Source of the DNA: a virus
Lineage: Duplodnaviria > Heunggongvirae > Uroviricota > Caudoviricetes
Virus record (IMG/VR): IMGVR_UViG_2595698869_000001
Span: 43,214 to 107,213 of that record
Direction: 5' to 3' (one strand)
DNA length: 64,000 nt
Shown here: piece by piece, positions 1 through 64,000 of the stretch
Layout of the letters: each line of letters begins with the position of its first letter
Position numbering within the stretch: position 1 is the first letter of the stretch
Program-made: the position numbers and the translations under genes
The notes under the pieces: generated by a model
What the model was told of the DNA's origin: nothing
The model's input: only the letters and a program-made list of their open reading frames with translations
The model's database searches: none

Positions 1-2848
1 CCTGACGTCGGGCGACATCGGCACGGTCATCGTCACCGCGCCCGAGGCGACCACCCAGGTCATCCCGCCGGTCGAGACCAGCGGCGACATCGGCACCATC
101 ACCGTCGTGACGGTGACGGGCGAGGCGTCGTGGAACAACAACGTCTCGGCCTCGGGCGACATCGGCACGATCATCGTTACCGTGCCCGACGTCGTGGCCG
201 TGGGCGACGATCTGGCCGAAGGGCTGATCGGCACGATCACGGTGATCGCGCCCGAGGGCGTGGCGCTCCAGGACGCCAATGTCGCGGCCGACATCGGCAC
301 CATCTCGGTCTATCCGATCGAAGGCGGTCAACCCGGCGACGCGGTCGGCGACATCCCCTATATCCAGGTGGTCACGCCGGGCGCGACGGTCAACGCCTCG
401 TCGGGCGACGACATCTCGCTCTACGCCGACATCGGCACGATCTACGTCCTCCAGGTCTACGGCCAGGGCTTCTGGATTTCCGAGGACAACTACGTCCACG
501 CCCTGCCCGATCCGCTGATCGTCACCACCACCGCGCCGGAAGGCTCGGCGCGCGGCGACGTCCATATCGTCCAGCCGCTGCCGACCATCGTCGTCACCGC
601 GCCGGTCCCGGTCGCGGCGGGTAACGCCCTGGCCGACGCCTATACGGGCGACTTCATCATCCTGGTCGCCGCGCCGGTTCCGCAAACGGAACTGAACGCG
701 AACGTCAACGTCTCGATGCCGCCGCCGATCGTCATCAACGGCAATGACGCGGAAGCCTCGCTTGACCTGAGCGTGCCGTTCAGCGACACGGCGGTGTTCG
801 TTACCGGCCCTGAGGCTCTGGGCCTGGGCTTCCACGGCGGCGAGATGGGACCGCCGATCGTGGTCACCCCGCCGCAGGGCGGCCCGGAGATTTCGGTCGA
901 AATCTTCGTCGATCCCGGCACGATCCTGGTGGAGGCCCCGCGCTTCCACTATATCCCCCCGATCACGGTGTTCCCGCCCGAAGGCGTGGCCCTCGACGCC
1001 AAGTCGGCCGAGGCTTCCGGTGATTTGGGGACCATCACCATCGGGGTCCCGACCGGCGGCTACCAAGCCAACGTCGCCATCAACCTGCCGCTGCCGACGA
1101 TCTTCGTCAACGTCCCGCAGGTCGTGGTCTTCGCCTCGGTCGCCGTGTCGGGCGACATCGGGACGATCACCCTCACCCCGCCGGCCGCCACCCTGACTGC
1201 CGGCGCGGACGCGGCCTTCACCCTGCCCGGCCCGATCGTTGTCACCGCGCCCGAGGCGACGGCGACGGCGGGCACGGCGGCGGCGACCTCTGGCGCCCTG
1301 ACCACGATCACCCTCACCCCGCCCGAGGGCTCGGTCTCGACCGGCGCGGCGGCGGCGACCTCGGGCGCGATCGGCACGATCCTCGTCTCGCCGTTCGACG
1401 GCAGCGTCTTCATCTCCTATCCGGGCAATGCGTCGGGCGCGATCGGCACGATCGTCGTCACGCCGCCGGCCGCGACCGTCTCCAACGGCCGCAATCTGTC
1501 GATCGCCCTGCCCGGCCCGATCATCGTCACCCCGCCTGCGGCCCAGCCTCAGGCTGGCGCGGCGCTCTCCGGCGACATCGGTACGATCGTCGTCACCAAC
1601 CCGGATGGTCAGGGCACCGGCGACACCGTGCTGGCCTCGGGCGCGATCGGCACGATCGTCGTCACCACCCCGGACGGCGCGGCAACCGGGCGGGGCCTGG
1701 GCACGGGCGCGATCGGCACGATCGTCGTCACCCCGCCGGCCGCGACCCTGACCACCGGCGCCAACAAGGCCGCCGCCCTTCCCGGCCCGATCATCGTCAC
1801 CCCGCCGGTTGGCGTGGGCCGCGTCCCCGCCGCCGGCACGGGCGATCTGGCGACGATCACCATCACCAGCACGCCCGAAGCCACCCTTTCGGTGGGCCAG
1901 GACATCGCTGGTCAGATCGGCACGATCAGCATCATCCCGCCCGAGGCGCTGCCGCAGGGCTCGGTGTTCGTCGACCCGACCGACGAAATGGTCGTGCAGG
2001 TCCTGCCCCCGCAGGCCATCCTCTTCCGCGAGGCCACGGTCATCGTCGGCTTCCCGACGGTGTATCTGGTCGCGCCCGAGGCGATCACCTATTCGCTGGC
2101 CGAATTCGCCTCGATCACCCTGCTGCCGCCGGACGCCTATGTCGACGTCCCGCTCCCGCTGGGCAAGAACCGCATCCGCTACCGCCGCAACAACACCGCT
2201 GGCCTTACTCCGACCAGCCTGCGTCCCAACGAGATCGCCCTGAACGAGACCGACGGCCTGCTGTTCACGCGCGACGGCGCCGGCGCGGTCAAGGCTACCC
2301 CGCTGGGCTTCCTGACCGGCGCGGGCGTGCCGCCGCCGATCACCGACAACGGCAAGGTCCTGTCGGGCGGCCTGTCCTGGGAGACGCCGAACACCCGCTA
2401 CCTCCTGCCGGTCCGCAACGCGCCGCCGGCTGGCGCGCGCATCGCCCTGGGCGAGGGCGTGGTGGGCGTTACGACCTTCACCCCGACGGTCGACGTCACC
2501 TACACGCGTCCGTTCTTCGTGGCCAAGACCATCGACATCCAGGCGCTGTCGGTGGATGTGGTGGGCGCCGCCGCCGCCACGGCCGAACTGGGCCTGATCG
2601 GCTGGTCCCTGTCGGGCGTGCCCGGCGCGACCCTGGCGCTCGGTACGGTCAGCACCGCGACCACCGGCGTCAAGACGGCGACCGGCACGGCCGTGACCTT
2701 GACGCCGGGCTGGTACGCCTCCACCTTCAAGGTCACCGGCGCGGCGGGGGCGTCGTTCCGGGCTCCGACCGCACCGACGGCGATCGCGCCGGACCTCACC
2801 GTGACGCCGGGCGCCCCGGCGCCGGTCATGGCAGACCTGGAGGCCTAA
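1..2848 (+). CDS. Large repetitive virion protein, 5'-truncated by window edge (head-filament/fibre candidate)
   Basis: Frame is open from position 2 (LTSGDIGTVIVTAPE...), upstream of the listed 107 start. It carries many SG(D/A)IGTI(T/V)VT(P/A)P repeats, then a short fibre-adaptor-like motif (LRPNEIALNETDGLLF) and a C-terminal beta-rich domain. Confidence 0.85.
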   Translation, partial: LTSGDIGTVIVTAPEATTQVIPPVETSGDIGTITVVTVTGEASWNNNVSASGDIGTIIVTVPDVVAVGDDLAEGLIGTITVIAPEGVALQDANVAADIGTISVYPIEGGQPGDAVGDIPYIQVVTPGATVNASSGDDISLYADIGTIYVLQVYGQGFWISEDNYVHALPDPLIVTTTAPEGSARGDVHIVQPLPTIVVTAPVPVAAGNALADAYTGDFIILVAAPVPQTELNANVNVSMPPPIVINGNDAEASLDLSVPFSDTAVFVTGPEALGLGFHGGEMGPPIVVTPPQGGPEISVEIFVDPGTILVEAPRFHYIPPITVFPPEGVALDAKSAEASGDLGTITIGVPTGGYQANVAINLPLPTIFVNVPQVVVFASVAVSGDIGTITLTPPAATLTAGADAAFTLPGPIVVTAPEATATAGTAAATSGALTTITLTPPEGSVSTGAAAATSGAIGTILVSPFDGSVFISYPGNASGAIGTIVVTPPAATVSNGRNLSIALPGPIIVTPPAAQPQAGAALSGDIGTIVVTNPDGQGTGDTVLASGAIGTIVVTTPDGAATGRGLGTGAIGTIVVTPPAATLTTGANKAAALPGPIIVTPPVGVGRVPAAGTGDLATITITSTPEATLSVGQDIAGQIGTISIIPPEALPQGSVFVDPTDEMVVQVLPPQAILFREATVIVGFPTVYLVAPEAITYSLAEFASITLLPPDAYVDVPLPLGKNRIRYRRNNTAGLTPTSLRPNEIALNETDGLLFTRDGAGAVKATPLGFLTGAGVPPPITDNGKVLSGGLSWETPNTRYLLPVRNAPPAGARIALGEGVVGVTTFTPTVDVTYTRPFFVAKTIDIQALSVDVVGAAAATAELGLIGWSLSGVPGATLALGTVSTATTGVKTATGTAVTLTPGWYASTFKVTGAAGASFRAPTAPTAIAPDLTVTPGAPAPVMADLEA

Positions 2849-2852
2849 GACC

Positions 2853-3521
2853 ATGCCGACCAACATCAACATGGCGCCGGACACCACCCTGCTGGCCGAT
2901 ATCCTCCTCAATGGCGGAGCCGGCGCGCCGGCGGACCTGGAGGATGGCGAACTCTATATCGACGAGGCGGGCCGCAAGCTCTATGTCGAGACCGTGGTCG
3001 GCGTCCAGGCCATTCCGCTCGACGTCGGCTATGTCCCGCGCCGCCCCAGCGGCACGCCGCTCGACTACGTGGTCAACAAGACCGAGACCGGGGCCGAGTG
3101 GGGGCCGCTGGAAGGCGGGGCCGGCGGCTCGCCGTTCGACGCGGCCGAGTTCCGCATCCCCGGCTTGGCTCCCACGGGCCTGGACACGGTCGTCATGCCC
3201 GGTGCCTCCGGAGGCCTGGGACTGTTCGAGATGCCGATCCAGGACGTGCTCCTGAGCATCCGCGTACACGCCTCTGCGGGCGCGGGGTCCGTGACCGTGG
3301 CGCTCTACCCGTTCAACGGCTCGCTCGGCTCGCTGATCTTCACCCAGACCCTGACTTTCGCCGCCCCCGAGTCCCAGGTCGTGCCCGTGTCCCAGCCCCT
3401 GACGCCGGGCATCTACGCCTGGGTCTGGACCGGGACCGATGGCTTGACCCTAGATGCGGTCAAGGGCTCGCTCCCGTGGGCGACGCGCGAGCAAACCCAT
3501 CCCGTGGCGATGAAGTTCTAA
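2853..3521 (+). CDS. Virion fibre-associated protein, paralogue of flanking genes
   Basis: 222 aa, typical codon bias, motif DLEDGELYIDEAGRKLY resembling the adaptor motif in the neighbours. Confidence 0.8.
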   Translation: MPTNINMAPDTTLLADILLNGGAGAPADLEDGELYIDEAGRKLYVETVVGVQAIPLDVGYVPRRPSGTPLDYVVNKTETGAEWGPLEGGAGGSPFDAAEFRIPGLAPTGLDTVVMPGASGGLGLFEMPIQDVLLSIRVHASAGAGSVTVALYPFNGSLGSLIFTQTLTFAAPESQVVPVSQPLTPGIYAWVWTGTDGLTLDAVKGSLPWATREQTHPVAMKF

Positions 3522-3523
3522 CG

Positions 3524-4300
3524 ATGGCGATCCAGAACCCCCATTCCACCACGCCCGGCACCATGCCGCACCTGACGCCCGGCGAGATCGGCGTCAACAA
3601 GGCCGACGACATCCTCTGGTTCCGCTCGCAGGGGCGCCGCGTGCCGATCATCCTGAGCGATCTTGACCGCGCCCCGCCGGCGGACGGCTATGTCGGCGCT
3701 CCCCTGACTCTGGTCGACGGCGCGCCGGCCTGGAATGTCAAGCTCTTGCCGTCCTCGATCGTCTCCGGCGCGGTCAAGGTCGATCTCCCGCCCGCCGCCG
3801 GCCTGCACGCCGTGCCGAGCGTCCTGCTCCAGGGCCTGGGGGCCGATCGCGTCCTGGCGACCAATGATCTGGACCTCACCCCCTTCTATGTCCGCTCCGA
3901 CTCCATCACCCTGACCCATCTGGCCTTCAGCGTGCGCTCGGCCGGCGCGCCGGCCATGCGCGTGGGGATCGTCGACAGCTTCGGCGTCGTCCAGGCCGAC
4001 ATCCTGGTCGCCGCGCCGGTCGTGGGCGCCAATGTCGTGGCCCTCTCGCCGGTCCTGACCCTCCAGCGCGGCGTCTACCGCACCATCCTGGCGACGACCG
4101 GGGCGGTGACGGTGGGGATCGCCACCGGCGCGCGCATGGAACAGGGCTGGGACATCATCGCCGACGCGCCGTCGTTTATCCGGGGCTACAGCGGTAGCAA
4201 GAACACTGGCGGCGGCATCGGGAGCCTGCCAGCGCTCACCCCGCGCCGCGACCCCGCGCCGGGCCAGGATCACGCCGTCCTCCTGCGCTGGACGGCGTGA
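3524..4300 (+). CDS. Virion fibre-associated protein, paralogue of upstream genes
   Basis: ATG at 3524, 2 nt after the previous stop (MAIQNPH...), in the 3098..4300 frame. Motif LTPGEIGVNKADDILWF; C-terminal domain resembles that of the 1..2848 protein. Confidence 0.8.
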   Translation: MAIQNPHSTTPGTMPHLTPGEIGVNKADDILWFRSQGRRVPIILSDLDRAPPADGYVGAPLTLVDGAPAWNVKLLPSSIVSGAVKVDLPPAAGLHAVPSVLLQGLGADRVLATNDLDLTPFYVRSDSITLTHLAFSVRSAGAPAMRVGIVDSFGVVQADILVAAPVVGANVVALSPVLTLQRGVYRTILATTGAVTVGIATGARMEQGWDIIADAPSFIRGYSGSKNTGGGIGSLPALTPRRDPAPGQDHAVLLRWTA

Positions 4301-4309
4301 ATCTTGACA
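4296..4309 (+). promoter_or_regulatory. Phage promoter motif (GT)CGTGAATCTTGACA, first of 11 copies in the window
   Basis: Copies at 4296, 10026, 11673, 13692, 22586, 28723, 35283 (+) and 43854, 44811, 50924, 58608 (-), each upstream of and oriented towards a gene start. Confidence 0.8.
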
Positions 4310-4362
4310 CTCGGTCGAAATGCGGTTAACCTGCGCGCTCATCTGGAGTTTCGAGCGCCATC

Positions 4363-4629
4363 ATGGCCGAGCTTGTCCGCATCTATCACCCCGAGACGAA
4401 CGAGCCGTTCGACGTGATCCCGTCGACCGCCGAACGTCTGCGCCTGGGTCAAGGTCTGGACGGTCTGGTGTGGCTCTCGCAGCCCTTCTCCCGCGCCGCT
4501 GCCGAAGAGCCGGCGCCGGAAGCCCCCAAGGGGCGAGGTCGTAAGCGCGTCGCCGCGCCCGTCTCGGACGAAGCCGAAGACGATGGCTGGCGTGACGCGC
4601 CGACCGAGGACGCTTCCGAAGCCGCGTAA
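4363..4629 (+). CDS. Hypothetical protein (88 aa)
   Basis: GGAG RBS upstream, phage-like codon usage, downstream of a promoter motif. Confidence 0.75.
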   Translation: MAELVRIYHPETNEPFDVIPSTAERLRLGQGLDGLVWLSQPFSRAAAEEPAPEAPKGRGRKRVAAPVSDEAEDDGWRDAPTEDASEAA

Positions 4630-4673
4630 GGCGCTTCCCCGTCCACTCTGCTGAAATTCGGTCTCAGTCCCAT

Positions 4674-4749
4674 GTCGGTCTAGCTCATGGGGTAGAGCGG
4701 CGGTCTCCAAAACCGCGCGTGGCAGGTTCGAGTCCTGCGACCGGCGCCA
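4674..4749 (+). tRNA. tRNA-Trp(CCA)
   Basis: Cloverleaf, GCGGT-CTCCAAA-ACCGC anticodon arm, GGTTCGAGTCC T arm, encoded CCA. Confidence 0.92.
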
Positions 4750-4754
4750 TTTCC

Positions 4755-4829
4755 GCGTCCATCGTATATGGGTTATTGCTTCGCGTTGCCAACGCGACGA
4801 ACCGGGTTCGAGTCCCGGTGGACGCTCCA
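4755..4829 (+). tRNA. tRNA-Gly(GCC)
   Basis: Cloverleaf, TCGCG-TTGCCAA-CGCGA, U73, CCA. Confidence 0.92.
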
Positions 4830-4835
4830 ATCCAG

Positions 4836-4909
4836 GCGGATATAGCTCAAAGGGAGAGCTACTGCCTTCCAAGCAGAAGATGCGGGTTCGAGCCCCGCTA
4901 TCCGCTCCA
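4836..4909 (+). tRNA. tRNA-Gly(TCC)
   Basis: Cloverleaf, loop CTTCCAA, GCGGATA/TATCCGC acceptor stem, CCA. Confidence 0.92.
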
Positions 4910-4968
4910 AAATTTTCTTCCACGACAAGCTTGACAGCCGCCGAGATTTGTGAGAGCCTTCAACCATT

Positions 4969-5031
4969 ATGACGCACCTCCTGACCCGTTACGAACGCGA
5001 GGCCACCGGCCTCGATACCACCACCGCCTAA
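4969..5031 (+). CDS. Putative leaderless 20-aa leader peptide (MTHLLTRYEREATGLDTTTA) overlapping alternative hairpins
   Basis: ATG just downstream of TTGACA at 4931. CGAGGCC/GGCCTCG/CGAGGCC-TTTT segments allow two exclusive hairpins. Confidence 0.4.
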   Translation: MTHLLTRYEREATGLDTTTA

Positions 5032-5065
5032 AAGCGGTTCTGGTAACCGAGGCCTTTTGTCATGT

Positions 5066-5143
5066 GGCCCGGTCGTCTAGCGGTTTGCAGGATTCGTGAC
5101 TTTCAATCACGAGAGCGGAGTTCGAGTCTCCGTCGGGCCTCCA
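5066..5143 (+). tRNA. tRNA-Glu(TTC)
   Basis: Cloverleaf, CGTGA-CTTTCAA-TCACG, CCA. Confidence 0.9.
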
Positions 5144-5166
5144 CCCCCAAAGCCTCCTCTGAGCTT

Positions 5167-5241
5167 GGTGCGTTCGTATATCGGTCAATACTCCGGATTG
5201 TCGATCCGGCAAGAGGGGTTCGATTCCCCTACGCACCGCCA
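5167..5241 (+). tRNA. tRNA-Asp(GTC)
   Basis: Cloverleaf, CCGGA-TTGTCGA-TCCGG, G73, CCA. Confidence 0.92.
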
Positions 5242-5252
5242 GGGCTTTCCCA

Positions 5253-5411
5253 ATGCCGCTTCAGTCGGGTTCGAGCGACGCCGTCGTCTCGCACAACATC
5301 GCCAAGCTGATCGACGAGGGCTACTCCAGGGAGCAGGCCGTTGCGATCGCTCTCTCCCAGGCGCGCAAGCCGCGCCGTCCGAAGGTCTCGCGCGGCTCGC
5401 GCCGGCGCTGA
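5253..5411 (+). CDS. Small basic protein (52 aa, [39 protein letters not shown]...)
   Basis: Read from the sequence (below the ORF-track cutoff). Resembles the common phage MPL..S.NI..L..EG...EQAVAIAL small-protein family; strong GC3 bias. Confidence 0.75.
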
Positions 5412-5482
5412 CCTCGCCTCGCTAAAGCACCCCCAGGTTCCCGGCCTCGTCGTGAGGTCGCCTGCGGTCGCGCGAGGCTTCT

Positions 5483-5707
5483 ATGACCTTTCTTGATCTT
5501 CGTTCGCAGTCGAGCACCGCGCTCCTGCGCCATGTGTCTTCCCGATCCCCGATGGCGGAAGCGGCTCGCACCGAGTTGCTGACCCGAGGCCTCGTCCCGC
5601 TCCTCACGCGACACAACGGCTGGCGCCTCGCCCCGAGCGAGCCCTTTCCGCAGCATCTCATCCCGCGCCCCGATCCGCTCGCGAGGTTCACGTGGCGGGC
5701 GGGATGA
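5483..5707 (+). CDS. Hypothetical protein (74 aa)
   Basis: ORF filling the gap between the small gene and the next promoter; no recognisable motif. Confidence 0.5.
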   Translation: MTFLDLRSQSSTALLRHVSSRSPMAEAARTELLTRGLVPLLTRHNGWRLAPSEPFPQHLIPRPDPLARFTWRAG

Positions 5708-6055
5708 AGATTTTTCTCATGACGTGCTTGACATCCGTCTAAAGTTGTGAGAGCCTGTCCAACGTCACGGATCACGACACTCCTCGGAGTGCAAAAGCGC
5801 GATCCTTCGTTATTCCCAGGGCCGTCAGCGGGCGGCCGTTCGAGAGCCATCATGTTCGCCTTGTCGCATAACAGCCTGAGCACGAAAGCCGCCTCCCCGG
5901 CGACGCTTTCGCTTGCGCTGCCGGCGACGGCCACGAAGCCCTCGACCAAGCCGACCACCTCGGCCTCGCACTCGACGGATCACCTCTAGGGTATCTCGTC
6001 TCGGGTGCAGGCCTTGGAGCCGCACCCGCTACCAACATCCTGTTGACCTAGCGCA

Positions 6056-6091
6056 AGGCGGCTCCCAGCAAGGAGACCGCCTTTTCTTTTT
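6056..6091 (+). terminator. Intrinsic terminator-like hairpin
   Basis: AGGCGG-CTCC...GGAG-ACCGCC followed by TTTTCTTTT. Confidence 0.6.
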
Positions 6092-6103
6092 CGCGTTGAT
6101 CAT

Positions 6104-6179
6104 CGGGGTGTAGCTCAGTCGGTAGAGCGCTCGGTTCGGGACCGAGAGGCCGTGGGTTCGAGTCCCGCCACCCAGACCA
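6104..6179 (+). tRNA. tRNA-Pro(CGG)
   Basis: Cloverleaf, CTCGG-TTCGGGA-CCGAG, one acceptor mismatch, CCA. Confidence 0.88.
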
Positions 6180-6186
6180 ACGCCAT

Positions 6187-6261
6187 CGGGATGTAGCTCA
6201 GCGGTAGAGCGCGCGGCTGGGGGCCGCGAGGCCGCAGGTTCGAGACCTGCCACCCCGACCA
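6187..6261 (+). tRNA. tRNA-Pro(GGG)
   Basis: Cloverleaf, CGCGG-CTGGGGG-CCGCG, CCA. Confidence 0.9.
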
Positions 6262-6266
6262 ACAAT

Positions 6267-6339
6267 GCTGCTGCGCCTGGATCGGCGCCGGCCCCTTGGT
6301 ATGGGGAAGTAGAAGGTTCAATTCCTTCCAGCAGCACCA
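6267..6339 (+). tRNA. Atypical tRNA-Thr(GGT)-like, non-canonical D arm
   Basis: GCTGCTG/CAGCAGC acceptor, GAAGG-TTCAATT-CCTTC T arm, CCCC-TTGGTAT-GGGG anticodon arm; D region CGCC-TGGATC-GGCG without the U8-A9 linker. Confidence 0.55.
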
Positions 6340-6344
6340 ACAAC

Positions 6345-6414
6345 GCCGATGCCTCTAGGAGGACACGTCTTTCGTAATGACGTCAGGTGGGTGCGATCCC
6401 CACTTTCGGCTCCA
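6345..6414 (+). tRNA. Atypical tRNA-Thr(CGT)-like, miniature D arm
   Basis: GCCGA/TCGGC acceptor, GTGGG-TGCGATC-CCCAC T arm, loop TTCGTAA, D arm CCTC-TAG-GAGG, CCA. Confidence 0.55.
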
Positions 6415-6449
6415 CCAAGATGATCGAGGAGAGATCAGACGAAACAAAT

Positions 6450-6536
6450 GGATGTGTCACCTCAGTGGCGAGAGGACCGGGCTCTTAATCCGGCAGCGAA
6501 AGCTCATCGTGGGTTCGAGTCCCACCACATCCTCCA
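6450..6536 (+). tRNA. tRNA-Lys(CTT) with long variable arm
   Basis: CCGGG-CTCTTAA-TCCGG; extra arm AGC-GAAA-GCT; CCA. Confidence 0.85.
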
Positions 6537-6541
6537 ATAAT

Positions 6542-6631
6542 GCACGAGTGACCCGAGCGGCGAAGGGCGTCGACTTTTAATCGACTGGGCGTCCAGCCTC
6601 ACCGAGGGTTCGAGTCCCTCCTCGTGCTCCA
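6542..6631 (+). tRNA. tRNA-Lys(TTT) with long variable arm
   Basis: GTCGA-CTTTTAA-TCGAC; ~18-nt variable region; CCA. Confidence 0.85.
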
Positions 6632-6637
6632 AGATGT

Positions 6638-6723
6638 GCGAAAGTGGCGGAACAAGGTAGACGCACCGGTCTCAGGTACCGGCGGCTTCGGTCATGAGGG
6701 TTCGAGTCCCTCCTTTCGTACCA
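6638..6723 (+). tRNA. tRNA-Leu(CAG)
   Basis: Type II cloverleaf, loop CTCAGGT, A73, CCA. Confidence 0.92.
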
Positions 6724-6730
6724 ACGACAT

Positions 6731-6815
6731 GCCGGTCTGGCGGAAATGGCAGACGCAGTGGCTTCAAGTCCCACCGCCTTCGGGCGTCCCGGTTCGATGC
6801 CGGGGACCGGCACCA
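6731..6815 (+). tRNA. tRNA-Leu(CAA)
   Basis: Type II cloverleaf, loop TTCAAGT, CCA. Confidence 0.9.
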
Positions 6816-6821
6816 AAATGA

Positions 6822-6909
6822 TGCGAAGTGGCGGAATTTGGTAGACGCACCGGCATGAGAGGCCGGCGCCCTTCGGGGCGTGAGGGTTCGAGTCCCTTCT
6901 TCGCGACCA
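6822..6909 (+). tRNA. tRNA-Leu(GAG)
   Basis: Type II cloverleaf, CCGGC-ATGAGAG-GCCGG, CCA. Confidence 0.9.
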
Positions 6910-6922
6910 AAGACGAGATTAT

Positions 6923-6994
6923 GCCGGACGGCGCAGGCGCGCGGGGGAGGTTGTGTCCCTCCTTGGCTCCGATCGTTACGGAGGTTCGGTTCCA
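6923..6994 (+). tRNA. Atypical tRNA-His(GTG), mini D arm, U73, no encoded G-1
   Basis: GCCGGAC/GTTCGGT acceptor, GGAGG-TTGTGTC-CCTCC anticodon arm, CTCCG-ATCGTTA-CGGAG T arm, then T-CCA. Confidence 0.6.
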
Positions 6995-6999
6995 GTTAC

Positions 7000-7070
7000 G
7001 GGGTATGCGCAGGGCGCAGGCATCCTTTGCAAGGAAGTCGGGGTGGGTTCGAGTCCCACATACTCCACCA
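7000..7070 (+). tRNA. Atypical tRNA-Ala(TGC), mini D arm
   Basis: GGGGTAT/ATACTCC acceptor with G3-U70, loop TTTGCAA, canonical T arm, D arm GCGC-AGG-GCGC, ACCA. Confidence 0.7.
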
Positions 7071-7074
7071 ACAC

Positions 7075-7162
7075 GGTAGGTTGGCTGAGAGGCCGAAGGC
7101 GCCCGTTTCGAAAACGGGAGAACCGCAAGGTTCCGTGGGTTCGAATCCCACACCTACCTCCA
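7075..7162 (+). tRNA. tRNA-Ser(CGA)
   Basis: Type II cloverleaf, loop TTCGAAA; core nearly identical to the next tRNA. Confidence 0.9.
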
Positions 7163-7166
7163 ACAT

Positions 7167-7254
7167 GGATGTATGGCTGAGAGGCCGAAGGCGCCCGCTT
7201 GGAAAGCGGGTGAACCGCAAGGTTCCGTAGGTTCGAATCCTACTGCATCCGCCA
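7167..7254 (+). tRNA. tRNA-Ser(GGA)
   Basis: Type II cloverleaf, loop TTGGAAA, G73, CCA. Confidence 0.92.
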
Positions 7255-7258
7255 ACAT

Positions 7259-7345
7259 GGTAGGTGGTTCCGGCCTGGGGCCGGACCCGGTTGCTAACCG
7301 GCCGGAGCCGCAAGGCTTGGGGTTCGATTCCTCCTCCTACCGCCA
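7259..7345 (+). tRNA. tRNA-Ser(GCT)
   Basis: Type II cloverleaf, CCGG-TTGCTAA-CCGG, G73, CCA. Confidence 0.88.
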
Positions 7346-7385
7346 ACATCTCCCAGGCCTATAGCCTGGGAGGGTTTGGACATAA

Positions 7386-7874
7386 TCAGGCGTGGTTCGG
7401 AAACTCGGCGATCTCAATCCCAGGCGAGGCGCTGACGACCAACCAGTAAGCTCCGGTCCAGCGCAAGACAACCGCAGGCGGATAGGCCGGGGCCAAGGGG
7501 GTGAGCACGGATGCCGGATCGGCTACGATAGAATCGGGCAACGGAACGATCAAGGCTGGACCGGTTTTCGCCGTCGCAGGATCACCATAACCGGAAGCGA
7601 AGACGGGGGTCTGAACGCCAGCGTCAGCCAATATGCCGAGGATAATAGGCATAGCTAAGGGCGCACTCTGCGGAGCATGTGTCCCACGAGAGAATGTGAT
7701 GAAAAGTTCGTCTCCTACTTCCTTCGCGGCAGTAAGGAATCCATATCTTGCGGCATAGTCGGCTGCTCCGAATTCAGGAGAGACTTGGCTTACGAGATGG
7801 ACGCGCTGCTCTCCGTTCGGGTTGACGATTTGAATCGAAGCCTCAATACCTCGGTTCATCGTGATTGCGGTCAT
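7386..7874 (-). CDS. Hypothetical protein (162 aa) inserted antisense in the tRNA array
   Basis: Protein-like ORF, visibly AT-richer third positions than the structural genes. Confidence 0.6.
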   Translation of the reverse strand: MTAITMNRGIEASIQIVNPNGEQRVHLVSQVSPEFGAADYAARYGFLTAAKEVGDELFITFSRGTHAPQSAPLAMPIILGILADAGVQTPVFASGYGDPATAKTGPALIVPLPDSIVADPASVLTPLAPAYPPAVVLRWTGAYWLVVSASPGIEIAEFPNHA

Positions 7875-8252
7875 AAGTATCTCCAGCGGCTGGATGCCGC
7901 AGTGCGATGCCTAAAGTCGAGTTTTCGACGTGTCCAGCCCCTTTGAAGTTGACACCCGCGACGCGGCCTGTCATACGTCACGACAGAGCGAACACCCCCC
8001 GGCCGGGTTTGTTGTCATACCGGGTCGTCACGCCCCGTCGGGGCTCTAGTAGCTCTTCGTGTGGAGTTTTCCGCCTCCCTCCCAGACAAGGAGGCGGACC
8101 CAACCAACATCGCGATCTCCCGTGATCGTCGGCGACGGGCGCCGTCAGAGACCTTTGCCTGCGCGGCTCCGCTGCGGCCCTGGTCTCGTCCCGACCAAAT
8201 TTTTTCGTCGTGGTGCTTGACACTGCGAAACTGTTCTGCTAGGGTTCACGTC

Positions 8253-8351
8253 ATGAGCAAGACCTATCGTCAATTTGTGCGCCAGATTCAGGTCGTCCGG
8301 AATATCCGGGCGGGCCGCTCGCGCATGGCTGACGAAGGGTTCAGGGACTAG
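8253..8351 (+). CDS. Putative leaderless 32-aa basic peptide (MSKTYRQFVRQIQVVRNIRAGRSRMADEGFRD)
   Basis: Preceded by TTGACA(8217)-N15-GCTAGGGT and followed by a terminator at ~8383-8420. Confidence 0.5.
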   Translation: MSKTYRQFVRQIQVVRNIRAGRSRMADEGFRD

Positions 8352-8453
8352 GTCCCACACCACGTTCAACCAGCTTTCGAGAGGCCCGCCTGGAAACCCC
8401 AGGCGGGCCTTTTTTCTTTTCCACTTTCGATCACGGAGATCGCCAACAGACAC

Positions 8454-8538
8454 GGATGCTTAAAGCTGGAGGGCTCCAGCCGGGGACTGTAAATCCCCTC
8501 TCTTCGGAGGAGTGGTTCGATCCCACAAGCATCCACCA
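8454..8538 (+). tRNA. tRNA-Tyr(GTA)
   Basis: GGGGA-CTGTAAA-TCCCC, long variable arm, ACCA. Confidence 0.88.
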
Positions 8539-8543
8539 ACCAC

Positions 8544-8619
8544 GGACTCGTAGCTCAGCAGGTAGAGCGCCGGCTTGAAACCCCGGAGGTCGGAGGTTCG
8601 ACTCCTCCCGTTTCCACCA
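8544..8619 (+). tRNA. tRNA-Phe(GAA)
   Basis: Cloverleaf, loop TTGAAAC, ACCA. Confidence 0.88.
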
Positions 8620-8624
8620 ACAAC

Positions 8625-8700
8625 GCCCGATGAGCCAGATGGGAAGGCGCCGCCGTGACATGGCGGGATTGAGAAGGTTCGATTCCTTCATCAGGCACCA
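8625..8700 (+). tRNA. tRNA-Val(GAC)
   Basis: CCGCC-GTGACAT-GGCGG, T arm, ACCA. Confidence 0.85.
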
Positions 8701-8702
8701 AT

Positions 8703-8778
8703 GCAAGTGTAGCTCAGTTGGTAGAGCAGCGGACCGATAATCCGCCCGTCCCTGGTTCGAGTCCAGGCATTTGCACCA
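8703..8778 (+). tRNA. tRNA-Ile(GAT)
   Basis: GCGGA-CCGATAA-TCCGC, ACCA. Confidence 0.88.
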
Positions 8779-8785
8779 GTTCTGA

Positions 8786-8860
8786 TGTGGCATAGCTCAG
8801 GGGTAGAGCGCGCGCTTGATAAGCGTGAGGTCGGGGGTTCGAAGCCCTCTGCCACTACCA
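8786..8860 (+). tRNA. tRNA-Ile(GAT), second copy
   Basis: Loop TTGATAA, T arm, ACCA. Confidence 0.88.
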
Positions 8861-8893
8861 GTTTCCAGGCCGGCGGAGATGCGCCGAACCTGA

Positions 8894-8969
8894 TGGCGTT
8901 TAGCATAGTGGGAGTGCAGGGGTGTCACATACCTCGATCGAACTGGTTCGATTCCAGTAACGCCAACCA
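8894..8969 (+). tRNA. tRNA-Val(CAC)
   Basis: GGGGT-GTCACAT-ACCTC, TGGCGTT/AACGCCA acceptor, ACCA. Confidence 0.82.
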
Positions 8970-8974
8970 AATGT

Positions 8975-9048
8975 TGAGGGTTCGTCTAACGGTAGGACGG
9001 CTGGGTCTGGTCCAGCTAATCTAGGTTCGAGTCCTAGCCCCTCATCCA
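8975..9048 (+). tRNA. tRNA-Gln(CTG)
   Basis: Loop TCTGGTC region, T arm, CCA. Confidence 0.88.
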
Positions 9049-9055
9049 AGTTTGT

Positions 9056-9129
9056 TCTCGGGTGGTCTAATGGTAAGACATCTGGTTTTGGTCCAGAGGA
9101 TTGGGGTTCGATTCCTTGGCCGAGAACCA
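9056..9129 (+). tRNA. tRNA-Gln(TTG)
   Basis: TCTGG-TTTTGGT-CCAGA, T arm, CCA. Confidence 0.88.
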
Positions 9130-9144
9130 ACTACTTGAGTTTAT

Positions 9145-9219
9145 TCCAGTCAATGCACAAGGTGTGCAGCGGCACTGTTAATGCCTGTGAGCCCGGTTCG
9201 ATTCCGGGGTCTGGAGCCA
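9145..9219 (+). tRNA. tRNA-Asn(GTT)
   Basis: GGCA-CTGTTAA-TGCC, G73, CCA. Confidence 0.85.
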
Positions 9220-9245
9220 ACACGCCGGCCGAGGCCGGCACATGC

Positions 9246-9328
9246 GCCCTGGTAACCGAGGGGGATTACGAATCCCTTAGTCGTAGCAGGAGTTGAAAAG
9301 GGTGGTTCGAATCCACTCCAGGGTGCCA
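9246..9328 (+). tRNA. D-armless tRNA-Arg(ACG)-like element
   Basis: GCCCTGG/CCAGGGT acceptor, GGGA-TTACGAA-TCCC, GTGG-TTCGAAT-CCAC, G-CCA; only ~8 nt in place of the D arm and a ~25-nt variable region. Confidence 0.45.
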
Positions 9329-9335
9329 AATTCAC

Positions 9336-9418
9336 AGCGCGCAGGCCGAGCAGGATCATCGTCAGGCGTCGCCCTCCGAAGGCGAAGAGGCCCGGTTCGA
9401 GTCCGGGGCGCGCTGCCA
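9336..9418 (+). tRNA. tRNA-Arg(CCG), expanded D region
   Basis: AGCGCGC/GCGCGCT acceptor, TCGCC-CTCCGAA-GGCGA, G-CCA. Confidence 0.8.
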
Positions 9419-9421
9419 TCC

Positions 9422-9499
9422 GCGCGGGTAGCTCAATGGACCCAGAGCAGCCGTCTTCTACACGGTGGGTTGGGGGTTCGAATCCCTCCCCGTGCGCCA
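9422..9499 (+). tRNA. tRNA-Arg(TCT)
   Basis: Cloverleaf, loop CTTCTAC, G-CCA. Confidence 0.9.
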
Positions 9500-9701
9500 A
9501 ACTTGACAGGCGATGTCGAATCGCCGAGGATCAAACCGTAGGCCTCTTCCCGTGGGCCTGACATATACGTCCGCCAGCACTGCCATTCCGCGTCAGCGGG
9601 CGCGGCGCGAGGAAGGGTTAACCCCTCGTTGTCACGCAGTCGGGTGGTGTGGACGTCCCAACGTGATCTTCGAACGCGGCATGCCGTGGAGGGGTGATCG
9701 G

Positions 9702-9836
9702 ATGGCGAACCAAGGGACACCTTCTTATCCTGGCCTGGGTCGCATGAGGCTCCGCTGGGAGAAACGGCCTGACCCGACCGGAGGTGCGTTCAGGATGCCG
9801 GCTCCCCATGCCAGAGCCTCGTGGACTAGGGTCTGA
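9702..9836 (+). CDS. Possible 44-aa protein behind a structured ~170-nt leader
   Basis: GGAGG upstream of ATG 9702; TTGACA at 9503. Confidence 0.3.
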   Translation: MANQGTPSYPGLGRMRLRWEKRPDPTGGAFRMPAPHARASWTRV

Positions 9837-9891
9837 AATTTTTCTGGCGCTGATGTGTTGACACTCCTCGGAGGCTCGGCTAAAACCAGCA

Positions 9892-9989
9892 GCGTCAGAG
9901 CGGCGTTGGACCACGAGGTCCGCCGCGAGCTTCTGCGTTGTCGTCAGGAACGGCCCGCCAGCAATCCCGCTGGCGGGTCGTTTCGTTTT
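9892..9989 (+). ncRNA. Candidate ~100-nt small RNA
   Basis: TTGACA(9858)-N15-GCTAAAAC promoter, long irregular hairpin, terminator GCCCGCCAGC/GCTGGCGGGT plus T-rich tail; no ATG ORF. Confidence 0.45.
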
Positions 9990-10109
9990 GGGCGCAATGC
10001 GACGTTCAGTCCAACCATGGGTAGTGTCATGAATCTTGACTTTCGGCGCTTATTCCGGTAGCTTTCCCGACATCAGCAAACGCTCACAAGTCGGGGACCG
10101 AGAGCCGTC

Positions 10110-10526
10110 ATGTCGCAAGACCACAACGGCTCGTCCTCGGGCCAAGAACGCATCTACCAGAAACTGGATGAGCTTGGCTCCATGCACGCGCGCACCCGTG
10201 AAGATATTGCCCGCATCCAGGAGATGATGCGAGCGGTCGGTTCGTCGCAGGAGCGGATCGAAAAGCGCCAGGACCATTTCGAGCGCGAAATCTGGCGTGA
10301 GATGGAAGATCGCGCCGCGCGCACGAGCGCCCAACTCGACGAGATCAAGAGCCACACCAACCTGCGCATCGAGGAGATCGAGGCCAAGGTCGACACGATC
10401 CGCGAGGAACGGATCGCCGAGAAGGCCCAGTGGCGCGGCCCCGAGAAGGCCATCGCCGCCCTGGTCGCCGTCGCCGGGGCCATCGCCGCCTTCGCCACGA
10501 TCCTCACTTTCCTGAAGGGACACTAG
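10110..10526 (+). CDS. Coiled-coil protein with C-terminal transmembrane helix (138 aa)
   Basis: Heptad-rich sequence then AIAALVAVAGAIAAFATILTFL; downstream of promoter motif 10026. Confidence 0.8.
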   Translation: MSQDHNGSSSGQERIYQKLDELGSMHARTREDIARIQEMMRAVGSSQERIEKRQDHFEREIWREMEDRAARTSAQLDEIKSHTNLRIEEIEAKVDTIREERIAEKAQWRGPEKAIAALVAVAGAIAAFATILTFLKGH

Positions 10527-10618
10527 GACTTATAGTCAAGCTTGGGTGCCTGCGGCCAGAAGTCGCGCTTCTTGACACCCGATCTGGGCCGGCATAACCA
10601 TAGGGCCATCGTTCCTGG

Positions 10619-10840
10619 GTGGAGTTTTCCCTAATGGCTGTCGCGCTTACTGTCGTCTCGGTTGAGACCGAATCTACCATCCAAGGTGTTGACCCCGACG
10701 CGGCGCATGTCCGCCTGATCGAGGTCCTGCATACCGCCGCAGAAGCGGGTCTTGGGGAAATGACGTTGGAAGTCAAAGCGGAGATCGCGGCGCTGCTCCA
10801 GCAGGCGTCCGTGGAACTCTCCCACTGCCGGCCGGTGTAG
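10619..10840 (+). CDS. Hypothetical protein (73 aa)
   Basis: Helical protein-like ORF; true start may be ATG 10634. Confidence 0.55.
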   Translation: MEFSLMAVALTVVSVETESTIQGVDPDAAHVRLIEVLHTAAEAGLGEMTLEVKAEIAALLQQASVELSHCRPV

Positions 10841-10874
10841 GGGTCCCGTAAATCGCCATCCCAGAGGGAGCGAC

Positions 10875-11741
10875 GTGTCCGAGTCTGCTGAGTTCAACCC
10901 GCTCGACCAAAATCAGTTCCCTCCTCGCCTCACCAAGGCTGCTGCGCGACAGGCGCGGCGCCAGGAGCGCAGCCAGAAAAAGGACCCCACGGCCAACAAG
11001 CCGAACTACAAGGCGCTCGAAGCCAAGACCGAACGCCAACGGCGCTATATCCAGGCCCTCAAGGCGGGTGAAAGCGTCATCGCCATTGGCGGGGCCGGCA
11101 CGGGGAAGACCTACATCCCGTCCCGGCTCTTCGCCAAGAAGCTGATCGAGGCGAAGATCGAACGCCTGATCATCGCCCGCGTCACCGCCTCGCGTCCCAA
11201 GCACGCCCTGGGCTTCCTGCCCGGCAAGCTGGAAGCCAAGCTCGCCCCGTGGCTCGTCCCGGTCATCGAGGGCGTCAAGGCCGAGATGAACGCCCAGACC
11301 TACACTCAGTTGCAGGAAGCCGGCAAGATCGAGTTCGCCTCGTTCGAGCACATGCGCGGCCGGACCTTCGCCGAGTGCTGCGTCCTCCTCGACGAGGCGC
11401 AGAACGCCGACTACAAGGACCTGAAGATGGTCCTGACCCGCTGGGGCGAGAACGCCCAATACGCGGTCACCGGCGACATCGACCAGATCGACGTCGACGA
11501 CTCGGGCCTGGAGACGGTCGTCGACATCGTCGAGACCCACGATATCCCGATCCACGTGATCGAGTTCACCGACGAGGACGTGGTCCGCTCGCCCATGGCC
11601 AAGGCCTGGGTCAAGGCGTTCTCCGCCCATGAGGGCAAGGACGAGCGGGCGCGGCGCTTCCACCGCCCCACTGTCAGGAATCTTGACGTCCTGCCGGCTT
11701 TTATCGATAATGGCCGAGTCACGAAACCCGTGGCGTCGTGA
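10875..11741 (+). CDS. phoH: PhoH-family ATPase
   Basis: GGAGTGKT P-loop, LGFLPGKLEAK, HMRGRTF, LLDEAQN, VTGDIDQ motifs. Confidence 0.95.
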   Translation: MSESAEFNPLDQNQFPPRLTKAAARQARRQERSQKKDPTANKPNYKALEAKTERQRRYIQALKAGESVIAIGGAGTGKTYIPSRLFAKKLIEAKIERLIIARVTASRPKHALGFLPGKLEAKLAPWLVPVIEGVKAEMNAQTYTQLQEAGKIEFASFEHMRGRTFAECCVLLDEAQNADYKDLKMVLTRWGENAQYAVTGDIDQIDVDDSGLETVVDIVETHDIPIHVIEFTDEDVVRSPMAKAWVKAFSAHEGKDERARRFHRPTVRNLDVLPAFIDNGRVTKPVAS

Positions 11742-11758
11742 CAAAGACGTAGCGCACC

Positions 11759-12280
11759 ATGGCCTTCACCTTCGTTGTTGAGACTGGCGCCGGCGACCCG
11801 GCCGCGAACTCGTACTGCGACGTGCAGTTCGCGGACGACTACATCTACGCCAATGTCTACGCCAACACCGCCTGGGACGCGCTGGATCAGGACGGCAAGG
11901 AACGTTTTCTGGTCCGGGCGTCCAAGTACCTCGACCGCACGATCGCCTGGGCCGGGGAGAAGGTCGACGAGGATTCCGGCCTGCGCTGGCCGCGCGCCGG
12001 GGTCTATGACATCGACGGCTTCCTGATCCCCAGCGACGCGATCCCCCAGCAACTCATGGAGGCCACCGCCGAGATGGCGGCGGCCCTCATGAACAACGAC
12101 TGGACCTCGCCGCAGACCACGCGCGGCATGAAGGAAATCCAGGTCGACGTCATCGAACTGAAGTTCGACAGCGAAATCCAGCGCGGCTCCATGCCCGACA
12201 TCGTCATGTCGATCCTCGAAGGTCTGGGGGTCGTCAAGACCGGCACCCGCCCGGCCTTCAAGAAGATCATTCGCCACTAA
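11759..12280 (+). CDS. Head-tail adaptor (DnaT-like/connector family)
   Basis: FVVETGAG...ANSY, LRWPR motif; first gene of the neck cluster. Confidence 0.75.
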   Translation: MAFTFVVETGAGDPAANSYCDVQFADDYIYANVYANTAWDALDQDGKERFLVRASKYLDRTIAWAGEKVDEDSGLRWPRAGVYDIDGFLIPSDAIPQQLMEATAEMAAALMNNDWTSPQTTRGMKEIQVDVIELKFDSEIQRGSMPDIVMSILEGLGVVKTGTRPAFKKIIRH

Positions 12281-12672
12281 TGGCCCTCGAAGCCTTCATC
12301 CGTTCCCAGGTCGTCATCGCCTTCAACCAGCTTGACGACATCGCCAAGCGCTGGACCTACGTCCAACGCTCGGGCGATCCGGTGCGTGATGTCGAGAGCG
12401 GCGTGACCACCTATCCTTCCACCGAGATCGTCATTCCCAAAGCGGTCAAGGTGCGGTTCAAGAAGGACGAGAAGGACGCCCACGGCCAGACCCTGGTGGG
12501 CGAGAAGGTCCTGTTCCCCCGCGTCTTCCTGCCGGGCGACTTCGAGACCGCGACCTCCGACTACCTCGTCGACCAGAACGGCATCATCTGGGAGATCATG
12601 AGTGACCTGGGCGACCCGGCCTCGGCGCTGGCGATGTTCCAGGTCCGCAGCACGCGGAAGAAGACCCCGTGA
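12280..12672 (+). CDS. Head closure/head-tail joining protein
   Basis: 130 aa, position between adaptor and neck genes, overlapping stop/start. Confidence 0.65.
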   Translation: MALEAFIRSQVVIAFNQLDDIAKRWTYVQRSGDPVRDVESGVTTYPSTEIVIPKAVKVRFKKDEKDAHGQTLVGEKVLFPRVFLPGDFETATSDYLVDQNGIIWEIMSDLGDPASALAMFQVRSTRKKTP

Positions 12673-13142
12673 AGTCGGGCGGAGCCAAGCTCAGCTTCTA
12701 CACCGACGGGAACCTGGAGGCGGCGTTCAAGCGCTTCTTCGCCACCGCCGAGAAGCGCTATGACGAGCGGGCCGATCGCCTGCTGATCAAGCTGAACGAA
12801 CTGATCCTGGCCCGCACCCCGGTGTGGGAGGGCGACACCATCCATAACTGGCGCTGGTCGACGCGTGCCCCGGACATGCGCCACGAGGCCCCGCTAGACA
12901 ACGGCGATCCGGGCCGCACGAGCGAGATGGACCTGGGCCAGGAGCCGCGCCGCCGCGTCAACGAGACGCGCCCCCGCCAGTCGCTGGCCGGCGCCCTGCG
13001 CGCCAAGGAGCCGATCGACATCTATCTGACCAACACCGCCGAGAGCGCGGTCGATCTCGAATACGGCCTGCTCCCGACCAGGGCGCAGAGCCGAAACAAG
13101 ATGGGGATGGTCCGAATCTCGATTAAAGAGGTGTTCGGATGA
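12669..13142 (+). CDS. Neck/tail completion protein (HK97 gp10-like)
   Basis: RTPVWEG...NW and IYLTN...LEYG motifs typical of this family; synteny. Confidence 0.7.
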   Translation: MKSGGAKLSFYTDGNLEAAFKRFFATAEKRYDERADRLLIKLNELILARTPVWEGDTIHNWRWSTRAPDMRHEAPLDNGDPGRTSEMDLGQEPRRRVNETRPRQSLAGALRAKEPIDIYLTNTAESAVDLEYGLLPTRAQSRNKMGMVRISIKEVFG

Positions 13143-13213
13143 TCCCCGCCTTCATCATCCTGCCGCGCGTCTATCTCGCCGCGTGGCTGTCGTTCTGGCT
13201 GGGAGAGGACTGA
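13139..13213 (+). CDS. 24-aa hydrophobic mini-protein (MIPAFIILPRVYLAAWLSFWLGED)
   Basis: ATGA overlap with the upstream stop and TGATG overlap with the downstream start. Confidence 0.55.
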   Translation: MIPAFIILPRVYLAAWLSFWLGED

Positions 13214-13668
13214 TGCTCGAACACGACATGCTCCGGCAAGTCCTGGAGCAGCAGGCCGTCGCCGCCGCCCCGACGATCGGGCTGAAGCTGAACTTCGACA
13301 ACTCCGAATTCGTCCAGCCCAAGGACGGCGCGCACTGGGCCGAGTTCTGGGTCCAGACGGGCAACACCGTGCCCTGCGAGGTCGCTGGCCCGCGCGGCTA
13401 CGAAAAGACCTCGGGCCTGATCCAGTTCACGCTCAAGGCCCCCGAGGAAGAAGGCAACGGCGCGATCCTCAAGAAGGCCGGCGCGCTCAAGAAGGTCTTC
13501 AACCGCCGCCAATGGGTCGTGGCGCCGGACGGCTATGTCACCCTCGACCCGATCTCGGTCCAGTCGCACGGCAAGCCGATCGACGGCTTCTATAATGTCG
13601 TGGTCTGGGCGACCCTCTGGTTCTACCACCGCGATCCCGACGCCGACGATCGCTGGATTCGCGGTTGA
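13213..13668 (+). CDS. Tail terminator protein
   Basis: Start placed at ATG 13213 (GGAGAGG RBS); G..Q..G.IQF.L..P..G.G pattern; directly before the tube gene. Confidence 0.75.
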   Translation: MLEHDMLRQVLEQQAVAAAPTIGLKLNFDNSEFVQPKDGAHWAEFWVQTGNTVPCEVAGPRGYEKTSGLIQFTLKAPEEEGNGAILKKAGALKKVFNRRQWVVAPDGYVTLDPISVQSHGKPIDGFYNVVVWATLWFYHRDPDADDRWIRG

Positions 13669-13811
13669 CCGCGTCTTTCACGCCGGCTAAGGTCGTGAAT
13701 CTTGACATTTCCCAAAGTCTAGGGTAGGGTCACCACACTTGCGATGCAGGGCCGGGTCGGCACGCTCGCTGACCCCCTTTTGTCACAAAACCGTGGATTG
13801 GTGACCTGCCC

Positions 13812-15644
13812 ATGGCTGCATCGTTCTTCGCCGACTCCAACCGCGCGCGGATGCGCTACATCAAGGAGAACAACGTTGTCTGGGGCGTGACCCCCGCCAG
13901 CGGCGTCTCCCGTGAACTGCGGTACACCGGCTCCACCGTCAACGCCCAGAAGGACACGACCCTCTCGGAAGAAATCCGTGCTGACCGCATGGTGTCCGAG
14001 ATCGTCGAGGTCGCCGCGCGCACGACGGGCGAAATCAACATCGAATTCTCGGCCGGCTCGCACGACGACCTGCTGGAAGCCTTCATGTACGGCGCCTGGA
14101 CGCGCCCGATGACCTTCGACTCGGTCCAAGGCGTCTCGCTCGAATGGGCCGACACCGACACCCTGTACGTCAAGGGCAAGAACGTCACGCCCTACTTCTT
14201 CGCCGGCCGCCGCGTCCGTACCCAGGGCTTCATCAACGTCGCCAACAACGGCTACTGGCAGATCGACACGATCACCTTCAACGCCGGCGCCAACCGCACC
14301 GAGATCAACATGTCGACGTCGACCGCTGTCGCTGAGCGCGGCACGGCCTACTCGGCGCTCTACGACGCCAACGACGTCATCGTGCTGAACAACACCGCCA
14401 TCCGCGCCGGCACCGGCGGCGAGGCGGCGTTCGACTCCAACGGCACCAACGCCTTCGCTGCGGCGATCGCGGCGGGCCAACTGTCGGTCGGCCAGAAGAT
14501 TTTCGTCGAAGGCCTGGGCTTCGAGACCGGCACGGTCGTCCTGGCTGGTCTGCCGACCGCCGGCGCCCGCGTCCAGATCAGCGACGGCGTCAAGACGGTT
14601 CCCTTCCAGTTCGGCGGTTCGGCGGCTCAGCCGACCGTGGTCGTCGCCCTGGGCGCCGACGAGACGGAGACCGCTCAGAACCTCGCCGACGCGATCAACA
14701 AGCTGCGCGTGCGCAAGCAACTGGAAGTCGGGGCCTCGGCCGCGACCGGCACCGTGACCCTGCGCAACCTGCTGGTCACCGGCGGCTCGATCATCGAGAC
14801 CGTGGCCGACGCCAACGTCACCGTGACCAACTTCTCGGGCGGCGACGCCTCGCTGCGCGGCGTGTTCACGATCGAAGCGCTGACCGACGACAAGATCACC
14901 GTCAACCCGGCGCCCGCGACCCTGGCCAACACGACGGCCAAGGTCAACATCAAGGGCTCGATGCTCCGTAACCCGTTCGACCCGGACGTGATCACGGCGC
15001 AGTCGTTCACCTTCGAGACCGGCTTCGAGGACGTCGACCAATACTACCTCGCCGACGGCATGCGGATCGGCACGGTCGCGCTGAACATCGCGGCCAACTC
15101 GATCCTGACGGGCTCGTTCGGTCTGCAAGGCCGCGCCTCGACCCGTCAGAACACCTCCAAGCTCGGCGAAGCGCCCTACACCGCGCTCCAGACGACCGCG
15201 ACGCCCGTGGCCAACGCCACCGTCAACGTCGGCAAGATCGCCATGAACGGCGAAGAACTGTCGACCGCCGTGCAGTCGATCGCCATCAACGGCACGAACA
15301 ACCTGCGTGACCAGATGGCCGTGGGCTACAAGTTCCCCGCCGGCATCGGCGCGGGCCGCATGGAAATCTCCGGCTCGCTGGTCGCCTACTTCGCCGACGG
15401 CAACCTGTGGGACAAGTTCATCAACCACGAGACCGTCTCGGTGAGCTTCCCGCTGACCGACGTGCTGGGCAACCACTACGAGTTCACGATCCCGGCGGCG
15501 AACTTCTCGACCGACACCGTGAACCCGGCCGGCGGCAACCAGGACATCATGGAGAACCTGGAATACACCGCCAAGCGCGACCCGGTCACCGACTGCCAGT
15601 TCCAGATCGACCGCTACTCCTCGATCTTCGCGAACACGAACTAA
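13812..15644 (+). CDS. Major tail tube protein (610 aa, with inserted domains)
   Basis: N-terminal ELRYTG...SEEIRADRM...GEINIEFS and C-terminal GRMEISGSLVAYF tube motifs; own promoter motif at 13692. Confidence 0.88.
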   Translation: MAASFFADSNRARMRYIKENNVVWGVTPASGVSRELRYTGSTVNAQKDTTLSEEIRADRMVSEIVEVAARTTGEINIEFSAGSHDDLLEAFMYGAWTRPMTFDSVQGVSLEWADTDTLYVKGKNVTPYFFAGRRVRTQGFINVANNGYWQIDTITFNAGANRTEINMSTSTAVAERGTAYSALYDANDVIVLNNTAIRAGTGGEAAFDSNGTNAFAAAIAAGQLSVGQKIFVEGLGFETGTVVLAGLPTAGARVQISDGVKTVPFQFGGSAAQPTVVVALGADETETAQNLADAINKLRVRKQLEVGASAATGTVTLRNLLVTGGSIIETVADANVTVTNFSGGDASLRGVFTIEALTDDKITVNPAPATLANTTAKVNIKGSMLRNPFDPDVITAQSFTFETGFEDVDQYYLADGMRIGTVALNIAANSILTGSFGLQGRASTRQNTSKLGEAPYTALQTTATPVANATVNVGKIAMNGEELSTAVQSIAINGTNNLRDQMAVGYKFPAGIGAGRMEISGSLVAYFADGNLWDKFINHETVSVSFPLTDVLGNHYEFTIPAANFSTDTVNPAGGNQDIMENLEYTAKRDPVTDCQFQIDRYSSIFANTN

Positions 15645-15795
15645 GGGCTTAGTCACGATTCCCCCGAATCGTGACAGCCCCCACCCGCTTCCCCCGATAG
15701 ACCAAAGTCCCCAGGACAGAAGTCTCAGCGCTGAGCAGGGCCGCCCGGAAATCGGGGCCGGGCGGCCCACCCTCCCCGATACGGAATCCCCGAAC

Positions 15796-16224
15796 ATGAC
15801 CGACAAGATCAAGATCGACATGCTGGACCTCTTCTCGACCGATCGCGAGTCGGAAGAAGCGGGCGTCTGGATTTACCTGGACGAGGCCGAGCAGACCGGT
15901 TTCAAGATTCGCGCCCTGGGCGCCAAGGCGGTCCTCGACCTGCGCGAGGAACTGACCAAGAAGTACCAGTCTCTGATCCGCGCGGGCGGCAAGCTCCCGG
16001 ACGAGAAGGTCGAGGAAATCAACCTGAAGGTCATCGCCGGCGGCGTGCTGGCGGACTGGAAGGGCATCATCGTCGGCGGCGAGGAAATCCCCTACAGCGC
16101 CGAGGCGGCCTACACGGTCCTGAGCAACCCGAAGCTGGGCAAGATGTCCGCCTTCATCGCTCAGCACTCGATGGACGCCCAGAACTATCGCGACGACGCC
16201 CGTGAGGACGCCGCAAAAAACTAA
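15796..16224 (+). CDS. Tail assembly chaperone (G-like)
   Basis: Between tube and tape measure; ends in slippery A-AAA-AAC immediately before the stop. Confidence 0.85.
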   Translation: MTDKIKIDMLDLFSTDRESEEAGVWIYLDEAEQTGFKIRALGAKAVLDLREELTKKYQSLIRAGGKLPDEKVEEINLKVIAGGVLADWKGIIVGGEEIPYSAEAAYTVLSNPKLGKMSAFIAQHSMDAQNYRDDAREDAAKN

Positions 16225-16691
16225 CGGCGGCTCTGGAGTTCACGCTCAGCCAGAAGCACGGGGGTAGCGGGCGCGTCAAGTCGGCGGCCCGCGCCCCCAA
16301 TGCCGAATCGCCTGACGACTGGCTGGCGCGGATCAAGGCTCAGAACTCCGGCCCTCCGCCGAGCGCGGACGACGAGTTCGACCTGAACGCAGAGCCGAAG
16401 GGGATTGAGCCCTATCCGGACCTCCTGTGGGTCTGGGACGGTTTCTGGCGCCTCTCGAACAAACGCCCCAACGGCATGTCTGGCCCGATGCGGATTCCGA
16501 CCTCGGAGATCGAGGCTTTCACCCGCATCCGGCGCTGGGACTACGCCAAGAGCAACGAATTCCTGTTCTACGTCGACATGATGGACGAGGTCTACATGGC
16601 CCACGTCGCCAAGGTCCTCGAAGAGCAGGAGCGCCAGCGAGAAACCGCCGCCAACAAGCCCCCGATCCACAATAAGCGGGGCCGCCGATAG
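15796..16691 (+). CDS. Extended tail chaperone (GT-like) via -1 frameshift at 16215-16221
   Basis: The -1 frame is open from the slippery site to TAG 16691 (...KLTAALEFTL...LLWVWDGFWRLSNKRPNGMSGPMRIP...). Confidence 0.8.
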
Positions 16692-16696
16692 GATCA

Positions 16697-19600
16697 ATGG
16701 ACAGCGAAGCCCTCAAGCTTAAGATCGATTCCTCGCAAGCGCGTACCGACCTGGACGCGCTTGCGAAGTCCCTCGACCGCGCGTCCAAGGCCGCCGGCGC
16801 CATGCAGTCGAACCTCGCCAAGGGGGTCGACAAATCTAACGAGGCCCTGTCGCGCGGGGCCAAGAACATCGAGAAGTTCGCCCGCGTCACGGCGGAACTC
16901 TCGAAGGTCAAGCTGTCGGGCGATCCCGCCAAGCAGTTGACCGAATTCGCCAACGCCGTCTCGGCCGTGGCGCGCGCGCGCGAGATCAGCGCCGCCAAGC
17001 TCAATGGCCTGTCGAAGTTCGTCCAGGTCGGCGCGGCTATCTCCAAGCTGCGGTTCACCGGCGAGTCCTTCTCGGGTCTGCACGCCCTGACCCAGGCGAT
17101 GGACGAGGCCGGGCGCGCCCGCGCCGTCAGCGCCGCCAAGCTCAAGTCGTTCGTCGACTACATGGAAGTCGCCGCGCGCGCCTCGCGCCTGCGCTTCTCG
17201 TCCCAGACCTCCGAAGCCCTGAAGTCCCTGGCCAGCGCCATGGATGCGGTCGCGCGTTCGCGCGTGGTCAGCCCCCAGAAGCTGGCGGCCTTCAAGGAAC
17301 TCTTCGCCACCCTGGCCACCGCCAAGGGCGTGCCGAACGCCGGCGCGATCGCCCGCGACCTCGACACCATCGCCGGGGCCGCCTCGCGCGCCGCCAAGGC
17401 CATGGCGGAACTCAAGGGCGCGCGCTCGGGCATGGGCTCGATGCGCGCCTCGGGCGGGGCCGGCGGCGGCGGCGGGATCGCCTCGGGCGCCTCCTCGAAC
17501 GTCAAGCGCTTCAACGAGGAAGTCGCCAAGGTCAAGGGACACACCGACAACGCCTCCAAGGGCGTCGATGGGCTCGGCAAGGGCCTGGGCCTTCTGACCG
17601 GCCGCTTCAACCTCTCCTATCAGGCGGGCACGCTGTTCTCGGCGCTGTTCTCGTCCTTCACCTTCGGCCAACTGGTCAAGGGCATCTACGACACCACGGT
17701 CTCGTTCCAGAAGCTGAACAAGGCCATGCTGTTCGTCACCGGCACCTATGCCGGCGCGCACAAGGCGACGCAGGACTTCATCGACATCTCGGTGCAACTG
17801 GGCGCGTCCGTCGAGGACAACGCCGACGCCTACTCGCGCTTCGCCATCTCGTCGGCCGCCGCCGGACTGAAGCTGGCTGACGTCAACAAAATCTACAAGT
17901 CCACCCAACTTGCCCTGACCGCCGTCGGCGCCAACAGCGAGCAGGTCGGCTACGCCTTCTACGGCCTGTCGCAGGCCATGGCGAAGGGCAAGATTTCGTC
18001 CGAAGAGTTCAACCGCCAGATCGGCGAGCAAATCCCCGGCAACGCCCAGGCGGGGGCGCGCGCCCTGTCCAAGCTGACCGGGCAGCAGAAGTCGGTCGCC
18101 GACCTCTTCGACGAGATGCGCAAGGGCACGCTCCAGTCGGCGCCGTTCCTCAAGGCCTGGGCCGACGAGATCAACCGCATGTTCGCCCCGCTGCTGCCGG
18201 AGGCCGAAAAGCGCCCTGACTTCCAACTGAACAAGCTCAAGACCGCCTTCTCCCTGTGGAAGAAGGAAGTCGGCCAGTCGCAGTTCATCGGCGCTCTGAC
18301 CACCCAGTTCAAGAAGCTCTCGGACATGCTGATCGTGGTCGAGGGCGACCACTATGTCCTGACGGAGCGCGGACGCAAGCTCGCCGACTCGTTTGGCAAG
18401 GGACTGGCCCAGGCCGTCAACATTCTCGGCAACGCCCTGGCGTGGCTGGCGGACAACCTCGACAAGGTCGTCGCCGTGATCAAGGTGATCGGAGCCCTGG
18501 CGATCGGCAACGAGTTCGCCAAGTGGGGCCGGCAGGTCGCGGCCTTCGCCGACAACATGCTGGGCGTCAAGCGGGCGATCGAGGAAGTCTCGGTCGCCGA
18601 GACCACCGCCTCGGGTAAGCGCGCGGTGACCTCCAAGGCCGGGGCGGTCAACGCCGTCTCGACCGTGGCGTCCGATCGCATGGCGATGGCGACCAACCGC
18701 ACCCGTAACGCGGTGATGGGCGGCACCTTCGTCGCCAATGCGGTGGCTCCTGCCGTGCGTCAGTCGCCGCAGTTCTCGCAACTCTCCTACCTGACCGGCA
18801 ACCCGACCTCGCCCACGCGGGGCGCGCCGACGTTCGGCCGCCGCCAGCCCTATACCGGCACCATGACCTTCGACGCGCGCCCGGCGGGCCGGGCCGGTGG
18901 CATGGGCGGCCTGTTCGCCGCCATGGGTTCGGGCGCGGCGACCGCCGCCACCGGAGCCTTCACGGGCCTGCGCAAGGCGCTCAACGTCCTGCCCGGCGTC
19001 GCCCTCGGCGCGGCGGTCGCCCTGGCGATCTTCGGCAACAGCATCACCAAGCTGAACGACAAGGCCGTCTCGTACAACAACATCGCCGCCGGAGCCCTGG
19101 GCACGGCGGGCGACGAGATCGGCAACGGCATGACCGGGCTGATCAACGGCATCCGGGGTCTTTTCGGCGCCCAGCAGAAGGCCCAGGGCACCGGCGATTG
19201 GCTGGTGGACCTCTCTGCCACGCTGATCGTCTTCGGCAAGGCCATCTTCACCCTGGCGACCACGCTCGGTAAAATCCTCGGCACGCTGATGGCCAATGTC
19301 ATCATCCCGTGGATCGAACTGGGCCAAAAGGTCGCTTCGGGCGACCTGAAGGGCGCGGCGGGCAAGGCCGGCGAGGTCCTGATGGGGCAGATCGGCAAGG
19401 GCAATCGCGAGCGCTGGGCCGAACTGGGTAAGGAACTGGGCAAGGACTGGGGCAAGGCCCTGGACTACGCGGGCACGCGCCAGTCGATCGTCAACGGCGC
19501 CCTGAAGTCGGCGGCCGGCGACAGCGCCGCCCAGCAGGGGGCCAACGCCGCCGAGAAGATGACCGAGGCGGCTCTGGCGCAGATGAAGGCCGCCGACCAG

Positions 19601-22570
19601 CAGGCCCTCGCCGCCGCCGACTTGAAGGACGCCACGGCGAACTTCAAGAAGGACCTGGAGCCGCTCAACTTCAACGACCTCTTCAAGCGCGCCGCCGCCC
19701 TGGCCGACGGCAGCTTCGCGCGCACCGCCGCCGCGTCCAAGCCGGGTGGCATGATGGCGCCGCCGGCCGTGGCGACGCAACAGACCGCCGCCGCCGTCAA
19801 GGCGACCATCGCCTCGATGGGCGATCGCGTGTACGCGACGGCCGGGCAGCATCTCGGTCAGACCGAGGCCAAGGACGCCGCGTCCCTGCAAGCCTACTTC
19901 AAGGCCAACGGCGTCACCATCGATCCCAAGAAGCTCTCCTGGTGCGCGGCCTTCGTCAACGCCGTCCTGGCCCAGAACGGGCTCTCGGGCTCGGGCTCGC
20001 TGGCGGCCTCGTCCTTCAAGGACTATGGCGACGAGGTCTCGCGCACCGACGCCCGCAAGGGCGACATCGTCGTCCTCAAGCCCCAGGCGGCGGGCGCGAC
20101 CGGTCACGTCGGCTTCCTCGACGGCTTCGACCGCCACGGCAATGTGCGGGTGCTGGGCGGCAACCAGGGCGCGGCCGGCGGCGGCGGCGTCAACGTCTCG
20201 ACCTTCGCCTCCAATCAGGTCGTCTCCTTCCGCCGCACGGGCAGCGGCGGGGCCTCCAACTTCCTGGGCGGCGGCATCACCGAGGCCCAGGGCGAAGAAG
20301 GCGGCTCGCGCTACGAGCGCCGGATGAACGCCTTCAAGGCGCTCGGGACGATCACCGGCCAAGCCTCGCCGGCCGCCGACGCCCTGGCCGACTACCAAGG
20401 CAACCTCGAAAAGCTGCGCGACATCATCGTCTCGGAAGAGAAGCTGCTGAAGGACGTCGGGGCCGACGGCCAGTCGTTCTTCAACAAGACGAACCTGGAA
20501 GCCCTGGTCGCCGCTCAGAAGAAGTGGAACCGCTCGATCGTCGAGGCGCTCAACCCGATCGCCAAGGAAGCCCGGACCCTGTCTGAGGCCAACGACGTCC
20601 TGCAATTGCGCGCCAAGGGCCTGTCGCAGGAAGCCGACTGGCAAGAGCGTCTGACCGAACTGCGCAACTCCGGCATCAATGTCGACCTGATGCAGGATGA
20701 GGCCAAGTGGACCCAGTACCTGAACGAGTTGAAGAAGCAGGGCCTGGAGATCGACGTCAAGGCCCTGCAACTGAAGCCGGACGAACTGCGCTACCAGCAG
20801 GGTCGCGCCGAGGCGCTCCAGGCTGAACTCGACCTGACCAAGGCGCTGAACGACGCCAAGCTGGCGGGCATCGCCCGCACCGGCTCCAGCTACGACCGCA
20901 CCCTGTCGGGCCTCGTCGCTGGCAAGGGCCGCGACGGCGAGACGCTCGACCAGACCCGCCAGCGTCTGGCGGGTTCGGTTGGCAGCGACGGCCGCAACGC
21001 GCTGGAGGCCCTGCAAGAGCAGGCCGGCGTGATGGAAGGCTCGCGCATGGCCGACGTCAAGGCCAGCATGCAGTCGCAGCTTGAGATCATGCGCGAGAGC
21101 GCGCGCCTCAACAACACCCAGCGCGGCATCTACGACGACTACCGCAACATCCTGGGCGAACTGCTGAACAAGCAGGGCGCCTCGCTGAAGGAACTGCTGG
21201 ACTCGGCCGACGAGGAGACCAAGCGTCTCGCCCAGTCGTTCGTCCGCGCCAAGGCGGACTTCGAAAACCCGCCCGGCTTCCAGAAGTGGGCCGACTCCCT
21301 GGAGCCGCTGAACAAGCGCCTCCAGGACATCAAGGCCAACTTCCTCGACAACTTCTCCGGCGGCATCACCGATGCGCTGCTGGGCGAGAAGGTCGACTGG
21401 AAGGCGATGCTGCACGACACCTTCAAACAGATGCTGCGCGCCCAGGTCGATGAGGGTCTGAAGAGCCTCACCTACAAGCTGCTCGGCCAAGGAGGCGACC
21501 AGGGCGCGGCCCAAACCCCCGAAGCCCAGGCGCTGGTCTCGGCGGCCGATGTCCAATTGCAGGCCGGCAACAGCCTGCAACAAGCCGCCGCCAGCCTGAT
21601 GCAGGCGGCTCAGACCACCGCGACCGCCGGCGCGGGCGGCGGCCTGGGCGTGATGACGGGCGGACCCGCGATGGGCGGCCTCGGCGGTCTCCTGGGTGGT
21701 GGCGGCGGCCTCGGCGCGCTGGCCGGCGTCCTGGGCGGCGGCGACGGCACGGCGACCAACCCGTTCTCGATCGCCGACACCATCCTCAAGCCCCTGGTCG
21801 TCGACCAGACCGGCGGACCGGGTTTCCAGGCGGCGGGCGCGGCGCTCCAGGGCCTGAACATCACTCCGCCGGGCGGCGGCGGCTTCCTGTCGGGCCTGGG
21901 CTCGATGTTCCAAGGGGGCCTGGGCTCGATGCTGCAAGGCGCTCTGAGCTTCGCCGGCCCGCTGCTGGGCGGCCTGCTGACGGGGGGCAAGAAGAGCCCC
22001 AAGACGCCGGCGAGCTATCGCATGCCGGGCGGCGTCATCGGTCAGGCGAGCACCAACAGCGTCTCGGGTCGCGTGATCGGTCCCAAGCAGAACCTGATCG
22101 GCTCTCTAGCGAACCTGGGCTTCCAGTTGTTCGCGGGCGGCATGGGTGGCGGCGGCGGCCTGATGAGCATGTTCGGCATGGGCGGCGCTGGCGGCGCGGG
22201 AAGCTTCATCGGCTTCAAGGAAGGCGGCCTGACGGGCGCGCCAGTCAACCGTTACACCGTCTCCTCGCTGGGCTCGATGTTCGCCAACGCTCCGCACTAT
22301 GCCGAGGGCACCAGCAACACCAAGCTGGCCAACGGCGGCATGCCGGCGATCGTCCACCCGGACGAGGCGGTGATCCCGCTGTCGCGTGGCCGCAACGTCC
22401 CGGTGGAACTGAAGGGCGCCGGCGGCGGAAGCTCGACCACCGTGGTCTCGCCGATCACCGTCTACGCCAACGACGTCGATAGCTTCCGCCCGGCCCAGGC
22501 GCAGATCGCCCGCAAGCAGAACCGCACCCTGCGCCGCGCGGCCCTGCGCAACGCCTCGATGGTCAACTAG
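16697..22570 (+). CDS. Tape measure protein with internal CHAP/NlpC-like peptidoglycan hydrolase domain
   Basis: 1957 aa, Ala/Gly-rich helical; tape-measure motif SQAMAKGKISSEEFNRQIGE; WCAAFVN...GHVGF...VLGGNQG; C-terminal HPDEAVIPL. Confidence 0.93.
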   Translation: MDSEALKLKIDSSQARTDLDALAKSLDRASKAAGAMQSNLAKGVDKSNEALSRGAKNIEKFARVTAELSKVKLSGDPAKQLTEFANAVSAVARAREISAAKLNGLSKFVQVGAAISKLRFTGESFSGLHALTQAMDEAGRARAVSAAKLKSFVDYMEVAARASRLRFSSQTSEALKSLASAMDAVARSRVVSPQKLAAFKELFATLATAKGVPNAGAIARDLDTIAGAASRAAKAMAELKGARSGMGSMRASGGAGGGGGIASGASSNVKRFNEEVAKVKGHTDNASKGVDGLGKGLGLLTGRFNLSYQAGTLFSALFSSFTFGQLVKGIYDTTVSFQKLNKAMLFVTGTYAGAHKATQDFIDISVQLGASVEDNADAYSRFAISSAAAGLKLADVNKIYKSTQLALTAVGANSEQVGYAFYGLSQAMAKGKISSEEFNRQIGEQIPGNAQAGARALSKLTGQQKSVADLFDEMRKGTLQSAPFLKAWADEINRMFAPLLPEAEKRPDFQLNKLKTAFSLWKKEVGQSQFIGALTTQFKKLSDMLIVVEGDHYVLTERGRKLADSFGKGLAQAVNILGNALAWLADNLDKVVAVIKVIGALAIGNEFAKWGRQVAAFADNMLGVKRAIEEVSVAETTASGKRAVTSKAGAVNAVSTVASDRMAMATNRTRNAVMGGTFVANAVAPAVRQSPQFSQLSYLTGNPTSPTRGAPTFGRRQPYTGTMTFDARPAGRAGGMGGLFAAMGSGAATAATGAFTGLRKALNVLPGVALGAAVALAIFGNSITKLNDKAVSYNNIAAGALGTAGDEIGNGMTGLINGIRGLFGAQQKAQGTGDWLVDLSATLIVFGKAIFTLATTLGKILGTLMANVIIPWIELGQKVASGDLKGAAGKAGEVLMGQIGKGNRERWAELGKELGKDWGKALDYAGTRQSIVNGALKSAAGDSAAQQGANAAEKMTEAALAQMKAADQQALAAADLKDATANFKKDLEPLNFNDLFKRAAALADGSFARTAAASKPGGMMAPPAVATQQTAAAVKATIASMGDRVYATAGQHLGQTEAKDAASLQAYFKANGVTIDPKKLSWCAAFVNAVLAQNGLSGSGSLAASSFKDYGDEVSRTDARKGDIVVLKPQAAGATGHVGFLDGFDRHGNVRVLGGNQGAAGGGGVNVSTFASNQVVSFRRTGSGGASNFLGGGITEAQGEEGGSRYERRMNAFKALGTITGQASPAADALADYQGNLEKLRDIIVSEEKLLKDVGADGQSFFNKTNLEALVAAQKKWNRSIVEALNPIAKEARTLSEANDVLQLRAKGLSQEADWQERLTELRNSGINVDLMQDEAKWTQYLNELKKQGLEIDVKALQLKPDELRYQQGRAEALQAELDLTKALNDAKLAGIARTGSSYDRTLSGLVAGKGRDGETLDQTRQRLAGSVGSDGRNALEALQEQAGVMEGSRMADVKASMQSQLEIMRESARLNNTQRGIYDDYRNILGELLNKQGASLKELLDSADEETKRLAQSFVRAKADFENPPGFQKWADSLEPLNKRLQDIKANFLDNFSGGITDALLGEKVDWKAMLHDTFKQMLRAQVDEGLKSLTYKLLGQGGDQGAAQTPEAQALVSAADVQLQAGNSLQQAAASLMQAAQTTATAGAGGGLGVMTGGPAMGGLGGLLGGGGGLGALAGVLGGGDGTATNPFSIADTILKPLVVDQTGGPGFQAAGAALQGLNITPPGGGGFLSGLGSMFQGGLGSMLQGALSFAGPLLGGLLTGGKKSPKTPASYRMPGGVIGQASTNSVSGRVIGPKQNLIGSLANLGFQLFAGGMGGGGGLMSMFGMGGAGGAGSFIGFKEGGLTGAPVNRYTVSSLGSMFANAPHYAEGTSNTKLANGGMPAIVHPDEAVIPLSRGRNVPVELKGAGGGSSTTVVSPITVYANDVDSFRPAQAQIARKQNRTLRRAALRNASMVN

Positions 22571-22653
22571 CTGTCACCCACGACAGTCGTGAATCTTGAC
22601 GTTCCTGGATGATCGTGGCATCCAGGGACACCTCCTTTCATGGTTAATGCCCG

Positions 22654-23304
22654 ATGCCGAGCTTCCACGACGTCCTGTTCCCCGAGACTATCAGCTACGG
22701 CTCGTCAGGCGGGCCGAAGTTCAAGACCACGATCTTCCAGGCCGACAGCGGCTTTGAGCAGCGCAACAAGGACTGGAGCGACATCCGCTGCGAGTACGAT
22801 GTCGCCCAGTCGATCCGCTCGACCGAGGACATGGACGAGCTTCGCGCCTTCTTCATGGCCCGCAACGGTCGCGCCCATGGCTTCCGCTACAAGGACTGGG
22901 GCGACTTCCGCCTCAAGAACCAGTTGATCGGCGTCGGCGACGGCCTCACCAAGGTCTTCCAGATCGTCAAGACCTATACCAGCGTCGCCCACGACGGCAC
23001 CGAGTACACCTACACCCGCACGATCCGCAAGCCCAAGTGGGACTCGATCGCCGGCGTCAAGGTCGGCGCCGTGGTTCAGGTCGCCCCGACCAACTACGAG
23101 GTCGACTATTCGACCGGCCTGATGACCTTCGTCACCGCGCCGCCGGCCGACGCCCCGGTCACCATTGGCCTGGGCGAGTTCCACGTCCCCGTCCGCTTCG
23201 ACACCGACTTCATGGACGTCACCCAGGAGTTCTGGATGCGCGAGACGTGGCCCAACATCCCGATCGTCGAAATCCGTGACTGGCAAGAGGCCCTGACGCC
23301 GTGA
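22654..23304 (+). CDS. Distal tail protein (DUF2460-like)
   Basis: FHDVLFP..ISYGSSGGP.F.T, FFMARNGRAHGFRYKDWGD, VPVRFDTD. Confidence 0.88.
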   Translation: MPSFHDVLFPETISYGSSGGPKFKTTIFQADSGFEQRNKDWSDIRCEYDVAQSIRSTEDMDELRAFFMARNGRAHGFRYKDWGDFRLKNQLIGVGDGLTKVFQIVKTYTSVAHDGTEYTYTRTIRKPKWDSIAGVKVGAVVQVAPTNYEVDYSTGLMTFVTAPPADAPVTIGLGEFHVPVRFDTDFMDVTQEFWMRETWPNIPIVEIRDWQEALTP

Positions 23305-24926
23305 AATCCGTCCCCGAAGACCTGATGGCGCACCTCCAGGAGGAGGTGACCACGCTCGCGACGTGCATCACGATCGTGCGCCAGGACGGCAAGGCGTTCT
23401 TCATGACCGACCACGATCGGCCGATCAAGTTCGAGAACCAGACCTACGTCCCCTACGACTCCTACCAGCGCACGTCGATCCTGATGTCGTCGGAACTGGA
23501 AGTCGACACCGCCGACATCACCGCCTTCCTGACCTCGAACGGGGTGACGCGCGACGACGTGGCCTCGGGCCTGTTCGACTATGCCGCGATCAAGGTCCAG
23601 TTGCTGAACTACGAGCGGCCCGAGGACGGGGCGATCCTGCTCCGCAAGGGCACGTTCGGCGAAGTGACCATGAACCAGGACGAGACCTTCTCGGCCGAAA
23701 TCCGGGGCATGACCCAGGTCCTGACCTACCGGGTCGGGGAGACCTACGCGCCCGAGTGCCGGGCCGACCTCGGCGACCGCCGCTGCAAGATCGGACTGAT
23801 GCCGGAGGAATGGCAGGCCAACAAATACTACGGCCTCGACGCCTGCGTGCTGGGCGAACTCGTCGCCCCTACGTCGTTCGTCAATCCCGTGGTCGTCAAC
23901 GGCAACTTCGAGGACGGCGCCCTCAACGCCGTCGTCACCGCGCCGACGGGCTGGGTGGCCTATGGCGATCCGACCAGCCGCTGGGTCTACAAGCACGACT
24001 GGTACAATCTGTCTCGCCCGCAGGTCGGCAATCAGTTCATCGCCGCCACCCGCACCTCGATCTCCGACAAGCAGGAAATCGCCGGCATCTACCAGGACAT
24101 CAACCTCGTCTCCGCCGGCGTGCCCGCCGCCGCGATCGACGGCGGCCTCTGCCGCGTGCGCTACAAGTCCTTCGCCGCCTGCCTCAACAACCGCGCCCAA
24201 TCGCGCGAGCGCCTGACCTGCATCAAGGCCGACGGCTCGGTGGAGACGATCTGGGACACCGGTGAGATCAAGTACCCCGAGGACCGCTGGATCGCGGTCA
24301 ACGCCGACGACGTCCTGATCCCGGCCGGCACGCGCGTCCTGCGCATCGACCTGTGGTCCAAGAAGCGCAGCGTCCACGAGGAGGGCGCGGCCTATGACGG
24401 GATCAGCCTGTCGATCAACCTGCCGGCGGGCACGGCCGGCAACGCCAACGTCTATGGCGGGGTGATGTTCAAGTGCATCCAGGCGGGGATCAGCGGCGGC
24501 ACCGAGCCGGCCTGGACCAACGAACTGGGGGCCACCTATACCGACGGCACGGTCATCTGGCAGTGCGTGTCCAACTACAAGAAGGTGGGCACGGTCGCCA
24601 CGGTCGCCTCCAACAAGTCGTTCACCTCGACCGACATCACCGAGCCGGCCGGTCACTATGACGGCGGCGTGCTCTACTGGGAAACCGGCCGCAACGCCGG
24701 ACGCGCCCAGGAGATCAAGACCTGGGCCGCCAACCTCTTCACGCTCTTCCAGCGCACCTACTATCCGATCACGGCGGGCGACCGCTTCGTGGTCTATCCC
24801 GGCTGCGACAAGCGCCGCGCCACCTGCGCCGACAAGTTCCACAACATCCACAACTTCCGCGCCGAGCCCGACGTGCCCGGTCAGGACATCTACTACCGCA
24901 CGCCCAACGCTCCGGAGCAGGAATGA
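23301..24926 (+). CDS. Baseplate hub protein (DUF2163-like) with inserted domain
   Basis: TTLATC..I.RQDG...TDHD, C.A.LGD.RC, GCDK...C..KF.N..NFRAEP.VPG; long central insertion. Confidence 0.85.
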   Translation: MKSVPEDLMAHLQEEVTTLATCITIVRQDGKAFFMTDHDRPIKFENQTYVPYDSYQRTSILMSSELEVDTADITAFLTSNGVTRDDVASGLFDYAAIKVQLLNYERPEDGAILLRKGTFGEVTMNQDETFSAEIRGMTQVLTYRVGETYAPECRADLGDRRCKIGLMPEEWQANKYYGLDACVLGELVAPTSFVNPVVVNGNFEDGALNAVVTAPTGWVAYGDPTSRWVYKHDWYNLSRPQVGNQFIAATRTSISDKQEIAGIYQDINLVSAGVPAAAIDGGLCRVRYKSFAACLNNRAQSRERLTCIKADGSVETIWDTGEIKYPEDRWIAVNADDVLIPAGTRVLRIDLWSKKRSVHEEGAAYDGISLSINLPAGTAGNANVYGGVMFKCIQAGISGGTEPAWTNELGATYTDGTVIWQCVSNYKKVGTVATVASNKSFTSTDITEPAGHYDGGVLYWETGRNAGRAQEIKTWAANLFTLFQRTYYPITAGDRFVVYPGCDKRRATCADKFHNIHNFRAEPDVPGQDIYYRTPNAPEQE

Positions 24927-25348
24927 CCCGCGACGACATCGTGACCGAAGCGCGCCGCTATGTCGCGCTCCAAACCCCCTGGCGTCATCGAGGCCGCACC
25001 GAACGCGGCCTCGACTGCATCGGGCTGGCCGTCATGATCTTCGAGAAATTCAACCTGGAATACATGGACCAGGACGGTTACGCGCGCACGCCCGACGGCG
25101 AGAAGTTCGTCGAGGTGATCCGCCAGCACATGACCCTGGCCGATCCGACGGCGCTCAAGCCGGGCATGCTGCTGCTGTTCAACGACGACGCCCGGCCCTG
25201 CCATGTCGGCATCCTGGCGCGCCAGCACGGACGCCTGACCCTGATCCACGCGACCGCCGACAAGAAGCGGACGGTCGAGGAAGTCTATGACCGCCGCTAT
25301 GCCGCCCGGTTCCGCATGGCCTTCGATTTCCCCGGCGTTGAGGACTAA
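24923..25348 (+). CDS. NlpC/P60 tail peptidase
   Basis: W.H.GR...GLDC.GL and HVGI...LIHA motifs. Confidence 0.9.
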   Translation: MTRDDIVTEARRYVALQTPWRHRGRTERGLDCIGLAVMIFEKFNLEYMDQDGYARTPDGEKFVEVIRQHMTLADPTALKPGMLLLFNDDARPCHVGILARQHGRLTLIHATADKKRTVEEVYDRRYAARFRMAFDFPGVED

Positions 25349-25350
25349 TC

Positions 25351-28300
25351 ATGGCCGCCGCCATTGCCCTTCCGATCGTCTCCGCCATTGTCAGCACGGC
25401 GATCAGCTACGCCTTCCCGAGTGACGGCCCGCGCCTGCGCGACACTAAGGTCTCGGCCTCGACCTATGGCAACGTGATCCCGGAAATCTACGGGACCGCG
25501 CGTGTCGGCGGCAACATGATCTGGTCCAAGCCGTTCACCGAGAAGAAGAAAAAGAAGCGGGCCGGCAAGGGCGGCTCCTACTACAACGAGTACACCTACT
25601 ACTGCGACTTCGCCATGGCCTTCTGCCGGGGACCGGTCAAGGAAGTGCGCCGCATCTGGGCCGACGGCAAGGTGATCTACGACACCACCGGCGGCTCGGA
25701 GGTGATCGACAACAACAAGTACCGCTTCCGCTTCTATCCCGGCGACGAGGCGCAGCTTCCCGACAGCCTCATCGTCGAGGACAAGGGCGCCGACTACGCG
25801 CCCGCCTATCGCGGGCTCTGCTATGTCGTGTTCGACGACTTCGCCCTGGCCGATTTCGGCAACCGCATCCCGCAGATCATGGCCGAAGTCTACGCCGGCG
25901 ACGAAGGCGGCGCGGCGATCACCGACATCGTCCCGCTGCCTAGTTCTCCGGTCACCGGCGGCTCCTACCAGCTTGGCCAGATGATGATCGACGCCGACCG
26001 GGGCTACTTCTACCTCGTCGATTCGGTGTCCAACCCGGCGGGCACCGTCCTGCGTCGCTTCCTGCTGGCGAACGGTAAGGAAGACCGTCGTGAGATCGTC
26101 TCGATCCCGCAGGCCCAGTTCCCGCCCTCGGTCTATGACAGCCCCGACCTGACCTCGGTCCGGGCGGTCACCTCCAAGGGCGAGCTTCTCTGCGTCTTCG
26201 GCGGCATCAACAACTACATGCGGATCGAGAAGCTCGATCCCTATTCCTGGCAGTCCCTGGGGACGATCGGCCGCAGCTATCCCTTCGAGGGTACTCCCGA
26301 AAACAGCCTGGAGCACTCCAACACCAACTTCGAGATTTCGCGGGACGAGAAGGGCAACTACCTCTGCCTGACGCTGGGGGTGTTTGGCGAATACAACATC
26401 TTCGACCCCTCCGACATGTCGTTCAAGGGCAAGGGGGAAATGGCCGGATGGGGCGGTCCGGCGACGCCGATGTACATCTGCGCCCGCCAAGGCGGCTCGG
26501 CGGCCTCCCGCCGCTTCTATCACGTCACCTATACGGGCGGGGCGTCCTTGCAGGTGTGCAGCCTGGGCGAGGTGCTCTACAATCACCCGCTCGACCATCC
26601 TGGCGATTCCCAGACCGCGACGTCCTGGGCTTTCTGGGACGAGGGCGATCCGGGCGTGGTCTTCTTCTATTCCGACGGCCCCAACCGCTACATCGCCAAG
26701 TGGTCCGAATCCACTGGCGTGCTGGCCTGGAAGACCCAGCTTCGCAACGGCGATCCGTTCTGCGGCTACGGAGTCTACGGCCTGCGCGCCCGGATCAAGG
26801 ATAACGAGTTCCACTGGGTCTATAACAAGCACCTGTTCTCGATCAACACCGCCACGGGGCAGTGGATCGACCGGACCTTCGACCAGGACTTCTACAAGAG
26901 CGACAACGACAAGACCGCCGAACAGGTCAACGACGGCGACAAGGGCCTGCTGCTGCCGCGCGACATCTCCGAGGACTATGTCATCTACGATCCGCGCCGC
27001 AACATCGTGATTTGCATCGGGGCGATTCAAGCCCAGAACGGTATCGTCCACGTCGGCGGCTATACGGGCGGCAAGACTTCGGTGGGGGCCATCGTCGAGC
27101 GTCTGCTGGTCTCCACGGGGCAGATGACCTCGAACGACTATGATCTGACGCCGCTCTATGACATCCCGGTCTACGGGTATGGCTACGCCTCTTCGACCGA
27201 TATCAAGTCGATCATCGCCGAACTGCGCAACCTCTTCATGTTCGATCTCGTCGAAAGCGACGGCCGGCTGGTCGCGCGCGTGCGCGGCGATCAGGACCCC
27301 GATGCCGAGGTGCCCTGGAAGCTCCTGGGCTCCCAGGGCGGCCCGACCCCGGACAAGGCCGACTACTGGAAAGAGACCCGGATGTCGGAGTCCGATCTTC
27401 CGGCCTCGATCGACCTGACCTATTCGAACATCGACGACGACTATAACCCGTCGACGGCCAAGTCCAAGCGGATCGCCTCGCCGGTGGCGACCATGCTGTC
27501 GCGCCAGCAGGTCAAGGCCGAGTGCAACCTCGTCATGGACGCGACCGAGGCCAAGAACCGCGTCAACATCATGCTCTACACCCAGTGGGAGGAGCGCACG
27601 CAGCACCAGACGGCCCTTCCCTGGCTCTACGCCAATCTCGACGCCTCGGACCTGATCTCGGTGACCATGGAGGACGGTCGCAACTACTTCGAGCGGATCG
27701 GCTCGATCGAGTTCGGCGCCGACTTCTCCTCGCGCCTGGAAACCTACGGTACCGACAGCGGCGCCTACCTTTCGGACAAGACCGGCGACGGCGGCGGCGC
27801 CGGACGGCCCACGGTCGTGCCGGCCCCCAAGCCGGTGGTGGGCTTCATCCTCAACACCCCGCTGCTGCGCGACACCCACGACAGCGGCGGCAACTTCTCC
27901 AACTGGTATAGCGCCATCGGCGCCGGCGCGCCGGGCGTGTTCCTCGGCGGCACGATGTTCAAGTCCGCCAATTCGCAGGACTACATCGATCTCTACCAGG
28001 AGCCGGAGAGCGCAGAGTGGGGCACGGTGATGGGTGTCGTGCCCTCGCCCTCGCATGGCTGGTTCGCGCTCGACTGGGAGACGCGCATCACCATCACGCC
28101 GGCGGTCGACTTCTTCGAACTGGAATCGATCACCGACGACGAGCTTTGGGAAGGCCTCAACCTCGTGGTGATCGGCGACGAGGTCCTCCAGTTCCGCGAC
28201 GCGGTCCAGAACGCCGACGGCACCTGGACGATCTGGAACCTGCTGCGCGGCCGGCGCGGGACGCAGTACGCCTGCGACAATCACAAGGCCGGCGAGCGGT

Positions 28301-28827
28301 TCGTCTTCCTTGACGAGCGCTCGATCGAGTTCCAGGCCGAAAACCTCGACACCTCGGGTCAGAACCGCTGGTATAAGGCCGTCGGCTCGGGCATGTCGCT
28401 GTTCGAGACCGATCCGATCCAGATCAACTACCAGCCCCGCGACCTCATGCCCTACCGCCCGGCCGACATCCGTCGGGCGGTCGCGGGCGGCGACGTCACC
28501 GTAACCTGGAAGCGCCGCACGCGTTTCACGGCCACGCTGAAGGATGGCACCGGCGTGGTCAGCCTCAATGAAGGGACGGAAGCCTACGAGGCCTATGTGC
28601 TCGCCGCGCCGTACTCGGGGGACCTGTCGCGTCAAGACGCGCCGACCGTCTACCGTCGCAAATACACCCTGACGAGCCCGAGCTTCACCTACACGGCGGC
28701 CGAGCAGACGGCCGACGGATTTGACGTGAATCTTGACACTCTGCACGTGGTGATCTATCAGTTGAGTTCGGTTGTTGGTCGGGGTTTCCCCGGCGCGCGC
28801 TCGATTGAGTCCTGGCAGGACTTCTAA
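25351..28827 (+). CDS. Central tail tip/host-specificity protein (GTA megatron/phage-tail_3-like)
   Basis: IPEIYGT.RVGGNMIW, RIWADGK, PAYRGLCYVVF, LLRGRRGT, W.RRTR motifs. Confidence 0.88.
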   Translation: MAAAIALPIVSAIVSTAISYAFPSDGPRLRDTKVSASTYGNVIPEIYGTARVGGNMIWSKPFTEKKKKKRAGKGGSYYNEYTYYCDFAMAFCRGPVKEVRRIWADGKVIYDTTGGSEVIDNNKYRFRFYPGDEAQLPDSLIVEDKGADYAPAYRGLCYVVFDDFALADFGNRIPQIMAEVYAGDEGGAAITDIVPLPSSPVTGGSYQLGQMMIDADRGYFYLVDSVSNPAGTVLRRFLLANGKEDRREIVSIPQAQFPPSVYDSPDLTSVRAVTSKGELLCVFGGINNYMRIEKLDPYSWQSLGTIGRSYPFEGTPENSLEHSNTNFEISRDEKGNYLCLTLGVFGEYNIFDPSDMSFKGKGEMAGWGGPATPMYICARQGGSAASRRFYHVTYTGGASLQVCSLGEVLYNHPLDHPGDSQTATSWAFWDEGDPGVVFFYSDGPNRYIAKWSESTGVLAWKTQLRNGDPFCGYGVYGLRARIKDNEFHWVYNKHLFSINTATGQWIDRTFDQDFYKSDNDKTAEQVNDGDKGLLLPRDISEDYVIYDPRRNIVICIGAIQAQNGIVHVGGYTGGKTSVGAIVERLLVSTGQMTSNDYDLTPLYDIPVYGYGYASSTDIKSIIAELRNLFMFDLVESDGRLVARVRGDQDPDAEVPWKLLGSQGGPTPDKADYWKETRMSESDLPASIDLTYSNIDDDYNPSTAKSKRIASPVATMLSRQQVKAECNLVMDATEAKNRVNIMLYTQWEERTQHQTALPWLYANLDASDLISVTMEDGRNYFERIGSIEFGADFSSRLETYGTDSGAYLSDKTGDGGGAGRPTVVPAPKPVVGFILNTPLLRDTHDSGGNFSNWYSAIGAGAPGVFLGGTMFKSANSQDYIDLYQEPESAEWGTVMGVVPSPSHGWFALDWETRITITPAVDFFELESITDDELWEGLNLVVIGDEVLQFRDAVQNADGTWTIWNLLRGRRGTQYACDNHKAGERFVFLDERSIEFQAENLDTSGQNRWYKAVGSGMSLFETDPIQINYQPRDLMPYRPADIRRAVAGGDVTVTWKRRTRFTATLKDGTGVVSLNEGTEAYEAYVLAAPYSGDLSRQDAPTVYRRKYTLTSPSFTYTAAEQTADGFDVNLDTLHVVIYQLSSVVGRGFPGARSIESWQDF

Positions 28828-28899
28828 GCCCCCTTTCCACAATCCCGCGATCCCGGCCTGGGCGCCGGGATCGTCCCTTGTCATAAAAGTCGTGGAACG

Positions 28900-29742
28900 A
28901 TGAGCAATACGCCGATCCTGAGCATCCCCCAGGTTGCCCCCAACCAGAACCAAAAAGAAGACACGATCAACACGGGTCTGGCGATCCTGGAGGCGGCCCA
29001 GAACGACGACATCCAGCTTACGGTGTCGTCTGGCAACTACAACCTCACCACCGTTCAGTTCACCCGCGCCTTCCTGCATCGCTATGCGGGCCACACCAAC
29101 GCCACGGTCGTGGTGGTCATCCCCAACACCCCGCGCTGGTTCGCCGTCGCCAACGAAGGCGGCTACGCGATGGGCCTGAAGGTCTTCGGGCAAACCCCGG
29201 TGACCACCATCCAGCCGGGCAAGATCGTCCTCTTCCAGTCCGACGGGACCACGCTGCGCGCGATCTCCGAGGGCGTCAGCCGCATCTTCGACCTGTCCGA
29301 CGTCGATGGCTCCGACACGCCGTCCGACGGACAGGTCCTGGTCTGGAGCGCCACGACCAGCCGGTTCGAGCCGGCCGATCTGCCGGCCGATGTCGACTTC
29401 TGGACGACGGGCGTCACCCCCAACGACGGCGTCGTGCTGCGCAAGCTCTTTCTGCGCCCCGTGCGCTTCCTGGCCAACTTCCTGGGCTCGGTCGCCAAGG
29501 CGGGCGTCGCGGCGACCGCCAGCACCGTCTTCACGGTCAAGAAGACCACCGGAGTCACCACCACCACGGTCGGGACCATCACCTTCACGGGCTCTTCGGC
29601 CGCCTTCTCGACGGACCAGGGCAGCGGCGCGGTCACCGTCAACTTCGGGGCCGGCGACGTCATGACCATCACCGGACCGGCCTCGGCCGACGCCACCCTC
29701 GCTGACATCGTCGCTTCCCTCAAGGGCGTCATCCTGCAATGA
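28900..29742 (+). CDS. Tail fibre-associated protein (DUF2793-like N-terminus)
   Basis: TPILSIPQVAPNQNQKEDTIN; N and C termini paralogous to the next gene. Confidence 0.75.
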   Translation: MSNTPILSIPQVAPNQNQKEDTINTGLAILEAAQNDDIQLTVSSGNYNLTTVQFTRAFLHRYAGHTNATVVVVIPNTPRWFAVANEGGYAMGLKVFGQTPVTTIQPGKIVLFQSDGTTLRAISEGVSRIFDLSDVDGSDTPSDGQVLVWSATTSRFEPADLPADVDFWTTGVTPNDGVVLRKLFLRPVRFLANFLGSVAKAGVAATASTVFTVKKTTGVTTTTVGTITFTGSSAAFSTDQGSGAVTVNFGAGDVMTITGPASADATLADIVASLKGVILQ

Positions 29743-32700
29743 CCGATTACACGCCGATCCTGAAGCTCCCTGAGGTCGCGCCGAACCAAAACCAGAAGGA
29801 AGACACGATCAACACCGCGCTCGCCATCCTGGAGAGCGCGATGAACAACGTGAAGGTCTATACCCTCACCGGCGCGGGGCCGCGCAACCTCACCGAGGAC
29901 GACTACACCCGCTACTTCCTGCACCGGTTCTCGGGCCAGACCGCCGCCTACGAGGTCACCGTGCCGGCCGCCCTGCCGCGTTGGTTCGCGGTCGAGAACG
30001 CCGGCAGCTTCGCCATCACCGTGCGCTGCCAGGGCGTCACCGGCGGCCTGCCGTTCGAGGTTCCGCCCGGCAAGATCGGGCTGGCGGTCTCCGACGGCTC
30101 GGACGTCCGCACCGTCGTGCCGCAGTCGGGCATGGGCCTGCTCCAGGACCTCTCGGACGTCTCGGGCGTGCCGACCGACAAGCAGGTCCTGCGCTACGAC
30201 GCCGCCACCAGCCTGTGGAAGCCTTCGACTTTCACGATGGCCTTCACCCAACTGACCGACGTGCCGGGCAGCTATTCGGCCCAGCAAGGCAAGCTCGTGG
30301 CGGTCAACGCCGCCGGCACGGGTCTGGAGTTCGTCACCTCGGCCTCCAACGTCAACGACTTCCTCGACCTCACCGACACGCCCAGTTCCTATGCGGGCGC
30401 GGCGGGCAAGACCGTCAAGGTCTCGTCCGGCGGCACGGGCCTCGTGTTCGGGAGCCCGACCTTCCTGGAGAGCACCGACACCCCGTCCAGCTACAGCGGC
30501 GGCGCCAACAAGTTCGTCCGGGTCAATCCCGGCTCCAGCGCCCTGATCTTCTCGGACGTCAAGCTGACCGACCTCTCGGACGGGCCGGGGACCTATACCG
30601 GCTTCGGCGGCATGTTCCTGCGCGTCAAGAACGATGGCACGGGGTTCGAGTTCAACACCGGCTCGGGCGGCCCCGATAACTTCCTGGACCTGACCGACAC
30701 GCCTGACGCGTACACGGGTCAGGGGAACAAGGCCGTGCGGGTCAAATCCGACGTCTCGGGCCTGGAGTTCTATACCCCCAACTTCCTGCTCCTGTCGGAC
30801 ACCCCGGCCGACTACTCGGGCGCGGCCAACAAGGTCCTGCGCGTCAATGGCGCGGGCAACGCCGTCATCTTCAGCACCCTGGCCTTCCAGGACCTCCAGA
30901 ACGTCCCGACGGCCCAGGCCAACAAGTGGCTGCGCTGGAACCCGACGGCCACGGCGCTGATCAACGACACCCCGACCTTCCTGGGTCTGTCGGACACCCC
31001 GGCGGCCTATACCGGCAACGAGGGCAAGTACGTCTACGTCAAGGGTGACGGCTCGGGCCTGGGCTTCACCGCGACCTCGGCCAATCTGTCGTTCCTGGAA
31101 TTGAACGACACGATCGACACCACCTACGATTCCAAGACCGACATGGTGCCGATCGTCACCATCGTCTCGGGATCGCCGGTTCTGCAACTGGGCTACTACG
31201 CCTTCGCCAAGTTGGCCGGGATCAGCCTGTCCTCGCCGACCGAGGGCCAAATCCTCGGCTACAACGCCACCTCCGGCCTGTGGACCAACATCGACGCGCC
31301 CGAGGGCGGCGGTGGCTCGATCGGCGTGCCGTCGTATGGAGCGCATCCCTATTGGCGCCTGCTCCTGCACGCCACCGACGGTTCGACCGTCGAGTACGGC
31401 ATCCAGGAGATCGAGTTCAAGCACACCAAGACCGGGGCTGATCTGGCCAATGGCGGCACCGCCTCGGCCTCCTCGACGGCCGAAGGGTCGCCGGATGGGG
31501 CTTTTGACAACACCGTGGGTGCGGCGTGGTTCTCCTCGACGGCGGCGGATGGCCAGTGGATCAAGTACCACTTCACCGCGCCGGTCGACGTGCGCTACCT
31601 GACCCTGAAGGGCTCGCAGTCGCGGCCTAACGGCTCGCCCTCGGCCTTTTCCGTCCAGTACAGCGACGACGACTCGGCCTGGACCACCGCCTGGGAAGTC
31701 ACGGGCCAGACGGGCTGGGCGGCGGGCCAGACCCGCGAGTTCCACGCCCCGATCGATCTCTTCTTCACCGACCTCGCCGACGCGCCGCCCAGCTACATCG
31801 GGCAGGCGGGCAAGGCCCTGCGCGTCAACACCGGCGAGACCGCCCTGGAGTTCTTCACGCCCGCCACGACCCTGGCGACCATGGGCGACGTCGACTTCAC
31901 CTTCCCGCCGACCGATGGGCAGGTCCTGGCCTTCGACAACGCGACGGGCAAGTGGAAGCCCTACACCCTGACGTCCGAGGCCCAGCAGCCGGCCTTCCGG
32001 GGGGAATGGTCCGGCTCGGGCGAGAACGTCACCCTGACCTTCGATTCCCTGACCATTCCAAGCGAGTTGACGCCCGACGCCACCGGTTGGACGATCGTGG
32101 GGCAGGCCGACGCTACGGCCGGCACCACCCAGGCCCTGAAAACGCGCCCGATCAGCCACAACGGGCTCTGCTATATCCAGCAGACCGTCAACTTTGTCGG
32201 CGATACGCCGTTCAAGGTGCGCTACAAGGTTTCCTCTGAATCGGTGGACCTGTTCCGCGTTCTGGTGGATGGCTCGCAGGTCTACTCCGACGGCGGGAAC
32301 AACGGGACCTTCGAAGAGTTCTCGACGACCCTGTCGGGCACGCACACCATCCGTTATCAGTACACCAAGGACCCTAGCGCTTCCATCGGCGATGACTGTG
32401 TCTATATCAGCCAGATCAGCTACAAGAAGGTTCTGGACACGCCGTTCATCTACGGTGACACCGTCACCTATCTTGGCGAGACCTATTTCTGTCTGACCAG
32501 CAACACCACCGAGACGCCGGGCACGGGGAACGACTGGGTCAAATACGGCGGCTCGGGCTCGGGCACCTTCCTGGGTCTCACCGACACCCCGGCCAGCTAT
32601 TCGGGACAGTCGCTCAAGGCCGTGCGGGTCAAGGCCGACGAGACGGGCCTGGAGTTCTACACCGCCGCGACCGGCGGCAGCGGCGGTGCGGGCGGCGTCC

Positions 32701-33977
32701 TGCCCGAGCGCACGCGCCTGCATCGCACCACCACCCAGGCGATCCCGTCGGGGACCTGGACGGCCGTCCAGTGGGACTCGGAAGTGGAGGACCCGGTCGG
32801 GGCCTTCGTGTCGAGCGCCAATACCCGCATCACCGTCCCGGCCGGCGTCCAGAAGGCGCGGGTGACGGCCTATACGACCTGGAACACCAGCCCCACCAGC
32901 GCGACGATTGGCTTGGCGCTGCGGCGCAATGGCGTCGAGATTGGCGCCTCGGGCGGCACCAACATCGCCGCCACCCGGACGGGGTTCGCCGAAAGCCACC
33001 TGAACCTCACCTCCGAATGGTTCTCGGTCACGCAGGGCGACTACTACGAGGTCTATGTCCTCCAGAACTCCGGCTCCTCCCAGTCCCTGAACGGGCCGGT
33101 GTCGAAGTTCGGCGAGCACTCCTATGTCCAGTTCGAGTGGGACGTGGGACCGGCGGCCCAGCAGTACGAAGCCCACGCCGCCCATCAGGGCTGGCGCGTG
33201 GTGGTCACCGAGAGCCAGACCGACACCTTCGCGACGATCGCGGAATTGAAGTTCTACGACCGGTCCGGAACCTTGGTCCCGACGACGGGCGGCAAGGTCT
33301 ACGACACCAACTCCCACGGGACCTATCCGGCCTCCCAGGCGTTCGACGGCAACACCTCCACCTACTGGTCGTCGTTGCAGCAGACCTCGACCGACCTCCC
33401 CGGCGGTCCCGGCTATATCTTTGCCTCGGGCGTGGACGTGGGGTCGTTCAAGATCACCACCACCGGCTCGGACTTCAACACCACCAACTCCCCCAAGAAC
33501 TTCTCGCTGCAATATACCGACGACGATGGGGCGTCGTGGAAGACCTACGCGATCTATACCAACCAGACGGGCTGGGGCGTCAGCGAGGAGCGCACCTTCA
33601 CCGTGCCGGTGGTGGGCGTGGCGGCCAACGCGCCGGGCGGCGGCAACACCTCGGCCGACTTTGGCTCCTTCATCGCCGGCAAGCCCCTGGCCAGCGAGAA
33701 AGCGATCCGCTTCGTGGTCGCCACCCCGTTCACGGTCACGACCGGCGTCCACCAAGGCTCGGCCGAGACGGCGGCGACCGCTTCGCGCACGTTCAGCTTC
33801 GCCAAGAATGGCGTTGAGTTCCTGACCGCGACCTTCGCGGCGGCGGGGACGGTGGCCACGTTCTCGGCCAACACCGCCACGAGCTTCGCCGCCGGGGACA
33901 TCCTGCTGATCACCGCCCCGTCGACCCAGGACGCCACCCTGGCGGACATCTCCTTCACCCTCAAGGGAATCCGATAG
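29739..33977 (+). CDS. Tail fibre (1412 aa) with FLDLTDTP..Y.G repeats and two discoidin/F5-8-like domains
   Basis: About a dozen FL.L.DTP..Y.G....V.V repeats; two W(R)....T....IXEIXF...G...ASS...AFD domains. Confidence 0.85.
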   Translation: MTDYTPILKLPEVAPNQNQKEDTINTALAILESAMNNVKVYTLTGAGPRNLTEDDYTRYFLHRFSGQTAAYEVTVPAALPRWFAVENAGSFAITVRCQGVTGGLPFEVPPGKIGLAVSDGSDVRTVVPQSGMGLLQDLSDVSGVPTDKQVLRYDAATSLWKPSTFTMAFTQLTDVPGSYSAQQGKLVAVNAAGTGLEFVTSASNVNDFLDLTDTPSSYAGAAGKTVKVSSGGTGLVFGSPTFLESTDTPSSYSGGANKFVRVNPGSSALIFSDVKLTDLSDGPGTYTGFGGMFLRVKNDGTGFEFNTGSGGPDNFLDLTDTPDAYTGQGNKAVRVKSDVSGLEFYTPNFLLLSDTPADYSGAANKVLRVNGAGNAVIFSTLAFQDLQNVPTAQANKWLRWNPTATALINDTPTFLGLSDTPAAYTGNEGKYVYVKGDGSGLGFTATSANLSFLELNDTIDTTYDSKTDMVPIVTIVSGSPVLQLGYYAFAKLAGISLSSPTEGQILGYNATSGLWTNIDAPEGGGGSIGVPSYGAHPYWRLLLHATDGSTVEYGIQEIEFKHTKTGADLANGGTASASSTAEGSPDGAFDNTVGAAWFSSTAADGQWIKYHFTAPVDVRYLTLKGSQSRPNGSPSAFSVQYSDDDSAWTTAWEVTGQTGWAAGQTREFHAPIDLFFTDLADAPPSYIGQAGKALRVNTGETALEFFTPATTLATMGDVDFTFPPTDGQVLAFDNATGKWKPYTLTSEAQQPAFRGEWSGSGENVTLTFDSLTIPSELTPDATGWTIVGQADATAGTTQALKTRPISHNGLCYIQQTVNFVGDTPFKVRYKVSSESVDLFRVLVDGSQVYSDGGNNGTFEEFSTTLSGTHTIRYQYTKDPSASIGDDCVYISQISYKKVLDTPFIYGDTVTYLGETYFCLTSNTTETPGTGNDWVKYGGSGSGTFLGLTDTPASYSGQSLKAVRVKADETGLEFYTAATGGSGGAGGVLPERTRLHRTTTQAIPSGTWTAVQWDSEVEDPVGAFVSSANTRITVPAGVQKARVTAYTTWNTSPTSATIGLALRRNGVEIGASGGTNIAATRTGFAESHLNLTSEWFSVTQGDYYEVYVLQNSGSSQSLNGPVSKFGEHSYVQFEWDVGPAAQQYEAHAAHQGWRVVVTESQTDTFATIAELKFYDRSGTLVPTTGGKVYDTNSHGTYPASQAFDGNTSTYWSSLQQTSTDLPGGPGYIFASGVDVGSFKITTTGSDFNTTNSPKNFSLQYTDDDGASWKTYAIYTNQTGWGVSEERTFTVPVVGVAANAPGGGNTSADFGSFIAGKPLASEKAIRFVVATPFTVTTGVHQGSAETAATASRTFSFAKNGVEFLTATFAAAGTVATFSANTATSFAAGDILLITAPSTQDATLADISFTLKGIR

Positions 33978-34187
33978 ATGGCCGACGGTACGGCTCGCGT
34001 AACACAGGAGACGGTGGAGATCATCTCCACCGGCCCCAAGCCCGTTCGCCTGACCCAGGAGACAGTGGAGGTCATCTCGACCTCCCAACGTCCCACCCGT
34101 TTGACCCAGGTCACCGTGGAGGTGATCCGATCGATCGGGATCGTGACGGAACGCCCGCGCCGCCTCATCTTCATGCTCGGAGCCTGA
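33978..34187 (+). CDS. 69-aa protein with three RLTQ.TVEVI repeats
   Basis: Starts immediately after the fibre stop; repeats visible at DNA and protein level. Confidence 0.7.
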   Translation: MADGTARVTQETVEIISTGPKPVRLTQETVEVISTSQRPTRLTQVTVEVIRSIGIVTERPRRLIFMLGA

Positions 34188-34188
34188 C

Positions 34189-35277
34189 ATGGCCTATATT
34201 TTCGTCGACGGCTGCGACAGCGGCAGTAACGCCACCAACACCCCGATGGCTCAGAAGTGGAGTTGGGCCGTCACCAATACGAGCTACCTTAACTGGGGAG
34301 GCACGGGGCGTTTCGGCGGTCAGGCCTACTATGGCGCCATCTCCTCGCTCAACATCTATGGCGCCGGGAAGTCTTTCCCGATCACCGGGACGGCGGTCGG
34401 CACCGATGAGTTCTTCATGGGGTGTAGCCTCTACATGGCCGGCACCGCCAGCGGTGGCTACATCATGACGTTCCAGAACTCGTCGCCGGTTCTCGACGGG
34501 TCGGTCACCTATAGCGCCACGGCTGCGCCCACCCAACTGGCGATCCGCCTGACCGGTTCAATGACTCTGGCGATCTATCGGGGCGCGACGCTCCTGGCGA
34601 CGGGCACCACGGTGCTGACGGCGGGCCAGTGGTATCGCATCGAGGCGCGGATCGTGATCTCCAACACTGGGGTGTTTGATATTCGCCTGAACGGCAATCC
34701 CGAGATCACCTTCTCGGGCGACACCTATGACACCGGCGACCAGGGCGTGCGACAGTTCTGCATCTTGCCGACCGCCAACACCTCCACGTCGCTGCGTTTC
34801 GACGACATCGTGCTCTACAACAGCGCGGCGGTCGAAGGCGAGCCGACGACGTGGCTGGGCGATCTGCGGATCGACACCCTGCGGCCGACCGCCAACGGCG
34901 ATGTCGTCAACTCCACGCCGCTCTCGGGCGCGGCCTATGCGGCGGTCGATGAGGTGGCTATCGATGGCGACACCACCTATACCGAGTCGACCAATGTCGG
35001 CGACAAGGACCTCTACCAGCTAGGCGACCTGACCGAAACGCCGCAGACGATCCATGCGGTGGTCGTCACCGCCGTGGCCAAGTCGACGGGTACGACCAAT
35101 CGGGCGCTCAAGCTCAAGGTCAAGTCGAGCGTCGAGGGCGACAGCGCCGCCAAGACCGTGCCGCTGAGCGCCTATGGGAGCCTGCAAGCGTCGTTCTCGC
35201 GCGACCCGGCGACGGCGGCGGCCTGGACCGCGACCGCCGTCAACGGCATGCAGGCCGGCTGGCAGGTCGACACCTGA
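34189..35277 (+). CDS. Virion beta-sandwich (lectin/concanavalin-like) protein
   Basis: 362 aa beta-rich; WYRIEARI...FDIRLNG; FDDIVL. Confidence 0.7.
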   Translation: MAYIFVDGCDSGSNATNTPMAQKWSWAVTNTSYLNWGGTGRFGGQAYYGAISSLNIYGAGKSFPITGTAVGTDEFFMGCSLYMAGTASGGYIMTFQNSSPVLDGSVTYSATAAPTQLAIRLTGSMTLAIYRGATLLATGTTVLTAGQWYRIEARIVISNTGVFDIRLNGNPEITFSGDTYDTGDQGVRQFCILPTANTSTSLRFDDIVLYNSAAVEGEPTTWLGDLRIDTLRPTANGDVVNSTPLSGAAYAAVDEVAIDGDTTYTESTNVGDKDLYQLGDLTETPQTIHAVVVTAVAKSTGTTNRALKLKVKSSVEGDSAAKTVPLSAYGSLQASFSRDPATAAAWTATAVNGMQAGWQVDT

Positions 35278-35356
35278 CGAATGTCGTGAATCTTGACATC
35301 GGCATATTTCCGGACCATAGTCAAGGCCTTGATTTTCAGCACTTCCGGAATTCCAC

Positions 35357-35998
35357 ATGCGTGTCTCCGACACCGGCCTGAAGCTGATCCAGGCCTGGGA
35401 AGGCCTTGGTGACGGGAACCCCGCCACGGTCGACCTGGAGCCCTATGTCTGCCCGGCCAAGGTCTGGACGGTCGGTTGGGGGCACGCCCTGAAGACGCCG
35501 ACCGGTCAGATCATCGACGTCGACGTCTTCGGCGCCGCCAGGGCCAAGGTCCTGGCGGCCGAATCCATGCAGCGCAAGTTTGGCAAGGGCGCGATCACCC
35601 GTGATCAGGCCGTCGCCCTGCTGCGCGAGGATGTCACGGGCTTCGAGCGCTCGGTCGACAAGATGATCGGCGCGGCCGGCGCCACCCAGGCCCAGTTCGA
35701 CGCCCTGGTCTCGTTCGCCTTCAACTGCGGTTCGGCAAACCTCCAGTCCTCGACCCTCCTGCGCCTGCACAACGCCGGCAAGCGCGCGGTGGGCGATGTG
35801 TCGATGTCGGCGCTCTGCAAGGAGAGCAAGCTCTCCACGCCGATCGGCAACATCGCCGTGGCCTTCTCGCGCTGGAACAAGGTCAACAAGGTCTGGGCGC
35901 TGGGACTGTTCCGCCGCCGGCTGTCCGAGGTCCTGGTCTATGGCGGGCATAATCCCGACGAGGCGGTCAAGGCCGCCCAGGGCTTCAAGGGCTGCTGA
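35357..35998 (+). CDS. Endolysin, GH24 lysozyme
   Basis: LIQAWEG, PYVCPAKVWTVGWGH, QAQFDALVSFAFNCG, GLFRRR motifs. Confidence 0.92.
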   Translation: MRVSDTGLKLIQAWEGLGDGNPATVDLEPYVCPAKVWTVGWGHALKTPTGQIIDVDVFGAARAKVLAAESMQRKFGKGAITRDQAVALLREDVTGFERSVDKMIGAAGATQAQFDALVSFAFNCGSANLQSSTLLRLHNAGKRAVGDVSMSALCKESKLSTPIGNIAVAFSRWNKVNKVWALGLFRRRLSEVLVYGGHNPDEAVKAAQGFKGC

Positions 35999-36000
35999 TC

Positions 36001-36489
36001 ATGAGCCTGTTCGGTGTCATCGCCCTGGCCTGGAAGTTCTTCCTCAACCCGGCTGTCATGGGCGTCGTCTTCGCGGCGATCGCCGCCCTGACGGGATTGT
36101 GGCTGCTGGGCGGCCCGGTCCTGTTCTGGAAGGTGGTGCGCGACGCGCGCCTCTGGCTCGTCGTCGCCTGCGCGGCGGTGCTCTTCGGCTACGCCCATCT
36201 CCAGACCAAGCTCGAAAAGGCCGAGCAGCGCCTGGAGGAGATCGCCGACCAGAAGCAGGCCCATGACGACGGCCAGGAGGTCGTCAAGAACAACATCAAA
36301 AAGCAGGTCAAGCGCGCCAAGCAGGCGGCCAAGTACCAAGAGGTTATTCACGATGCCCCGACTGGCGAAAAGCTCGACGCGCTCCTCGACGAGTTCGCGC
36401 GTGATCAAGGCGGTGCTGCTCCCGTCCCTGGTGATGCTCAGCCTGACCCTGGCGGCGTGTCAAACCGTCCCGGTCGGGTTCTCCCCTGA
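36001..36489 (+). CDS. Inner-membrane spanin candidate
   Basis: Hydrophobic N-terminal helices then coiled coil; overlaps a lipoprotein gene. Confidence 0.75.
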   Translation: MSLFGVIALAWKFFLNPAVMGVVFAAIAALTGLWLLGGPVLFWKVVRDARLWLVVACAAVLFGYAHLQTKLEKAEQRLEEIADQKQAHDDGQEVVKNNIKKQVKRAKQAAKYQEVIHDAPTGEKLDALLDEFARDQGGAAPVPGDAQPDPGGVSNRPGRVLP

Positions 36490-36742
36490 CGACCTCTATC
36501 CCAAGGAACTGCGGACCTGCGCGCCCGCGCCGCAGGTTCCCCCGCGCCCCGCGCCCGGCGCGCCCCGCCCCGAGGACGTCCAGGCCGGCTACGTCAAGGA
36601 TGACCATCTCGCCGGCGCCGACTGCCGCGACAAGGTCGAATCCTGGAACGAGCGGGCCGTCAAGTACGAGGCCCAGTACAAGGCCATGAACGCCGGCCCG
36701 GTCGGCAAGTTCTTCAGCAAGCTCAAGGGGAAGACGCAGTGA
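36401..36742 (+). CDS. Outer-membrane spanin lipoprotein
   Basis: GTG start 36401, signal peptide with lipobox LAA-C, Pro-rich, overlapping the i-spanin in another frame. Confidence 0.8.
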   Translation: MIKAVLLPSLVMLSLTLAACQTVPVGFSPDDLYPKELRTCAPAPQVPPRPAPGAPRPEDVQAGYVKDDHLAGADCRDKVESWNERAVKYEAQYKAMNAGPVGKFFSKLKGKTQ

Positions 36743-37218
36743 CGCCGCCCTGGATCGCCGCGCCGCTGCGGGTCTGCGGCAACTTCTTTCGCTGGGTCCG
36801 CCTGACCCTGGACACGCTCTGCGATCGCCCTGACCACCTCCAGCGCCTGTCGATCATCGGCTCGGGCATGGCGGCCTTCCCGCTGATCATCGGGATCATC
36901 GCGATCCTGGTGCATTTCGGCCTGCACGGGCCGGACAGCGCCGCCGCCCTGGCGACCATCCCGATCATCGGCAACATGGGCTATGGCGCCCTGGCGCTCT
37001 ACGCCCTCTCCCAGGTGGCGCTCCTGGGGATCATCAAGGGCGTGCGCCTTTCCGGTCCTGGCGGCGTCAATGTCGAGATCGAGACCACCTCGGGCGATGG
37101 CGACGGCCTGTCCGACACCCACACCACGATCGTCGAGCGCGGCCGGCGTCACGGCCGCGATCACGATTGTGTCCCCAACCCTCAAGCCGGCTCTGGCGCC
37201 GGCGCTATCACGGAGTAG
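36739..37218 (+). CDS. Holin candidate (2 TM helices)
   Basis: Two hydrophobic segments, charged C-terminus, in the lysis cassette. Confidence 0.6.
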   Translation: MTPPWIAAPLRVCGNFFRWVRLTLDTLCDRPDHLQRLSIIGSGMAAFPLIIGIIAILVHFGLHGPDSAAALATIPIIGNMGYGALALYALSQVALLGIIKGVRLSGPGGVNVEIETTSGDGDGLSDTHTTIVERGRRHGRDHDCVPNPQAGSGAGAITE

Positions 37219-37223
37219 GGACC

Positions 37224-37397
37224 ATGCGCGAAGGCTTCATGCTGGAAGGCTATGGCGGTCTGAAGATCGGTCCGGGCGGCGGGGCTGACCCGTACACGAC
37301 CTTGGGCGACGGCGGCTCGGAAGGCTGCATCCCGGTCAAGGACGACATCTCCGGCGACAGCGGGACCGAGATCATCTCCCCGCTCGGCTATGGCTAA
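37224..37397 (+). CDS. Gly/Asp-rich 57-aa peptide
   Basis: ATG 37224 after GGAG/GGGA, GC3-biased codons. Confidence 0.55.
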   Translation: MREGFMLEGYGGLKIGPGGGADPYTTLGDGGSEGCIPVKDDISGDSGTEIISPLGYG

Positions 37398-37462
37398 CCT
37401 TGCGACATAAGGTCGCATGTCATGATCCTTGACAGAACGACGATCTTCGAGTATGGTCGCGG

Positions 37463-37755
37463 CTCTTCGACGGCATCCCACCGTCACCCATGGCTCGCGA
37501 CCCACCGTTCGCAGGGAGATGCTCGCGACCAAGGCGGTAGCCGGAACGACGCTAGGCTGCGAAGCCAAGCCTCCGGAACACGCAGCAGCCGGCTGGAACG
37601 CTAGGCCGTTACGTCCAAACGGGGCCAGGACCTGTGAGGCGAAAGCCGAAAGGCCCCACCACCCGACAAGGGTTCACGCGTGATGCGGAAGAGGGACGTC
37701 AGTCCTGAAGTGTCTCAGGTGCAGAAGGCCCGCCGGTTTCCCGGCGGGCCTTTTT
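37463..37755 (+). ncRNA. Candidate ~290-nt structured RNA at the convergence of the two gene blocks
   Basis: TTGACA(37429)-N17-TATGGT promoter, internal repeats and GNRA hairpins, 12-bp terminator at 37725-37755; no convincing ORF. Confidence 0.5.
37725..37755. terminator. Terminator between converging transcription units
   Basis: AAGGCCCGCCGG-TTTC-CCGGCGGGCCTT-TTT. Confidence 0.8.
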
Positions 37756-37774
37756 CTGGTCTGGGGACTAGGAC

Positions 37775-38575
37775 TTAGTCGACCGCTTCCAGGCGCCGGC
37801 GCTTGGGCGCGCTCGCCGGCAGGGACGGGGCAAGATCGCCGATCTTGCCGACCACCTTGCCGAGGAACACGATCCGCTTGGGATCGACGTCGACATGATC
37901 CTTCAGGTCGGCGCTATAGACCCGGAACGCGCCGCCCTTGGAGGGACGGGTGACGTGCGCGACCTGCATGACCTTGTCCAGGCCGTAGACGAACTCGCCG
38001 CCGGCGGTGCTGGGCTCGACGTCGCGGCGGACCACCGCCATGTCGCCCGGCTTGAGGCCAGGGGCGAAGTCGTGGATCGGGGCCAGGGCCAGATCGGTCG
38101 GCTCGGCCTCGAAGCGCTCGCGAAGCCAGTCGGGATCGAGGTTCCAGGTCCGGGCGCGCTTGAACTCGCCAAGGCGGCCTTTGAAGGTCACTTCCTCGAC
38201 CGGGTTGGGCGCGCCGACCCCGAAGGTGATGTATTCGGGCGTCGTCTTCAGGACGTGGGCGATCTGCTCCAGCACGTCGATGTGCGGCTTGACGCTGTCG
38301 GACTCGTACATGATGTACGCCGTGCGCGCCAGCGGCCGGCGCTCGCCCGCCTGCTTCGGCTCCCAGCCCGGTTTGGTGCTGGAGTCCTTGCGGGAATTGC
38401 TCTGCTGGGTCAGGAAGATCATCTTGGCGACCTGTTCCTGAGTCAGGTCGAGGGCCTTCCGGCAGGCGGTGATCCGCTGCCCGATGGTCTGAGGATGCGC
38501 AAGATCGGCATCCTTGTGGATCAAGGAACGAGCGCGATGGGGCACCATCGGCTTCAGTTCGGCCACGGCTTGCAT
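37775..38575 (-). CDS. XRE-family HTH regulator with C-terminal S24-like domain
   Basis: IGQRITACRKALDLTQEQVA...LEQIAHVLKTTPEYITFG; LKPGDMAVV. Confidence 0.8.
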   Translation of the reverse strand: MQAVAELKPMVPHRARSLIHKDADLAHPQTIGQRITACRKALDLTQEQVAKMIFLTQQSNSRKDSSTKPGWEPKQAGERRPLARTAYIMYESDSVKPHIDVLEQIAHVLKTTPEYITFGVGAPNPVEEVTFKGRLGEFKRARTWNLDPDWLRERFEAEPTDLALAPIHDFAPGLKPGDMAVVRRDVEPSTAGGEFVYGLDKVMQVAHVTRPSKGGAFRVYSADLKDHVDVDPKRIVFLGKVVGKIGDLAPSLPASAPKRRRLEAVD

Positions 38576-38752
38576 TTCGTTCTCCTCCGTCCGTCGGGAA
38601 CCGCGTCATTCGGTGTCGGGGTAACACCTGACATTTGCGATGGTTCCACGCCGCAACGTTTCCTTGTCGAAATTGACAAAGAGGGGATGTACACCCTCTT
38701 TGGCAACACATCAAGGCCAGAGATGAAAAAAGTTGTTAACCCGACTTAAGAC

Positions 38753-39436
38753 TCAGGCGCCGGTCGAGCCGAAGCCGCCCGCGCCCCGTTCGGTGTCGTC
38801 CAGGCTATCGACCTCGACGACCGGCACGATCAGGCACTGTTCGAGGATGATCTGGGCGATGCGATCGCCGGGCTTGATCTCCACGGTCTCCCCGAAGAAG
38901 GGCGCGCCGAAGACGTCGGCCTGCTTGCCGTGGTGGGTCAGGATGACCTTGACCTCGCCGGTGTAATCCTCGTCCACCACGCCGGCCAGGACCCCGATGC
39001 CCTTGACGCCCAGGCCCGAGCGCGGGGCGACGCGGGCGTAGGTTCCCTCGGGCGCGGTGATCGAGAGGCCCGTCGACAGCAGGGCGCGATCGCCGGGGTT
39101 CAGGCGCACCGTCTTCTCGCCGTCGTAATAGACGTCCAGGCCGGCGGCCTTGGGCGAGCCGCGCGTCGGGAGCTTGGCGGTTTGGGTCAGACGCTTGACC
39201 TTCAGAACCGGGCCGTCGTGCTGCATCTTGGTCAACCCCCTCGCCTCCTCCCAGGACAGAAACTGGACGTCGCGCGTGAAACGCCCGTAGAGCACGACGT
39301 TCTGATCGACGCCCGAGCGGACGTCCACCTCGATGCCGGCGCCCCGAAGGGCGTCGGCGAGGGTGTAGGCCTGCTCAGCTTGCGCAGCCCTTTGATAGAA
39401 GACGGTAGCTCGGCCGTAAAGGTGGGTCGGGGACAT
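38753..39436 (-). CDS. dut: dUTPase with N-terminal extension
   Basis: AAGLD, RVAPRSGL, GVVDEDYTGE, RIAQ, RGAGGFGSTG motifs; an internal ATG (MQHDGP) has its own RBS. Confidence 0.93.
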   Translation of the reverse strand: MSPTHLYGRATVFYQRAAQAEQAYTLADALRGAGIEVDVRSGVDQNVVLYGRFTRDVQFLSWEEARGLTKMQHDGPVLKVKRLTQTAKLPTRGSPKAAGLDVYYDGEKTVRLNPGDRALLSTGLSITAPEGTYARVAPRSGLGVKGIGVLAGVVDEDYTGEVKVILTHHGKQADVFGAPFFGETVEIKPGDRIAQIILEQCLIVPVVEVDSLDDTERGAGGFGSTGA

Positions 39437-39453
39437 TATTTTCGGGCCTCTGG

Positions 39454-40887
39454 TTAACGGGGGATGTCGAGGTGATCGGCCAGGGCGTCGGCGCCTCCGA
39501 TGAAGGCTTCCTCCTCGCCGCCCGCGTCCAGCAGGAAGATCATCGGCGAGGTGTTCCAGGTCGGGTGGCCCCAGTTCTGGCGGACGTCCTCGAACTTGGC
39601 GCGGCGGTCCTCGTCGCTGGGCTGGACGGCGTCATAGGGGATGCCCTCACGATCCAGGTAGGCCTTGGCCCGGTCGCAGTGCGGGCAGTTGGCCTTGGTG
39701 TAGACCCGGTATTCCGGCGCGCCGGCCGGCGCGGTGACCGCCACCTCGTCGAGGCGCTTGACCGACCAGTAACGCGGCGTCTCGGGGATCGCGCAGACGC
39801 CATCCTCGGCGCAGCCGTCGTCCTCGGGCGGCGGCGTCCAGACCGGACGCTGAAGGAAGCTGAACGCCCGCTCCCAGCCGGGGATTTCGCCCTTGCCGTA
39901 CTCCGTCGAGCGCTGCTCGAAGAAGTTGGTGTGGGTCGGGGCGTTCATGATCCAGTCGAGCCAGTCGAACGGATTGTCCTTGACGCCGTAGTTGGGCTTC
40001 AGGCCCAGTTGCAGCAGCCGGCGGTCGGCGATGTAGCGGATGTACTGCTTGGTGTCCTCGGGCGTGACGCCCTCGATCTGGAGTTTGCGGAACTTGCCCG
40101 AGCGGCGCTCGGCGCGGTTCTTCGCCGCCGGCTTGGCCTCGGCCATGTCCGGGGCGATCGCGAAGGCCTGATCGATGAACGCGTCTTCGAGGTCGACCAT
40201 GGCGCGGCAGGCGTCATAGATGCGCTTCTTGGTCTCGTCGTTCCAGGAGCGCGGGTGCTCCTTGATCAACTCGTGCAGGAGCTTGATCATCGACTCCACG
40301 TGATGGCTCTCGTCGCGGATCGACCACTCGACGATCGTGGTCATGCCCTTCATGCGGTTGCGGCGCTGGAAGGACATCAGCAGGGCGAAGGACGAGAAAA
40401 GCTGCATCCCCTCGCCGAAGGCCGAGAACACGGCGATGTCGACCATCAGGTCGGCGATCGAGTTGCCGCTGTCCCGATTGAACATGTACTCGTGCTTCTC
40501 GCGCATCGCCTCGTAGTCGAGGAAGGCGCGGAACTCGACCTCGGGCAGGCCCAGGGTGTCGATCAGCGTCGAGTAGGCGTCGATGTGGTTGGCCTCGGCG
40601 GCGATGAACGCGCCCAGCATCATCCGCACTTCCGGGTGCGGGAAGCGCGGGCCGTACTTCTCGAAGTAGCCGCGCGCCACGTCGACGTCGGCCTGGGTGA
40701 AGAACCGGAAGAGTTGCGTCAGCAGGGACTTCTCGTCCGGCGTCAGCTTCTCGTTCCAGTCCTGGATGTCCTGGTCCATGGGGGCTTCGTGCGGAAGCCA
40801 GTGCATGGCCTGCATGGTCTTGTAGGCCTCATAGGCCCAGGGGTAGACGAACGGCTTGTAGTAGTCGCGGGACTTGAGCAGGGACAT
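39454..40887 (-). CDS. nrdB: Class I ribonucleotide reductase beta subunit fused to C-terminal glutaredoxin
   Basis: QADVDV, EANH, FGEGMQLFSSF, IRDESHH, NFFE; then YRVYTKANCPHC.RAK..L. Confidence 0.93.
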   Translation of the reverse strand: MSLLKSRDYYKPFVYPWAYEAYKTMQAMHWLPHEAPMDQDIQDWNEKLTPDEKSLLTQLFRFFTQADVDVARGYFEKYGPRFPHPEVRMMLGAFIAAEANHIDAYSTLIDTLGLPEVEFRAFLDYEAMREKHEYMFNRDSGNSIADLMVDIAVFSAFGEGMQLFSSFALLMSFQRRNRMKGMTTIVEWSIRDESHHVESMIKLLHELIKEHPRSWNDETKKRIYDACRAMVDLEDAFIDQAFAIAPDMAEAKPAAKNRAERRSGKFRKLQIEGVTPEDTKQYIRYIADRRLLQLGLKPNYGVKDNPFDWLDWIMNAPTHTNFFEQRSTEYGKGEIPGWERAFSFLQRPVWTPPPEDDGCAEDGVCAIPETPRYWSVKRLDEVAVTAPAGAPEYRVYTKANCPHCDRAKAYLDREGIPYDAVQPSDEDRRAKFEDVRQNWGHPTWNTSPMIFLLDAGGEEEAFIGGADALADHLDIPR

Positions 40888-40940
40888 GAAGGGGTCTCAG
40901 GAAAAGGAGGGAAGGGGAGGATGAAGGGGCCGCCGGCCCC

Positions 40941-43748
40941 TTACCCCTCACATGCCAAGCAGTCGGACGAGGCCGTCGGGTTGAGGGCCAGCATCGCGGC
41001 CTCCTCGGCGGAGCCCTCGGTCACGGGCTCCTCGGCGATCTCGATCTTCTTGCGCTCGACCTTGGCGTTGGTGTTCTCGGCCCGCTTGGGGGTCGACGAG
41101 CGCAGGTAGTAGAAGGACTTGACGCCGGCGCCCTCGCCCCAGCCCAGGAAGTGGAGTTCCGAGAGGTACTCGGCGTCCGCGTCGTGGGGCACGAAGACGT
41201 TCAGGGACTGGCCCTGGCAGATCGACTTGGAGCGGTCGACCGCGAGGGTCACGACCCAGCGCTGGTCCATTTCGCGGGCGGTCCGGTAGACCTTCAGGAG
41301 ATGCAGGCGCTCGGCTTCCGGCATGGTCACGCCGTGCTCGGCCAGGAACTCGGGCGTGAAGTGCTGGATCGAGCCCTCGGCCGCGACGATCGACTTCCAG
41401 ACCGCCTCGGTGTCCAGGCCCAGTTCGCCCAGGCGCTTCTTCAGCCAGCGGTTCTTGACGGCGAACGAGCCCGACAGGGTCTTGTGCAGGAAGGTGTTGG
41501 CCGGGATCGGCTCGATCGACGGCGAGGTGCCCCCGCAGAGGATCGAGGACGAGGCGTTGGGCGCCACGGCCAGCTTGTGGGCGAACCGCTCGCCCGTGCC
41601 TTCCATGTCCGGCGCCTCGCCGCGCTCCTTGCCCAGCAGCAGGGAAGCCGCGTCGGCCTGCTTGCGCATGTGGACGAACAGTTCCAGGTTCAGCCGGCGG
41701 GCGGCGTGACTCTCGAACGGGATGTCCAGCATCTGGAGCAGCGAGTGGAAGCCGAGCAGGCCCAGGCCCACCGACCGTTCGCGCACGGCGCTGTAGGCGG
41801 CGCGGTGCATCTCGTCCGGCGCGTTGTCGATGAACACCTGGAGGCAGTTGTCCAGCATGCGCAGCAGGTCTTCGATGAAGGTCGGGTGATCCCGCCACTC
41901 CGGCCACTTCTCGGCGTTGACGCTGGAGAGGCAGCAGACGGCGGTCCGCATCTTGCCGAAGATGTCGCGGCCCGAGCCCAGCATGATCTCCGAGCAGTTG
42001 CCCGTCAGATAGCCGTTGAAGACCAGACGGTTGCGCAGGGGCTCGGTCGCGCAGAAGACGTCGGCCTTGTGCGCGAGCGGGTGGACGTCGGCGACCGTCG
42101 CCGCCAGGATCGAGGCCACCCCGATCGCGGCATCGCGCGGCTCGATCGCGTGGGCCAGGACGATGCCGCGATCCGACAGGTAGGCCACGTCCCACTCGGC
42201 GAGCGAGAAGGCGCTGACCGTGTCGGTCAGGCGGATGCGCGGGTGAAGGCCGGACTCGATGGCCATGAGGCGCATCTGGCGGATCAGGTCGACGTCGGTC
42301 GAGCCGACGGTCAGCCAGCGCGCGCCGTCGATCTCGACCCACTCGCCGGCCGCGTCCAGCGCGCCGGCCAGCCACGTCAGGCGGCGTTCGACAGTCCAGG
42401 CGAATGGCACCACGCCGGGATTGATCACCTGCGGGTCAAAGCGCAGGGTCGTGCCGTGCTCGTCGCCTTCCAGGTTGGTCGACAGCGTCGACAGGCGCTT
42501 GAGCACCTCGCCGGGCAGGGTCTCGGGCACGAAGGCCGACAGCCGGTTCTTGTCGTCGAAGCCAGCGAAGGTCGTCCAGCCGGCGGCATAGGCCTGCTCG
42601 ATCGGCGGCGTCGCGTCGGCCAGTCCCTCGATCACCGGCGCCTGGGCCTTGGCCAGCACGGTCCCGAGCTTCAGTTCGCCGGCCCGAACCTCCACGCCGT
42701 CCTTGGTGTAGAACTTGTGGTAGGGGGTGCAGTCGAGATAGTCGCCGTCCTCGAACCAGACGCGCACCAGCGAGGCCTTCTCGTCGGTGGGGTTGGTCTG
42801 CTGGATCAGGACGCGGCTGAATTCCTCGCCGTTCCAGACGTCGTGGTATTCGCCCTTCAGGGCCTCGATCGGCAGGTGGCCGTTGCGGGTCAGGATTTCG
42901 GTCTCGCCGGTCACGCAGAGGTTCGACTGGCGGACCTTGAGGCCGAGCTTCTTCTGCGCCTCGGGGAAGTGGCGGTTGGAGGTGTCGATGAAGTGGATGT
43001 AGGGCTCGCCCGTCTGCATCCGCGTCTCGATCAGCAGGCGCCACAGTTCGCGCGCCCGCTCGACGCGGATCACCTCGCCGGTCTTGGGCGAACGCAGGGC
43101 GAACTCGGTGTCGTCGCGCACCGCGATCATGAACTCGTCGGTGACGTTGACGGCGTTGTGCAGATTGGTGATCTTGCGGTTCTGGTCGCCGCCGGTCGGC
43201 TTGCGGGCCGTGATGAACTCGCGGATTTCCGGGTGGCTGATGTCCAGATAGACGGCGTTGGAGCCCCGGCGCGTGCCGCCTTGGCTGACGGCGAGAATCA
43301 GGCGATCGTCCACCGCCATGAACGGGATCACGCCGGTCGACTGCGAACCCTTCGAGGTCTTCTCGCCCAGGCCGCGCAGGGCGCCGTAGTAGGAGCCGAT
43401 GCCGCCGCCCATCGACGAGAGCCAGATAACCTCGTCATAGTGCTCGGAGATCGACTCGCGGCTGTCCTCGATCGCGGTGAGGAAGCAGGAGATCGGCAGG
43501 CCGCGCGCGGACCCGCCGTTCGACAGCAGGGGCGTGGCGAACATGAACCAGAGGTTCGAGACATAGTCGTAGAGCCGCTGGCCGTGCTCGGCGTCATCCG
43601 CGAAGGCCGCACTCGCGCGCGCGAAGGCCTCCTGGGGCGAGCTTTCCCCAGGCAGCAGATAGCGTTCACGGAGGGTCTGAAGGGTGAAGTCGTCGAGCAG
43701 GGCGTCGCGGGTGAGATCGATCTTGATTTCGGAGGGTGCGACAGCCAT
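40941..43748 (-). CDS. nrdA: Class I ribonucleotide reductase alpha subunit, intein-containing
   Basis: ATPLLSNGG, PISCFL, SNL-[intein]-CSEI, APNASSS, CQGQSLN, YYLRS, C-terminal CLACEG; start placed at ATG 43748. Confidence 0.93.
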   Translation of the reverse strand: MAVAPSEIKIDLTRDALLDDFTLQTLRERYLLPGESSPQEAFARASAAFADDAEHGQRLYDYVSNLWFMFATPLLSNGGSARGLPISCFLTAIEDSRESISEHYDEVIWLSSMGGGIGSYYGALRGLGEKTSKGSQSTGVIPFMAVDDRLILAVSQGGTRRGSNAVYLDISHPEIREFITARKPTGGDQNRKITNLHNAVNVTDEFMIAVRDDTEFALRSPKTGEVIRVERARELWRLLIETRMQTGEPYIHFIDTSNRHFPEAQKKLGLKVRQSNLCVTGETEILTRNGHLPIEALKGEYHDVWNGEEFSRVLIQQTNPTDEKASLVRVWFEDGDYLDCTPYHKFYTKDGVEVRAGELKLGTVLAKAQAPVIEGLADATPPIEQAYAAGWTTFAGFDDKNRLSAFVPETLPGEVLKRLSTLSTNLEGDEHGTTLRFDPQVINPGVVPFAWTVERRLTWLAGALDAAGEWVEIDGARWLTVGSTDVDLIRQMRLMAIESGLHPRIRLTDTVSAFSLAEWDVAYLSDRGIVLAHAIEPRDAAIGVASILAATVADVHPLAHKADVFCATEPLRNRLVFNGYLTGNCSEIMLGSGRDIFGKMRTAVCCLSSVNAEKWPEWRDHPTFIEDLLRMLDNCLQVFIDNAPDEMHRAAYSAVRERSVGLGLLGFHSLLQMLDIPFESHAARRLNLELFVHMRKQADAASLLLGKERGEAPDMEGTGERFAHKLAVAPNASSSILCGGTSPSIEPIPANTFLHKTLSGSFAVKNRWLKKRLGELGLDTEAVWKSIVAAEGSIQHFTPEFLAEHGVTMPEAERLHLLKVYRTAREMDQRWVVTLAVDRSKSICQGQSLNVFVPHDADAEYLSELHFLGWGEGAGVKSFYYLRSSTPKRAENTNAKVERKKIEIAEEPVTEGSAEEAAMLALNPTASSDCLACEG
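41997..42917 (-). mobile_element. Intein (307 aa) with degenerate LAGLIDADG region
   Basis: Begins CVTGETEILT, contains CTPYHKF (block B), ends VFCATEP..N.L..NG.LTGN before Cys; splits the NL/CSE active-site loop. Confidence 0.9.
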
Positions 43749-43910
43749 GGGGTCTCGTTCTCGCGTCGAGGCGCGATGCGTTAAAAAGCCCTGAGAAATC
43801 AGGGCCTTAGATTGACAGCAAAGGATGGTTAAGATAGCCTGAGGGGTCCCGAAAGTCAAGATTCACGACACTCGTGGACCCCTCAAAGATTCCTTGACAG
43901 CCCCTCGGAT

Positions 43911-44147
43911 TTACTCGTCGGCGAACTTCATTCCGGCCGCCTGGAGGATGTCCTTGGTATTGCAGGGCTTTCCATCCAGGAGGAAACAGAGGCGGGTTTC
44001 GCGGACCCGATCCCCCAGCGCGGCGATCGCGCGTTCGAGGATCGTCATCCCATCGCCGAGGGGAGCGATCAGCGCTCCGGTCTCGCGCGGGAGGCGAGGG
44101 CCGCTGCCCTTCGCCTCCTTCGGGGCCTTGCTCCGCTTACCGGACAA
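43911..44147 (-). CDS. Hypothetical protein (78 aa)
   Basis: Overlaps the upstream stop; protein-like sequence. Confidence 0.65.
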   Translation of the reverse strand: MSGKRSKAPKEAKGSGPRLPRETGALIAPLGDGMTILERAIAALGDRVRETRLCFLLDGKPCNTKDILQAAGMKFADE

Positions 44148-44484
44148 CGCCAGCCACCCCCACCACCGCCTGGAACTCGGCCAGGGCTTGGTCGACGTCG
44201 TGCCCGGCGGCGATCTTCGCCGAGAGGTCCGCGACGGCGGTGTTGACCCGGTCGAGTTCGGCCTTGAAGTAGTCCGGGGTCTCCTTCAGGATGTTGACCA
44301 GCGCCAGGGTGACGATGTCGACCACCGGGATGCGGATGGTCTCCCCGTCGGCTTCGTTGAACGAGGCCAGCGACAGGCCGATGGTGAAGCCGCTCGGATT
44401 GTCCGGCGTCTCGGTCAGGGCCAGAACCGATTGGGCGAGCGCGCGCTCTTCTTGGACCTGGGTGTCTTCAGAGGGGGAGGTCAT
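44137..44484 (-). CDS. Hypothetical protein (115 aa)
   Basis: Strong codon bias, overlapping neighbours. Confidence 0.75.
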   Translation of the reverse strand: MTSPSEDTQVQEERALAQSVLALTETPDNPSGFTIGLSLASFNEADGETIRIPVVDIVTLALVNILKETPDYFKAELDRVNTAVADLSAKIAAGHDVDQALAEFQAVVGVAGVVR

Positions 44485-44773
44485 GGGATTCCTGCTGCAT
44501 GAGGAGGGTGATGCGGTTGACGGCGTCGACTTCGCTGATCGGCCCGGCCTTCAGGAGGGCGTCGATCGTGTCGGCGATCACCCCCTGCTGGTCGAGGGTC
44601 ATGATCGCGAGCCCGTAGAGCAGCGCCTGGGACGCGTGGCGCCGGACGCTCGGGGTGGTGTGGTGGATGATCAGGTCGGCCTCGGCGCGATCCCCGCTGG
44701 CGGGCACGAAGGCCGAGAGCGAGAATTCCGGGGCCAGATCGTCCGGGATATCGAGAGGGGCGGGGGAGGACAT
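44468..44773 (-). CDS. Hypothetical protein (101 aa)
   Basis: Downstream of promoter motif 44811-44826; GGAG RBS. Confidence 0.75.
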   Translation of the reverse strand: MSSPAPLDIPDDLAPEFSLSAFVPASGDRAEADLIIHHTTPSVRRHASQALLYGLAIMTLDQQGVIADTIDALLKAGPISEVDAVNRITLLMQQESHDLPL

Positions 44774-44840
44774 GCTCGGCTCCGGTGATGTCGTGTCTCC
44801 TGACGATTGATGTCAGGATTCACGACATCGGTCAACAAGG

Positions 44841-45800
44841 TTAATTCGCCGCAGGGGCGTCCCAGACGGCTTCGCCCGGCACGAACTTGCGGAACTGCTG
44901 GAAGCCCCGGAAATTGCCCTGGTGCGCCTTGGTCAGCGCGGCGCCCGGACGGGCGGCGCGGGCTTGGTGCTCCAGCGGCGAGGCATGGACCGGCTGGGAG
45001 GCGGCCAGCTTCAGGAAGGTCCCGACGTCACGGGTGATCGAGGCCTTGGAGCCGTCGAAGTCGCGGTAGCTGGCGCGCGCGCAGCGCGACGCCGACGAGA
45101 CGATCAGGAGGCGGTCGATCTCGGAGACCTCGCGCAGATTGACGAAGGCGAAGTCGATCAGACCCAGATTGTAGTCGGCCTGAGCCCGCTCGTTGCGCAG
45201 GAAGCGCGAGATCGTGTCGATGTCCTCTTCCAGGTTGATGAACGGCAGGTGCCATTCGCCCGGCCGCAGCAGGCGCGGGGTCTGGGCGTACAGGTCCGCC
45301 TTGATCCGTCGCGCCAGGGTCTGGATTTCGTCCTGGGCACCGGCGTCGTCGCGCAGGGTCAGGAAGTTGATCCAGTCGGTGGCCGAGACCACGACCGAGA
45401 TGTAGCCGAACCATTCGGTGGCGCGGTTGACCCACTGCTTATGGATGTTGAGGCCGCCTTCCTCGCGCGGCAGGCCCAGCTTGGCGACGCCGGCGCGCAC
45501 CGCGTCCGCCATCTCCATCCAGATCGCCTCGGCCGCCTCCTGGTCGGCGTTCGACAGATATTCGCCCGGTTGCATGCCCGGCTTGTTCTCGCGGAACAGC
45601 GGCACGTAGGGCTCGTCCAGCAGCATCTTCTTGAGCGGGATGGCCCGGCTCGACGAGGCGTTGCGGCTGAACACCCGATGGGTCATGAAGTCGGCGTGGA
45701 CCATGCGCGGATAGCGCAGCAGCAGACTGTCCAGGCGCTTGCCGTCCTGGGTGATCGACGCGGCCAGCGGCGTCGTTTGAACGAAATCGAGGGTCGGCAT
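44841..45800 (-). CDS. thyX: Flavin-dependent thymidylate synthase (ThyX/Thy1-like)
   Basis: THRVFSRNASSSRAIP, NFLTLR...AQDEI..LA, SRCARASY, HASPLEH. Confidence 0.88.
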   Translation of the reverse strand: MPTLDFVQTTPLAASITQDGKRLDSLLLRYPRMVHADFMTHRVFSRNASSSRAIPLKKMLLDEPYVPLFRENKPGMQPGEYLSNADQEAAEAIWMEMADAVRAGVAKLGLPREEGGLNIHKQWVNRATEWFGYISVVVSATDWINFLTLRDDAGAQDEIQTLARRIKADLYAQTPRLLRPGEWHLPFINLEEDIDTISRFLRNERAQADYNLGLIDFAFVNLREVSEIDRLLIVSSASRCARASYRDFDGSKASITRDVGTFLKLAASQPVHASPLEHQARAARPGAALTKAHQGNFRGFQQFRKFVPGEAVWDAPAAN

Positions 45801-45803
45801 GGA

Positions 45804-46340
45804 TCAGTCCTGGGCGGCGTCGAGCACGATCATGGCGATCGCGTTGTGGAGATCGTCGATCCCCCGGTCGTTGGTGATGGTCCAGTCGGGGACGATCAGG
45901 TCCATCTCCAGTTCGGAGGCGTGCTGGGAGGCGGCGTCCTTGGTGACCTTGCGCGGGTCCTCGACGCGGATGATCCGGCCCTTCAGCGCCCGCACGGCGG
46001 CGGCCTCGTTCAGGAAGCGGCAGTCCGAGCAGACGACATGGCTGTAGCCGCCGGCCGCCCGCTTGAAGGCCTCGATCCAGGTGTCCGACTCATAGGAGCG
46101 GAACATCTCGGTGCCGATCTTCTGGAGGATGTCGCGGGGGCTCTTGAAGGGGTAGCGGTCCAGGACCGTCTCCTTGAGCACCGGGTCCGACATTTCGAGG
46201 TCGGTCACGCCATAGGCGATCTTGGCGATCTCCCGCAGCGGGTCGGCGAAGTTGATGTGGCGGTAGCCGGCGGCTTCCAGGCGGCGGGCGGCCGTCGTCT
46301 TGCCGTGCCCGCGCTTGCCGGTGATGGCAATCAGGTCCAT
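45804..46340 (-). CDS. Deoxynucleoside monophosphate kinase
   Basis: ITGKRGHGKTT, FADPLRE, PRDILQKIGTE, DCRFLNE, HASE. Confidence 0.9.
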   Translation of the reverse strand: MDLIAITGKRGHGKTTAARRLEAAGYRHINFADPLREIAKIAYGVTDLEMSDPVLKETVLDRYPFKSPRDILQKIGTEMFRSYESDTWIEAFKRAAGGYSHVVCSDCRFLNEAAAVRALKGRIIRVEDPRKVTKDAASQHASELEMDLIVPDWTITNDRGIDDLHNAIAMIVLDAAQD

Positions 46341-46349
46341 GGGGTTCTC

Positions 46350-47684
46350 CTAGCGAAGGATGGTGAGGGTCTTGGCCGCGCGGGTGATGCCCGTGTAGAG
46401 CCACTTGTCTTCGTCGGCCCGGAAGCAGCCGCTTTCGTCGATCAGGACGACATCGTCCCACTGCGAACCCTGGCTGGCATGGCAGGTGATGGCGTAGGCC
46501 CAGTCCGCGACGATCGAGCTTTTCAGCGCCCGCCAAGCCTTCTGCTCAGGCGCGGTGTAGCCCTTGTTGGTGCGCGAGAAGTGCTCCTCGAACATCCCCT
46601 GGAACATCGTCTTGTCGTGGTACTCGACGCCGTTCTCGTCGCTGAACGAGCCCTGGAACGTCGCGTCGCCATGGGTGAACTCGACCGACTTGAGCGAGGT
46701 CACTTCCGTGCCGTTGGTCAGGTCCGGGTTGTCGCGGACGTTCTTGCGGATGATCAGCGGCTCGTTCTTCTGCGGCCCCACGCGCTCGCCAGGGTACTCG
46801 ACGTAGCCGAATTCCGAGCGAAGCTGCTGGTTGACGTTCCACCGGGTCTTGTTGCGGCCGACGATGAACTGCGGGCGGTCCTCGAAATCGAAGACCTCCT
46901 CATATTCGGCGCGGCGCATGACCTTCACCCCGCTGCCGTAGTCGCGGAACGGCAGGTCCTTGCCTTCGCGCGCCAGGGTCGACAGGTGGATGATCGGATT
47001 GTCCTGGGCCTGCCGGTGGATTTCCGACAGGAAGAAGTCCGGATCATTGGCCAGCAGGCCCGCGTCGTCCTCGACCGGGGGAAGCTGACCAGGATCGCCC
47101 ATGGCGAAGATCGGCACCCCGTATTCCATCAGGTCGTCGGTCATCCGGCGCCCGACCATGGACGCCTCGTCGACGACGATCAGGCTCGCCAACTGGATGG
47201 CGCTGTCGGGGTTCAGTTGGAAGTTGATCTTGTCCTCGCGGTAGGCCGCGCTGAGTTCGGCCTCCAGGCGCTTGATCAGCTTCTTTTGCGTGAAGATGTG
47301 CTGGTCCTTGTCCGGATCGCCGCCTTCCATGGCGCAGATGTAGAGCGCTTCGCTGAGCGCTTCCCGGTGGTTTTCCAGGTCGGTTTCGAGTTGTGAGATC
47401 GGGGCCGGCTTGGCGCGGTAGATCGCCGAATGGATCGTGCCCGCGTTGGTGTTGGCGTAGCCCTGGGCCTTCAGCTTGGTCCGCATGACCTTGGCGGCCT
47501 TGCCCGTCGGGGCGACGAAGGCCACGGTCTCGGGCGCGATGCCGAGGCTGTCGAGAATGAACGGCAGGATGGTGGACTTGCCCGAGCCGGCGAAGCCGGT
47601 CATCGTCGTCAGGGGTTGCCCGTCCTTGATCTTTTCGACAACGACCTTGCGGGCCGTGTCCTGTTGTGCGCTGAGCGTAGTCAT
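46350..47684 (-). CDS. RecD/Dda-like SF1B helicase
   Basis: GFAGSGKS, APTGKAA, TIHS, IVVDEASM, MGDPGQLPPV, AITCHASQGSQW, YTGITRA. Confidence 0.92.
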   Translation of the reverse strand: MTTLSAQQDTARKVVVEKIKDGQPLTTMTGFAGSGKSTILPFILDSLGIAPETVAFVAPTGKAAKVMRTKLKAQGYANTNAGTIHSAIYRAKPAPISQLETDLENHREALSEALYICAMEGGDPDKDQHIFTQKKLIKRLEAELSAAYREDKINFQLNPDSAIQLASLIVVDEASMVGRRMTDDLMEYGVPIFAMGDPGQLPPVEDDAGLLANDPDFFLSEIHRQAQDNPIIHLSTLAREGKDLPFRDYGSGVKVMRRAEYEEVFDFEDRPQFIVGRNKTRWNVNQQLRSEFGYVEYPGERVGPQKNEPLIIRKNVRDNPDLTNGTEVTSLKSVEFTHGDATFQGSFSDENGVEYHDKTMFQGMFEEHFSRTNKGYTAPEQKAWRALKSSIVADWAYAITCHASQGSQWDDVVLIDESGCFRADEDKWLYTGITRAAKTLTILR

Positions 47685-47757
47685 CGGAGACTTTCGGACG
47701 AGACGAGGGAACCCGCCCGGACGCGCCGGGCGGGTTGGTCGAAGAGATCAGGAGCGC

Positions 47758-48846
47758 TTAGAAGCGACCCCGGCCGCGCGAGGCGCGTTCGGTGCGCTCC
47801 TCGCCTTCGTCCTCGTCGTCGCGACCCCGGCCGCGCGTCGGACGCTCGTCACGCTCGTCCTCCTCGTCGCGGCTGCGACGGGCGGGGCGCTCGTCACGCT
47901 CCTCGCGGTCGTCGTCGCGGCTGCGGCGAGCCGGGCGCTCGTCTTCCTCGTCGCGCGAGCGACGGGCCGGACGTTCGTCCTCGTCGTCACGGCTGCGGCG
48001 GGCGGGACGCTCTTCCGGTTCGTCGTCGCGCGCGGCGCGGCGGCTCGAACGCTCTTCGCGCTCCTCCGGCTCGTCATCGCGGCTGCGGCGGCTCGAACGC
48101 TCTTCGCGCTCTTCGCGGTCGTCGTCACGCGAACGACGGGCCGGACGCTCGTCCTCGTCGTCGCGGCTGCGACGCGAGCGCTTGTCCTCGACGGCCTTGG
48201 GCTTGTCGTCGTAGTCGTCCGGCGTGCCTTCCAGCAGCGCGGCCAGTTCCGTCTCCGGCATCCAGCGCACGATCTTGAACTTCGGCGCGTACTTGGTGAC
48301 CTTCCGGCCGCCCTTGGTCTTGCCCTCGAAGGGGTTGGAGTCCAGGGCGATGATCGGCACCTCGCCGGGGTGGTTGCGGAAGCTGTTGCCGAAGTCCTTC
48401 AGGAACGCGGCCAGCGCCCGGCGCTTGGAGACGTTGTTGGCCTGGAAGACCATCTCGACGTAGGGCTCGTCGATCAGACGGAAATCGATCGTGTACTGCT
48501 CGACCGGGCCGTCTTCCTCGCCGTAGGGACCGTGGTCCGGCAGGCTGTTCTTCGACGGCTGCGGGCCGTCTTGCAGGGCGACCATTTCTTCGTAGACGAC
48601 CTTGCCGTCCACCCAGATCACCCAGCCGCGCTTGTAGGAGCGCAGGTTGGCGGCCATTTCGGTGCCGTTCTTCAGCGGCTCGTCTTCGGCGCCGTAGGAG
48701 TACGTGCCGTCGTTGCCGTCGAACTTCATGAAGGCCTTGCCGTCGCCGCCGCCCTTGAGGTTGTTGGCCTCGTTGGCGATCGCGGCGTAGAAATCGTCCT
48801 GGCTGGCCAGATAGCCGCCGGCCGAACGCGTGGTGAGTTCACCCAT
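47758..48846 (-). CDS. Putative ssDNA-binding/recombination protein with repetitive D/E/R tail
   Basis: Beta-rich N-terminal domain between helicase and nuclease; tail of DDEDERPARRSR repeats ending in Phe. Confidence 0.6.
   Translation of the reverse strand: MGELTTRSAGGYLASQDDFYAAIANEANNLKGGGDGKAFMKFDGNDGTYSYGAEDEPLKNGTEMAANLRSYKRGWVIWVDGKVVYEEMVALQDGPQPSKNSLPDHGPYGEEDGPVEQYTIDFRLIDEPYVEMVFQANNVSKRRALAAFLKDFGNSFRNHPGEVPIIALDSNPFEGKTKGGRKVTKYAPKFKIVRWMPETELAALLEGTPDDYDDKPKAVEDKRSRRSRDDEDERPARRSRDDDREEREERSSRRSRDDEPEEREERSSRRAARDDEPEERPARRSRDDEDERPARRSRDEEDERPARRSRDDDREERDERPARRSRDEEDERDERPTRGRGRDDEDEGEERTERASRGRGRF
47790..48190 (-). repeat. Coding tandem repeats (DDxDERPARRSR / EERSSRRSR units)
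   Basis: About ten imperfect 33-45 nt repeats. Confidence 0.8.
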
Positions 48847-48902
48847 TTGCTGATACCTATTTTCTGTGGAGTTCCTCGGAGGCGCGAGTGCCTCCGAGGC
48901 TG

Positions 48903-48937
48903 TTACTAGGACTAGGCTGAGACTAGGCTAGGACTGG
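48903..48937. repeat. Intergenic cluster of (G)ACTAGG-like repeats
   Basis: ttACTAGGACTAGGctgagACTAGGCTAGGACTGG. Confidence 0.6.
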
Positions 48938-48958
48938 TGGAAGACTTCGTAAGTTGAG

Positions 48959-50095
48959 CTACTCCTCGTCCGCCTTCTGAGCACCCTTTTCAGAGATGTT
49001 CAGGCGACCGTGGCCCTCGCCTTCCCTCATGTAGTCTTCGATGTTGAGACCATTTTCCGCCAGCGCTTCGCGAACGGCGCTGGTGTCGAGGGTCTTGCGA
49101 CCCTTGATCCACGAGATGGAGGCCTTGATCTTTCCGTCTGCCGACTTCGCGACCCGGACTCCGGTGTTGTGGAACCACTGCTTCAGAGCCTCCGAAGCAG
49201 CCTTGTGTCCCACTTCGGCCGCCTTTTTCGCAGCCGAGGCGCACCGCTCCTCGGCCACAAGGCGTTCGAACTCTTCCAGGATCGGCGCGGGCGTCGTCTT
49301 CGAGTTGGCCTCGCCGCTCGTGGGGGTGGACTTCTTGGTCGTCTGGGCGCAGGCGACCTTGAACGGGCAGTAGGTGCAGGAGCTATCGATCTTGCCCTCG
49401 GCCATGACCTCCGACGGGTCCTTGATGGCGAAGACGTCGTGCGCGCGCTGCATGGCGACGTCGAACACCTTCTGGTCGAAGGGGACGACGAACACCTCGA
49501 TGTCGTCGAAGAACGAAGCGTCGATGTAGATGATGACCGCGTAGTTGGGCCGCCAGGACGAAAGCTGGCGCGTCAATCCCATCTGGACGATCGTCTGGCC
49601 CCTATGGATGCTTTTCTCCTCCTTCAGGTTCACCCGAGGATCGATCGACTTGATCTCCAGGTTGAAGCAGTTGGAGGGGTGCTCGACGTCCTTGCGCGAG
49701 CCGCCCAGGGAGGCGATGCCGTACTCGGCCAGGGCGTCGTCGTCGGCGTAGATCACCAGACCGTCGGGCGTGGCCGACAGGGGCGCTTCGGGCGAGATGA
49801 GGGTCCGCTGGTTCGCGCCGCCCCAGATCAACTGGGCGTCGCGGGTCAGGTTCTCGGTGATCCACTTCACGCCGGGCTCGACGAAGTAGTTCTCGATCAG
49901 GTCGCCGCGTTGCAGCGCGCCCCAGGACTGCTCGTAGTCCGGGTCCTTCGGGGCGCCGTGCTTGGCGAACCACACCTTGCGCAGGCACCCGAACGCCTCC
50001 GAGGCGCCGACCGACTTGCTGCGGTCGTGCTTCCACACCTTCTGGTGGGCCTCGACGTATTCGTTAAACCCGGATTTGAAGTTGATCGCAGCCAT
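48959..50095 (-). CDS. Cas4-like PD-(D/E)XK nuclease
   Basis: GCLRKVWF, ATPDGL, LEIKS, Q...QMG, CTYCPFKVAC (four-Cys staple). Confidence 0.8.
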   Translation of the reverse strand: MAAINFKSGFNEYVEAHQKVWKHDRSKSVGASEAFGCLRKVWFAKHGAPKDPDYEQSWGALQRGDLIENYFVEPGVKWITENLTRDAQLIWGGANQRTLISPEAPLSATPDGLVIYADDDALAEYGIASLGGSRKDVEHPSNCFNLEIKSIDPRVNLKEEKSIHRGQTIVQMGLTRQLSSWRPNYAVIIYIDASFFDDIEVFVVPFDQKVFDVAMQRAHDVFAIKDPSEVMAEGKIDSSCTYCPFKVACAQTTKKSTPTSGEANSKTTPAPILEEFERLVAEERCASAAKKAAEVGHKAASEALKQWFHNTGVRVAKSADGKIKASISWIKGRKTLDTSAVREALAENGLNIEDYMREGEGHGRLNISEKGAQKADEE

Positions 50096-50166
50096 CGCGC
50101 ACCGTCACATTTCTCTGGTATCGTGACTTGGGTTCATCCAGGGTCACGGGCCTGGGGCGCGGCGCG

Positions 50167-50250
50167 CTAGGGGCGATCGAGCTTGTTACGCAGCCAGATC
50201 AGGAAGGCGGCCCCGATGCAGCCGGCGGCGATCCAGAACAGGTCGGTCAC
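50167..50250 (-). CDS. 27-aa membrane peptide (MTDLFWIAAGCIGAAFLIWLRNKLDRP)
   Basis: GTG start overlapping the exonuclease stop; single hydrophobic helix. Confidence 0.55.
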   Translation of the reverse strand: MTDLFWIAAGCIGAAFLIWLRNKLDRP

Positions 50251-50876
50251 GCGGCCTTCTCCCGCATCTTGGCCGCGACCATGTCTTCCATGGCGTAGTA
50301 GCAGCGCTGGGTGGCGAGGACGTCGGCGATGGCGGTGTGGGCGTCCTCGAACCCCTCGCCGATCAGGTGCTTGTGGAGGTCGATCAGCTTGGGCTTGCGA
50401 TAGCCGCCCTGGCGGGCCGGCAGCTTCATCAGCGGCATGCCGGCCAGGATGGTGTCGAACATCGCCTTGCCCGCGAACGGATCGGCGTCCGGGCGGCCCA
50501 GGACGCGCCGGACGACATTGGTCATGATCTTGTTGTCGAACGAGACATGGTTGTGGCCGACGACCACGTCAGCGACCGCGACGAGGTCGCAGAAGGCCTC
50601 GATGACCAGCACCTCGGTGATCCCGATCTGCTCGGAAAGCTCGGGGCTGATCCCGTGGATGGCGGCGGCCCCGCCCTTGCCGTCCTTGCCGACGGTCCAG
50701 TCTTGCAGCACGTTCGCCGGGACATCGCCCAGGCGCAGGATCATGTCCAGGCGCTGCATCTCCTTGCGTTCCGGATTGGCCAGGATCGCGCCCAGTTGGA
50801 CGACGCGAGGCTGTTCGTCCAGGGAGCGTTTGCTGTCCGGAAAGCCGGTGGTTTCGGTGTCGTAGAAAAGGATCAT
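50247..50876 (-). CDS. DEDDh 3'-5' exonuclease (DnaQ-like)
   Basis: FYDTETTG, VGHN..FD, FDT, AHTAIADV. Confidence 0.9.
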   Translation of the reverse strand: MILFYDTETTGFPDSKRSLDEQPRVVQLGAILANPERKEMQRLDMILRLGDVPANVLQDWTVGKDGKGGAAAIHGISPELSEQIGITEVLVIEAFCDLVAVADVVVGHNHVSFDNKIMTNVVRRVLGRPDADPFAGKAMFDTILAGMPLMKLPARQGGYRKPKLIDLHKHLIGEGFEDAHTAIADVLATQRCYYAMEDMVAAKMREKAA

Positions 50877-50947
50877 CGGGCGATCTCGTTCGGGAGTGTC
50901 TTGTTAACCAAGTTCCGGATGGGTGTCAAGATTCACGACATAGAAAG

Positions 50948-51622
50948 TCACGAAGCACGACTCACGCCCTGGGCTTTGATGATCTCGTAGATACGCTGGG
51001 CCGACAGGCTGTAGGCCTCGGCCAGTTGCGCCACCGGCTCGCCCTTGGCGTAGCAGTCGGCGATCTCGGCGTAGAACCGCTTCTTGGCCTCCTCCCGGCG
51101 CAGCTTGGCGTCGGGGGCGTGGCGGTCGATGAAGCGGTAGATCGCGATCCGGCTGACCCCGTAGTCCTTGGCGATCAAGGGCACGGGGGCGAAGGCGGCG
51201 TAGCTTTCGATGATGTCGGCGGCGTGGTCGGCGAGGGCCATGGGGTTCTCCAGGAGGGCGAGAGCGCGGTCGATCACCACCGCCGCGCGCTTCGAGGGCT
51301 GTTTGGTCAGGAAGCCGCAGCGGCGGCCGGCGGCGTAGGGCGGCTCCAGCCCTACGCAGAGGTACTGGTCGGCGGTCGGGTCCGCGCGGTAGCCGCCGGC
51401 GGCCTCAAGCCACCAGTGGGTCCCGCCGTCGGGGTCGCGCCCGACCATCGGCCGCCAGCCGCCGTCCCAACCGTCCAGCAGATGCCAGAGCGCCTCGGAG
51501 GCGACATAGCAGTGCCCGGCGGTCGGGTTGGAAGCCGTGTACGCGGAACGATAGGGCTCGTGCAGAAGCTCGGGTGTGAGGCTCTTCTGGACCGCGATAA
51601 GGGTTTCGAGCGGCGCCTGCAT
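50948..51622 (-). CDS. Two-domain protein: Cys-His-Asp fold candidate plus tandem HTH
   Basis: ATG 51622 overlaps the polymerase stop; GHCYVASEAL...THWW...DPTADQ, then IAKDYGVSRIAIYR and LAEAYSLSAQRIYEI. Confidence 0.7.
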   Translation of the reverse strand: MQAPLETLIAVQKSLTPELLHEPYRSAYTASNPTAGHCYVASEALWHLLDGWDGGWRPMVGRDPDGGTHWWLEAAGGYRADPTADQYLCVGLEPPYAAGRRCGFLTKQPSKRAAVVIDRALALLENPMALADHAADIIESYAAFAPVPLIAKDYGVSRIAIYRFIDRHAPDAKLRREEAKKRFYAEIADCYAKGEPVAQLAEAYSLSAQRIYEIIKAQGVSRAS

Positions 51623-53868
51623 CAGTGCGTCTCCGCCCAGGTGCGGCCCCACTTGACGTCGACATCGACCGGCAGGCGGAAATCGAACCGCTCGCCGGCT
51701 TCCTTCGCCGCGTCGACGATGTTGCGGCGGCAGATTTCCTTGATCGCCGGATCGTCGCGCACCGCCACCTGCATTTCGTCGTGGACCCAGGCCAGGACGG
51801 CGTAGTCGCCGTGCCAGCCATGGACGAGCCCGTCGTCTTCGTTGAAGGTCTCGAAGTTGACGCACCAGCCCTTGGCGATCGTGGCGCCGGCGCCCTGGAG
51901 CTTGGTGTTGAGGGCCGAGTGCTTGGCCCGCACGAAGAGGTGGCGGCCGTCGAGGGCGTCGACATAGCCGCGCTTGGCCTCGCGCTGGACGGACTTGACC
52001 ACCTGTTGCAGCGCCGGGATGCGCGTCATGATCCGCCGCCGCATTTCCGCGCCCAGGGCCTTGGCCTTGGCGACGTTCATGGTCAGGGACGGGTCGACGG
52101 TGCAGCCCAGCTTGTAGTCCTGGGCGCCGTAGATCATGGCGTAGATGAAGGTCTTGGCGGTGTCGCGCGACTCCATCTCCATGGCCGCTTGGTGGACGCC
52201 GTGGACATCGCCATCGAGCACGATCTTGCCGTACTGCCCGTTGTCGAACTCCGCCATGAAGTGGGCCAGACAGCGCAGTTCGATACCGGCTTGGTCGGCG
52301 CCCATCAGGGTCCAGCCCTCGGGGACGTAGAAGAGGTCGCGGCAGTCCCAGCCGTGATCGCCCTCGCGGCCCTTCATCAGGACCTTCTTGGTGACCACCT
52401 CGCCCTTTTCGTTCAGGGTGAACTCGCCCTCGGGCGTCAGCACCGGGCGGCCCCGGATTTGCTTGCCGTCCGGGCCGAGCAGCGGGATCGTCTTGGCCTC
52501 GTCCTTCCACTGCGGCGGCGACTTGAAGACGACGCGGGGGACCTGGGCGATGTTGGGGTTGGAGTGCGAGGCCCGGTTGGTCACCGTGCCCCCGACGTTG
52601 ACGCGGCCGTGAATCTTGCCGTCGCCGTTCCACTCCTCGCACTTGACCAGCCAGCCGTTCTTGCCGTCGACCAACTGCCCCAGGCGCTTCTTGTAGTAGA
52701 AGATTTCCGCCAGGGTCTCGCAGATCGGGATCACCAGCTTCTTGGTGTTCTCGTCCTCGGCCTTGGCCAGATCGCGCAGCACCTCGTCGTCCACCACCGG
52801 CGAGCCGGTTTCGGTGAACTCCTGGGGTTGCCAGCCATAGACCTTGGTCAGGCGGTCGATGATCTGCGGACGCGAGTTGGGGTTGAACGGCGTCAGCTTG
52901 ACCGGGCAGAAGGCCGCGCCGGCGGTGCGGTCCCCCTTCATCGGGTCCTTGTACTTGACATCGCGCGTCGGGACCGTCACCTCGGCCCAGTGCTCGCGGC
53001 TGTCGTCCTCGCCGAACTCGGGGCGCGGCTTGTAGGCGACCTGCTCCTTCTCGGGCTTGCCGGTCTCGGGCGAGGTGTAGGTGGTCGACTTGTGGCGCTT
53101 GAGCCACTTGCCCGGCACCCACCAGGAGCCAAAGTGCGCGATCGCCTCGTCCGACATCCTAGTGTGGGCGGTGCGCAGTTCCTCTTCCAGGCGGCGCGCG
53201 CGCTCGCGGTGGAACGGGAAGCCGTTGCGCTGCACCCGCTCCATCATGTCGTGGATCATGTGTTCGAGCGTGATCGCGGTCTTCGACCACGGCCGGCTCT
53301 CGATCTTGCGCCACAGGGCCTCGGTGACCTCGACGTCTTGAATCGCGTAGTCTTCCATGTCCTGGTTCCAGGACCCCCAGACGTAGCGACTGATCTCGGC
53401 CTTGTCGGTGATGCCCTTGGCCTTGGCCTCTTCCTCGGCCACGTCGGCGTAATCGCCCTTGGGGAAGCCCAGGCGCTGGCCCCAGGCACCCAGTTCATGC
53501 GAGCCGATATAGCCGCCCCACAGGTCGCCGCGCTTCCACATCCGGAAGTCGTCGTCCTTGAGGTCGGCGAACAGCATGCGCGTCATCACCAGGGTGTCGC
53601 GGATGATCCCCTGGGGATTGAACTTGTCGCCGTAGACCTTCCACAGGGCCTCGCAGTCGAAGCCGATGATGTTGTGGCCGATCAGCATGTCGGCGTCGTT
53701 CAGCATCGCGACGCCTTCGAGGATGTTGTCCTCGCGCTTGTTGCGGTGGAAGACCCAGCGCTGACGGGTGTCGGCGTCCTTGATCACCAGGATGTGGATG
53801 CGCGTCAGTTGCAGCAGCAGCCCATCGGTTTCCAAGTCGAACAGGAGCCGGCGCTTACGGAGCTTCAT
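51622..53868 (-). CDS. Family A DNA polymerase (T7-like, with 3'-5' exonuclease, no 5' nuclease)
   Basis: FDLETDG, GHNIIGFD, motif A GADQAGIELR, motif B RDTAKTFIYAMIYG, motif C WVHDE. Confidence 0.95.
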   Translation of the reverse strand: MKLRKRRLLFDLETDGLLLQLTRIHILVIKDADTRQRWVFHRNKREDNILEGVAMLNDADMLIGHNIIGFDCEALWKVYGDKFNPQGIIRDTLVMTRMLFADLKDDDFRMWKRGDLWGGYIGSHELGAWGQRLGFPKGDYADVAEEEAKAKGITDKAEISRYVWGSWNQDMEDYAIQDVEVTEALWRKIESRPWSKTAITLEHMIHDMMERVQRNGFPFHRERARRLEEELRTAHTRMSDEAIAHFGSWWVPGKWLKRHKSTTYTSPETGKPEKEQVAYKPRPEFGEDDSREHWAEVTVPTRDVKYKDPMKGDRTAGAAFCPVKLTPFNPNSRPQIIDRLTKVYGWQPQEFTETGSPVVDDEVLRDLAKAEDENTKKLVIPICETLAEIFYYKKRLGQLVDGKNGWLVKCEEWNGDGKIHGRVNVGGTVTNRASHSNPNIAQVPRVVFKSPPQWKDEAKTIPLLGPDGKQIRGRPVLTPEGEFTLNEKGEVVTKKVLMKGREGDHGWDCRDLFYVPEGWTLMGADQAGIELRCLAHFMAEFDNGQYGKIVLDGDVHGVHQAAMEMESRDTAKTFIYAMIYGAQDYKLGCTVDPSLTMNVAKAKALGAEMRRRIMTRIPALQQVVKSVQREAKRGYVDALDGRHLFVRAKHSALNTKLQGAGATIAKGWCVNFETFNEDDGLVHGWHGDYAVLAWVHDEMQVAVRDDPAIKEICRRNIVDAAKEAGERFDFRLPVDVDVKWGRTWAETH

Positions 53869-54913
53869 GGAGCACCTTGAGGATTTGATCGCCGATCCAG
53901 TCCACCATCGGGACGATCAGGCTGTTGCCGACGATGGTCCGGCGCTCGGTGTCCGAGAGCCCTTCGATCGCGGTGTGGCCGACGGGCATGCCCATCAGGC
54001 GCTCGTACTCGGACACGGTGTGATTGCGGATGCGCCAGTCCTCGCCTTCCTTGACGAGCAGCATGGCGACGCTGGAGCCGCCGCCGGCCGTGCGCAGGCA
54101 GTTGGCGATTACGCCGCGCTCTTCGATTTGCTGGTCGGGGCGTCCGCGAACAGCGAGGGATCGAGCCCGTGGGACAGGGCGGCCGTCAATTCCGGCGACA
54201 AGGTCCGACCGGCTCGGATCGCGTTGTTCAGGAGGGTCAAACGCCGGGACGGGCTCATGTACAATCCGGCGGGGATCGATTCCGGAGCGTCGAGTACACG
54301 CGACAAGCACAAGCCGGGGGCGGGACTGGGGGATTCCGAACTGGGGACCGTCGAAGACCGTCCAGGCGATCGCGCGGCGCGGTCCCAGCACATAACCACA
54401 GTCCGGCCACCGATTCCCTGCCGCGTCGTCGTCACCTTCGGGCTTTCCGTAGGGATAGAGGGGTTCTCGCTCGCCGGCGAGGCGTCCGAGGAATTGTCCA
54501 AAGGCGTTGTCCTTGTTGGAGAGGAGCTTGACCACGTTCTCGAAGCAGAAGATCGGAGGATCGACCTCGTCGATCACCCGCAGGCCCGAAAGGGTCAGTT
54601 GTCCGCGCGGGTCGGCCAGACCCAGGCCCTTGCCGGCCTCGCTCCACGGCTGGCAGGGGAACGACGCCCACAGGACGTCGACCTTGCCCTCGTGAGGCGT
54701 GCCGTCGATCTGTTCGAGGTTCCCGAGGTTCGGGACGGCCTTCCAGTGCGTCTCCAGGAGACGGATCGGGGCCGAGGCGATCTCGCTGAAGAAGCGGGCC
54801 TTGCCGCCCTTCTTCTCCCACGCCACCGAGGGGACGTCGGCGCCGGAGCAAAGGGTCGCAAAGACCCACGGCGTGACGCCGGAGGCGTCCGCAGGGGAGG
54901 GGTTCGGGGACAT
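53855..54913 (-). CDS. C5-cytosine DNA methyltransferase
   Basis: ASFPCQ catalytic motif, FENV, PQSRPR, ERLMGMP, IVGNS. Confidence 0.9.
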   Translation of the reverse strand: MSPNPSPADASGVTPWVFATLCSGADVPSVAWEKKGGKARFFSEIASAPIRLLETHWKAVPNLGNLEQIDGTPHEGKVDVLWASFPCQPWSEAGKGLGLADPRGQLTLSGLRVIDEVDPPIFCFENVVKLLSNKDNAFGQFLGRLAGEREPLYPYGKPEGDDDAAGNRWPDCGYVLGPRRAIAWTVFDGPQFGIPQSRPRLVLVACTRRSGIDPRRIVHEPVPAFDPPEQRDPSRSDLVAGIDGRPVPRARSLAVRGRPDQQIEERGVIANCLRTAGGGSSVAMLLVKEGEDWRIRNHTVSEYERLMGMPVGHTAIEGLSDTERRTIVGNSLIVPMVDWIGDQILKVLHEAP

Positions 54914-54968
54914 GGCTCTATGGTTAACGGATGTCGTGAATCACGTCAAGAAATGTCGTCAACGACGA

Positions 54969-55757
54969 CTACTCTTGAGGGGCGGCGGGCCGTTGCAGGC
55001 GCGCGTGCATGGCCTCGATCTCCTCGTCCGACAGGGGCCGGCGGCCCGTGGTCTTGACCTCGCCACGCCAGATGACGTCGGCGAGCTTGAGGAACGCCTT
55101 GGCGAGCTTCTGCTTGTCGGTGTGCCCGATCGCGCGCTGAAGGCCCTCGGGCCAGCGCGGCGGCAGGGCGTAGAAATACATCAGCCCCGGCCGGGTCCAG
55201 ACGTCGACGGCGAAGTCGCCCGCCTGCCGCTTTCCCACCGCGAACGACTGGTCGCCCAGCATCGCGACGTTGTTCTCGTCGTAGTAGCCGATCCCCAGCC
55301 TGATCTTGTCGATCTCACTGTCATAGGCCAGCCACAGGCAGCGCCCGTCGCCCAGGGGGACGTTCTCGATCTCCCAGTCCTGGGGATGGCCCCAGACCGC
55401 GTCGTGGGCTTCGCGGATGGCGTCGGCCAGCATGCCGGTGATCGTCTTGGGCGAGACCGAATCCCCGACCACCAGGAACGAGCCGGGCTCGATCTCCAGG
55501 GTCTTGTCGACCCCGAAGTGCTCGGCCAGCCGCCCGGCCTTGAACGAGAAGCCCTCGCGCTCGATGCGGTCGGCGATCTCGTAGGCGAATCCAGGCTTGA
55601 GGTTGAGCGTCATCACGTGCGAGACGTTCAGGCCCGAGGCCGATTCATGCCCGAGCCCGATCTGGATCGAGTGGGTCTCAGACGTCACCAGGGCATAGAG
55701 GAAGCCCCCGGAGGGCCGGGTCGGATAGGCGACCCGGCGGGAGAAGAGAAGGGTCAT
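54969..55757 (-). CDS. Hypothetical protein (262 aa)
   Basis: Strong codon bias, GGAG RBS. Confidence 0.75.
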   Translation of the reverse strand: MTLLFSRRVAYPTRPSGGFLYALVTSETHSIQIGLGHESASGLNVSHVMTLNLKPGFAYEIADRIEREGFSFKAGRLAEHFGVDKTLEIEPGSFLVVGDSVSPKTITGMLADAIREAHDAVWGHPQDWEIENVPLGDGRCLWLAYDSEIDKIRLGIGYYDENNVAMLGDQSFAVGKRQAGDFAVDVWTRPGLMYFYALPPRWPEGLQRAIGHTDKQKLAKAFLKLADVIWRGEVKTTGRRPLSDEEIEAMHARLQRPAAPQE

Positions 55758-55759
55758 GA

Positions 55760-56203
55760 TTACTCCTGAAGGCTTTCGTAGAAACTAACCAGGGCCTTGA
55801 GGTCCTTTAGATCGCCACTGTTTTTGAGGCGATTGGCTTTCCAACTCACGATCACGACGTTTCCAGGGACATAGCCTTGGGTGTTGTCGATACGATCAAG
55901 AGATGGCGAGTGATCGTGCATCCGTCCGGAACCCGCCGAAAGACGAAGTCCTAGCGCCGGACAGACTTCGGGAATCGTGAGGTCAGCTTCCGTCAGCGTG
56001 AAGGGGATGCCTGCCTGCTTCGCTCGTCCACGCGCGGTCGACAGGAGGGCAGAAAGAAACCCTCCCGTCGCATAGCGGAACCGCCGTTTAGCGGAACGAC
56101 AAACCGAACACGTGCGTCGCCGCCCATTATTTCTCGACCGGTCTTTGGAGAACTGGTCGAGGGTTTTACGAACTCCGCAGGCATTGCATCGCTGCGTGAT
56201 CAC
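55760..56203 (-). CDS. HNH-like endonuclease with N-terminal CxxC zinc motifs
   Basis: CNAC...CSVC, CPALG, SLDRIDNTQGYVPGNV.IVS.KAN; AT-richer than its neighbours; GTG start overlapping the upstream stop. Confidence 0.8.
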   Translation of the reverse strand: MITQRCNACGVRKTLDQFSKDRSRNNGRRRTCSVCRSAKRRFRYATGGFLSALLSTARGRAKQAGIPFTLTEADLTIPEVCPALGLRLSAGSGRMHDHSPSLDRIDNTQGYVPGNVVIVSWKANRLKNSGDLKDLKALVSFYESLQE

Positions 56204-57903
56204 AAGCGCCAATACCTGCCGTTGAAGGTGATCAGCGCCCGCTTGCCGTTCGGGTACTGCACGCAGTGGGTGTGCGCCCAGGACGAGGGGCCGGTGTTGT
56301 AGCCCATGTCCAGCTTCGAGGTCGTGCCGGTGTTGTAGGCGCTCTCGAAAATGCCGGGCGAGTGGGTATGACCAAACGTAGTCTTCGGGCCGATCTTGGC
56401 GAACTGCTGGATGTTGCCGCGCGAGCCGTTGGCGCCGTTATGCCCGTGGTTGGAGTGCTCGACCCCGCCAACGACGCAGGACTCGTCCTCGCGCAGGAAC
56501 TTCACGCCGTTGCAGTTCCAGACGTCGAAGGCGTTGGTCATCACCTCCTCGAAGATCGAGAAGTTCTTTTCGCCGGTCCGGATCGAGGCGTAGACCGCCC
56601 GCTGGCAGGTGAGGAAGAACTCGGCGTTGACCGGGTCGGCGCGGTAGTCGGCCGTCTTCAGCCATTTGTTGAGCGCCAGATCGTGGTTGCTCTCGACCAC
56701 CGTGACCTTCGAGTCCGGGGCCTGCCGGCCCAGGATGGTCAGGAACATCGCCACCTCGCGTAGTTCCTGCTCGACGCTTTCGGAGCCCTTGACATAGAGC
56801 CGGAAGCGATCGTGCGGATCGGCGATGTTGTGGTGGTTGCGCGCCCGGAAGTCGGAGACGTCGTGGACGAAGATGTGCTCGGGCCGCAGGACGTCGATCA
56901 TCGACGGCGTCGCCACGCTACCCCACACCCGGCTCCCGTCGGCCGAGCGCTGCTCGGTCGGGAAGAAGCCGAAGGTGGCGGCCGACACCTCGGGATCGAT
57001 CTGCGCCACGTGGACGTCGCCGGGCGTCAGGCAGGCCACGCGATGGCCCTCGGTGACCACGCCGTCCTTGACGAAGACGTCCAGGTCATAGAACGAGCCG
57101 TCGGTGTCGCCCAGCAGGTGGCGGCAGAAGAACTTGCCGTCCTCGTCGACCTCGACCAGCACCGCGCCCAACTGGTGGTGGAAGCTGGCCTTGATCCCGG
57201 CCTTCTTGGGAACGTAGTTCGGCTTGGTGACCGCGCCCGTCGTCATGATCTGCTTGGACGGGGTGTGCTTCATCGTCGGAACGCTGACGAGTTGCACCTT
57301 GGCGTGGGGGAAGATGCCCCAGCGCTCGCGGGTGTAGGAGTGGAAGCCCGACAGCGGGTTCTCGGCCGTGGGGAGGGTGTTCATCTCGCCGCAGAAGTCG
57401 ATCCGGTCGGCGATCCGCACGCGCTCGGCGACGAGGTATTCCATCACCCGCTTGTGGAAGAACGCCGCGTGCTTGGCGTGGTCCTCGAACAGGCGCTTGG
57501 AGTAGGTGAAGCCAGCGATCATGATCTCGCACGGCGCGTCCCGGCGCAGGTGCTCGGCATAGGCCTCCAGGTTGTCGACGAACTCCTCGTGGATGTGCGT
57601 CGAATCCTGGGCCGAGGACAGGATGAACCGCCGGCGCCCGGTGGTCTCATCCACCGTCACGGTCCGGGCGGCGGGCGCCGGCCGGTGCGACAGCGGGTCC
57701 TTGCGCATCGAGTAGAGGCGGTTCTGGAGCGTCGTGCGCTTGACGCTGTACTTGCGCGAGAACGCCCGCTGGCCGCCGGCCTTCTTGACCATCGCGTTCA
57801 GTTCTTCCGGCGACACCGAGTAGATGTCGAACGGACCCTCGGCCGGCAGGGCGGCCTTGGGCTTCTTGCCCGCCTTGGAAGCGTGTTCGAACTCAGCCGG
57901 CAT
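56200..57903 (-). CDS. Calcineurin-like metallophosphoesterase with N-terminal HTH-like segment
   Basis: PGDVH, HDVSDF, ESNHD, HGH, GHTHS motifs. Confidence 0.75.
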   Translation of the reverse strand: MPAEFEHASKAGKKPKAALPAEGPFDIYSVSPEELNAMVKKAGGQRAFSRKYSVKRTTLQNRLYSMRKDPLSHRPAPAARTVTVDETTGRRRFILSSAQDSTHIHEEFVDNLEAYAEHLRRDAPCEIMIAGFTYSKRLFEDHAKHAAFFHKRVMEYLVAERVRIADRIDFCGEMNTLPTAENPLSGFHSYTRERWGIFPHAKVQLVSVPTMKHTPSKQIMTTGAVTKPNYVPKKAGIKASFHHQLGAVLVEVDEDGKFFCRHLLGDTDGSFYDLDVFVKDGVVTEGHRVACLTPGDVHVAQIDPEVSAATFGFFPTEQRSADGSRVWGSVATPSMIDVLRPEHIFVHDVSDFRARNHHNIADPHDRFRLYVKGSESVEQELREVAMFLTILGRQAPDSKVTVVESNHDLALNKWLKTADYRADPVNAEFFLTCQRAVYASIRTGEKNFSIFEEVMTNAFDVWNCNGVKFLREDESCVVGGVEHSNHGHNGANGSRGNIQQFAKIGPKTTFGHTHSPGIFESAYNTGTTSKLDMGYNTGPSSWAHTHCVQYPNGKRALITFNGRYWRL

Positions 57904-58594
57904 AGAGAAGCTCCGGTTTGGCGCTGACCGGCTTGGACCAATCCCAGACGTACCAAGCGTAGGCGAAGCGCGGGGCGCCCTTGGTGCCGGCGATCCAGCG
58001 GGGGCGGTGACGAAGGGTGACCTTCGCGGTGAAAGCGGGGTGATCGAACAGGTCCGCGCGCGAGCGCGCCGCGTCCCATTCGTGGCGGCAGAGGAAGGCC
58101 ACGAGGCCCTGGTCGGCCTCCATCAGGTCCAGCGCGTGGCGCGCGGCGCGCTCGGCGTCCTTGCCGTAGGGCGGGTTGGTGATGATCGCGTCCGGACGCG
58201 GCGGCAACGGCGTGCTCTTGCGCTCCTCGCCCTTCTCGTCGACAACCGTCTCGGGCCGGACCTTCAGCGCGCCCAGGCGGTCGAGGTCGGCCGGCGTCAG
58301 CTTGAAGAAGTCCTCGACCGCGTCGACCTCGAAGCCCTCGTAGCGGTGGATGTCCGTGGCGAGGACTTCCTGCACGAAGGGCTTGAGCGGCGTGGCGATG
58401 GCGCCGTTGCCGGCGAAGGGCTCCCAGGCGAAGAACGGGGCGAAATCATCGCCCAGGGCCTCGATCAGGGCGTCGAAGGCCGGCCGAGGAGTCGGGTAAA
58501 AGTCCAGCGGGGTCCTGGCATATCCGGAGGCGCCCAGCATGGAGGGGTCTTTGCGACCAGCATCGGAGAGAGACATGGTCGTGAGGGATGTCAT
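57893..58594 (-). CDS. Amino-(N6-adenine/N4-cytosine) DNA methyltransferase-like protein
   Basis: DFYPTP, WEPFAGNG (SAM binding), IITNPPYG (catalytic). Confidence 0.82.
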   Translation of the reverse strand: MTSLTTMSLSDAGRKDPSMLGASGYARTPLDFYPTPRPAFDALIEALGDDFAPFFAWEPFAGNGAIATPLKPFVQEVLATDIHRYEGFEVDAVEDFFKLTPADLDRLGALKVRPETVVDEKGEERKSTPLPPRPDAIITNPPYGKDAERAARHALDLMEADQGLVAFLCRHEWDAARSRADLFDHPAFTAKVTLRHRPRWIAGTKGAPRFAYAWYVWDWSKPVSAKPELLYAG

Positions 58595-58659
58595 GGTTAA
58601 CGAAGGGTGTCAAGATTCACGACATTGACTGTCGTGACGCAGCACGTTAATCAGGAGGC

Positions 58660-59285
58660 AACGGGCCGTCCTTCTGCATTAGCCCCGCCGCCGCGCCTTC
58701 CAGGCGGCACGGGCCGGGACGGTGGTTGGTGACGAGCAGGCCGAGGCAGCGGCGGGCGAGTCGAAGGAGAACCCGGCGAGCGGCGGAAGGCGTCGTTGAC
58801 GCCCTCGGACTCGACAAGCACGTGGTGATGCCGGAAATCACCGCGATCGCGCGGACGTCTGGACGTTGCTAGGCGTAAGGCAGGCCTGCCGAGAAGTGGA
58901 AACGGCCGGGGCGGGCGGGACTTGATCTCGTCCGCCTTTCCGCCTAAGCTTCCCTCATTGCAGGCGCAGCACCGCCCTTCGCTAACGGCCCCGAGGGGTA
59001 CGCAAGGGCTAGAAGCCTTGCCTGGGACAGGACTGCCTCTGATCCAGGAACGCCCTGGGCCGCGTAGCGCCCATGACGCGAACGCCGGCCGAGAATGGGC
59101 GACTAGGCGTGACGGCGGCCAGAGGCCGCAGCGACATTCCAAGCTCGATAGAGCGATCGGCGGGCCGGGGCGAAAGCCCTGTTTCGAGAGCCAGGGCAAC
59201 CCGTCATAGGTCCTGGTCGGGCGACGAGGCAGCAAGTCCCGCGAACGGAGCCTCTGAGGTGGCGTCACCAAGATGCAGCAGACGC
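58660..59285 (+). ncRNA. Unassigned ~630-nt structured RNA candidate
   Basis: TTGACT(58625)-N15-GTTAATCA promoter, terminator 59286-59319, end-to-end helices (58674-79/59273-78; 58726-34/59263-71), many GNRA-capped hairpins, no ORF with phage codon bias. Confidence 0.6.
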
Positions 59286-59319
59286 AAAAAGGCCCCGATC
59301 GCGAGATCGGGGCCTTTTC
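59286..59319. terminator. Bidirectional terminator
   Basis: AAAAAGGCCCCGATC-GCGA-GATCGGGGCCTTTT. Confidence 0.85.
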
Positions 59320-59323
59320 ATGT

Positions 59324-59412
59324 TGGAGCTTCGGGAGGGACTCGAACCCTCATAGGTGTTCCCACCAGCAGAGATTTGCAATCCCGCGCCTAACCTCTCA
59401 GTCCACCGAAGC
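59324..59412 (-). tRNA. tRNA-Cys(GCA) with long variable arm
   Basis: GCTTCGG/CCGAAGC acceptor, loop TTGCAAA, GGTG-GGAA-CACC extra arm, U73, CCA. Confidence 0.85.
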
Positions 59413-59456
59413 ACAAAAGGACCTCGACGCCCGAAGGCCCGAGGTCCGATCCGTAA

Positions 59457-59589
59457 CCAGGGGAGGGCCGTAGCTGTCCCCTGACCCTGAACGACAGGTG
59501 GCGGGCTTGGTCGTCATCCCGTCAGGCTCGCGGCGCCGCTCGCCTGAACCGCCGATATGCCACGAGGGCAGTGATCCGCAGGTCCCCAC
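59457..59589 (-). ncRNA. 6S RNA-like rod with central bubble
   Basis: Self-complementary rod (GGGGA/TCCCC, CTGCCCT/GGGGACAG, GGCGG/CCGCC, TCAGGC/GCCTGA), small hairpin in the 3' bubble, flanked by terminator-like hairpins. Confidence 0.45.
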
Positions 59590-59596
59590 AAATAGC

Positions 59597-59635
59597 AAAA
59601 AGGCCACGATCCGCGAGGACCGTGGCCTTTTCGTT
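59597..59635. terminator. Bidirectional terminator
   Basis: AAAAAGGCCACG...CGTGGCCTTTT. Confidence 0.8.
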
Positions 59636-59639
59636 TTCC

Positions 59640-60510
59640 GATGGGCTGAGACTACACCCATCAGCAATCCCGCTTCGAGGATTATTCCCCAGGTGCGACC
59701 CCAGGTATTCCCTCGACGTCCACCAGACCCCTTGCGGTAGTCCAGTCCGAGATCATCGCCGCCGTTCTTGCGCACCCCGAAGGGATTGCGGGTCTGGCGT
59801 TTGACCCATCATGGCGAACTACTCGACAGTTCCTTCCCCGCTGGGCTTGCGACCCACTCACCGGCGCTAACCGGCTGACGAAGCTCTTCCTATCGACACC
59901 TCGCGGGCTTGCGACCCTTGAGATGACTCCGTTACCCGAAGGCCGGAGCATTTGGCGACTTACGTCCGCCACTGGACCAGTCTTTGCGTTTTTCATCGAA
60001 GCGGGGATTGAACCCGCGACCGACAGCTTAAGAGGCTGTTGCACTACCACTGTGCTATTCGCAAACCCACCAAGACGTGCTGGTCCAGTTGTTCCCAGAG
60101 CTTTTGACCCCGGAAATGCAACACGCCTCATATCTTTCGCCTTGCGGGCTACTCGACTGCTCTTCAGGACTCCGTCTCCCCCAACCTTTCGGCCAGGATG
60201 CCCAGCACCCCTCGAACTGAAGCAAAGCTCTTCACCGCGAAGTGTCGAACCCTGCAACCCAAACGGTTATCCGTACTCCCTAGACACGCTTGCACGGGAT
60301 AGTCCGCTTGCGACGGACTGGCGGTTAAAGCCTCGGAGTTACCCCGGCCCCGCCTTGTCTCCCACGGTCTTCAGGTCTATCCCCTTTTGCAAGAGGCGGC
60401 CAGCTTCCCAGCCCGGACCCGTCGGCTTCCTCTGTCCTCTTGCGAGGTCGGGCGGCCTATGGGAGACCGTCCCTGTCACCCCGTCGCCGGGGCTTTCGTC
60501 AGAAGCGACG
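59640..60510 (-). ncRNA. ~870-nt GOLLD-like large structured RNA
   Basis: TTGACG(60544-60539)-N15-GCTAGAAC promoter, at least seven GCAA/GAAA-capped hairpins on the minus strand, long-range helices, embedded tRNA body, terminator at 59597-59635. Confidence 0.65.
59994..60064 (-). tRNA. tRNA-Lys(CTT)-like body embedded in the large RNA, no CCA
   Basis: D arm GCAC-AGTGGTA-GTGC, ACAGC-CTCTTAA-GCTGT, GCGGG-TTCAATC-CCCGC; acceptor only 4 bp, continuing into a longer stem. Confidence 0.7.
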
Positions 60511-60631
60511 ATGACGTTCTAGCGACAGCCCACGTCGTCGTCAACGACTTTTTCCGTCTCGATGTCGAATTTTTTCGACAGTCGTGGATGACGACAGTGC
60601 TTGACATTCTCGTAAGCCCATGCTAGGTGTC

Positions 60632-61003
60632 GGAAATCGTTGTAATTCGGACAACGGAACTGGCGGCAAGACAGGGGTGCGAATCCCCTCGCCTCCACCA
60701 TCGACGCCCGGCGCTGGGAGTACGCGACTCCTGGGCAGGGAGTGTTACCCTGGCGGGCTGCGGCCCGAGCCAAAGGTAGCCGGGCGTCGTTGATGGGGGC
60801 GACTAGCTTTCGATTGGCGCTCGGGACTGAAAGACGCAACGGTGGGTGACCTCCACATCGGCTTGCCGGTGATCGGGTCAGGCAACAGTAAATGTCGCCG
60901 ACAATGACAACGACGTCGTGGCTTTCGCCTCGGCTCGTGAAGCCATCGCCGCCTAATAAGCGGTAGAGGAGCCCGCCGGGAGCTTGGCAACAGAATCCCG
61001 GCA
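60632..61003 (+). ncRNA. ssrA: Two-piece (circularly permuted) tmRNA
   Basis: Acceptor piece ends GGGGTGCGAATCCCCTCGCCTCCACCA (60700). Coding piece starts GGGGGCG (60795), giving a 7-bp stem with G3-U70. Tag frame 60897-60956 reads ADNDNDVVAFASAREAIAA-stop. Promoter TTGACA(60601)-N15-GCTAGG. Confidence 0.9.
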
Positions 61004-61137
61004 ACCCCCTTTCGCAGGCGGGAACACCAACAGGCGATCTGTCGGGCGACCGATTTCCGATCCGTGTTCCCGTCTTCGAAAGGTGGTCAGGCCTACCCTC
61101 TTGGTGTGCTATCCAAGGGTCTGGCCACTTTACAGAA

Positions 61138-61216
61138 CGCGGGGTAGAGGAGTCCGGTTGTCCTCGTCTGGCTCATAACCAGGAGATCGTGGGTTCAAAT
61201 CCCACTCCCGCTCCCA
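61138..61216 (+). tRNA. tRNA-fMet(CAT)
   Basis: Unpaired C1, CGCGGGG start, loop CTCATAA, T arm GGTTCAAATCC, CCA. Confidence 0.8.
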
Positions 61217-61495
61217 ATGCGAACGCCGGCTGTTGAGAACGACGGCGTGACAAGCTCGGAGAGAACGAGCACTCCAGTCCGGGGTATGAGGCCGGACTAG
61301 CGGACGCCGTAGCGATTGCAGGCGTGACACCCGGAGATAGCGGGACCGGCTTTCCGAGCCGCATGCTCGGCGCGTAAGACCGCAGGCCTCGGCCATCGGG
61401 CAGTGTCAGGGGATGAGGCTAGTCCTCGGCTAACCACCTAGCGGTGAAGCTAGGGCATGCGGTTCGGAAAGCCGGGTTCGCGGTTCGTCCGCTAC
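61217..61495 (+). ncRNA. Structured RNA with two C4-like modules and a 20-23 bp stem
   Basis: ACGCC...GGCGTGACA-stem-GGAGA module at 61223 and 61304; helix 61346-61365/61456-61475; helix 61298-61306/61486-61494. Confidence 0.5.
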
Positions 61496-61496
61496 G

Positions 61497-61575
61497 AGAT
61501 GGAGATGTCGCCGGTTCGAGTCCGGCAGGTCCCCCAAAAGGAGGCCTTAGCTCAGTCGGTAGAGCGCTCCTATCC
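61497..61575 (+). ncRNA. Circularly permuted tRNA mimic (YrlA/Y RNA-like topology)
   Basis: Order is stem, variable loop, T arm (GCCGG-TTCGAGT-CCGGC), closed acceptor hairpin, TA, D arm (GCTC-AGTCGGTA-GAGC), stem. Confidence 0.7.
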
Positions 61576-61582
61576 CACCTTT

Positions 61583-61667
61583 GGTACGGTGGCTCGACAG
61601 GTAAGGCATCGGCCTCATAAGCCGAGGGTTCGTCCCAATCCTGGTTCAAATCCAGGTCGTACCTCCA
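61583..61667 (+). tRNA. tRNA-Met/Ile2(CAT) with long variable region
   Basis: GGTACGG/TCGTACC acceptor, TCGGC-CTCATAA-GCCGA, T arm, T-CCA. Confidence 0.8.
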
Positions 61668-61771
61668 AATCGACGCTTGACCCCAGGCCGCAGGCTGCTA
61701 AGCTTCCCCGGTCGGGATCGTCCCGCGTCCTTTCCAAGGTCAAGCCCCCGGAGCTTCGCTTCGGGGGCTTT

Positions 61772-62125
61772 TCAGTTCTTGACCACCCGCAGGCGCCGGG
61801 CCTCGATGGCGCGCTCCTCCGCCGCCACGCGCGAGACGTCTTGCAGGTGCGCCTTGGCGATCAGGTCGGGCGCGCCCACGGCCCGGAAGGGCACCTTGAC
61901 GGAGAGGTCGACATAGCGCCGCAAGAGAGGCTCGAATTCCAGACCCCGCGCCTGGGCGATCCGCGACAATGCGCCGGCGACGATCGCCACGACCAGGACG
62001 TTGGTCGGGGTCTCCTTGGTCAGGGTCCAGATGCCCGGTATCGATTGTCCAGGATGGAGTTCCTGCCGCGACACGTCATCGGCGGCGGCGCGGAAGAGGT
62101 TCTCGTAAGGGACGTTTTCGAGCAT
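61772..62125 (-). CDS. Hypothetical protein (117 aa)
   Basis: Strong codon bias; a hairpin terminator at ~61742-61775 separates it from the RNA island. Confidence 0.7.
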   Translation of the reverse strand: MLENVPYENLFRAAADDVSRQELHPGQSIPGIWTLTKETPTNVLVVAIVAGALSRIAQARGLEFEPLLRRYVDLSVKVPFRAVGAPDLIAKAHLQDVSRVAAEERAIEARRLRVVKN

Positions 62126-62204
62126 GCGACAACGATAGCGATCTTTTGCCGCCTGTCTACCCTCTACTCTTGATAGTAGTAAAGCCCTGATTTCAACACA
62201 AGCG

Positions 62205-62597
62205 CTAAAGACGTCCGCCGTAATAGTCCCGCCACATCCCCTCCCAATAGTCGATGTGGTAGTCGGTGCAATCCGGGCAGAGCCGGCGATCCCTGTTGGG
62301 GTCCTCGCCCTTGCCGTCCCAATGGTAGCAGGTCATCGACGAGACCATGCCCAGGCGCCAGAAGGTCCCACATCGCTCGCAGCCGCCCAGGGCGATTTGC
62401 TGCATCTGCCGGTGACCGTTCCATTTCGCCAGCGGCCGGGACCAGAGGAGATCGACCACCGCGTGGCGGATGCTCCCGTACTGGGTGAGCCCGACTTGCA
62501 CGACCTTGCGCTTACCCGTCCGCCGGGACACACCGCCCATGAACCGGTAGGCGTCGGTGTAATAGATGCGCACCTTTGGGAGGCGGAGCTTCTTCAC
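62205..62597 (-). CDS. Cys-rich hypothetical protein (130 aa)
   Basis: GTG start overlapping the helicase stop; CERC and LCPDC..YH.DYW motifs. Confidence 0.7.
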   Translation of the reverse strand: MKKLRLPKVRIYYTDAYRFMGGVSRRTGKRKVVQVGLTQYGSIRHAVVDLLWSRPLAKWNGHRQMQQIALGGCERCGTFWRLGMVSSMTCYHWDGKGEDPNRDRRLCPDCTDYHIDYWEGMWRDYYGGRL

Positions 62598-64000
62598 GTG
62601 TCCATGACCTTTGCGATGTTGTCCTCCTTCTCCTTGGCGGCCTGGGCGATGCGTGCGTCGAGCGAGCCGTTCGCCACCAGGAAGAAGCACATGATTTTCT
62701 CGGCTGTCTGCCCGATCCGGCAGGCGCGGTCCTCGGCCTGCTCGATCAGAGTCGGCGTCCAGTCCCCCTCGGCGAACGCCACGTCGTGCGCCCGCGTCAT
62801 GGTGAAGCCTACACCGGCGGCCTGGAGGTTGCAAACGATGACCCGGCAGGTCTCGTCGTCCTGGAACTTGTCGACCTGAAGCTGGCGCTTGTTGACGGGG
62901 GTCCCGCCATAGATCATCGCCGGATTGTAGTCCGCCAACGCCTCGGCGAGCGCCCTGACGACGTCGGAGTGGTAGGCGAACAGGATCAGCTTGTCGCCGC
63001 CGTCGAGGAAGTTCTTGACCCAGGGGATGATCGCCGGGAGCTTGGCCATCCCCAGTTCGCGGCGGACGGCGGCGATCTCCTCGAAGAGCACCGCCACGGC
63101 CGGCGGCGCGAGCCCCAGAACGGCGGCGGCGTAGTCGAGATTGAGCGCCCGCGAGTTGGGCTTGTCGGGATCGCCGTCCTGTCCCACCGCCTTGTCGAAG
63201 CCGTAGCGCTGGGCCGTCTCCAGGATCGACAAACCCAGGCGGATGTCGCGCTGGTCCTCGGTCTCGTTCTCGCCGGCCAGCACCGTGGCCTCGTAGAGCT
63301 TCAGCGCCTGGGAAAGCTCGTCCTCGCGCGCCACGACCTCGCGGATTTCCGGGCTGTCGAGGAGGACGATCTGGCGGAACTTCGGCGGAAGCTCGGGTAG
63401 CACCTCGCGCTTGTTCCGCCGCACCATGAAGGTCGAGCGCAGCCGATAGCCCAGTTCCTCCAGGTTGGAGGCCCCGGTGAAATTGTAGGCGCCGTGCTTG
63501 CCACGCGTGTTGTCGAACCAGCCGTCGCAGTAGCGGTAGCCGAAGTCGTTGTAGCTCTTCCCCAGGCCGTCGGGATCGAAGGCCTTGACGATCGACCACA
63601 TCTCGATCGGGCGGTTCATCATCGGCGTGCCCGACAGGAACACGCGGCGCTTGGCGTCGACCGGGTTGAACCAGATGTCGGCCAGCACCGGCTCGCGGTT
63701 CTCGGCCTCGGCCTTCTTGATCTCGGCGGCGTTGGCTTCCTTGCGCTTCTTGCGCACCGCCGCCTTCGAGCGCGCATCCATCTGCTCGCCGCCGAGGATG
63801 AAGATCGTGCGCCCGCTGTCGGGGGTCTTGATCGCGTGACATTCGTCGCAGACCAGGAGGTCCCACGGCTGCTCGTGGATTTCCTTGGAGAAGCGTTCCA
63901 GGATGTCGTAGTTGATGATCACGACATCGGTCTTGGGCCACCAGCGCGGGTGGACGACCTTCTTGAAACGCGGCTTGCCGTTCTTGTAGAAGCCGTCGCG
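62594..64000 (-). CDS. SNF2-family helicase, 5'-truncated by window edge
   Basis: Frame open to 64000; CDECH, LSGTPMMNRP, LFAYH, GVGFTMT, QAEDRACRIGQ. Confidence 0.9.
   Translation of the reverse strand, partial: RDGFYKNGKPRFKKVVHPRWWPKTDVVIINYDILERFSKEIHEQPWDLLVCDECHAIKTPDSGRTIFILGGEQMDARSKAAVRKKRKEANAAEIKKAEAENREPVLADIWFNPVDAKRRVFLSGTPMMNRPIEMWSIVKAFDPDGLGKSYNDFGYRYCDGWFDNTRGKHGAYNFTGASNLEELGYRLRSTFMVRRNKREVLPELPPKFRQIVLLDSPEIREVVAREDELSQALKLYEATVLAGENETEDQRDIRLGLSILETAQRYGFDKAVGQDGDPDKPNSRALNLDYAAAVLGLAPPAVAVLFEEIAAVRRELGMAKLPAIIPWVKNFLDGGDKLILFAYHSDVVRALAEALADYNPAMIYGGTPVNKRQLQVDKFQDDETCRVIVCNLQAAGVGFTMTRAHDVAFAEGDWTPTLIEQAEDRACRIGQTAEKIMCFFLVANGSLDARIAQAAKEKEDNIAKVMDT

Follow-up and report, generated by a model that had tools for sequence, protein, structure and literature searches.

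A lineage-specific promoter box abutting the -35 element in phiCbK-like Caulobacter phages and its candidate readers

Introduction

Does a GANTC site that recurs beside the -35 element of phage promoters couple them to the methylation machinery of the host? The question is raised by a window of 64,000 nucleotides, part of the 221.8 kb genome of a phiCbK-like Caulobacter phage, in which a first-pass annotation had listed eleven copies of a promoter motif with GAATC fused to the -35 box. In the reading suggested there, host GcrA or a phage-encoded analogue may read the methylation state of the site; in the host version, CcrM would methylate GAATC, and GcrA on sigma73 would read the methylated site and activate the promoters.

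Results

The box recurs in about 20 promoters per genome

All 11 copies were present, to within 1-2 nt of the coordinates first given for them. The exact sequence GAATCTTGAC was found at 10 sites and GAATCCTGAC at 1 further site. Counted from the first G through the C of TTGAC, the 15-mer lies at 4294, 10026, 11673, 13692, 22586, 28723, and 35283 on the + strand and at 43855-43869, 44812-44826, 50925-50939, and 58609-58623 on the - strand. A search with TCGTGAATCTTGAC, allowing three or fewer mismatches, gave 24 matches, whereas 4.2 ± 2.1 were expected and none of 100 shuffles yielded as many. Eleven is the number of the listed sites but not of the family, which has about 20 members genome-wide (19 in phiCbK, 20 in Rogue, and 20 in BL10, with 0 for a reversed-pattern control). 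The repeated box, whose family 16-mer is GTCGTGAATCTTGACA, is a genuine and strongly conserved promoter family of the host type.

The annotation had also held that every copy keeps GAATC. This partly reflects how the copies were picked, as the window also contains members without GANTC; those at 5764(-), 10562(+), and 37419(+) are conserved in both Rogue and BL10, and a fourth, at 8207(+), shows no conservation. Of the 20 strict copies in this genome, 19 contain GANTC, and the central base is A in the same proportion (19/20). The promoters of the window are as follows.

4294..4332, + strand: promoter copy 1; box GGCGTGAATC, -35 TTGACA, spacer 17 nt, -10 TAACCT; within the 3' end of the gp078 homologue, heading the gp079 homologue (ATG 4363) and a tRNA cluster.
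5740..5778, - strand: GANTC-less member; GTCGTGATCC-GTGACG; box identical in Rogue and BL10.
10026..10064, + strand: promoter copy 2; GTCATGAATC-TTGACT, -10 TAGCTT; 3' of a predicted terminator, heading ORF 10110-10526 (gp334 in the gene list); the Rogue and BL10 orthologues read GTCGTGAATC.
10562..10600, + strand: GANTC-less member; GTCGCGCTTC-TTGACA.
11673..11711, + strand: promoter copy 3; GTCAGGAATC-TTGACG, -10 GATAAT; inside the phoH 3' end, heading the head-tail adaptor gene (11759); conserved in Rogue and BL10 and also picked by a generic sigma70 scan.
13692..13730, + strand: promoter copy 4; exact box, -10 TAGGGT; heading the tail tube/minor tail gene (13812).
22586..22624, + strand: promoter copy 5; exact box, TG-extended -10 CATCCA; flanked by the genes for the tape measure and the glycoside hydrolase (22654); orthologues compared in five further lineages.
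28723..28761, + strand: promoter copy 6; GACGTGAATC-TTGACA, -10 TATCAG; within the 3' end of a tail protein gene, heading ORF 28900-29742 (gp318 in the gene list).
35283..35321, + strand: promoter copy 7; exact box, -10 CATAGT; upstream of the endolysin gene and lysis cassette (35357), which it heads; recovered by the generic sigma70 scan too.
37419..37457, + strand: GANTC-less member; GTCATGATCC-TTGACA, -10 TATGGT.
43831..43869, - strand: promoter copy 8; exact box, -35 TTGACT, -10 TATCTT; heading nrdA; GAATC retained also in Bajun, Colossus, and SC.
44788..44826, - strand: promoter copy 9; GTCGTGAATC-CTGACA (weakened -35); heading ORF 44468-44773 (gp303 in the gene list); a partial inverted copy lies immediately downstream.
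50901..50939, - strand: promoter copy 10; exact box, -10 TAACAA; directly after the two-HTH gene, heading the exonuclease gene (50876).
54921..54949, - strand: promoter of the C5-methyltransferase/DNA polymerase block; TTGACG, 17-nt spacer, TAACCA; the spacer holds an inverted box, GTCGTGAATC on the + strand at 54933-54942; conserved out to Brevundimonas phage Bajun.
58585..58623, - strand: promoter copy 11; exact box, GTTAACCATGACAT across the -10 region; heading the NPPY DNA methyltransferase gene; an inverted TCACGAC lies 7 nt upstream of the box.

The 10-mer GTCGTGAWTC occurs 18 times against 0.5 expected, and this excess, together with the inverted copy conserved in the spacer of another promoter, indicates that the 10-mer acts as a unit.

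Promoter architecture and gene context

Each copy has a sigma70-type layout of TTGACA, a 17-nt spacer, and a weak (TG)-(C/T)A..T -10. A -10 element follows TTGACA by exactly 17 nt. Across the 20 genome copies, positions -45 to -30 are nearly invariant, with G at -45, C at -43, and G at -40 strictly so; further downstream there is a preference for G at -14 (15/20), C/T at -12 (18/20), A at -11 (14/20), and T at -7 (13/20).

With gene starts taken from the phiCbK RefSeq annotation or the ORF map, all 11 copies stand upstream of a same-strand gene start, and the first-pass reading of them as promoters aimed at genes is supported. The distance from the C of TTGAC to the start codon is 39-163 nt, three of the 11 copies are embedded in the 3' end of the gene before them (gp078, phoH, and the tail protein), and the strand of the copies tracks the gene modules. 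A strict E. coli-type promoter scan recovered only 3/11 copies; the -10s of this class are weak, which is consistent with a need for an activator. Neither a sigma r2/r4 domain nor a T7-type RNA polymerase was found in the phage genome.

The box class is distinct from the early promoters of the phage, as the first-pass annotation had implied. The early class, GTGTTGACA-N17-TAGAAG, fills 113-203 kb and has a different motif with a strong, invariant -10. Assignment of the box class to middle or late transcription fits the structural and lysis genes that it heads, which are reported as middle to late, but not the replication genes that it also heads, which are early in RNA-seq (PMC10688885). Since the headed genes differ in timing, the box alone cannot set it.

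Conservation and lineage specificity of the box

We compared 16 orthologous promoters with those of Rogue, an approximately 80% identical phage. Identity was 94-100% at -45 to -30 and 88-100% at -17 to -10 (7 of 8 positions at 100%), while the spacers were 50-94% and the flanks about 60-95% identical. The promoter anatomy is held under purifying selection, and the box within it is specific to the phage lineage. The Colossus box is GCCAG-WWW-TCTTGACA and the CcrSC box GACGC-WWW-TCTTGACA, although both phages infect CB15; Gurke and Cp1R7A-A1 carry further variants. Since phages that infect one host carry different boxes, the most likely reader is one encoded by the phage.

In these sister lineages, A/T-rich triplets take the place of GANTC. 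Orthologous promoters have lost it in Bajun at 5/15, Colossus at 5/10, and SC at 8/10, and retain it at 10/15, 5/10, and 2/10, respectively, and at 2/6 in Gurke. GANTC is a feature of the phiCbK/Bajun branch and not of the promoter architecture; the site is probably a peculiarity of the lineage within a phage-specific element rather than a proven methylation switch.

The same comparison bears on the view that the box has no dedicated reader, the 16-mer being an optimized strong promoter (extended -35 TCTTGACA plus a UP-like proximal element) that was spread and homogenized in each phage lineage via duplication and gene conversion. TCTTGACA and the adjoining upstream A/T-rich triplet are indeed common to all lineages, from Caulobacter to Mesorhizobium phages; the -35 is consensus, the spacer is optimal, and no reader common to all lineages was found. 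However, the three invariant bases at -45, -43, and -40 are GC-rich, unlike UP elements, and strict purifying selection (100% identity between this phage and Rogue at 16 independent loci) maintains different blocks in lineages that use the same host polymerase. Orthologous sites would not stay fixed amid diverging flanks by gene conversion alone, and the 10-mer is also conserved inverted and away from any -35. We therefore consider this view unlikely.

Host GcrA and CcrM

GcrA/CcrM promoters of Caulobacter crescentus (Haakonsen 2015, PMC4647560; Wu 2018, PMC5887438; Wu 2023, PMC9976885) resemble the phage promoters in being sigma70-type with an embedded GANTC and in having a GcrA-family protein in their setting, here the phage's own. 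Host GcrA stimulates open-complex formation (PMC4647560), and a cofactor of this kind could benefit the weak phage -10s. Its involvement would also accord with the presence of GANTC in nearly all strict copies, with the depletion of GANTC elsewhere in the genome (322 found versus 481 ± 19 expected), and with ccrM mRNA that lasts through infection at 1.3-1.5x the uninfected level (PMC10688885 S3 table).

By contrast, AGATTCA, the reverse complement of TGAATCT, ranks 32nd of 32 GANTC contexts by occupancy, and when good sites were mutated to the 32nd- and 30th-ranked contexts, GcrA binding fell to the unmethylated level (PMC4647560). The phage site is centered at -38, outside the known positions of host GcrA boxes at -20 ± 1, -30 ± 2, or +5 to +30; boxes further upstream are missing, which has been ascribed to linker length (PMC9976885). 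At the canonical positions, these promoters contain no additional GANTC. The phage box is moreover longer (10 bp), with its GTCGT half outside the expected GcrA contact, and GANTC is dispensable both in conserved family members and at the orthologous promoters of Bajun, Colossus, and SC. The seven one-mismatch variants all leave the site's G, A, T, and C intact; the probability of this by chance is, however, about (11/15)^7 = 0.11, so GANTC is not demonstrably more constrained than the remaining box. Host GcrA as the reader is very improbable.

Candidate readers encoded by the phage

Three regulator or methyltransferase genes of the window were considered.

37775..38575, - strand: CI/XRE-like regulator; HTH and C-terminal domain.
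50948..51625, - strand: candidate box reader (two-HTH protein); YunG-like N-terminal domain fused to a C-terminal double helix-turn-helix.
57893..58594, - strand: DNA methyltransferase; FAGNG...NPPY motifs (adenine/N4 type).

The methyltransferase matched PHROG 799 (6e-53) and no Pfam entry; identity with the CcrM family was rejected, there being no PF01555 match anywhere in the phage. The phiCbK-annotated start, giving 204 aa, agrees more closely with the predicted TSS than does that of the 233-aa ORF.

A search for a GcrA homologue elsewhere in the genome, as the first-pass annotation had suggested, was successful (G000:164273-164755(-), PF07750, 88.5 bits); this protein, phiCbK gp222, had already been reported by Gill 2012 (PMC3556154). 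As the reader, gp222 would be made early, dock on sigma73, and recognize TGAATCT at -38, possibly irrespective of methylation. Its gene is located in the early region and has a promoter of its own, TTGTCA-N17-TAGGGT. Full-length phage GcrA occurs in this phage, Rogue, BL10, and Bajun, the lineages with a GANTC-dominated box, and is absent from Colossus, PW, SC, BL9, XM05, Cp1R7A-A1, and RXM; Gurke and Kabachok contain no more than a DBD-like piece, and GANTC retention drops in step with GcrA presence. The Zn ligands (C-X14-C-X9-C-X2-H) and interface residues W120, F130, Y142, and Y151 are retained. Four of six base-contact residues are changed (R33K, N34S, I37C, and H41D; R42 and G38 are retained), consistent with a shifted sequence preference, and the central A prevails in the boxes although CcrM does not require it. 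However, the co-occurrence amounts to one phylogenetic contrast, as the GTCG block is likewise common to the GcrA-positive lineages, and GTCG at -45 to -42 is conserved like GAATC yet lies outside the 7-bp GcrA footprint. Conserved box variants without GANTC, the -38 position unprecedented for GcrA, and an NCBIfam equivalog score of 83 against a cut-off of 280 also count against gp222. Its D and H align with G129 and F132, and G129D and F132A abolish sigma binding by host GcrA, so docking on sigma is not assured. Overall, we regard gp222 as a doubtful reader.

The two-HTH protein gave a marginal match to PF08765 (Mor family; 25.8 bits versus a cut-off of 24.9), an HTH_23 match, and weak matches to PHROG late-activator families. 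In its predicted model, residues 130-220 have a pLDDT of 75-91, and all fold matches have Z below 8. Rogue and BL10 encode it as well. The corresponding position is taken in Bajun by an HTH-only ORF of 93 aa, and in Colossus and SC by a membrane protein. Neither gp222 nor the two-HTH protein was found in Colossus or Bertelyvirus phages, despite analogous boxes.

With a perfect TTGACA as the -35, the promoters may work with no activator at all, or the box may serve as an operator, where a repressor bound against the -35 would delay or shut off the class. The CI/XRE-like protein is a possible repressor-type reader, and a host G1-phase factor such as SciP would be another. A conserved site abutting a perfect -35 has typical operator geometry, to which the inverted copy in another promoter's spacer may be added, and the XRE-like gene is conserved in all phage lineages tested except Erythrobacter phage XM05. 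TGTCGTG is similar to the proposed SciP site TGTCGCG, and GTTAACCATG, a ChIP-derived SciP/CtrA half-site, occurs at the -10 of several copies (PMC4083442). However, the TGTCGCG motif is disputed, with >1,460 genomic sites and no effect of mutation (PMC4083442), and conservation does not extend to the T preceding the box. This phage and Bajun have different XRE recognition helices despite their common GTCG box, published TgrL/XRE matrices (CAAC[CT]...) fail to match the box, and a host factor would leave the differing boxes of same-host phages unexplained. These points make an operator quite improbable.

Discussion

In T4 middle promoters, a MotA box centered near -30 replaces the -35 and is used with MotA/AsiA sigma appropriation. 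The phage promoters likewise combine a phage-specific box near -35 with a host sigma70 -10 in a post-early class of about 20-30 copies, but they keep a perfect TTGACA, with the box upstream of it. At Mu Pm/Plys-type promoters, which lack a good -35, the small HTH activators Mor and C (PF08765) bind dyad-symmetric sites upstream against the -35. A marginal Mor-family match is encoded in the window, but the box here is asymmetric, the -35 is consensus, and the match is at threshold with non-specific fold evidence. MarA, SoxS, and Rob act at class II promoters as monomeric two-HTH activators on an asymmetric box of about 20 bp overlapping the -35. The phage box is similarly asymmetric, orientation-specific, and abutting the -35. 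The candidate reader combines two HTH units in a single polypeptide, and AraC-family Rns aligns over both (Z 5.7). However, the box is 10 bp and the protein lacks sequence-level AraC membership, and the resemblance is limited to the working principle.

On balance, GTCGTGAATCTTGACA probably marks a non-early promoter class of phiCbK-like phages whose box docks a phage-encoded factor. Host RNA polymerase with the housekeeping sigma (sigma73) would use the TTGACA -35, the 17-nt spacer, and the weak, often TG-extended -10, and the 10 bp at -45 to -36 would form a phage-lineage-specific box, most likely docking the factor beside sigma region 4. Such docking would switch on replication, tRNA, virion, and lysis genes after the early ones; we infer this temporal role, like the existence and identity of a reader, whereas the anatomy of the promoters, the purifying selection on them, and their lineage specificity are shown. 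GANTC forms at the junction of the box (...GA) and the conserved extended -35 (TC-TTGACA). If a phage factor does dock on the box, the diverged GcrA homologue is a tentative candidate and the two-HTH protein an unlikely one, with the remainder falling to another phage protein.

Were GAATC methylated by host CcrM and read by host GcrA after all, phage transcription would be coupled to host methylation and cell-cycle state. If gp222 is the reader, swarmer cells, in which host GcrA is lacking, would receive a phage-specific form of the cofactor.

Distribution of the box promoters

The phage record is 221,828 bp long with direct terminal repeats, and the window spans its bases 43214–107213. Window positions 13000–36000 are 95–98% identical to CcrSwift, Magneto, and phiCbK by megablast. 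The plus strand carries the tRNA cluster and the head-tail, tail, and lysis genes, and the minus strand carries nucleotide-metabolism and replication genes. On both strands we found a promoter family with a 10-bp element (hereafter the box) at −45 to −36, upstream of TTGACA. All eleven sites reported in the first-pass annotation were recovered, with coordinates off by 1–2 nt at most; ten carry the exact string GAATCTTGAC, and the other is GAATCCTGAC. With up to three mismatches, TCGTGAATCTTGAC occurred 24 times in the window against 4.2 expected, a count reached in 0 of 100 shuffles. Every window copy lies upstream of a gene start on its own strand, as had been described, with 39–163 nt from the C of TTGAC to the gene start, and three are located within the 3′ end of the coding sequence before them. 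A genome-wide motif scan gave 20 good copies in the whole genome, with 19 in phiCbK and 20 each in the close relatives Rogue and BL10; a reversed-pattern control gave zero occurrences. Among the IMG/VR matches listed for the exact 15-mer, more than one exact copy per contig occurred only in phiCbK-like contigs, and we take the single matches in all other listed contigs as chance. The original observation is confirmed and extended by these results. In the searched literature on Caulobacter and phages, we found no description of this promoter family, no Caulobacter or phage paper containing the string GAATCTTGAC, and no description of phiCbK promoters; Gill 2012 (PMC3556154) mentions promoters once.

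Boxes also occur as head-to-head pairs:
44790–44826, divergent pair of copy 9 (−) and a degenerate opposite-strand box GTCGTGTCTCCTGAC at 44790–44804 (+), kept in Rogue and BL10
G000:19573(−)/19595(+), comparable pair in the whole phage genome (G000)

Promoter anatomy and selection

The 20 genome copies were aligned on the box with the spacer fixed at 17 nt. Positions −45 to −30 (GTCGTGAATCTTGACA) are near-invariant; TTGAC (−35 to −31) is present in 19 of the 20 copies and CTGAC in one, and A occupies −30 in 15/20. The spacer is variable in sequence, and the −10 region has G at −14 (15/20), C or T at −12 (18/20), A at −11 (14/20), and T at −7 (13/20). The −35 near TTGACA, the spacer of 16–18 nt, A at −11, and T at −7 are those of the sigma70 (Caulobacter sigma73) type, and the alignment bears out the earlier reading of such promoters, in which the −35 is consensus and the −10 is modest and often TG-extended. 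We consider it very likely that the predicted promoters are of this type. A strict E. coli-type promoter scan found just 3 of the 11 window copies, plus one GANTC-less relative, which underlines the weakness of the −10s. Neither a sigma r2/r4 domain nor a T7-type polymerase was found in the phage, so these promoters are likely used by the host holoenzyme.

Selection was assessed from per-position identity at 16 promoters with a Rogue orthologue, the flanks of which are approximately 72–90% identical. Identity was 94–100% from −45 to −30, where the sole change turns a variant toward the consensus, and 100% at seven of the eight positions from −17 to −10; it was 50–94% in the spacer and approximately 60–95% in the sequence 5′ of −46. 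Constraint on the box thus equals that on the −35 and −10, and it sets in abruptly at the G of −45. The 10-mer is the unit: GTCGTGAWTC was counted 18 times where 0.5 would be expected, whereas the count of GTCGTGA by itself is close to expectation (54 against 49). The latter count argues against GTCGTGA as an independent half-site, and its inverted upstream copies are few and partly unconserved. A palindromic dimer site, TGTC-N9-GACA, was likewise rejected; the box is asymmetric, and its seeming TGTC...GACA symmetry requires the T at −46, a position that lacks conservation (69% identity with Rogue). One box copy is inverted within the spacer of the promoter at 54921–54949 (−), ahead of a C5-methyltransferase gene. 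This inverted copy is conserved, being identical from this phage to Bajun, which is the behavior of a putative protein-binding site and not of an UP element.

Early promoters, timing, and SciP/CtrA half-sites

A second promoter class of approximately 22 copies, ..TGGC..GTGTTGACA-N17-TAGAAG followed by GACGACAACGA (G000:113828-202883), occupies the early-gene region at 113–203 kb and lies outside the window but for one copy:
9855–9862 (+), second-class promoter in the tRNA region, GTGTTGACA ... CTAAAA

The −10 of this class is strong and invariant, in contrast to that of the box class, and a scheme in which the early promoters use the host machinery only and the box class needs a factor fits this contrast. 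The first-pass annotation had assigned the box promoters to middle or late transcription. This holds for the structural and lysis genes that they head but not for the replication genes that they also head; in a published RNA-seq series with a first time point of 15 min (PMC10688885), replication genes are early and structural and lysis genes are middle to late. Because the box class spans both groups, we call it non-early and not late.

The sequence GTTAACCATG lies across the −10 region in several box copies, and at many box promoters either GTTAACCATG or GTTAAC lies over the −10 or after it:
58586–58597 (−), window
54921–54930 (−), window
50903–50910 (−), window
4325–4332 (+), window
G000:19595, 22538, 25619, 107805, and 206313, whole genome

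GTTAACCATG is the ChIP-derived SciP/CtrA half-site (G/A)TTAACCAT(A/G) (PMC4083442). Its conservation at the −10 in Rogue, BL10, Bajun, Colossus, and SC suggests a CtrA/SciP input on the box promoters. Among phiCbK promoters, those of gp005 and gp018 have been shown to be under CtrA control (PMC9437464), and CtrA control may operate atop the box, adding cell-cycle timing.

Lineage-specific boxes on a shared host

We compared the whole genomes of seven relatives, listing every [AT]TCTTGAC or TCTTGAC site. The extended −35 TCTTGACA is common to all lineages, after two or three mostly A/T bases, and the 5–6 nt upstream of these bases are lineage-specific.

Upstream blocks by lineage and, where given, the box of the orthologous promoter between the tape-measure and glycoside-hydrolase genes
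This phage, Rogue, BL10, Bajun: block GTCG(T/C); box GTCGTGAATC in this phage, GTCGTCGATC in Bajun
Colossus, PW: block GCCAG; box GCCAGGAATC
CcrSC, BL9: block GACGC; box GACGTAATTC in SC, GACGCAATTC in BL9
Gurke: block GTTGT / GACGT
Mesorhizobium phage Cp1R7A-A1: block GTCCAG / GTCAAG

C. crescentus CB15 is a host of the phiCbK-like, Colossus, and Bertelyvirus phages alike, so that all of them encounter one polymerase. Different, strictly conserved blocks on one host would favor a phage-encoded reader over a host enzyme or factor; the idea of a host factor was judged from these lineage-specific boxes. From the sequence comparison, the best explanation is that the box probably docks a phage-encoded factor.

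GANTC and the host GcrA/CcrM pathway

The box contains GAATC in 11/11 window copies, and 19 of the 20 strict genome copies have GANTC, one of these as GATTC. The first-pass annotation had proposed that CcrM methylation of this site is read by host GcrA or a phage-encoded analogue. Host ccrM mRNA continues to be present in infected cultures (PMC10688885), and no CcrM-family (PF01555) methyltransferase was found in the phage. As to host GcrA, context and position both speak against the proposal. Haakonsen 2015 (PMC4647560) ranked all 32 NGANTCN contexts, and the box context TGAATCT is the reverse complement of AGATTCA, the 32nd, and does not match YGAKTCK/YGAKTCG; mutation of two good sites to the 32nd- and 30th-ranked contexts reduced GcrA binding to the unmethylated level (PMC4647560). 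GcrA boxes lie at −20 ± 1, −30 ± 2, or +5 to +30 (PMC9976885, PMC4647560), and the lack of boxes further out has been put down to linker length (PMC9976885). By contrast, the GAATC of the box spans −40 to −36 with its center at −38, and an extra GANTC at a canonical position is present in 0/20 promoters.

Family membership is also possible without GANTC. The claim that every copy keeps GAATC stands for the eleven window copies but not for the wider family, which includes the following members without GANTC, the first three of them in the window and each kept in Rogue and BL10:
5764 (−), GTCGTGATCC-GTGAC
10562 (+), GTCGCGCTTC-TTGAC
37419 (+), GTCATGATCC-TTGAC
G000:204382, likewise conserved

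In seven one-mismatch variants, the G, A, T, and C of GANTC were spared in 7/7, and since the probability of such sparing by chance is (11/15)^7, or approximately 0.11, GANTC is not demonstrably more constrained than its neighbors. GANTC is scarce genome-wide (322 found against 481 ± 19 expected under an order-3 Markov model), and the depletion touches all four central bases. At orthologous promoters, set by the downstream gene and counted over all pairs, GANTC is retained in 10/15 in Bajun, 5/10 in Colossus, 2/10 in SC, and 2/6 in Gurke. Reading of CcrM methylation by host GcrA at the box promoters is very unlikely, and the finding as it stands does not demonstrate epigenetic control of the phage.

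The NPPY methyltransferase encoded at 57893–58594 (−) is of another type than the CcrM family, and a PDB search with its sequence gave no match. Its 233-aa ORF begins upstream of the transcription start predicted from copy 11, the box promoter ahead of it (−); the 204-aa start of the phiCbK RefSeq record would fit the predicted start better.

The phage GcrA homologue gp222

A GcrA homologue was sought in the rest of the genome and found (gp222; PF07750, 88.5 bits against a cut-off of 26.9). Full-length PF07750 homologues are present in this phage, Rogue, BL10, and Bajun, and DBD-like pieces only in Gurke and Kabachok; none was found in Colossus, PW, SC, BL9, XM05, Cp1R7A-A1, or RXM. The gcrA-bearing lineages are those richest in GANTC, but they also share the GTCG block and so provide one evolutionary contrast, not several. 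The forms in larger Brevundimonas phages and in Bajun are as follows:
Bajun, W05:30556-31188 (−), GcrA homologue with a duplicated DBD, two in tandem in one 312-codon frame (Brevundimonas phage)
Gurke, W07:87960-88199 (−), GcrA-DBD-like piece (larger Brevundimonas phage)
Kabachok, W06:114022-114237 (−), GcrA-DBD-like piece within a 555-codon frame (larger Brevundimonas phage)

The phage protein aligns with GcrA of PDB 7ye1 over residues 8–169 and has the N-terminal DBD and C-terminal CCCH zinc sigma-interacting domain of the family, with a PF07750 score above the cut-off. The zinc ligand spacing C-X14-C-X9-C-X2-H is retained, as are W3, W15, G38, K39, and R42 in the alignment to the solved host protein and W120, F130, Y142, and Y151 of the sigma-binding domain. 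In the DBD, the remaining contacts to bases and to the methyl group are altered (R33K, N34S, I37C, and H41D), and D and H take the places of G129 and F132; in host GcrA, G129D and F132A abolish sigma binding (Wu 2018, PMC5887438). The NCBIfam equivalog model sig70cofacGcrA gave 83 bits against a cut-off of 280. The protein is a GcrA-family member and not an equivalog, and a host-like DNA preference, methyl dependence, and sigma docking should not be taken for granted.

Within the early region, the phage gcrA gene follows a TTGTCA-N17-TAGGGT promoter, a location that suits an early-made activator. A 59-codon ORF and this promoter precede the gene at G000:164775-165060, and two early-class GTGTTGACA promoters in the opposite direction overlap the promoter back to back.

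It is possible, if unlikely, that the homologue itself docks at the box. The context TGAATCT and the position −38 are ignored by host GcrA (PMC4647560, PMC9976885). A doubtful further proposal is that phage GcrA is a retargeted cofactor that would read TGAATCT at −38 by way of R33K, N34S, I37C, and H41D, perhaps without m6A. In swarmer cells, where host GcrA is lacking, one early protein would then turn on approximately 20 promoters of replication, virion, and lysis genes. GANTC would decay in the lineages that lost gcrA.

Other candidate readers

The product of 50948–51625 (−) matches PF08765 (Mor) marginally at residues 174–219 (25.8 bits against a cut-off of 24.9), with several HTH matches at its C terminus and weak matches to PHROG "late transcriptional activator" families. 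Homologue searches show a widespread YunG-like domain fused to a C-terminal part specific to phiCbK-like phages. Its structural model is confident only at residues 130–220, predicted as two three-helix HTH units, which match SANT/Myb, GcrA DBD, resolvase, LuxR, and sigma-4 HTHs and, across both units, the AraC-family protein Rns (Z 5–7). Because all are below Z 8, these matches to the modeled fold would mean no more than a common arrangement, and Foldseek against the PDB gave no match at E ≤ 0.001. In Bajun, the corresponding position between the DNA polymerase and exonuclease genes is occupied by a 93-aa HTH-only ORF with a similarity of E about 0.02 only, and Colossus and SC have a membrane protein there; this candidate is thus likewise confined to the GTCG lineages. 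As a universal reader, it was rejected because tblastn gave no homologue in Colossus, SC, or Gurke. The gene also lies within a box-class transcription unit and is therefore less apt as a first activator.

Known phage systems differ in site architecture. Mu Mor/C sites are dyad-symmetric and overlap a poor −35, whereas the box is asymmetric and its −35 is consensus. The T4 MotA box replaces the −35 and is centered near −30, whereas the box described here lies at −45 to −36, upstream of an intact TTGACA. TgrL/XRE was rejected as a reader, since the published ChIP matrices of TgrL, RtrA/B, and CdxA/B (core CAAC[CT]) misfit the box. The SciP motif TGTCGCG is one base off TGTCGTG, but it is disputed and low in information (PMC4083442), and it was also set aside.

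Implications

The 16-bp signature is kept between phages that are approximately 80% identical and provides a ready map of non-early transcription units, 11 in the window and approximately 20 per genome, in the group of phiCbK, the standard phage in research on the Caulobacter cell cycle. The box family also offers a concrete test of the role of gp222, a question since 2012 for which the sole proposal to date is action on host genes. The phiCbK-like, Bajun, Colossus, Bertelyvirus, Gurke, and Cp1R7A-A1 series has one promoter architecture with lineage-specific boxes, and this comparative series is a useful resource in the search for phage-encoded specificity factors and in the construction of orthogonal promoters for Alphaproteobacteria.

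Follow-up and report, generated by a model that had tools for sequence, protein, structure and literature searches.

Compact tRNA genes with a miniature D arm, predicted to serve threonine, histidine and alanine, in a phiCbK-type Caulobacter phage

For the tRNA array of a phiCbK-type Caulobacter phage, the question is whether four tRNA-like elements with a very small D arm are working tRNAs. In the founding genome paper of these phages (Gill et al. 2012, PMC3556154), tRNAs for 13-16 amino acids were reported per phage, Thr and Tyr tRNAs were absent from all of them, and a His tRNA was reported in Colossus only. The four elements, hereafter mini-D genes (two Thr, one His and one Ala), are located on the plus strand of the window, i.e., the whole 64,000-nt stretch analyzed here (positions 43,214 to 107,213 of IMG/VR record IMGVR_UViG_2595698869_000001). 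They are Thr-GGU (6267..6339, 73 nt), Thr-CGU (6345..6414, 70 nt), His-GUG (6923..6994, 72 nt) and Ala-UGC (7000..7070, 71 nt). The reading considered likely, with a probability of about 0.8, is that these genes are working elongator tRNAs with a compact core, expression and charging being inferred.

The mini-D genes belong to a tRNA array (6104..7341, plus strand; compiled from ARAGORN, Rfam and manual parses) in the order Pro, Pro, Thr, Thr, Lys, Lys, three Leu, His, Ala and three Ser. They lie among canonical tRNAs, with the same 4-5-nt spacers between them and their immediate neighbors, as would be expected if the genes were co-transcribed and processed together. A simple scan of 5900-7500 returned neither a sigma-70-like promoter nor an array-bounding terminator, and the sole terminator-like match in that scan lies within the Lys-UUU gene. 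Operon, spacing and encoded CCA are shared with the ordinary tRNAs of the phiCbK-like clusters (Gill et al. 2012, PMC3556154), and the anticodons of both kinds fit the commonest phage codons.

By manual parse, the acceptor stem is 7 bp long in all four genes and is followed by a discriminator base and an encoded CCA; that of Thr-CGU contains a single U•U and a single G•U. The D arm is in each case a 4-bp hairpin with a loop of 3-6 nt, beginning 0-1 nt beyond the acceptor stem: for Thr-GGU, Thr-CGU, His and Ala, respectively, the linker is 0, 0, 1 and 0 nt (no more than 1 nt in the orthologues either) and the D loop 6, 3, 4 and 3 nt. U8 and A14 are missing from all four, and none meets the criterion for a canonical D arm (U8, N9, A14, A21 and a 7-11-nt loop). 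The anticodon stem comprises 5-6 bp, with 6/6 pairs in His in the window, five plus a U•U in Thr-CGU, four to six in Thr-GGU depending on the phage, and 5/6 in Ala. Assuming a 6-pair anticodon stem, the variable region measures 3 nt in His and the two Thr genes, against 4 nt in Ala. The T arm has a 5-bp stem and a 7-nt loop throughout; the T-loop consensus U54-U55-C56-R57-A58 is found in Thr-GGU and Ala, with G55 in Thr-CGU and A54/U58 in His.

The preliminary description, made from the sequence alone, had placed four elements at 6267, 6345, 6923 and 7000, with good acceptor, anticodon and T arms plus CCA, and with a tiny D hairpin lacking U8, A14 and GG. All four starts held, as did the arms, apart from mismatches in some stems, and the loss of U8 and A14. 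The claimed loss of GG is true only of the gene at 6345 (D loop UAG); the other three genes have GG in the D loop (UGGAUC, AGGC and AGG).

The Thr-GGU gene has the acceptor stem GCUGCUG/CAGCAGC with A73-CCA, the D hairpin CGCC-UGGAUC-GGCG directly abutting it, an anticodon stem that in the window consists of four C-G pairs and a G•A, and a canonical T arm (GAAGG-UUCAAUU-CCUUC). In Thr-CGU, the acceptor stem GCCGAUG/UUUCGGC with U73-CCA is accompanied by the D hairpin CCUC-UAG-GAGG, an anticodon stem of five pairs followed by a U•U that closes the 7-nt loop UUCGUAA, and the T loop UGCGAUC with G at position 55. The His gene has the acceptor stem GCCGGAC/GUUCGGU with G1•U72 and U73-CCA, the D hairpin GCGC-AGGC-GCGC after its 1-nt linker, a 6-bp anticodon stem with the loop UUGUGUC and U37, and the T loop AUCGUUA, in which positions 54 and 58 are exchanged to A and U; position -1 is U (base 6922 is T), hence no G-1 is encoded. 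In Ala, the acceptor stem GGGGUAU/AUACUCC with G3•U70 and A73-CCA is combined with the D hairpin GCGC-AGG-GCGC, an anticodon stem with a conserved A•N mismatch and a canonical T arm. Two other parses were rejected: Thr(UGU) at 6923, obtained by moving the loop one base, leaves a mismatch in the window and no pairing in the Rogue-group orthologues, and a D-stem register with a 2-nt linker suits Rogue, BL10, Colossus and PW and does not suit the window.

A strict hand-written descriptor, comprising all architectural parts plus NCCA, matched the window five times, namely at the four mini-D genes and at an Asn gene at 9145, with a chance expectation of 0.005 matches per window (mean of 200 dinucleotide shuffles, both strands). 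A hand-written descriptor was used because a Thr-GGU covariance model does not detect the architecture; as a detector the model was rejected, with mini-D Ala and His at 16-32 bits, no better than ordinary tRNAs. With the same model, Thr-GGU reached 69-98 bits and Thr-CGU 43-57 bits, scores suggesting that the two are paralogues. The fifth match, tRNA-Asn(GUU) (9145..9219, plus strand), is a milder related case of a compact D arm, with the 2-nt linker AA, a 5-bp D stem UGCAC/GUGCA (by eye) and a 5-nt loop with GG; ARAGORN reads it in the wrong register, as Ile(aat).

The omission of the mini-D genes by standard tools is shown directly. ARAGORN called the genes at 6267 and 7000 and missed those at 6345 and 6923. 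With the Rfam tRNA model (RF00005), Ala at 7000 scored 23.2 bits, under the 29-bit gathering threshold, and Thr-GGU, Thr-CGU and His had no match at E<=10, so that against four manual folds two of four were recovered by ARAGORN and none by Rfam above threshold. In most GenBank records the genes are unannotated, and Thr-CGU of Colossus is labelled 'tRNA-Pseudo'.

Across the whole 221.8-kb genome, no further Thr, His or Ala tRNA was found with ARAGORN or the hand-written descriptor; by these two methods, the four mini-D genes are the only tRNAs for these amino acids in the phage, and they fill gaps reported by Gill et al. 2012 (PMC3556154). Their anticodons also match phage codon usage. In 27 long ORFs, ACC and ACG make up 64.5% and 32.8% of Thr codons, so the two Thr anticodons (GGU and CGU) match about 97% of them, and CAC makes up 83% of His codons. 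Further odd tRNAs were observed in this phage: a non-canonical Tyr-GUA gene with a long D stem around 8452-8540 and a non-canonical Cys gene on the minus strand. Genes with a long variable arm are seen for Lys, Cys, Met and Arg.

Conservation is likewise shown. Orthologues occupy the same slots in 11 of the 11 genomes compared from related phages of Caulobacter and Brevundimonas, a set spanning Shapirovirus, Poindextervirus, Colossusvirus and Brevundimonas phages, where the array order is the same, the Thr pair follows Pro-Pro and His-Ala follows the three Leu genes. The compact form is not universal: Colossus and PW carry a canonical-length tRNA-Ala next to the mini-D tRNA-Ala, and the His slot in Colossus, PW, Papperlapapp and Kikimora is a 75-76-nt gene, which indicates that the compact form is dispensable in some lineages.

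Evidence that the fold itself is maintained comes from covariation among the orthologues. Both sides were altered in 13 of the 22 pairs in Thr-GGU, 12 in Thr-CGU, 12 in His and 6 in Ala, with 93.7%, 92.6%, 99.1% and 94.7% of cells paired, respectively; the compensatory changes involve each of the four helices and extend across phage genera. These counts rest on 5-11 related sequences per family; His has five distinct sequences, and Ala has six, including one contig that is not closely related. Bajun (weak anticodon stem) and Colossus (D-hairpin insertion) were omitted from the Ala pair counts. The observed percentage paired, the number of both-side-changed cells and the covariation score were reached by 0 shuffles; for two coarser measures, 7-14 of the 500 shuffles did reach the observed value in three of the families. 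Shuffle controls are inflated by the relatedness of the sequences; the slid-partner control is free of that problem, and in it structures moved by 1-3 columns paired in just 36-56% of cells. RNAalifold returned the same four helices, including the tiny D hairpin, from the Thr-GGU, Thr-CGU and His alignments. A single MAFFT alignment of all four families was discarded, since the His genes were misaligned in it.

Single comparisons show the same pattern. Between CcrSwift and the window, the His gene differs at six positions, all within three compensating pairs: 6-67, one T-stem pair and the T-loop positions 54/58 (U..A to A..U). In Thr-CGU, three lineages (Shapirovirus, BL57 and Kikimora) combine the D loop UAG with a UGCGAUC T loop, and D loops ending in GG accompany the T loop UUCRAxx in all other lineages, a correlation that points to a D-loop/T-loop contact. 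The stems of the relatives show compensatory changes and not random decay.

The identity elements are invariant, whereas the remainder of each stem varies. In Ala, G1-C72, G2-C71, G3•U70, G4-C69 and A73 are invariant, so that the tRNAAla identity set (G3•U70 with A73 and G2-C71) is present, and in His G1•U72 is invariant in the five distinct sequences. Both Thr families keep G1-C72 and C2-G71. The tRNAThr identity set consists of acceptor-stem pairs and anticodon nucleotides (PMC9976931). In E. coli the specific positions are G1-C72, C2-G71, G35 and U36, and this set is met and invariant in both Thr families. Anticodon loops are constant or almost so across orthologues.

Host identity rules are literature values. 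The phage His gene resembles the Caulobacter-type tRNAHis in having no encoded G-1, in G1•U72 and in the GUG anticodon (PMC3064791). The strong determinants of the C. crescentus HisRS are the anticodon and U72 (Yuan et al. 2011, PMC3064791), and in vitro the U72C change in tRNAHis costs 91-fold, A73C just 3-fold (PMC3064791). The host tRNAHis differs in having A73, G37 and a D loop of 9 nt that includes U20a (PMC3064791), in contrast to U73, U37 and a 4-nt D loop in the phage gene. Among the phages, the discriminator is U73 in the window, phiCbK and Swift, A73 in Rogue, BL10 and BL57, and G73 in Bajun; the Rogue-group orthologues thus do share the host A73.

Most remaining claims of the preliminary description were also borne out. 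Thr, His and Ala are indeed missing without the mini-D genes, Ala keeps G3-U70, His has no encoded G-1 in agreement with the Caulobacter-type identity, and scanners do miss such genes or label them pseudo. Coverage of the full 20 amino acids depends on accepting the non-canonical Tyr-GUA, Asn-GUU (9145..9219) and minus-strand Cys genes, and the proposal that U73 is the host-matching His feature failed, since the host has A73 and the matching feature is G1•U72. The central claim, that these are functional reduced tRNAs, is supported by every available computational test, expression and charging remaining inferred.

The functional reading is based on the covariation, the RNAalifold fold, the invariant identity elements, the operon position and the codon match. 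Under it, the mini-D genes would be transcribed within the tRNA array, and RNase P and 3' nucleases of the host would excise the tRNAs, whose 'top half' (acceptor and T arms) is canonical and whose CCA is encoded. Charging would be performed by the host ThrRS, HisRS and AlaRS, which read the acceptor stem and/or anticodon and not the D arm, and EF-Tu would deliver the charged tRNAs to the ribosome for decoding. The small D loop is inferred to retain contact with the T loop, so that the molecule would fold into an L as tRNAPyl or mitochondrial tRNASer(UCN) does, and the mini-D Thr, His and Ala tRNAs would fill out the 20-amino-acid set. The C. crescentus HisRS is sensitive to D-loop size on an E. 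coli tRNAHis scaffold (PMC3064791), so the charging of the mini-D tRNAHis is not assured. Several departures from consensus may lower efficiency, namely U37 and U73 (against the host A73) in His, the U•U that closes the Thr-CGU anticodon stem, only four Watson-Crick pairs in the Thr-GGU anticodon stem of the window phage, and the conserved A•N in the Ala anticodon stem.

Compact cores of this kind are known elsewhere. The tRNAPyl of Methanosarcina barkeri and Desulfitobacterium hafniense likewise has a compact core, with a linker of 0-1 nt from acceptor to D stem, a D loop of very small size and a 3-nt variable region (PMC7609411). Its anticodon stem is extended to six pairs (PMC7609411), a number that among the phage genes of the window is complete in His alone. 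Bacterial EF-Tu and ribosomes work with tRNAPyl, indicating that the compact shape is compatible with bacterial translation. Unlike the phage tRNAs, tRNAPyl lacks G18/G19 and T-Psi-C, acts as an amber suppressor and is charged by a synthetase dedicated to it, whereas most of the phage tRNAs retain GG and UUCRA, and they have sense anticodons and standard Thr, His and Ala identity marks. The mammalian mitochondrial tRNASer(UCN) (type I mt-tRNA) shows the same four compact-core features and keeps G18, G19 and T-Psi-C, hence the D-loop/T-loop contact and the L-shape (PMC7609411); three of the four phage genes keep GG as it does. It differs in being organellar, in a specialised translation system and for Ser alone, whereas the phage set presumably works in an ordinary bacterial system, covers Thr, His and Ala, and has no linker nucleotide in three of four genes. 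The likeness to both is treated as convergent architecture; common descent with either is not expected, and no homology is implied.

The architecture was also found in other phage contigs, with a mini-D Ala in L009, His and Met in L030, Thr-CGU and Ala-GGC in L048, and Thr-CGU in L051. These contigs and the phage genome have no more than a single weakly similar ORF (33-35% identity) in common, the comparison being limited to the DNA around their tRNAs; as far as that DNA shows, they are at most distant relatives. The exact mini-D Ala motif was absent among 185,579 bacterial species genomes. IMG/VR pattern matches to the His loop signature were mostly non-tRNA, and L030 alone is a clear mini-D His.

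If the genes are working tRNAs, the reason for the small D arm has two candidate explanations. The leading guess, which refines the working-tRNA explanation and does not replace it, is counter-defence: the odd core may let functional tRNAs escape host enzymes that recognize, cut or modify standard tRNAs (anticodon nucleases, toxin ribonucleases and defence-system tRNases), so that translation of phage mRNA would go on during an attack on host tRNAs. This is possible and no more. In its favor, the mini-D form has been held over deep phage divergence with no drift back, the same architecture occurs in the at most distantly related contigs, and the exact Ala motif is in none of the bacterial species genomes searched. 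An intact RtcB RNA ligase (415 bits) is also encoded by the phage, which we interpret as a tRNA-repair counter-defence tool. A precedent is phage T5, whose tRNA-Lys, -Thr and -Asn variants defeat the PARIS nuclease AriB; like the mini-D tRNAs they are phage-encoded and differ from host tRNAs, and they are thought to sustain translation under attack (PMC12409363). The T5 variants have a normal cloverleaf with sequence differences. The mini-D genes, unlike them, differ in body architecture, and a matching host nuclease is not known. Against counter-defence, no Caulobacter tRNA-targeting defence against Thr, His or Ala mini-D tRNAs is known to us. Phage tRNA escape is known to occur through anticodon-loop changes and is not known to involve the D arm, and the mini-D anticodon loops are conserved and ordinary except for His U37. 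In addition, some relatives on the same host carry canonical-length His or Ala genes.

The alternative is tolerated drift, in which ThrRS, HisRS and AlaRS, together with EF-Tu and RNase P, depend chiefly on the acceptor/T half and the anticodon, so that D-region deletions were near-neutral and became fixed without special benefit. It is supported by the three synthetases all being subclass IIa with identity in the acceptor stem and/or anticodon (PMC9976931, PMC3064791), by the D-hairpin loops of orthologues, which differ in length (3 to 7 nt) and sequence, and by the Colossus mini-D Ala, which has a 2-nt insertion in its D hairpin beside the canonical Ala gene. Drift is likewise no more than possible. 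Against it, the D stems covary instead of decaying, D-loop and T-loop changes are correlated, and the form is found again in at most distantly related phages. The short linker, small loop, longer anticodon stem and short variable region also recur together, which resembles co-adaptation more than random loss.

A non-decoding role, as decaying pseudogenes or as uncharged tRNA-shaped processing signals or decoys, is very unlikely: it has in its favor the rejection or omission of the genes by standard detectors, the 'tRNA-Pseudo' label in one GenBank record and the mismatches in several stems of the window phage, but 12-13 of 22 compensatory pairs and 93-99% pairing (Thr-GGU, Thr-CGU and His) are unexpected for pseudogenes, and processing signals would have no need for invariant anticodon loops, encoded CCA, dominant-codon anticodons or the invariant G3•U70, G1•U72 and G1-C72/C2-G71.

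Building on the working-tRNA reading, a bolder proposal can be put forward only tentatively. The mini-D tRNAs may form an unrecognized, phage-restricted structural class in tRNA-rich phages of different lineages, covering Thr, Ala, His, Met and perhaps Arg. Selection might maintain them because the altered core hides them from host defences that target tRNAs, or from factors that sense tRNAs, and yet remains acceptable to the ribosome, EF-Tu and the class II synthetases of the host. Together with the other odd tRNAs they might constitute a full, partly host-orthogonal decoding set for 20 amino acids.

These results correct the published picture of phiCbK-like phages, which had been described as having no Thr or Tyr tRNAs and, for the most part, no His or Ala tRNAs. 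Instead, the phages appear to encode a complete tRNA set, about one quarter of it in non-standard shapes missed by routine tools, and phage tRNA counts are probably too low wherever detection uses canonical models. If the working-tRNA reading is true, a core of the size of tRNAPyl or mt-tRNASer(UCN) serves ordinary sense codons in ordinary bacterial translation; such a use was not found in a 2020 review of non-canonical tRNAs, in which phages are nowhere mentioned. The mini-D tRNAs are natural scaffolds of possible interest for orthogonal tRNA engineering. C. crescentus with phiCbK offers a tractable system for the role of the D arm and for the host factors that require it, and also suits the question of whether phages reshape tRNA bodies against tRNA-targeting immunity.

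The four genes with a compact D arm are located on the + strand of the window, within a dense tRNA array called by ARAGORN (4674-9499, +), as Thr-GGU (6267-6339, 73 nt), Thr-CGU (6345-6414, 70 nt), His-GUG (6923-6994, 72 nt) and Ala-UGC (7000-7070, 71 nt), all lengths including CCA. Direct reading of 6100-7300 showed that they are flanked by spacers of 4-5 nt, the same as for their canonical neighbours in the array. The virus record of the phage genome spans 221,828 bp and has terminal repeats. The tRNA region of the window showed a 99% match to Caulobacter phage CcrSwift and matches of 97-99% to the other members of the phiCbK-like group (subfamily Dolichocephalovirinae).

The genes were searched for with a hand-written compact-tRNA descriptor. 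It allowed one mismatch in the 7-bp acceptor stem and one in the 5-bp anticodon stem, and none in the 4-bp D stem or the 5-bp T stem. The D loop could measure 3-6 nt, the linkers before and after the D arm 0-2 nt and 0-3 nt, respectively, and the variable region 2-6 nt, while the anticodon loop (containing U33) and the T loop were fixed at 7 nt. With NCCA required, five genes were found in the window, starting at 6267 (GGU), 6345 (CGU), 6923 (GUG), 7000 (UGC) and 9145 (GUU), the last of which (Asn) is a milder compact case. The whole-genome scan gave no matches beyond these five, and 200 dinucleotide-preserving shuffles of the window, scanned on both strands, gave a mean of 0.005 matches.

On the window, ARAGORN called the genes at 6267 (Thr) and 7000 (Ala) and missed those at 6345 and 6923, while a permissive run of the Rfam tRNA model gave 23.2 bits for 7000, under the cut-off of 29, and no match at E<=10 for the other three. 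Among the public records of relatives, those of CcrBL10 and Bajun alone annotate Thr-GGU and the mini-D His, and that of Colossus alone annotates Thr-CGU (as 'tRNA-Pseudo/tRNA-OTHER'); for Ala, annotations exist in Swift, Magneto, BL10, PW and part of the Brevundimonas phages. Thr and Tyr tRNAs were said to be absent from all phiCbK-like phages compared (Gill et al. 2012, PMC3556154).

Other unusual RNA genes were observed in the window. A tRNA-Tyr(GUA)-like gene (8452-8540, +; acceptor GGAUGCU/AGCAUCC, A73-CCA, anticodon loop CUGUAAA), uncalled by ARAGORN and by the Rfam scan, has an extra arm and, in place of the D arm, a 6-bp hairpin with a 4-nt loop (GCUGGA-GGGC-UCCAGC). Long variable arms, normally confined to Leu, Ser and Tyr in bacteria, were seen in tRNA-Lys(CUU), Lys(UUU), Cys(GCA) and one Met of 85-90 nt (6450-6536 and 6542-6631, +; 59324-59412, -; 61583-67, +); the annotation of Mesorhizobium phage Cp1R7A-A1 likewise includes a Lys gene of 88 nt. 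Two genes read by eye and not called by ARAGORN were an Arg(ACG)-like gene (9245-9325, +) with a long variable region and a weak tRNA-Sec-like Rfam match (22.7 bits), and an Arg(CCG)-like gene (~9337-9420, +; acceptor AGCGCGC/GCGCGCU, G73-CCA) whose D loop is very large. A GOLLD RNA match (59643-60129, -; 171 bits, cut-off 150) embeds a tRNA-Lys(CUU)-like body at 59997-60061 and is followed by a permuted tmRNA (60608-61047, +); the 2012 genome paper reported no non-tRNA RNA elements (PMC3556154).

The D hairpins of the compact genes are CGCC-UGGAUC-GGCG in Thr-GGU, CCUC-UAG-GAGG in Thr-CGU, GCGC-AGGC-GCGC in His and GCGC-AGG-GCGC in Ala, preceded by a linker of 1 nt in His and 0 nt in the others and followed by one of 2 nt in all. 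The variable region is 4 nt in Ala and 3 nt in the others, and the T loop is canonical in Thr-GGU and Ala, UGCGAUC in Thr-CGU and AUCGUUA in His. The anticodon stem has six positions in Thr-GGU (four C-G pairs and G•A in the window phage), five pairs and a U•U adjoining the loop in Thr-CGU, six pairs in His, and six positions including a fixed A•N mismatch in Ala. Counting a 5-bp anticodon stem, the connector from acceptor to anticodon stem is 14-17 nt; it is 19-20 nt in canonical and 16-20 nt in quasi-canonical mitochondrial tRNAs (PMC4394434). The preliminary description had stated that U8, A14 and the usual GG are missing; this held for U8 and A14 and failed for GG, which is kept in three of the four D loops.

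Two features of the anticodon stems were also observed. In Thr-GGU, 27-43 is G•A in the window, phiCbK, PW and Bajun, leaving just four Watson-Crick pairs, and the stem has five or six pairs in BL10, Colossus, Papperlapapp and Kikimora; 4-bp anticodon stems have been tied to relaxed decoding (2026 paper, PMC13092985). In Ala, 28-42 is mismatched in all six distinct sequences, the 5' base always being A and its partner A, C or G, never U.

The matching region was compared in Caulobacter phages (Swift, phiCbK, Rogue, BL10, BL57, Colossus and PW) and Brevundimonas phages (Papperlapapp, Domovoi, Kikimora and Bajun). The relatives share the gene order Pro-Pro-(Pro)-Thr-Thr ... Lys-Leu x3-His-Ala-Ser, and both compact Thr genes were present in 11/11 genomes examined; the published DNA identity of phiCbK and Colossus is only 19% (PMC3556154). 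Compact Ala was found in all genomes examined but Kikimora, with a canonical Ala beside it in Colossus and PW. Compact His was found in the Shapirovirus and Poindextervirus groups and Bajun; in Colossus, PW, Papperlapapp and Kikimora its slot is occupied by a His gene of 75-76 nt. In Colossus (L004:2407-2481) and PW (L005:2412-2486), this tRNA-His of canonical length has a U1•U72 mismatch and A73, so that U72 is kept and G1 is not.

Covariation across related phages, proposed in the preliminary description as a check, was examined, and compensatory changes were found in all four families. Pairs changed on both sides numbered 13/22 in Thr-GGU, 12/22 in Thr-CGU, 12/22 in His and 6/22 in Ala, with 93.7%, 92.6%, 99.1% and 94.7% of cells paired, respectively; these counts rest on few independent lineages per family. 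None of 500 shuffles equalled the observed covariation score, percentage paired or both-side-changed cells. Of two coarser counts, that of pairs with a both-side change was equalled in 10/500 shuffles for Ala, and that of further pair types in 14/500 and 7/500 for the two Thr families. When the 3' partner was slid by 1-3 columns, pairing was 36-56% and 0-4 pairs were changed on both sides. Within the D hairpin, 3/4 pairs covaried in Thr-GGU, 2/4 in Thr-CGU and 1/4 in His, with no variation among the aligned Ala sequences. From the Thr-GGU, Thr-CGU and His alignments alone, RNAalifold returned the same four helices, with the tiny D hairpin among them, offering G7-C22 as an alternative fifth D pair in Thr-GGU.

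Between the window and Swift, the His gene shows six differences, all within three compensating pairs: 6-67 (A-U/C-G), one T-stem pair (C-G/A-U) and T-loop 54/58 (A..U/U..A). Positions 54 and 58 form a reverse-Hoogsteen pair in canonical tRNAs. In Thr-CGU, the D loop UAG always occurred with T loop UGCGAUC (Shapirovirus group, BL57, Kikimora), and D loops ending in GG always with UUCRAxx (Rogue/BL10, Colossus/PW, Papperlapapp/Domovoi, Bajun, and IMG/VR contigs L048 and L051). This is interpreted, on the basis of few lineages, as a change from G18•U55 to A18•G55 with the D-loop/T-loop contact kept.

Pattern scans of IMG/VR found the same compact architecture on four further contigs: L009 (40.7 kb), with a compact Ala gene keeping G3•U70 and with compensated stems; L030 (199 kb), with a compact His gene carrying G1•U72 and adjoining a canonical His; L048 (39.9 kb), with compact Thr-CGU and Ala-GGC; and L051 (210 kb), with compact Thr-CGU. 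L030 (UViG_3300017722_002988) also encodes a mini-D tRNA-Met(CAU) (L030:6708-6777, +) whose T loop, AUCGUUA (A54/U58), is that of the window His. Among ORFs within 6-13 kb around the tRNAs, L009 and L051 gave no protein-level match to the phage genome and L030 and L048 one each, at 33-35% identity; therefore, as far as these regions show, the contigs are not close relatives. A single metagenome contig carried the exact mini-D Ala motif, and none of the 185,579 bacterial species genomes scanned did.

Anticodon loops were invariant or nearly so in all four families, and the positions read by synthetases stayed fixed while the stems varied: G1-C72, G2-C71, G3•U70, G4-C69 and A73 were constant in Ala, G1•U72 was present in every His sequence, and G1-C72, C2-G71 and the anticodon were constant in both Thr families; Thr identity is reported to lie in acceptor-stem pairs and anticodon, the discriminator base having little weight (PMC9976931). 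In C. crescentus, tRNAHis carries no G-1, pairs G1 with U72 and ends its acceptor stem with A73 as discriminator, and HisRS loses 91- to 1000-fold on anticodon changes, 91-fold at U72 and just 3-fold with A73C (Yuan et al., PMC3064791). Position 73 is U in the window, A in the Rogue group and G in Bajun; the preliminary claim that U73 matches Caulobacter was thus wrong in detail. By these published host rules, in which HisRS depends strongly on the anticodon and U72 and weakly on 73, phage His fits the host at the strong determinants and not at position 73. D-loop size mattered to HisRS in a transplanted scaffold (PMC3064791), which calls for caution over the inferred charging of the phage His gene.

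In both M. barkeri tRNAPyl and mammalian mt-tRNASer(UCN), no more than 1 nt precedes the D stem, the D loop is small, the anticodon stem is lengthened and the variable region measures 3 nt; mt-tRNASer(UCN) additionally keeps G18, G19 and T-Psi-C (PMC7609411). The phage genes lack the D-arm features of canonical tRNAs and fall below the Rfam threshold. They have the feature set listed in that 2020 review, with the lengthened anticodon stem fully paired in the window only in His and a variable region of 4 nt in Ala, and are therefore classed with the compact-core kind; the words 'phage' and 'bacteriophage' are absent from the review. The four genes are likely (about 0.8) tRNAs working like this kind, as inferred from sequence without expression or charging evidence; common descent is not claimed.

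As for why the body is compact, it may provide escape from tRNA-targeting host factors. This is a fair but conjectural hypothesis, given two observations. Elsewhere in the same genome, beyond the window, lies an intact gene for an RtcB RNA ligase (G000:C1:137206-138336, -; 415 bits, no stops), which is possibly relevant to tRNA repair and counter-defence, and phage T5 defeats the tRNase of PARIS by encoding variants of tRNA-Lys, -Thr and -Asn (PMC12409363). The alternative possibility is drift, tolerated if the synthetases ignore the D arm.

For functional compact-core tRNAs, the reading preferred here, decoding was inferred from codon use in 27 long high-GC3 window ORFs (14,598 codons). Ala codons are 61% GCC and 33% GCG, and the UGC anticodon would cover GCG and GCA, not the dominant GCC. 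His codons are 83% CAC, and GUG would cover all His codons. Thr makes up 7.2% of codons, and since ACC (64.5%) and ACG (32.8%) dominate, the two Thr anticodons would directly cover ~97% of Thr codons.

Follow-up and report, generated by a model that had tools for sequence, protein, structure and literature searches.

Between the methylase and helicase genes of its replication module, a Caulobacter phage 98% identical to phiCbK carries 3.2 kb (58595-61775 of the window, the whole 64,000-nt stretch analysed) in which no codon-biased ORF was found. The question was what this stretch encodes and whether its products act together. The earlier note had read it as at least nine separately folding RNAs forming one coordinated host-takeover module. 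The stretch is probably the second tRNA and non-coding-RNA gene island of a phiCbK-like phage, with sigma-70-family promoters that the host RNA polymerase would use and with small RNAs that have a common motif, R1. Its RNA genes were those of a giant GOLLD, three tRNAs, a ribosome-rescue RNA and a small-RNA family without prior classification. The earlier count of RNAs was about right, and several of the labels were wrong. The features were:

58625-58653 (+), promoter box of small-RNA unit A, TTGACT-N15-GTTAATCA; the surrounding 60 nt were invariant in 8 phages
58660-58920 (+), small-RNA unit A (5' end inferred from the promoter), ending in a degenerate R1 copy and a hairpin that overlaps the -35 box of the next promoter
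58922-58950 (+), internal promoter-like box, TTGATC-N15-CCTAAGCT; spacing kept in Rogue and BL57 types
58957-59319 (+), small-RNA unit B, a subfamily-wide 'type B' RNA: 5' hairpin with loop CAGCAC, GGACUGC box, R1 at 59072-59134, bidirectional terminator at 59287-59319
59324-59412 (-), tRNA-Cys(GCA), 89 nt: long variable arm, 3-bp D stem, U73, encoded CCA
59413-59595 (-), leader/spacer from GOLLD to tRNA-Cys, with a terminator-like hairpin at 59419-59440
59596-59633 (-), 3' terminator of GOLLD, a 17-bp hairpin and U run
59643-60500 (-), GOLLD RNA: conserved 3' domain at 59643-60129, variable 5' domain up to about 60500
60509-60544 (-), GOLLD promoter, consensus-grade, TTGACG-N15-GCTAGAAC
60601-60629 (+), promoter of the tmRNA-tRNA operon, TTGACA-N15-GCTAGGTG; forms a divergent pair with the promoter of GOLLD
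60608-61047 (+), permuted (two-piece) tmRNA
61138-61216 (+), tRNA-Met(CAT), initiator-like, with 5' start CGCGGGG
61217-61480 (+), structured spacer RNA: degenerate R1-type modules at 61213-61275 and 61292-61349, long hairpin with compensatory changes at 61340-61478
61497-61575 (+), permuted tRNA-like element, in which a T arm is followed by an acceptor stem closed by a loop and then by a D arm
61583-61667 (+), tRNA-Met(CAT), 85 nt: long variable arm, U73
61677-61705 (+), fifth promoter-like box, then a terminator hairpin at 61745-61775; 61677-61775 may yield an RNA of about 60 nt

Coding capacity and conservation

No coding signal was found at 58600-61770, and the stretch was RNA-only between two replication genes, as the earlier note had it. 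GenBank records annotate CDSs here, among them phiCbK gp290, which corresponds to a 206-codon ORF at 58651-59271, and a CDS of BL57 in the GOLLD 5' domain. That these are real proteins is scarcely credible. GC by codon position was flat in the 206-codon ORF (0.69/0.68/0.68), against 0.86-0.94 at codon position 3 in the flanking genes, and its product was Arg/Pro-rich with no Pfam match. Single-nucleotide indels broke the frame among relatives 91-96% identical, substitutions were not in excess at the third position (16/24/23 by codon position), and the length and frame of the annotated CDS varied between records.

The methylase and helicase genes flanked the island in every relative compared (phiCbK, Swift, Ccr10, BL57, Rogue, BL10, RBC63, Colossus, PW, Bajun and Kabachok); the names of the flanking proteins were taken from the GenBank records of relatives because Pfam gave no matches for these proteins. 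The island was syntenic across Dolichocephalovirinae, and L029, a viral contig from a metagenome, contained the same RNA genes. Two of the parts were variably present: relatives of the Rogue, Colossus and Kabachok type had no GOLLD, and only the phiCbK group (one genus) had the permuted tRNA-like element. The parts are thus not co-inherited as a set, which argues against an obligate coordinated module.

Rfam family models matched GOLLD, the permuted tmRNA and the tRNAs. Beyond these Rfam families, R1 and the long hairpin of the spacer, support for structure was thin. Minimum-energy z-scores of units A and B and of the GOLLD 5' domain (-0.7 to -1.2) were unremarkable, the DNA being GC-rich; in such DNA, these z-scores are uninformative.

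Promoters, terminators and transcription

Five boxes of a host-type promoter pattern (TTGAC-N15/16-nCTA) lay within the island. The window had 17 occurrences of the pattern, where shuffles gave 4.1 +/- 1.7, and the same box was found genome-wide as TTGACA-N15/16-GCTAGAAG. The boxes were matched by eye to the Caulobacter sigma73 consensus. Promoters had been placed earlier at 58625 (+), 60544 (-) and 60601 (+); boxes stood at exactly these positions, and additionally at 58922 (+) and 61677 (+). The box at 58922 could be an RNA feature, because it overlaps a conserved hairpin. Nine terminator-like hairpins were observed vs 3.4 expected, in line with the three or more terminators first noticed.

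RNA-seq contigs from one study (runs X1-X4) covered the island, which is thus transcribed. Each contig carried one depth figure, without strand or ends, so that transcript borders and the early or late reading of the four runs are inferences. Contigs began at 58679-58733 in unit A and at 60567-60631 around the promoter of the tmRNA-tRNA operon. They spanned 59318-60496 around GOLLD, whose promoter at 60544 lies about 900 nt from the terminator at 59596. The contigs broke at the borders predicted for the units, and depth was by far the highest over GOLLD. Depth in run X2 was 10 on the methylase side, 385 at 58684-59308, 3942 at 59328-60482 and 163 from 60567 on; run X3 agreed with this. GOLLD pieces reached 13,000-25,000 in runs X1 and X4, against 324-629 for the flanks.

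tmRNA and tRNAs

The two-piece tmRNA noticed from the sequence was recovered both by its family model (tmRNA_permuted, RF04321; 71.9 bits, cut-off 47) and by ARAGORN, which called it 'Permuted', with the 3' tRNA domain ahead of the 5' domain and a tag, VADNDNDVVAFASAREAIAA, that ends in AA-stop-stop. It shares with the two-piece tmRNAs of Alphaproteobacteria (RF04321/RF01849) and with phage-borne tmRNAs the permuted order, the CCA-ended acceptor piece and a tag frame that closes with AA and a stop, and the tmRNAs of the relatives exceeded the alpha_tmRNA cut-off. It differs from them in a longer, phage-specific tag, with a REAIAA end in all relatives checked, and in that the phage encodes no SmpB; the control genome of Caulobacter vibrioides did contain a gene for SmpB. 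In most GenBank entries for these phages, the tmRNA is left unannotated. Neither tmRNA nor RtcB is mentioned in the phiCbK paper (Gill et al. 2012).

Family models gave four tRNA matches in the island. The tRNA-Cys (59324-59412; 33.8 bits) and the tRNA-Met at 61583-61667 were found as first described. Initiator tRNAs are marked by a 1-72 mismatch and by an anticodon stem with three G-C pairs at its base. The tRNA-Met at 61138-61216, earlier called fMet, had the mismatch (C1-U72) and two G-C pairs only; the CcrBL10 record labels it tRNA-fMet. The main phage array of 25 tRNAs lacks Met and Cys. No CCA-adding enzyme was found in the phage.

GOLLD RNA

The GOLLD-like RNA with an internal tRNA proved to be a GOLLD RNA. 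Model RF02032 matched over its full length (1-416 of 416) at 59643-60129 (-) with 171.2 bits, against a curated cut-off of 150. A tRNA-like body was embedded at 59992-60065, with anticodon loop CUCUUAA. The anticodon loop differed even between near-identical phages. Traits of the class were present, namely a large transcript (often > 800 nt in the class), a variable 5' half, a phage context, and tRNAs inside and beside the RNA.

GOLLD has been resolved by cryo-EM as a homo-oligomeric nanocage, a D7 14-mer, and published copies normally lie beside phage tRNA islands and at times enclose a tRNA (PMC12286853). The phiCbK copy, at the same coordinates, already stands in the supplementary alignment of that 2025 Nature paper (PMC12286853). 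The combination of RNAs, of which the earlier note knew no description, was therefore not wholly undescribed. No open-access main text tying GOLLD to Caulobacter phages was found in the literature. The island copy resembles the class in being phage-borne, in its tRNA neighbours, in its linker-region tRNA and in its variable 5' half; it differs in the divergent promoter region shared with the tmRNA operon, in an inner tRNA invariant among relatives save for the anticodon loop, and in residing in a model phage-host pair where it had not been discussed before.

Candidate identities for a takeover system

The coordinated takeover would have a 6S mimic sequestering RNA polymerase, C4-like antisense RNAs in regulation, a Y-RNA-like decoy engaging RNA repair/decay, and the tmRNA and tRNA-fMet retooling translation. 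Tight packing and a single promoter type would fit such a system, as would the very high depth of GOLLD even where its neighbours were low (two runs), an RtcB encoded by the phage and unmatched in the host control genome, and the YrlA topology of 61497-61575. The reading is nevertheless unlikely, since close relatives keep the rest without GOLLD and the tRNA mimic, and since its 6S, C4 and Y-RNA components did not hold, as follows.

The leader/spacer at 59413-59595 had been likened to a 6S rod, which was the basis for an arm directed at RNA polymerase. The 6S model (RF00013) had no match at E <= 10 in the whole phage and found 6S in the host control. The minimum-energy fold of 59413-59600 (-) was branched (z = -1.2), not a rod with a central bubble; the likeness on which the arm rested fails on both counts. 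In distant relatives, the conserved part of the leader/spacer was 59426-59480. The C4 model (RF01695) matched once in the genome, with 16.6 bits and outside the island, and focused scans gave nothing at E <= 10; the supposed C4-like modules were copies of R1. What 6S and C4 share with the island regions is a visual impression only, that of hairpin-rich stretches of similar size. A search of the phage genome for antisense targets of units A and B, the 'rod', the spacer and the tail RNA gave matches of 13-15 nt at best (E > 0.1).

The permuted tRNA mimic was upheld as an element at 61497-61575 with the topology of the YrlA alignment (RF02553): like Y RNA, it is a circularly permuted tRNA that ends at the would-be anticodon loop. 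Its D-arm half was identical (22/22) to the phage's own tRNA-Pro. As a YrlA RNA it scored 29.7 bits against a cut-off of 69, over model positions 23-85 only, and neighbouring tRNAs scored nearly as well. It lacks the Ro-binding stem (model 1-22 and 86-114), and no Ro60/TROVE gene accompanies it: PF05731 was absent from the phage and, among 14 control genomes, matched Deinococcus and Bacteroides, not Caulobacter vibrioides. The RNA repair/decay arm had rested on this likeness. Two of the four targets thus have a supported component, namely ribosome rescue through the tmRNA and initiation through the initiator-like tRNA; the other two, RNA polymerase and RNA repair/decay, do not.

R1 motif and small-RNA units

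The unassigned 630-nt RNA of the earlier note was transcribed and looked like two promoter-bearing units (A and B), not a single RNA. In the 630-nt element and the spacer, Rfam at permissive thresholds gave just terminator look-alikes and a weak YrlA match. The 630-nt element and the 'C4-like modules' had in common the 63-nt R1 motif, a helix flanked by GA/GA, then GAC, then a hairpin with an AGA loop. R1 occurred in 1-7 copies per genome, was confined to this phage subfamily, and many R1 units had a promoter-like box of their own. Across 23 copies (43-85 bits), covariation was strong: 88% of cells were paired and both sides had changed in 9/14 pairs (6/6 in hairpin P2), a result reached by 0/500 shuffles, and slid controls were 31-46% paired. 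When entire type-B units from different genera were folded to a consensus, only the 5' hairpin and R1 emerged, because type-B bodies do not align. Copies lay directly 5' of a tRNA in three genomes, ending 2-8 nt 5' of tRNA-Cys (Colossus, PW and L029) and of tRNA-Met (L029).

Pattern scans of IMG/VR for R1 outside the lineage returned known relatives, contig L029 and low-scoring chance matches, and nothing else; a scan of bacterial genomes gave 53 loci, all <=26 bits, read as chance.

Hammerhead cores consist of CUGANGA ... GAAA, with C3, A14 and A15.1 invariant. By eye, R1 was similar in topology, with GA/GA on either side of helix P1, and was rejected as a hammerhead on a 2-nt insertion, a varying C3 and GAC in place of GAAA; Rfam gave no match. 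A canonical kink-turn was ruled out by core residues, also by eye, and neither the phage nor the Caulobacter control genome had a gene of the L7Ae family, the kink-turn partner.

R1 units could instead act as DNA elements, such as the iterons of an origin of replication, with transcription incidental; the position within the replication module, the repeated conserved boxes and the divergent promoters would suit this. It is very improbable, however: compensatory changes keep RNA pairing, including G-U pairs that would be A-C on the other strand, the copies hold one orientation relative to tRNAs, depth in two runs was 20-40-fold that of the adjacent gene, and GC skew did not turn at the island.

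T4 species 1 and 2 (RNA C and D) belong to the small stable RNAs that are transcribed together with phage tRNA clusters. They resemble the R1 RNAs in being non-tRNA small RNAs that lie against tRNAs within a phage tRNA operon, which would allow RNase P to set their ends. R1 RNAs differ in their conserved 63-nt 3' module and in the promoter-like boxes that many possess.

Proposed mechanism and significance

Under the preferred reading of a second tRNA and non-coding-RNA gene island, composition, conservation, covariation and transcription of the parts are observations; the parts have location and promoter type in common, and any joint action is hypothetical. Host RNA polymerase would start at sigma-70-family promoters, one pair of which is divergent. 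Leftward, it would produce a GOLLD RNA of ~860 nt with its tRNA-like body and, by weak read-through, the leader and tRNA-Cys. The rightward precursor would comprise the two-piece tmRNA, the initiator-like tRNA-Met, the spacer RNA, the permuted tRNA-like element and the second tRNA-Met, and a rightward unit at the left edge would give one or two small RNAs with R1 as the conserved part. The tRNAs may fill the Met and Cys gaps of the 25-tRNA array. The tmRNA would rescue ribosomes with host SmpB and add a phage-specific tag, and GOLLD would build the published nanocage. R1 RNAs may form a lineage-specific small-RNA family, the 3' end of which, in the ancestral layout, would be set by an RNase P cut at the downstream tRNA.

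A further reading is speculative and doubtful: that R1 RNAs form a class of phage small RNA that is new and restricted to the lineage (fixed 63-nt handle, variable body), and that they may, together with GOLLD, its tethered tRNA-like body with a fast-changing anticodon loop, the tmRNA and RtcB, make up an RNA-based system directed at the ribosomes or the tRNA pool of the host, for instance to blunt tRNA-cutting defences.

The island yields in R1 a well-supported RNA motif without a prior class, reveals a tmRNA largely unannotated in these phages, and corrects spurious 'hypothetical protein' annotations in >10 GenBank records. GOLLD was reportedly described by Weinberg et al. in 2009; to our knowledge, it has had no known function since, and experimental systems have been awkward. 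Here it was the deepest-covered RNA of the locus in public infection RNA-seq of a phiCbK-type phage on Caulobacter crescentus, a top genetic model. Deletion, swap and pull-down of GOLLD would be feasible in this pair, because the host is a genetic model, GOLLD-less relatives occur naturally (Rogue and Colossus types), and the predicted promoter and terminator agree with the contig borders.

Location and coding content

The source phage of the window is 221.8 kb long with terminal repeats, and its RNA-gene island (about 58595-61775) was 98% identical to Caulobacter phage phiCbK. The island is flanked by a DNA methylase gene, with an A1-like DNA-transfer gene, and by a helicase gene, and the same block was found in phiCbK, Swift, Ccr10, BL57, Rogue, BL10, RBC63, Colossus, PW and the Brevundimonas phages Bajun and Kabachok. 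These RNA genes also occur, as a set, on the metagenomic viral contig L029.

From about 58600 to 61770, GC content was flat over the three codon phases, versus third-position values of 0.86-0.94 in the flanking genes. The longest ORF (58651-59271, minus strand, 206 codons; phiCbK gp290, "hypothetical protein") had GC of 0.69/0.68/0.68 by codon position, an Arg/Pro-rich product with no match in Pfam, 1-nt indels among phages 91-96% identical, and substitutions of 16/24/23 by codon position. The flat codon-phase GC and the indels and even substitution spread of the gp290 ORF therefore uphold the core observation of the earlier note, that the island is free of protein genes. "Hypothetical protein" CDSs are annotated inside the island in GenBank records of relatives (phiCbK gp290, Rogue gp307, Colossus gp163 and BL57_145/146c; sequence records L001, L002, L004, L005, L008 and L018); judged by position, and with the codon test made on gp290 only, they look like mis-annotated non-coding RNA.

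Promoters, terminators and expression

Elements located in the island (window positions):
58625(+), 58922(+), 60544(-), 60601(+), 61677(+): promoter-like boxes, from the pattern scan
58660-58920: unit A, upstream of the orthologous unit; 60 nt of its promoter region unchanged among eight phages
58957-59134, extended to the terminator at 59319: orthologous unit
59287-59319 (bidirectional), 59419-59440, 59596-59633, 61745-61775: unit-bounding terminator-like hairpins
59324-59412 (-): tRNA-Cys(GCA)
59992-60065 (-): tRNA-like body inside the GOLLD linker
61138-61216 (+): tRNA-Met(CAT) with a C1-U72 mismatch, annotated as tRNA-fMet in CcrBL10
61583-61667 (+): second tRNA-Met(CAT)

The three promoters first proposed, 58625(+), 60544(-) and 60601(+), supplied the pattern TTGAC/T-N, 14-16 nt, nCTA, and all three are among the five island boxes. 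The pattern was enriched in the window (17 occurrences vs. 4.1 ± 1.7 in shuffles), with other occurrences upstream of tRNA arrays. Genome-wide, the box took the form TTGACA-N15/16-GCTAGAAG, which by eye appears to resemble the Caulobacter sigma73 consensus. Terminator-like hairpins were also enriched (9 vs. 3.4 expected), and the four that bound units agree with the three or more terminators previously claimed.

A stretch of about 45 nt covering the unit-A -35 box and the sequence before it (58595-58640(+)), with a TTAAC half-site, was invariant in eight phages in which the RNA downstream was only ~70% identical; it may bind a regulator. The fifth box lies immediately 3' of tRNA-Met and has a terminator hairpin behind it; the span 61677-61775 (+) could encode a ~60-nt RNA whose end would face the 3' end of the minus-strand gene 61772-62125.

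Four RNA-seq runs (X1-X4) from one 2023 study contained a close relative, as assembled contigs only, without strand, ends or fine levels. Contig breaks coincided with predicted unit ends, and depths differed sharply. In X2, depth was 10 at 58225-58637, 385 at 58684-59308, 3942 at 59328-60482 and 163 from 60567 onward, with a similar picture in X3; in X1 and X4, GOLLD pieces reached 13,000-25,000 vs. 324-629 for the flanks. Depth steps of this size within 2 kb cannot come from DNA carry-over. GOLLD therefore dominates the RNA of the locus, and the 630-nt element stands out as a separate unit with good expression.

GOLLD and its presumed trailer

The GOLLD-like RNA with an internal tRNA was substantiated by a full-length match to GOLLD (RF02032) at 59643-60129(-) (171.2 bits; cut-off 150) and by the tRNA-like body embedded in it. 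The phiCbK group and BL57 carry GOLLD, as does Bajun with a weaker match (104 bits, without the inner tRNA); it is absent from the Rogue, Colossus and Kabachok types. GOLLD RNAs are phage-borne, lie near tRNA islands, sometimes hold tRNAs in the linker, and form a 14-mer cage of unknown function (PMC12286853); the phiCbK GOLLD is already in the supplementary alignment of that paper (NC_019405.1 102288-102774, window 59642-60128).

Among five phages, the inner tRNA differed in the anticodon loop only, which is CUCUUAA in this phage and Swift, CGUCCUA in phiCbK and Ccr10, and CAUCCUA in BL57. Decoding by it is doubtful because two of these variants lack U33. Variation confined to this loop among five near-identical phages could reflect relaxed or diversifying pressure.

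The "6S-like rod" at 59413-59600(-) did not stand: Rfam 6S had no match in the whole phage at E <= 10, with the host's 6S detected by the same model, and the minimum-energy fold was branched (z = -1.2). Distant relatives keep only the 55 nt adjoining tRNA-Cys, and the segment is read as GOLLD trailer plus tRNA-Cys leader.

tmRNA and tRNAs

A two-piece tmRNA was confirmed by the permuted tmRNA model (RF04321; 71.9 bits; cut-off 47) and by ARAGORN (60608-61047(+), tag ending ...REAIAA). tmRNA is annotated in some records of related phages; the phiCbK genome paper is silent on both tmRNA and RtcB.

The Cys, fMet and Met tRNAs that had been named were recovered as tRNA-Cys(GCA) and two tRNA-Met(CAT), the mismatch being in the first. 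Neither Met nor Cys is represented in the window's separate 25-tRNA array, and the island therefore completes the tRNA set. tRNA-Cys and the second tRNA-Met are class-II-like (85-89 nt, long variable arm, U73), with a 3-bp D stem as in Ser/Leu tRNAs, an architecture unusual for Cys and Met and kept in all relatives checked (L004-L008, L021, L029). Unexpected anticodons on long-arm tRNAs may also occur in the main array, where ARAGORN placed two tRNA-Lys (CTT, TTT; 6450-6536 and 6542-6631 (+)) of 87 and 90 nt.

R1 motif and small-RNA units

Distant BLAST with 58600-59320 revealed a ~55-nt core (59069-59129) common to Colossus, PW and the Brevundimonas phages, in three copies in some of them, and recurring in degenerate form at 61213-61275, right after tRNA-fMet, and at 61292-61349. 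A covariance model of this 63-nt motif, R1, trained on eight copies, found 23 copies at 43-85 bits across the relatives and L029 (seven in L029); in this phage it found island copies only. R1 consists of an upstream stretch (C)UGAnGnGA, an almost invariant helix P1 (ACGCC/GGCGU) enclosing a small GAGA-loop hairpin, the trinucleotide GAC, and a hairpin P2 with free stem sequence and a C-AGA-G loop. The GA dinucleotides flanking P1 may form tandem sheared G-A pairs. Covariation was evident: both sides changed in 6/6 P2 pairs (91% of cells paired), 88% of cells were paired overall vs. 31-46% with slid partners, and 0/500 shuffles reached the observed value. The RNA is assigned to the plus strand by its G-U pairs and by the constant orientation of the copies with respect to the tRNAs.

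Rfam C4 had no match in the island, and the "C4-like modules" proved to be degenerate R1 copies; they and the "630-nt RNA" are one new motif. Hammerhead and kink-turn assignments were rejected on core residues, and no gene for L7Ae, the kink-turn partner, was found in the phage or the Caulobacter control genome. Pattern scans of IMG/VR and bacterial genomes did not find R1 outside this phage subfamily. R1 is one well-supported unclassified RNA family.

Tandem units of 220-260 nt that end in R1 occur in Colossus, PW, Kabachok and L029, and a TTGAC box lies upstream of many of them. Only 2-8 nt separate the last copy from tRNA-Cys (Colossus, PW, L029) or tRNA-Met (L029), and RNase P cleavage of the adjoining tRNA would fix the 3' end of the small RNA. 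One type of unit has orthologues throughout the subfamily (promoter box, 5' hairpin with loop CAGCAC, GGACUGC box, R1). With this promoter-bearing unit and the separate unit A upstream, the "630-nt RNA", a distinct expressed element, is probably two units, each with a promoter box, and not a single RNA. RNA-seq contigs bridged the two units, which is compatible with one transcript or two.

Spacer hairpin and permuted tRNA-like element

Besides the two degenerate R1 modules, the spacer between the tRNA-Met genes holds a conserved hairpin of ~140 nt (61340-61478; z-score -2.8), without a match among Rfam families, whose 26-bp stem kept its pairing through both-side changes at five positions in six phages.

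Rfam YrlA aligned 61497-61575 in permuted order (T arm, loop-closed acceptor, D arm), which bears out the permuted tRNA shape claimed for it. Y RNA identity was rejected: the match reached 29.7 bits only, over model positions 23-85 only, and pairs of neighbouring ordinary tRNAs gave up to 25 bits. YrlA shares the permuted shape, whereas the defining features of Y RNA are missing here: the element has no Ro-binding stem, and neither the phage nor the C. vibrioides control genome has a TROVE gene. BL57- and Rogue-type phages lack the element, their spacer leading directly into tRNA-Met, and Colossus had no YrlA match. Its D-arm half was identical (22/22) to the phage's tRNA-Pro, and a recent tRNA-derived origin is likely.

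The segment 9392-9406(+), shortly before tRNA-Arg (9422), matches the T arm of the permuted element at 15/15 positions, and the main array may thus contain a tRNA-like remnant that is not annotated. A full-length RtcB RNA ligase is encoded elsewhere in the phage, beyond the window (G000:C1:137206-138336 (-), whole phage record; 415 bits), compatible with a tRNA-repair theme; the RtcB profile had no match in the C. vibrioides control genome.

Overall assessment

The earlier note had proposed a coordinated set of mimics. Its RNA-polymerase arm lost support with the 6S likeness, which failed both family model and fold, and its RNA repair/decay arm with the lack of a Ro-binding stem and a TROVE gene. 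The island itself is real as an RNA-only, expressed and conserved block, of a known general kind and richer than usual.
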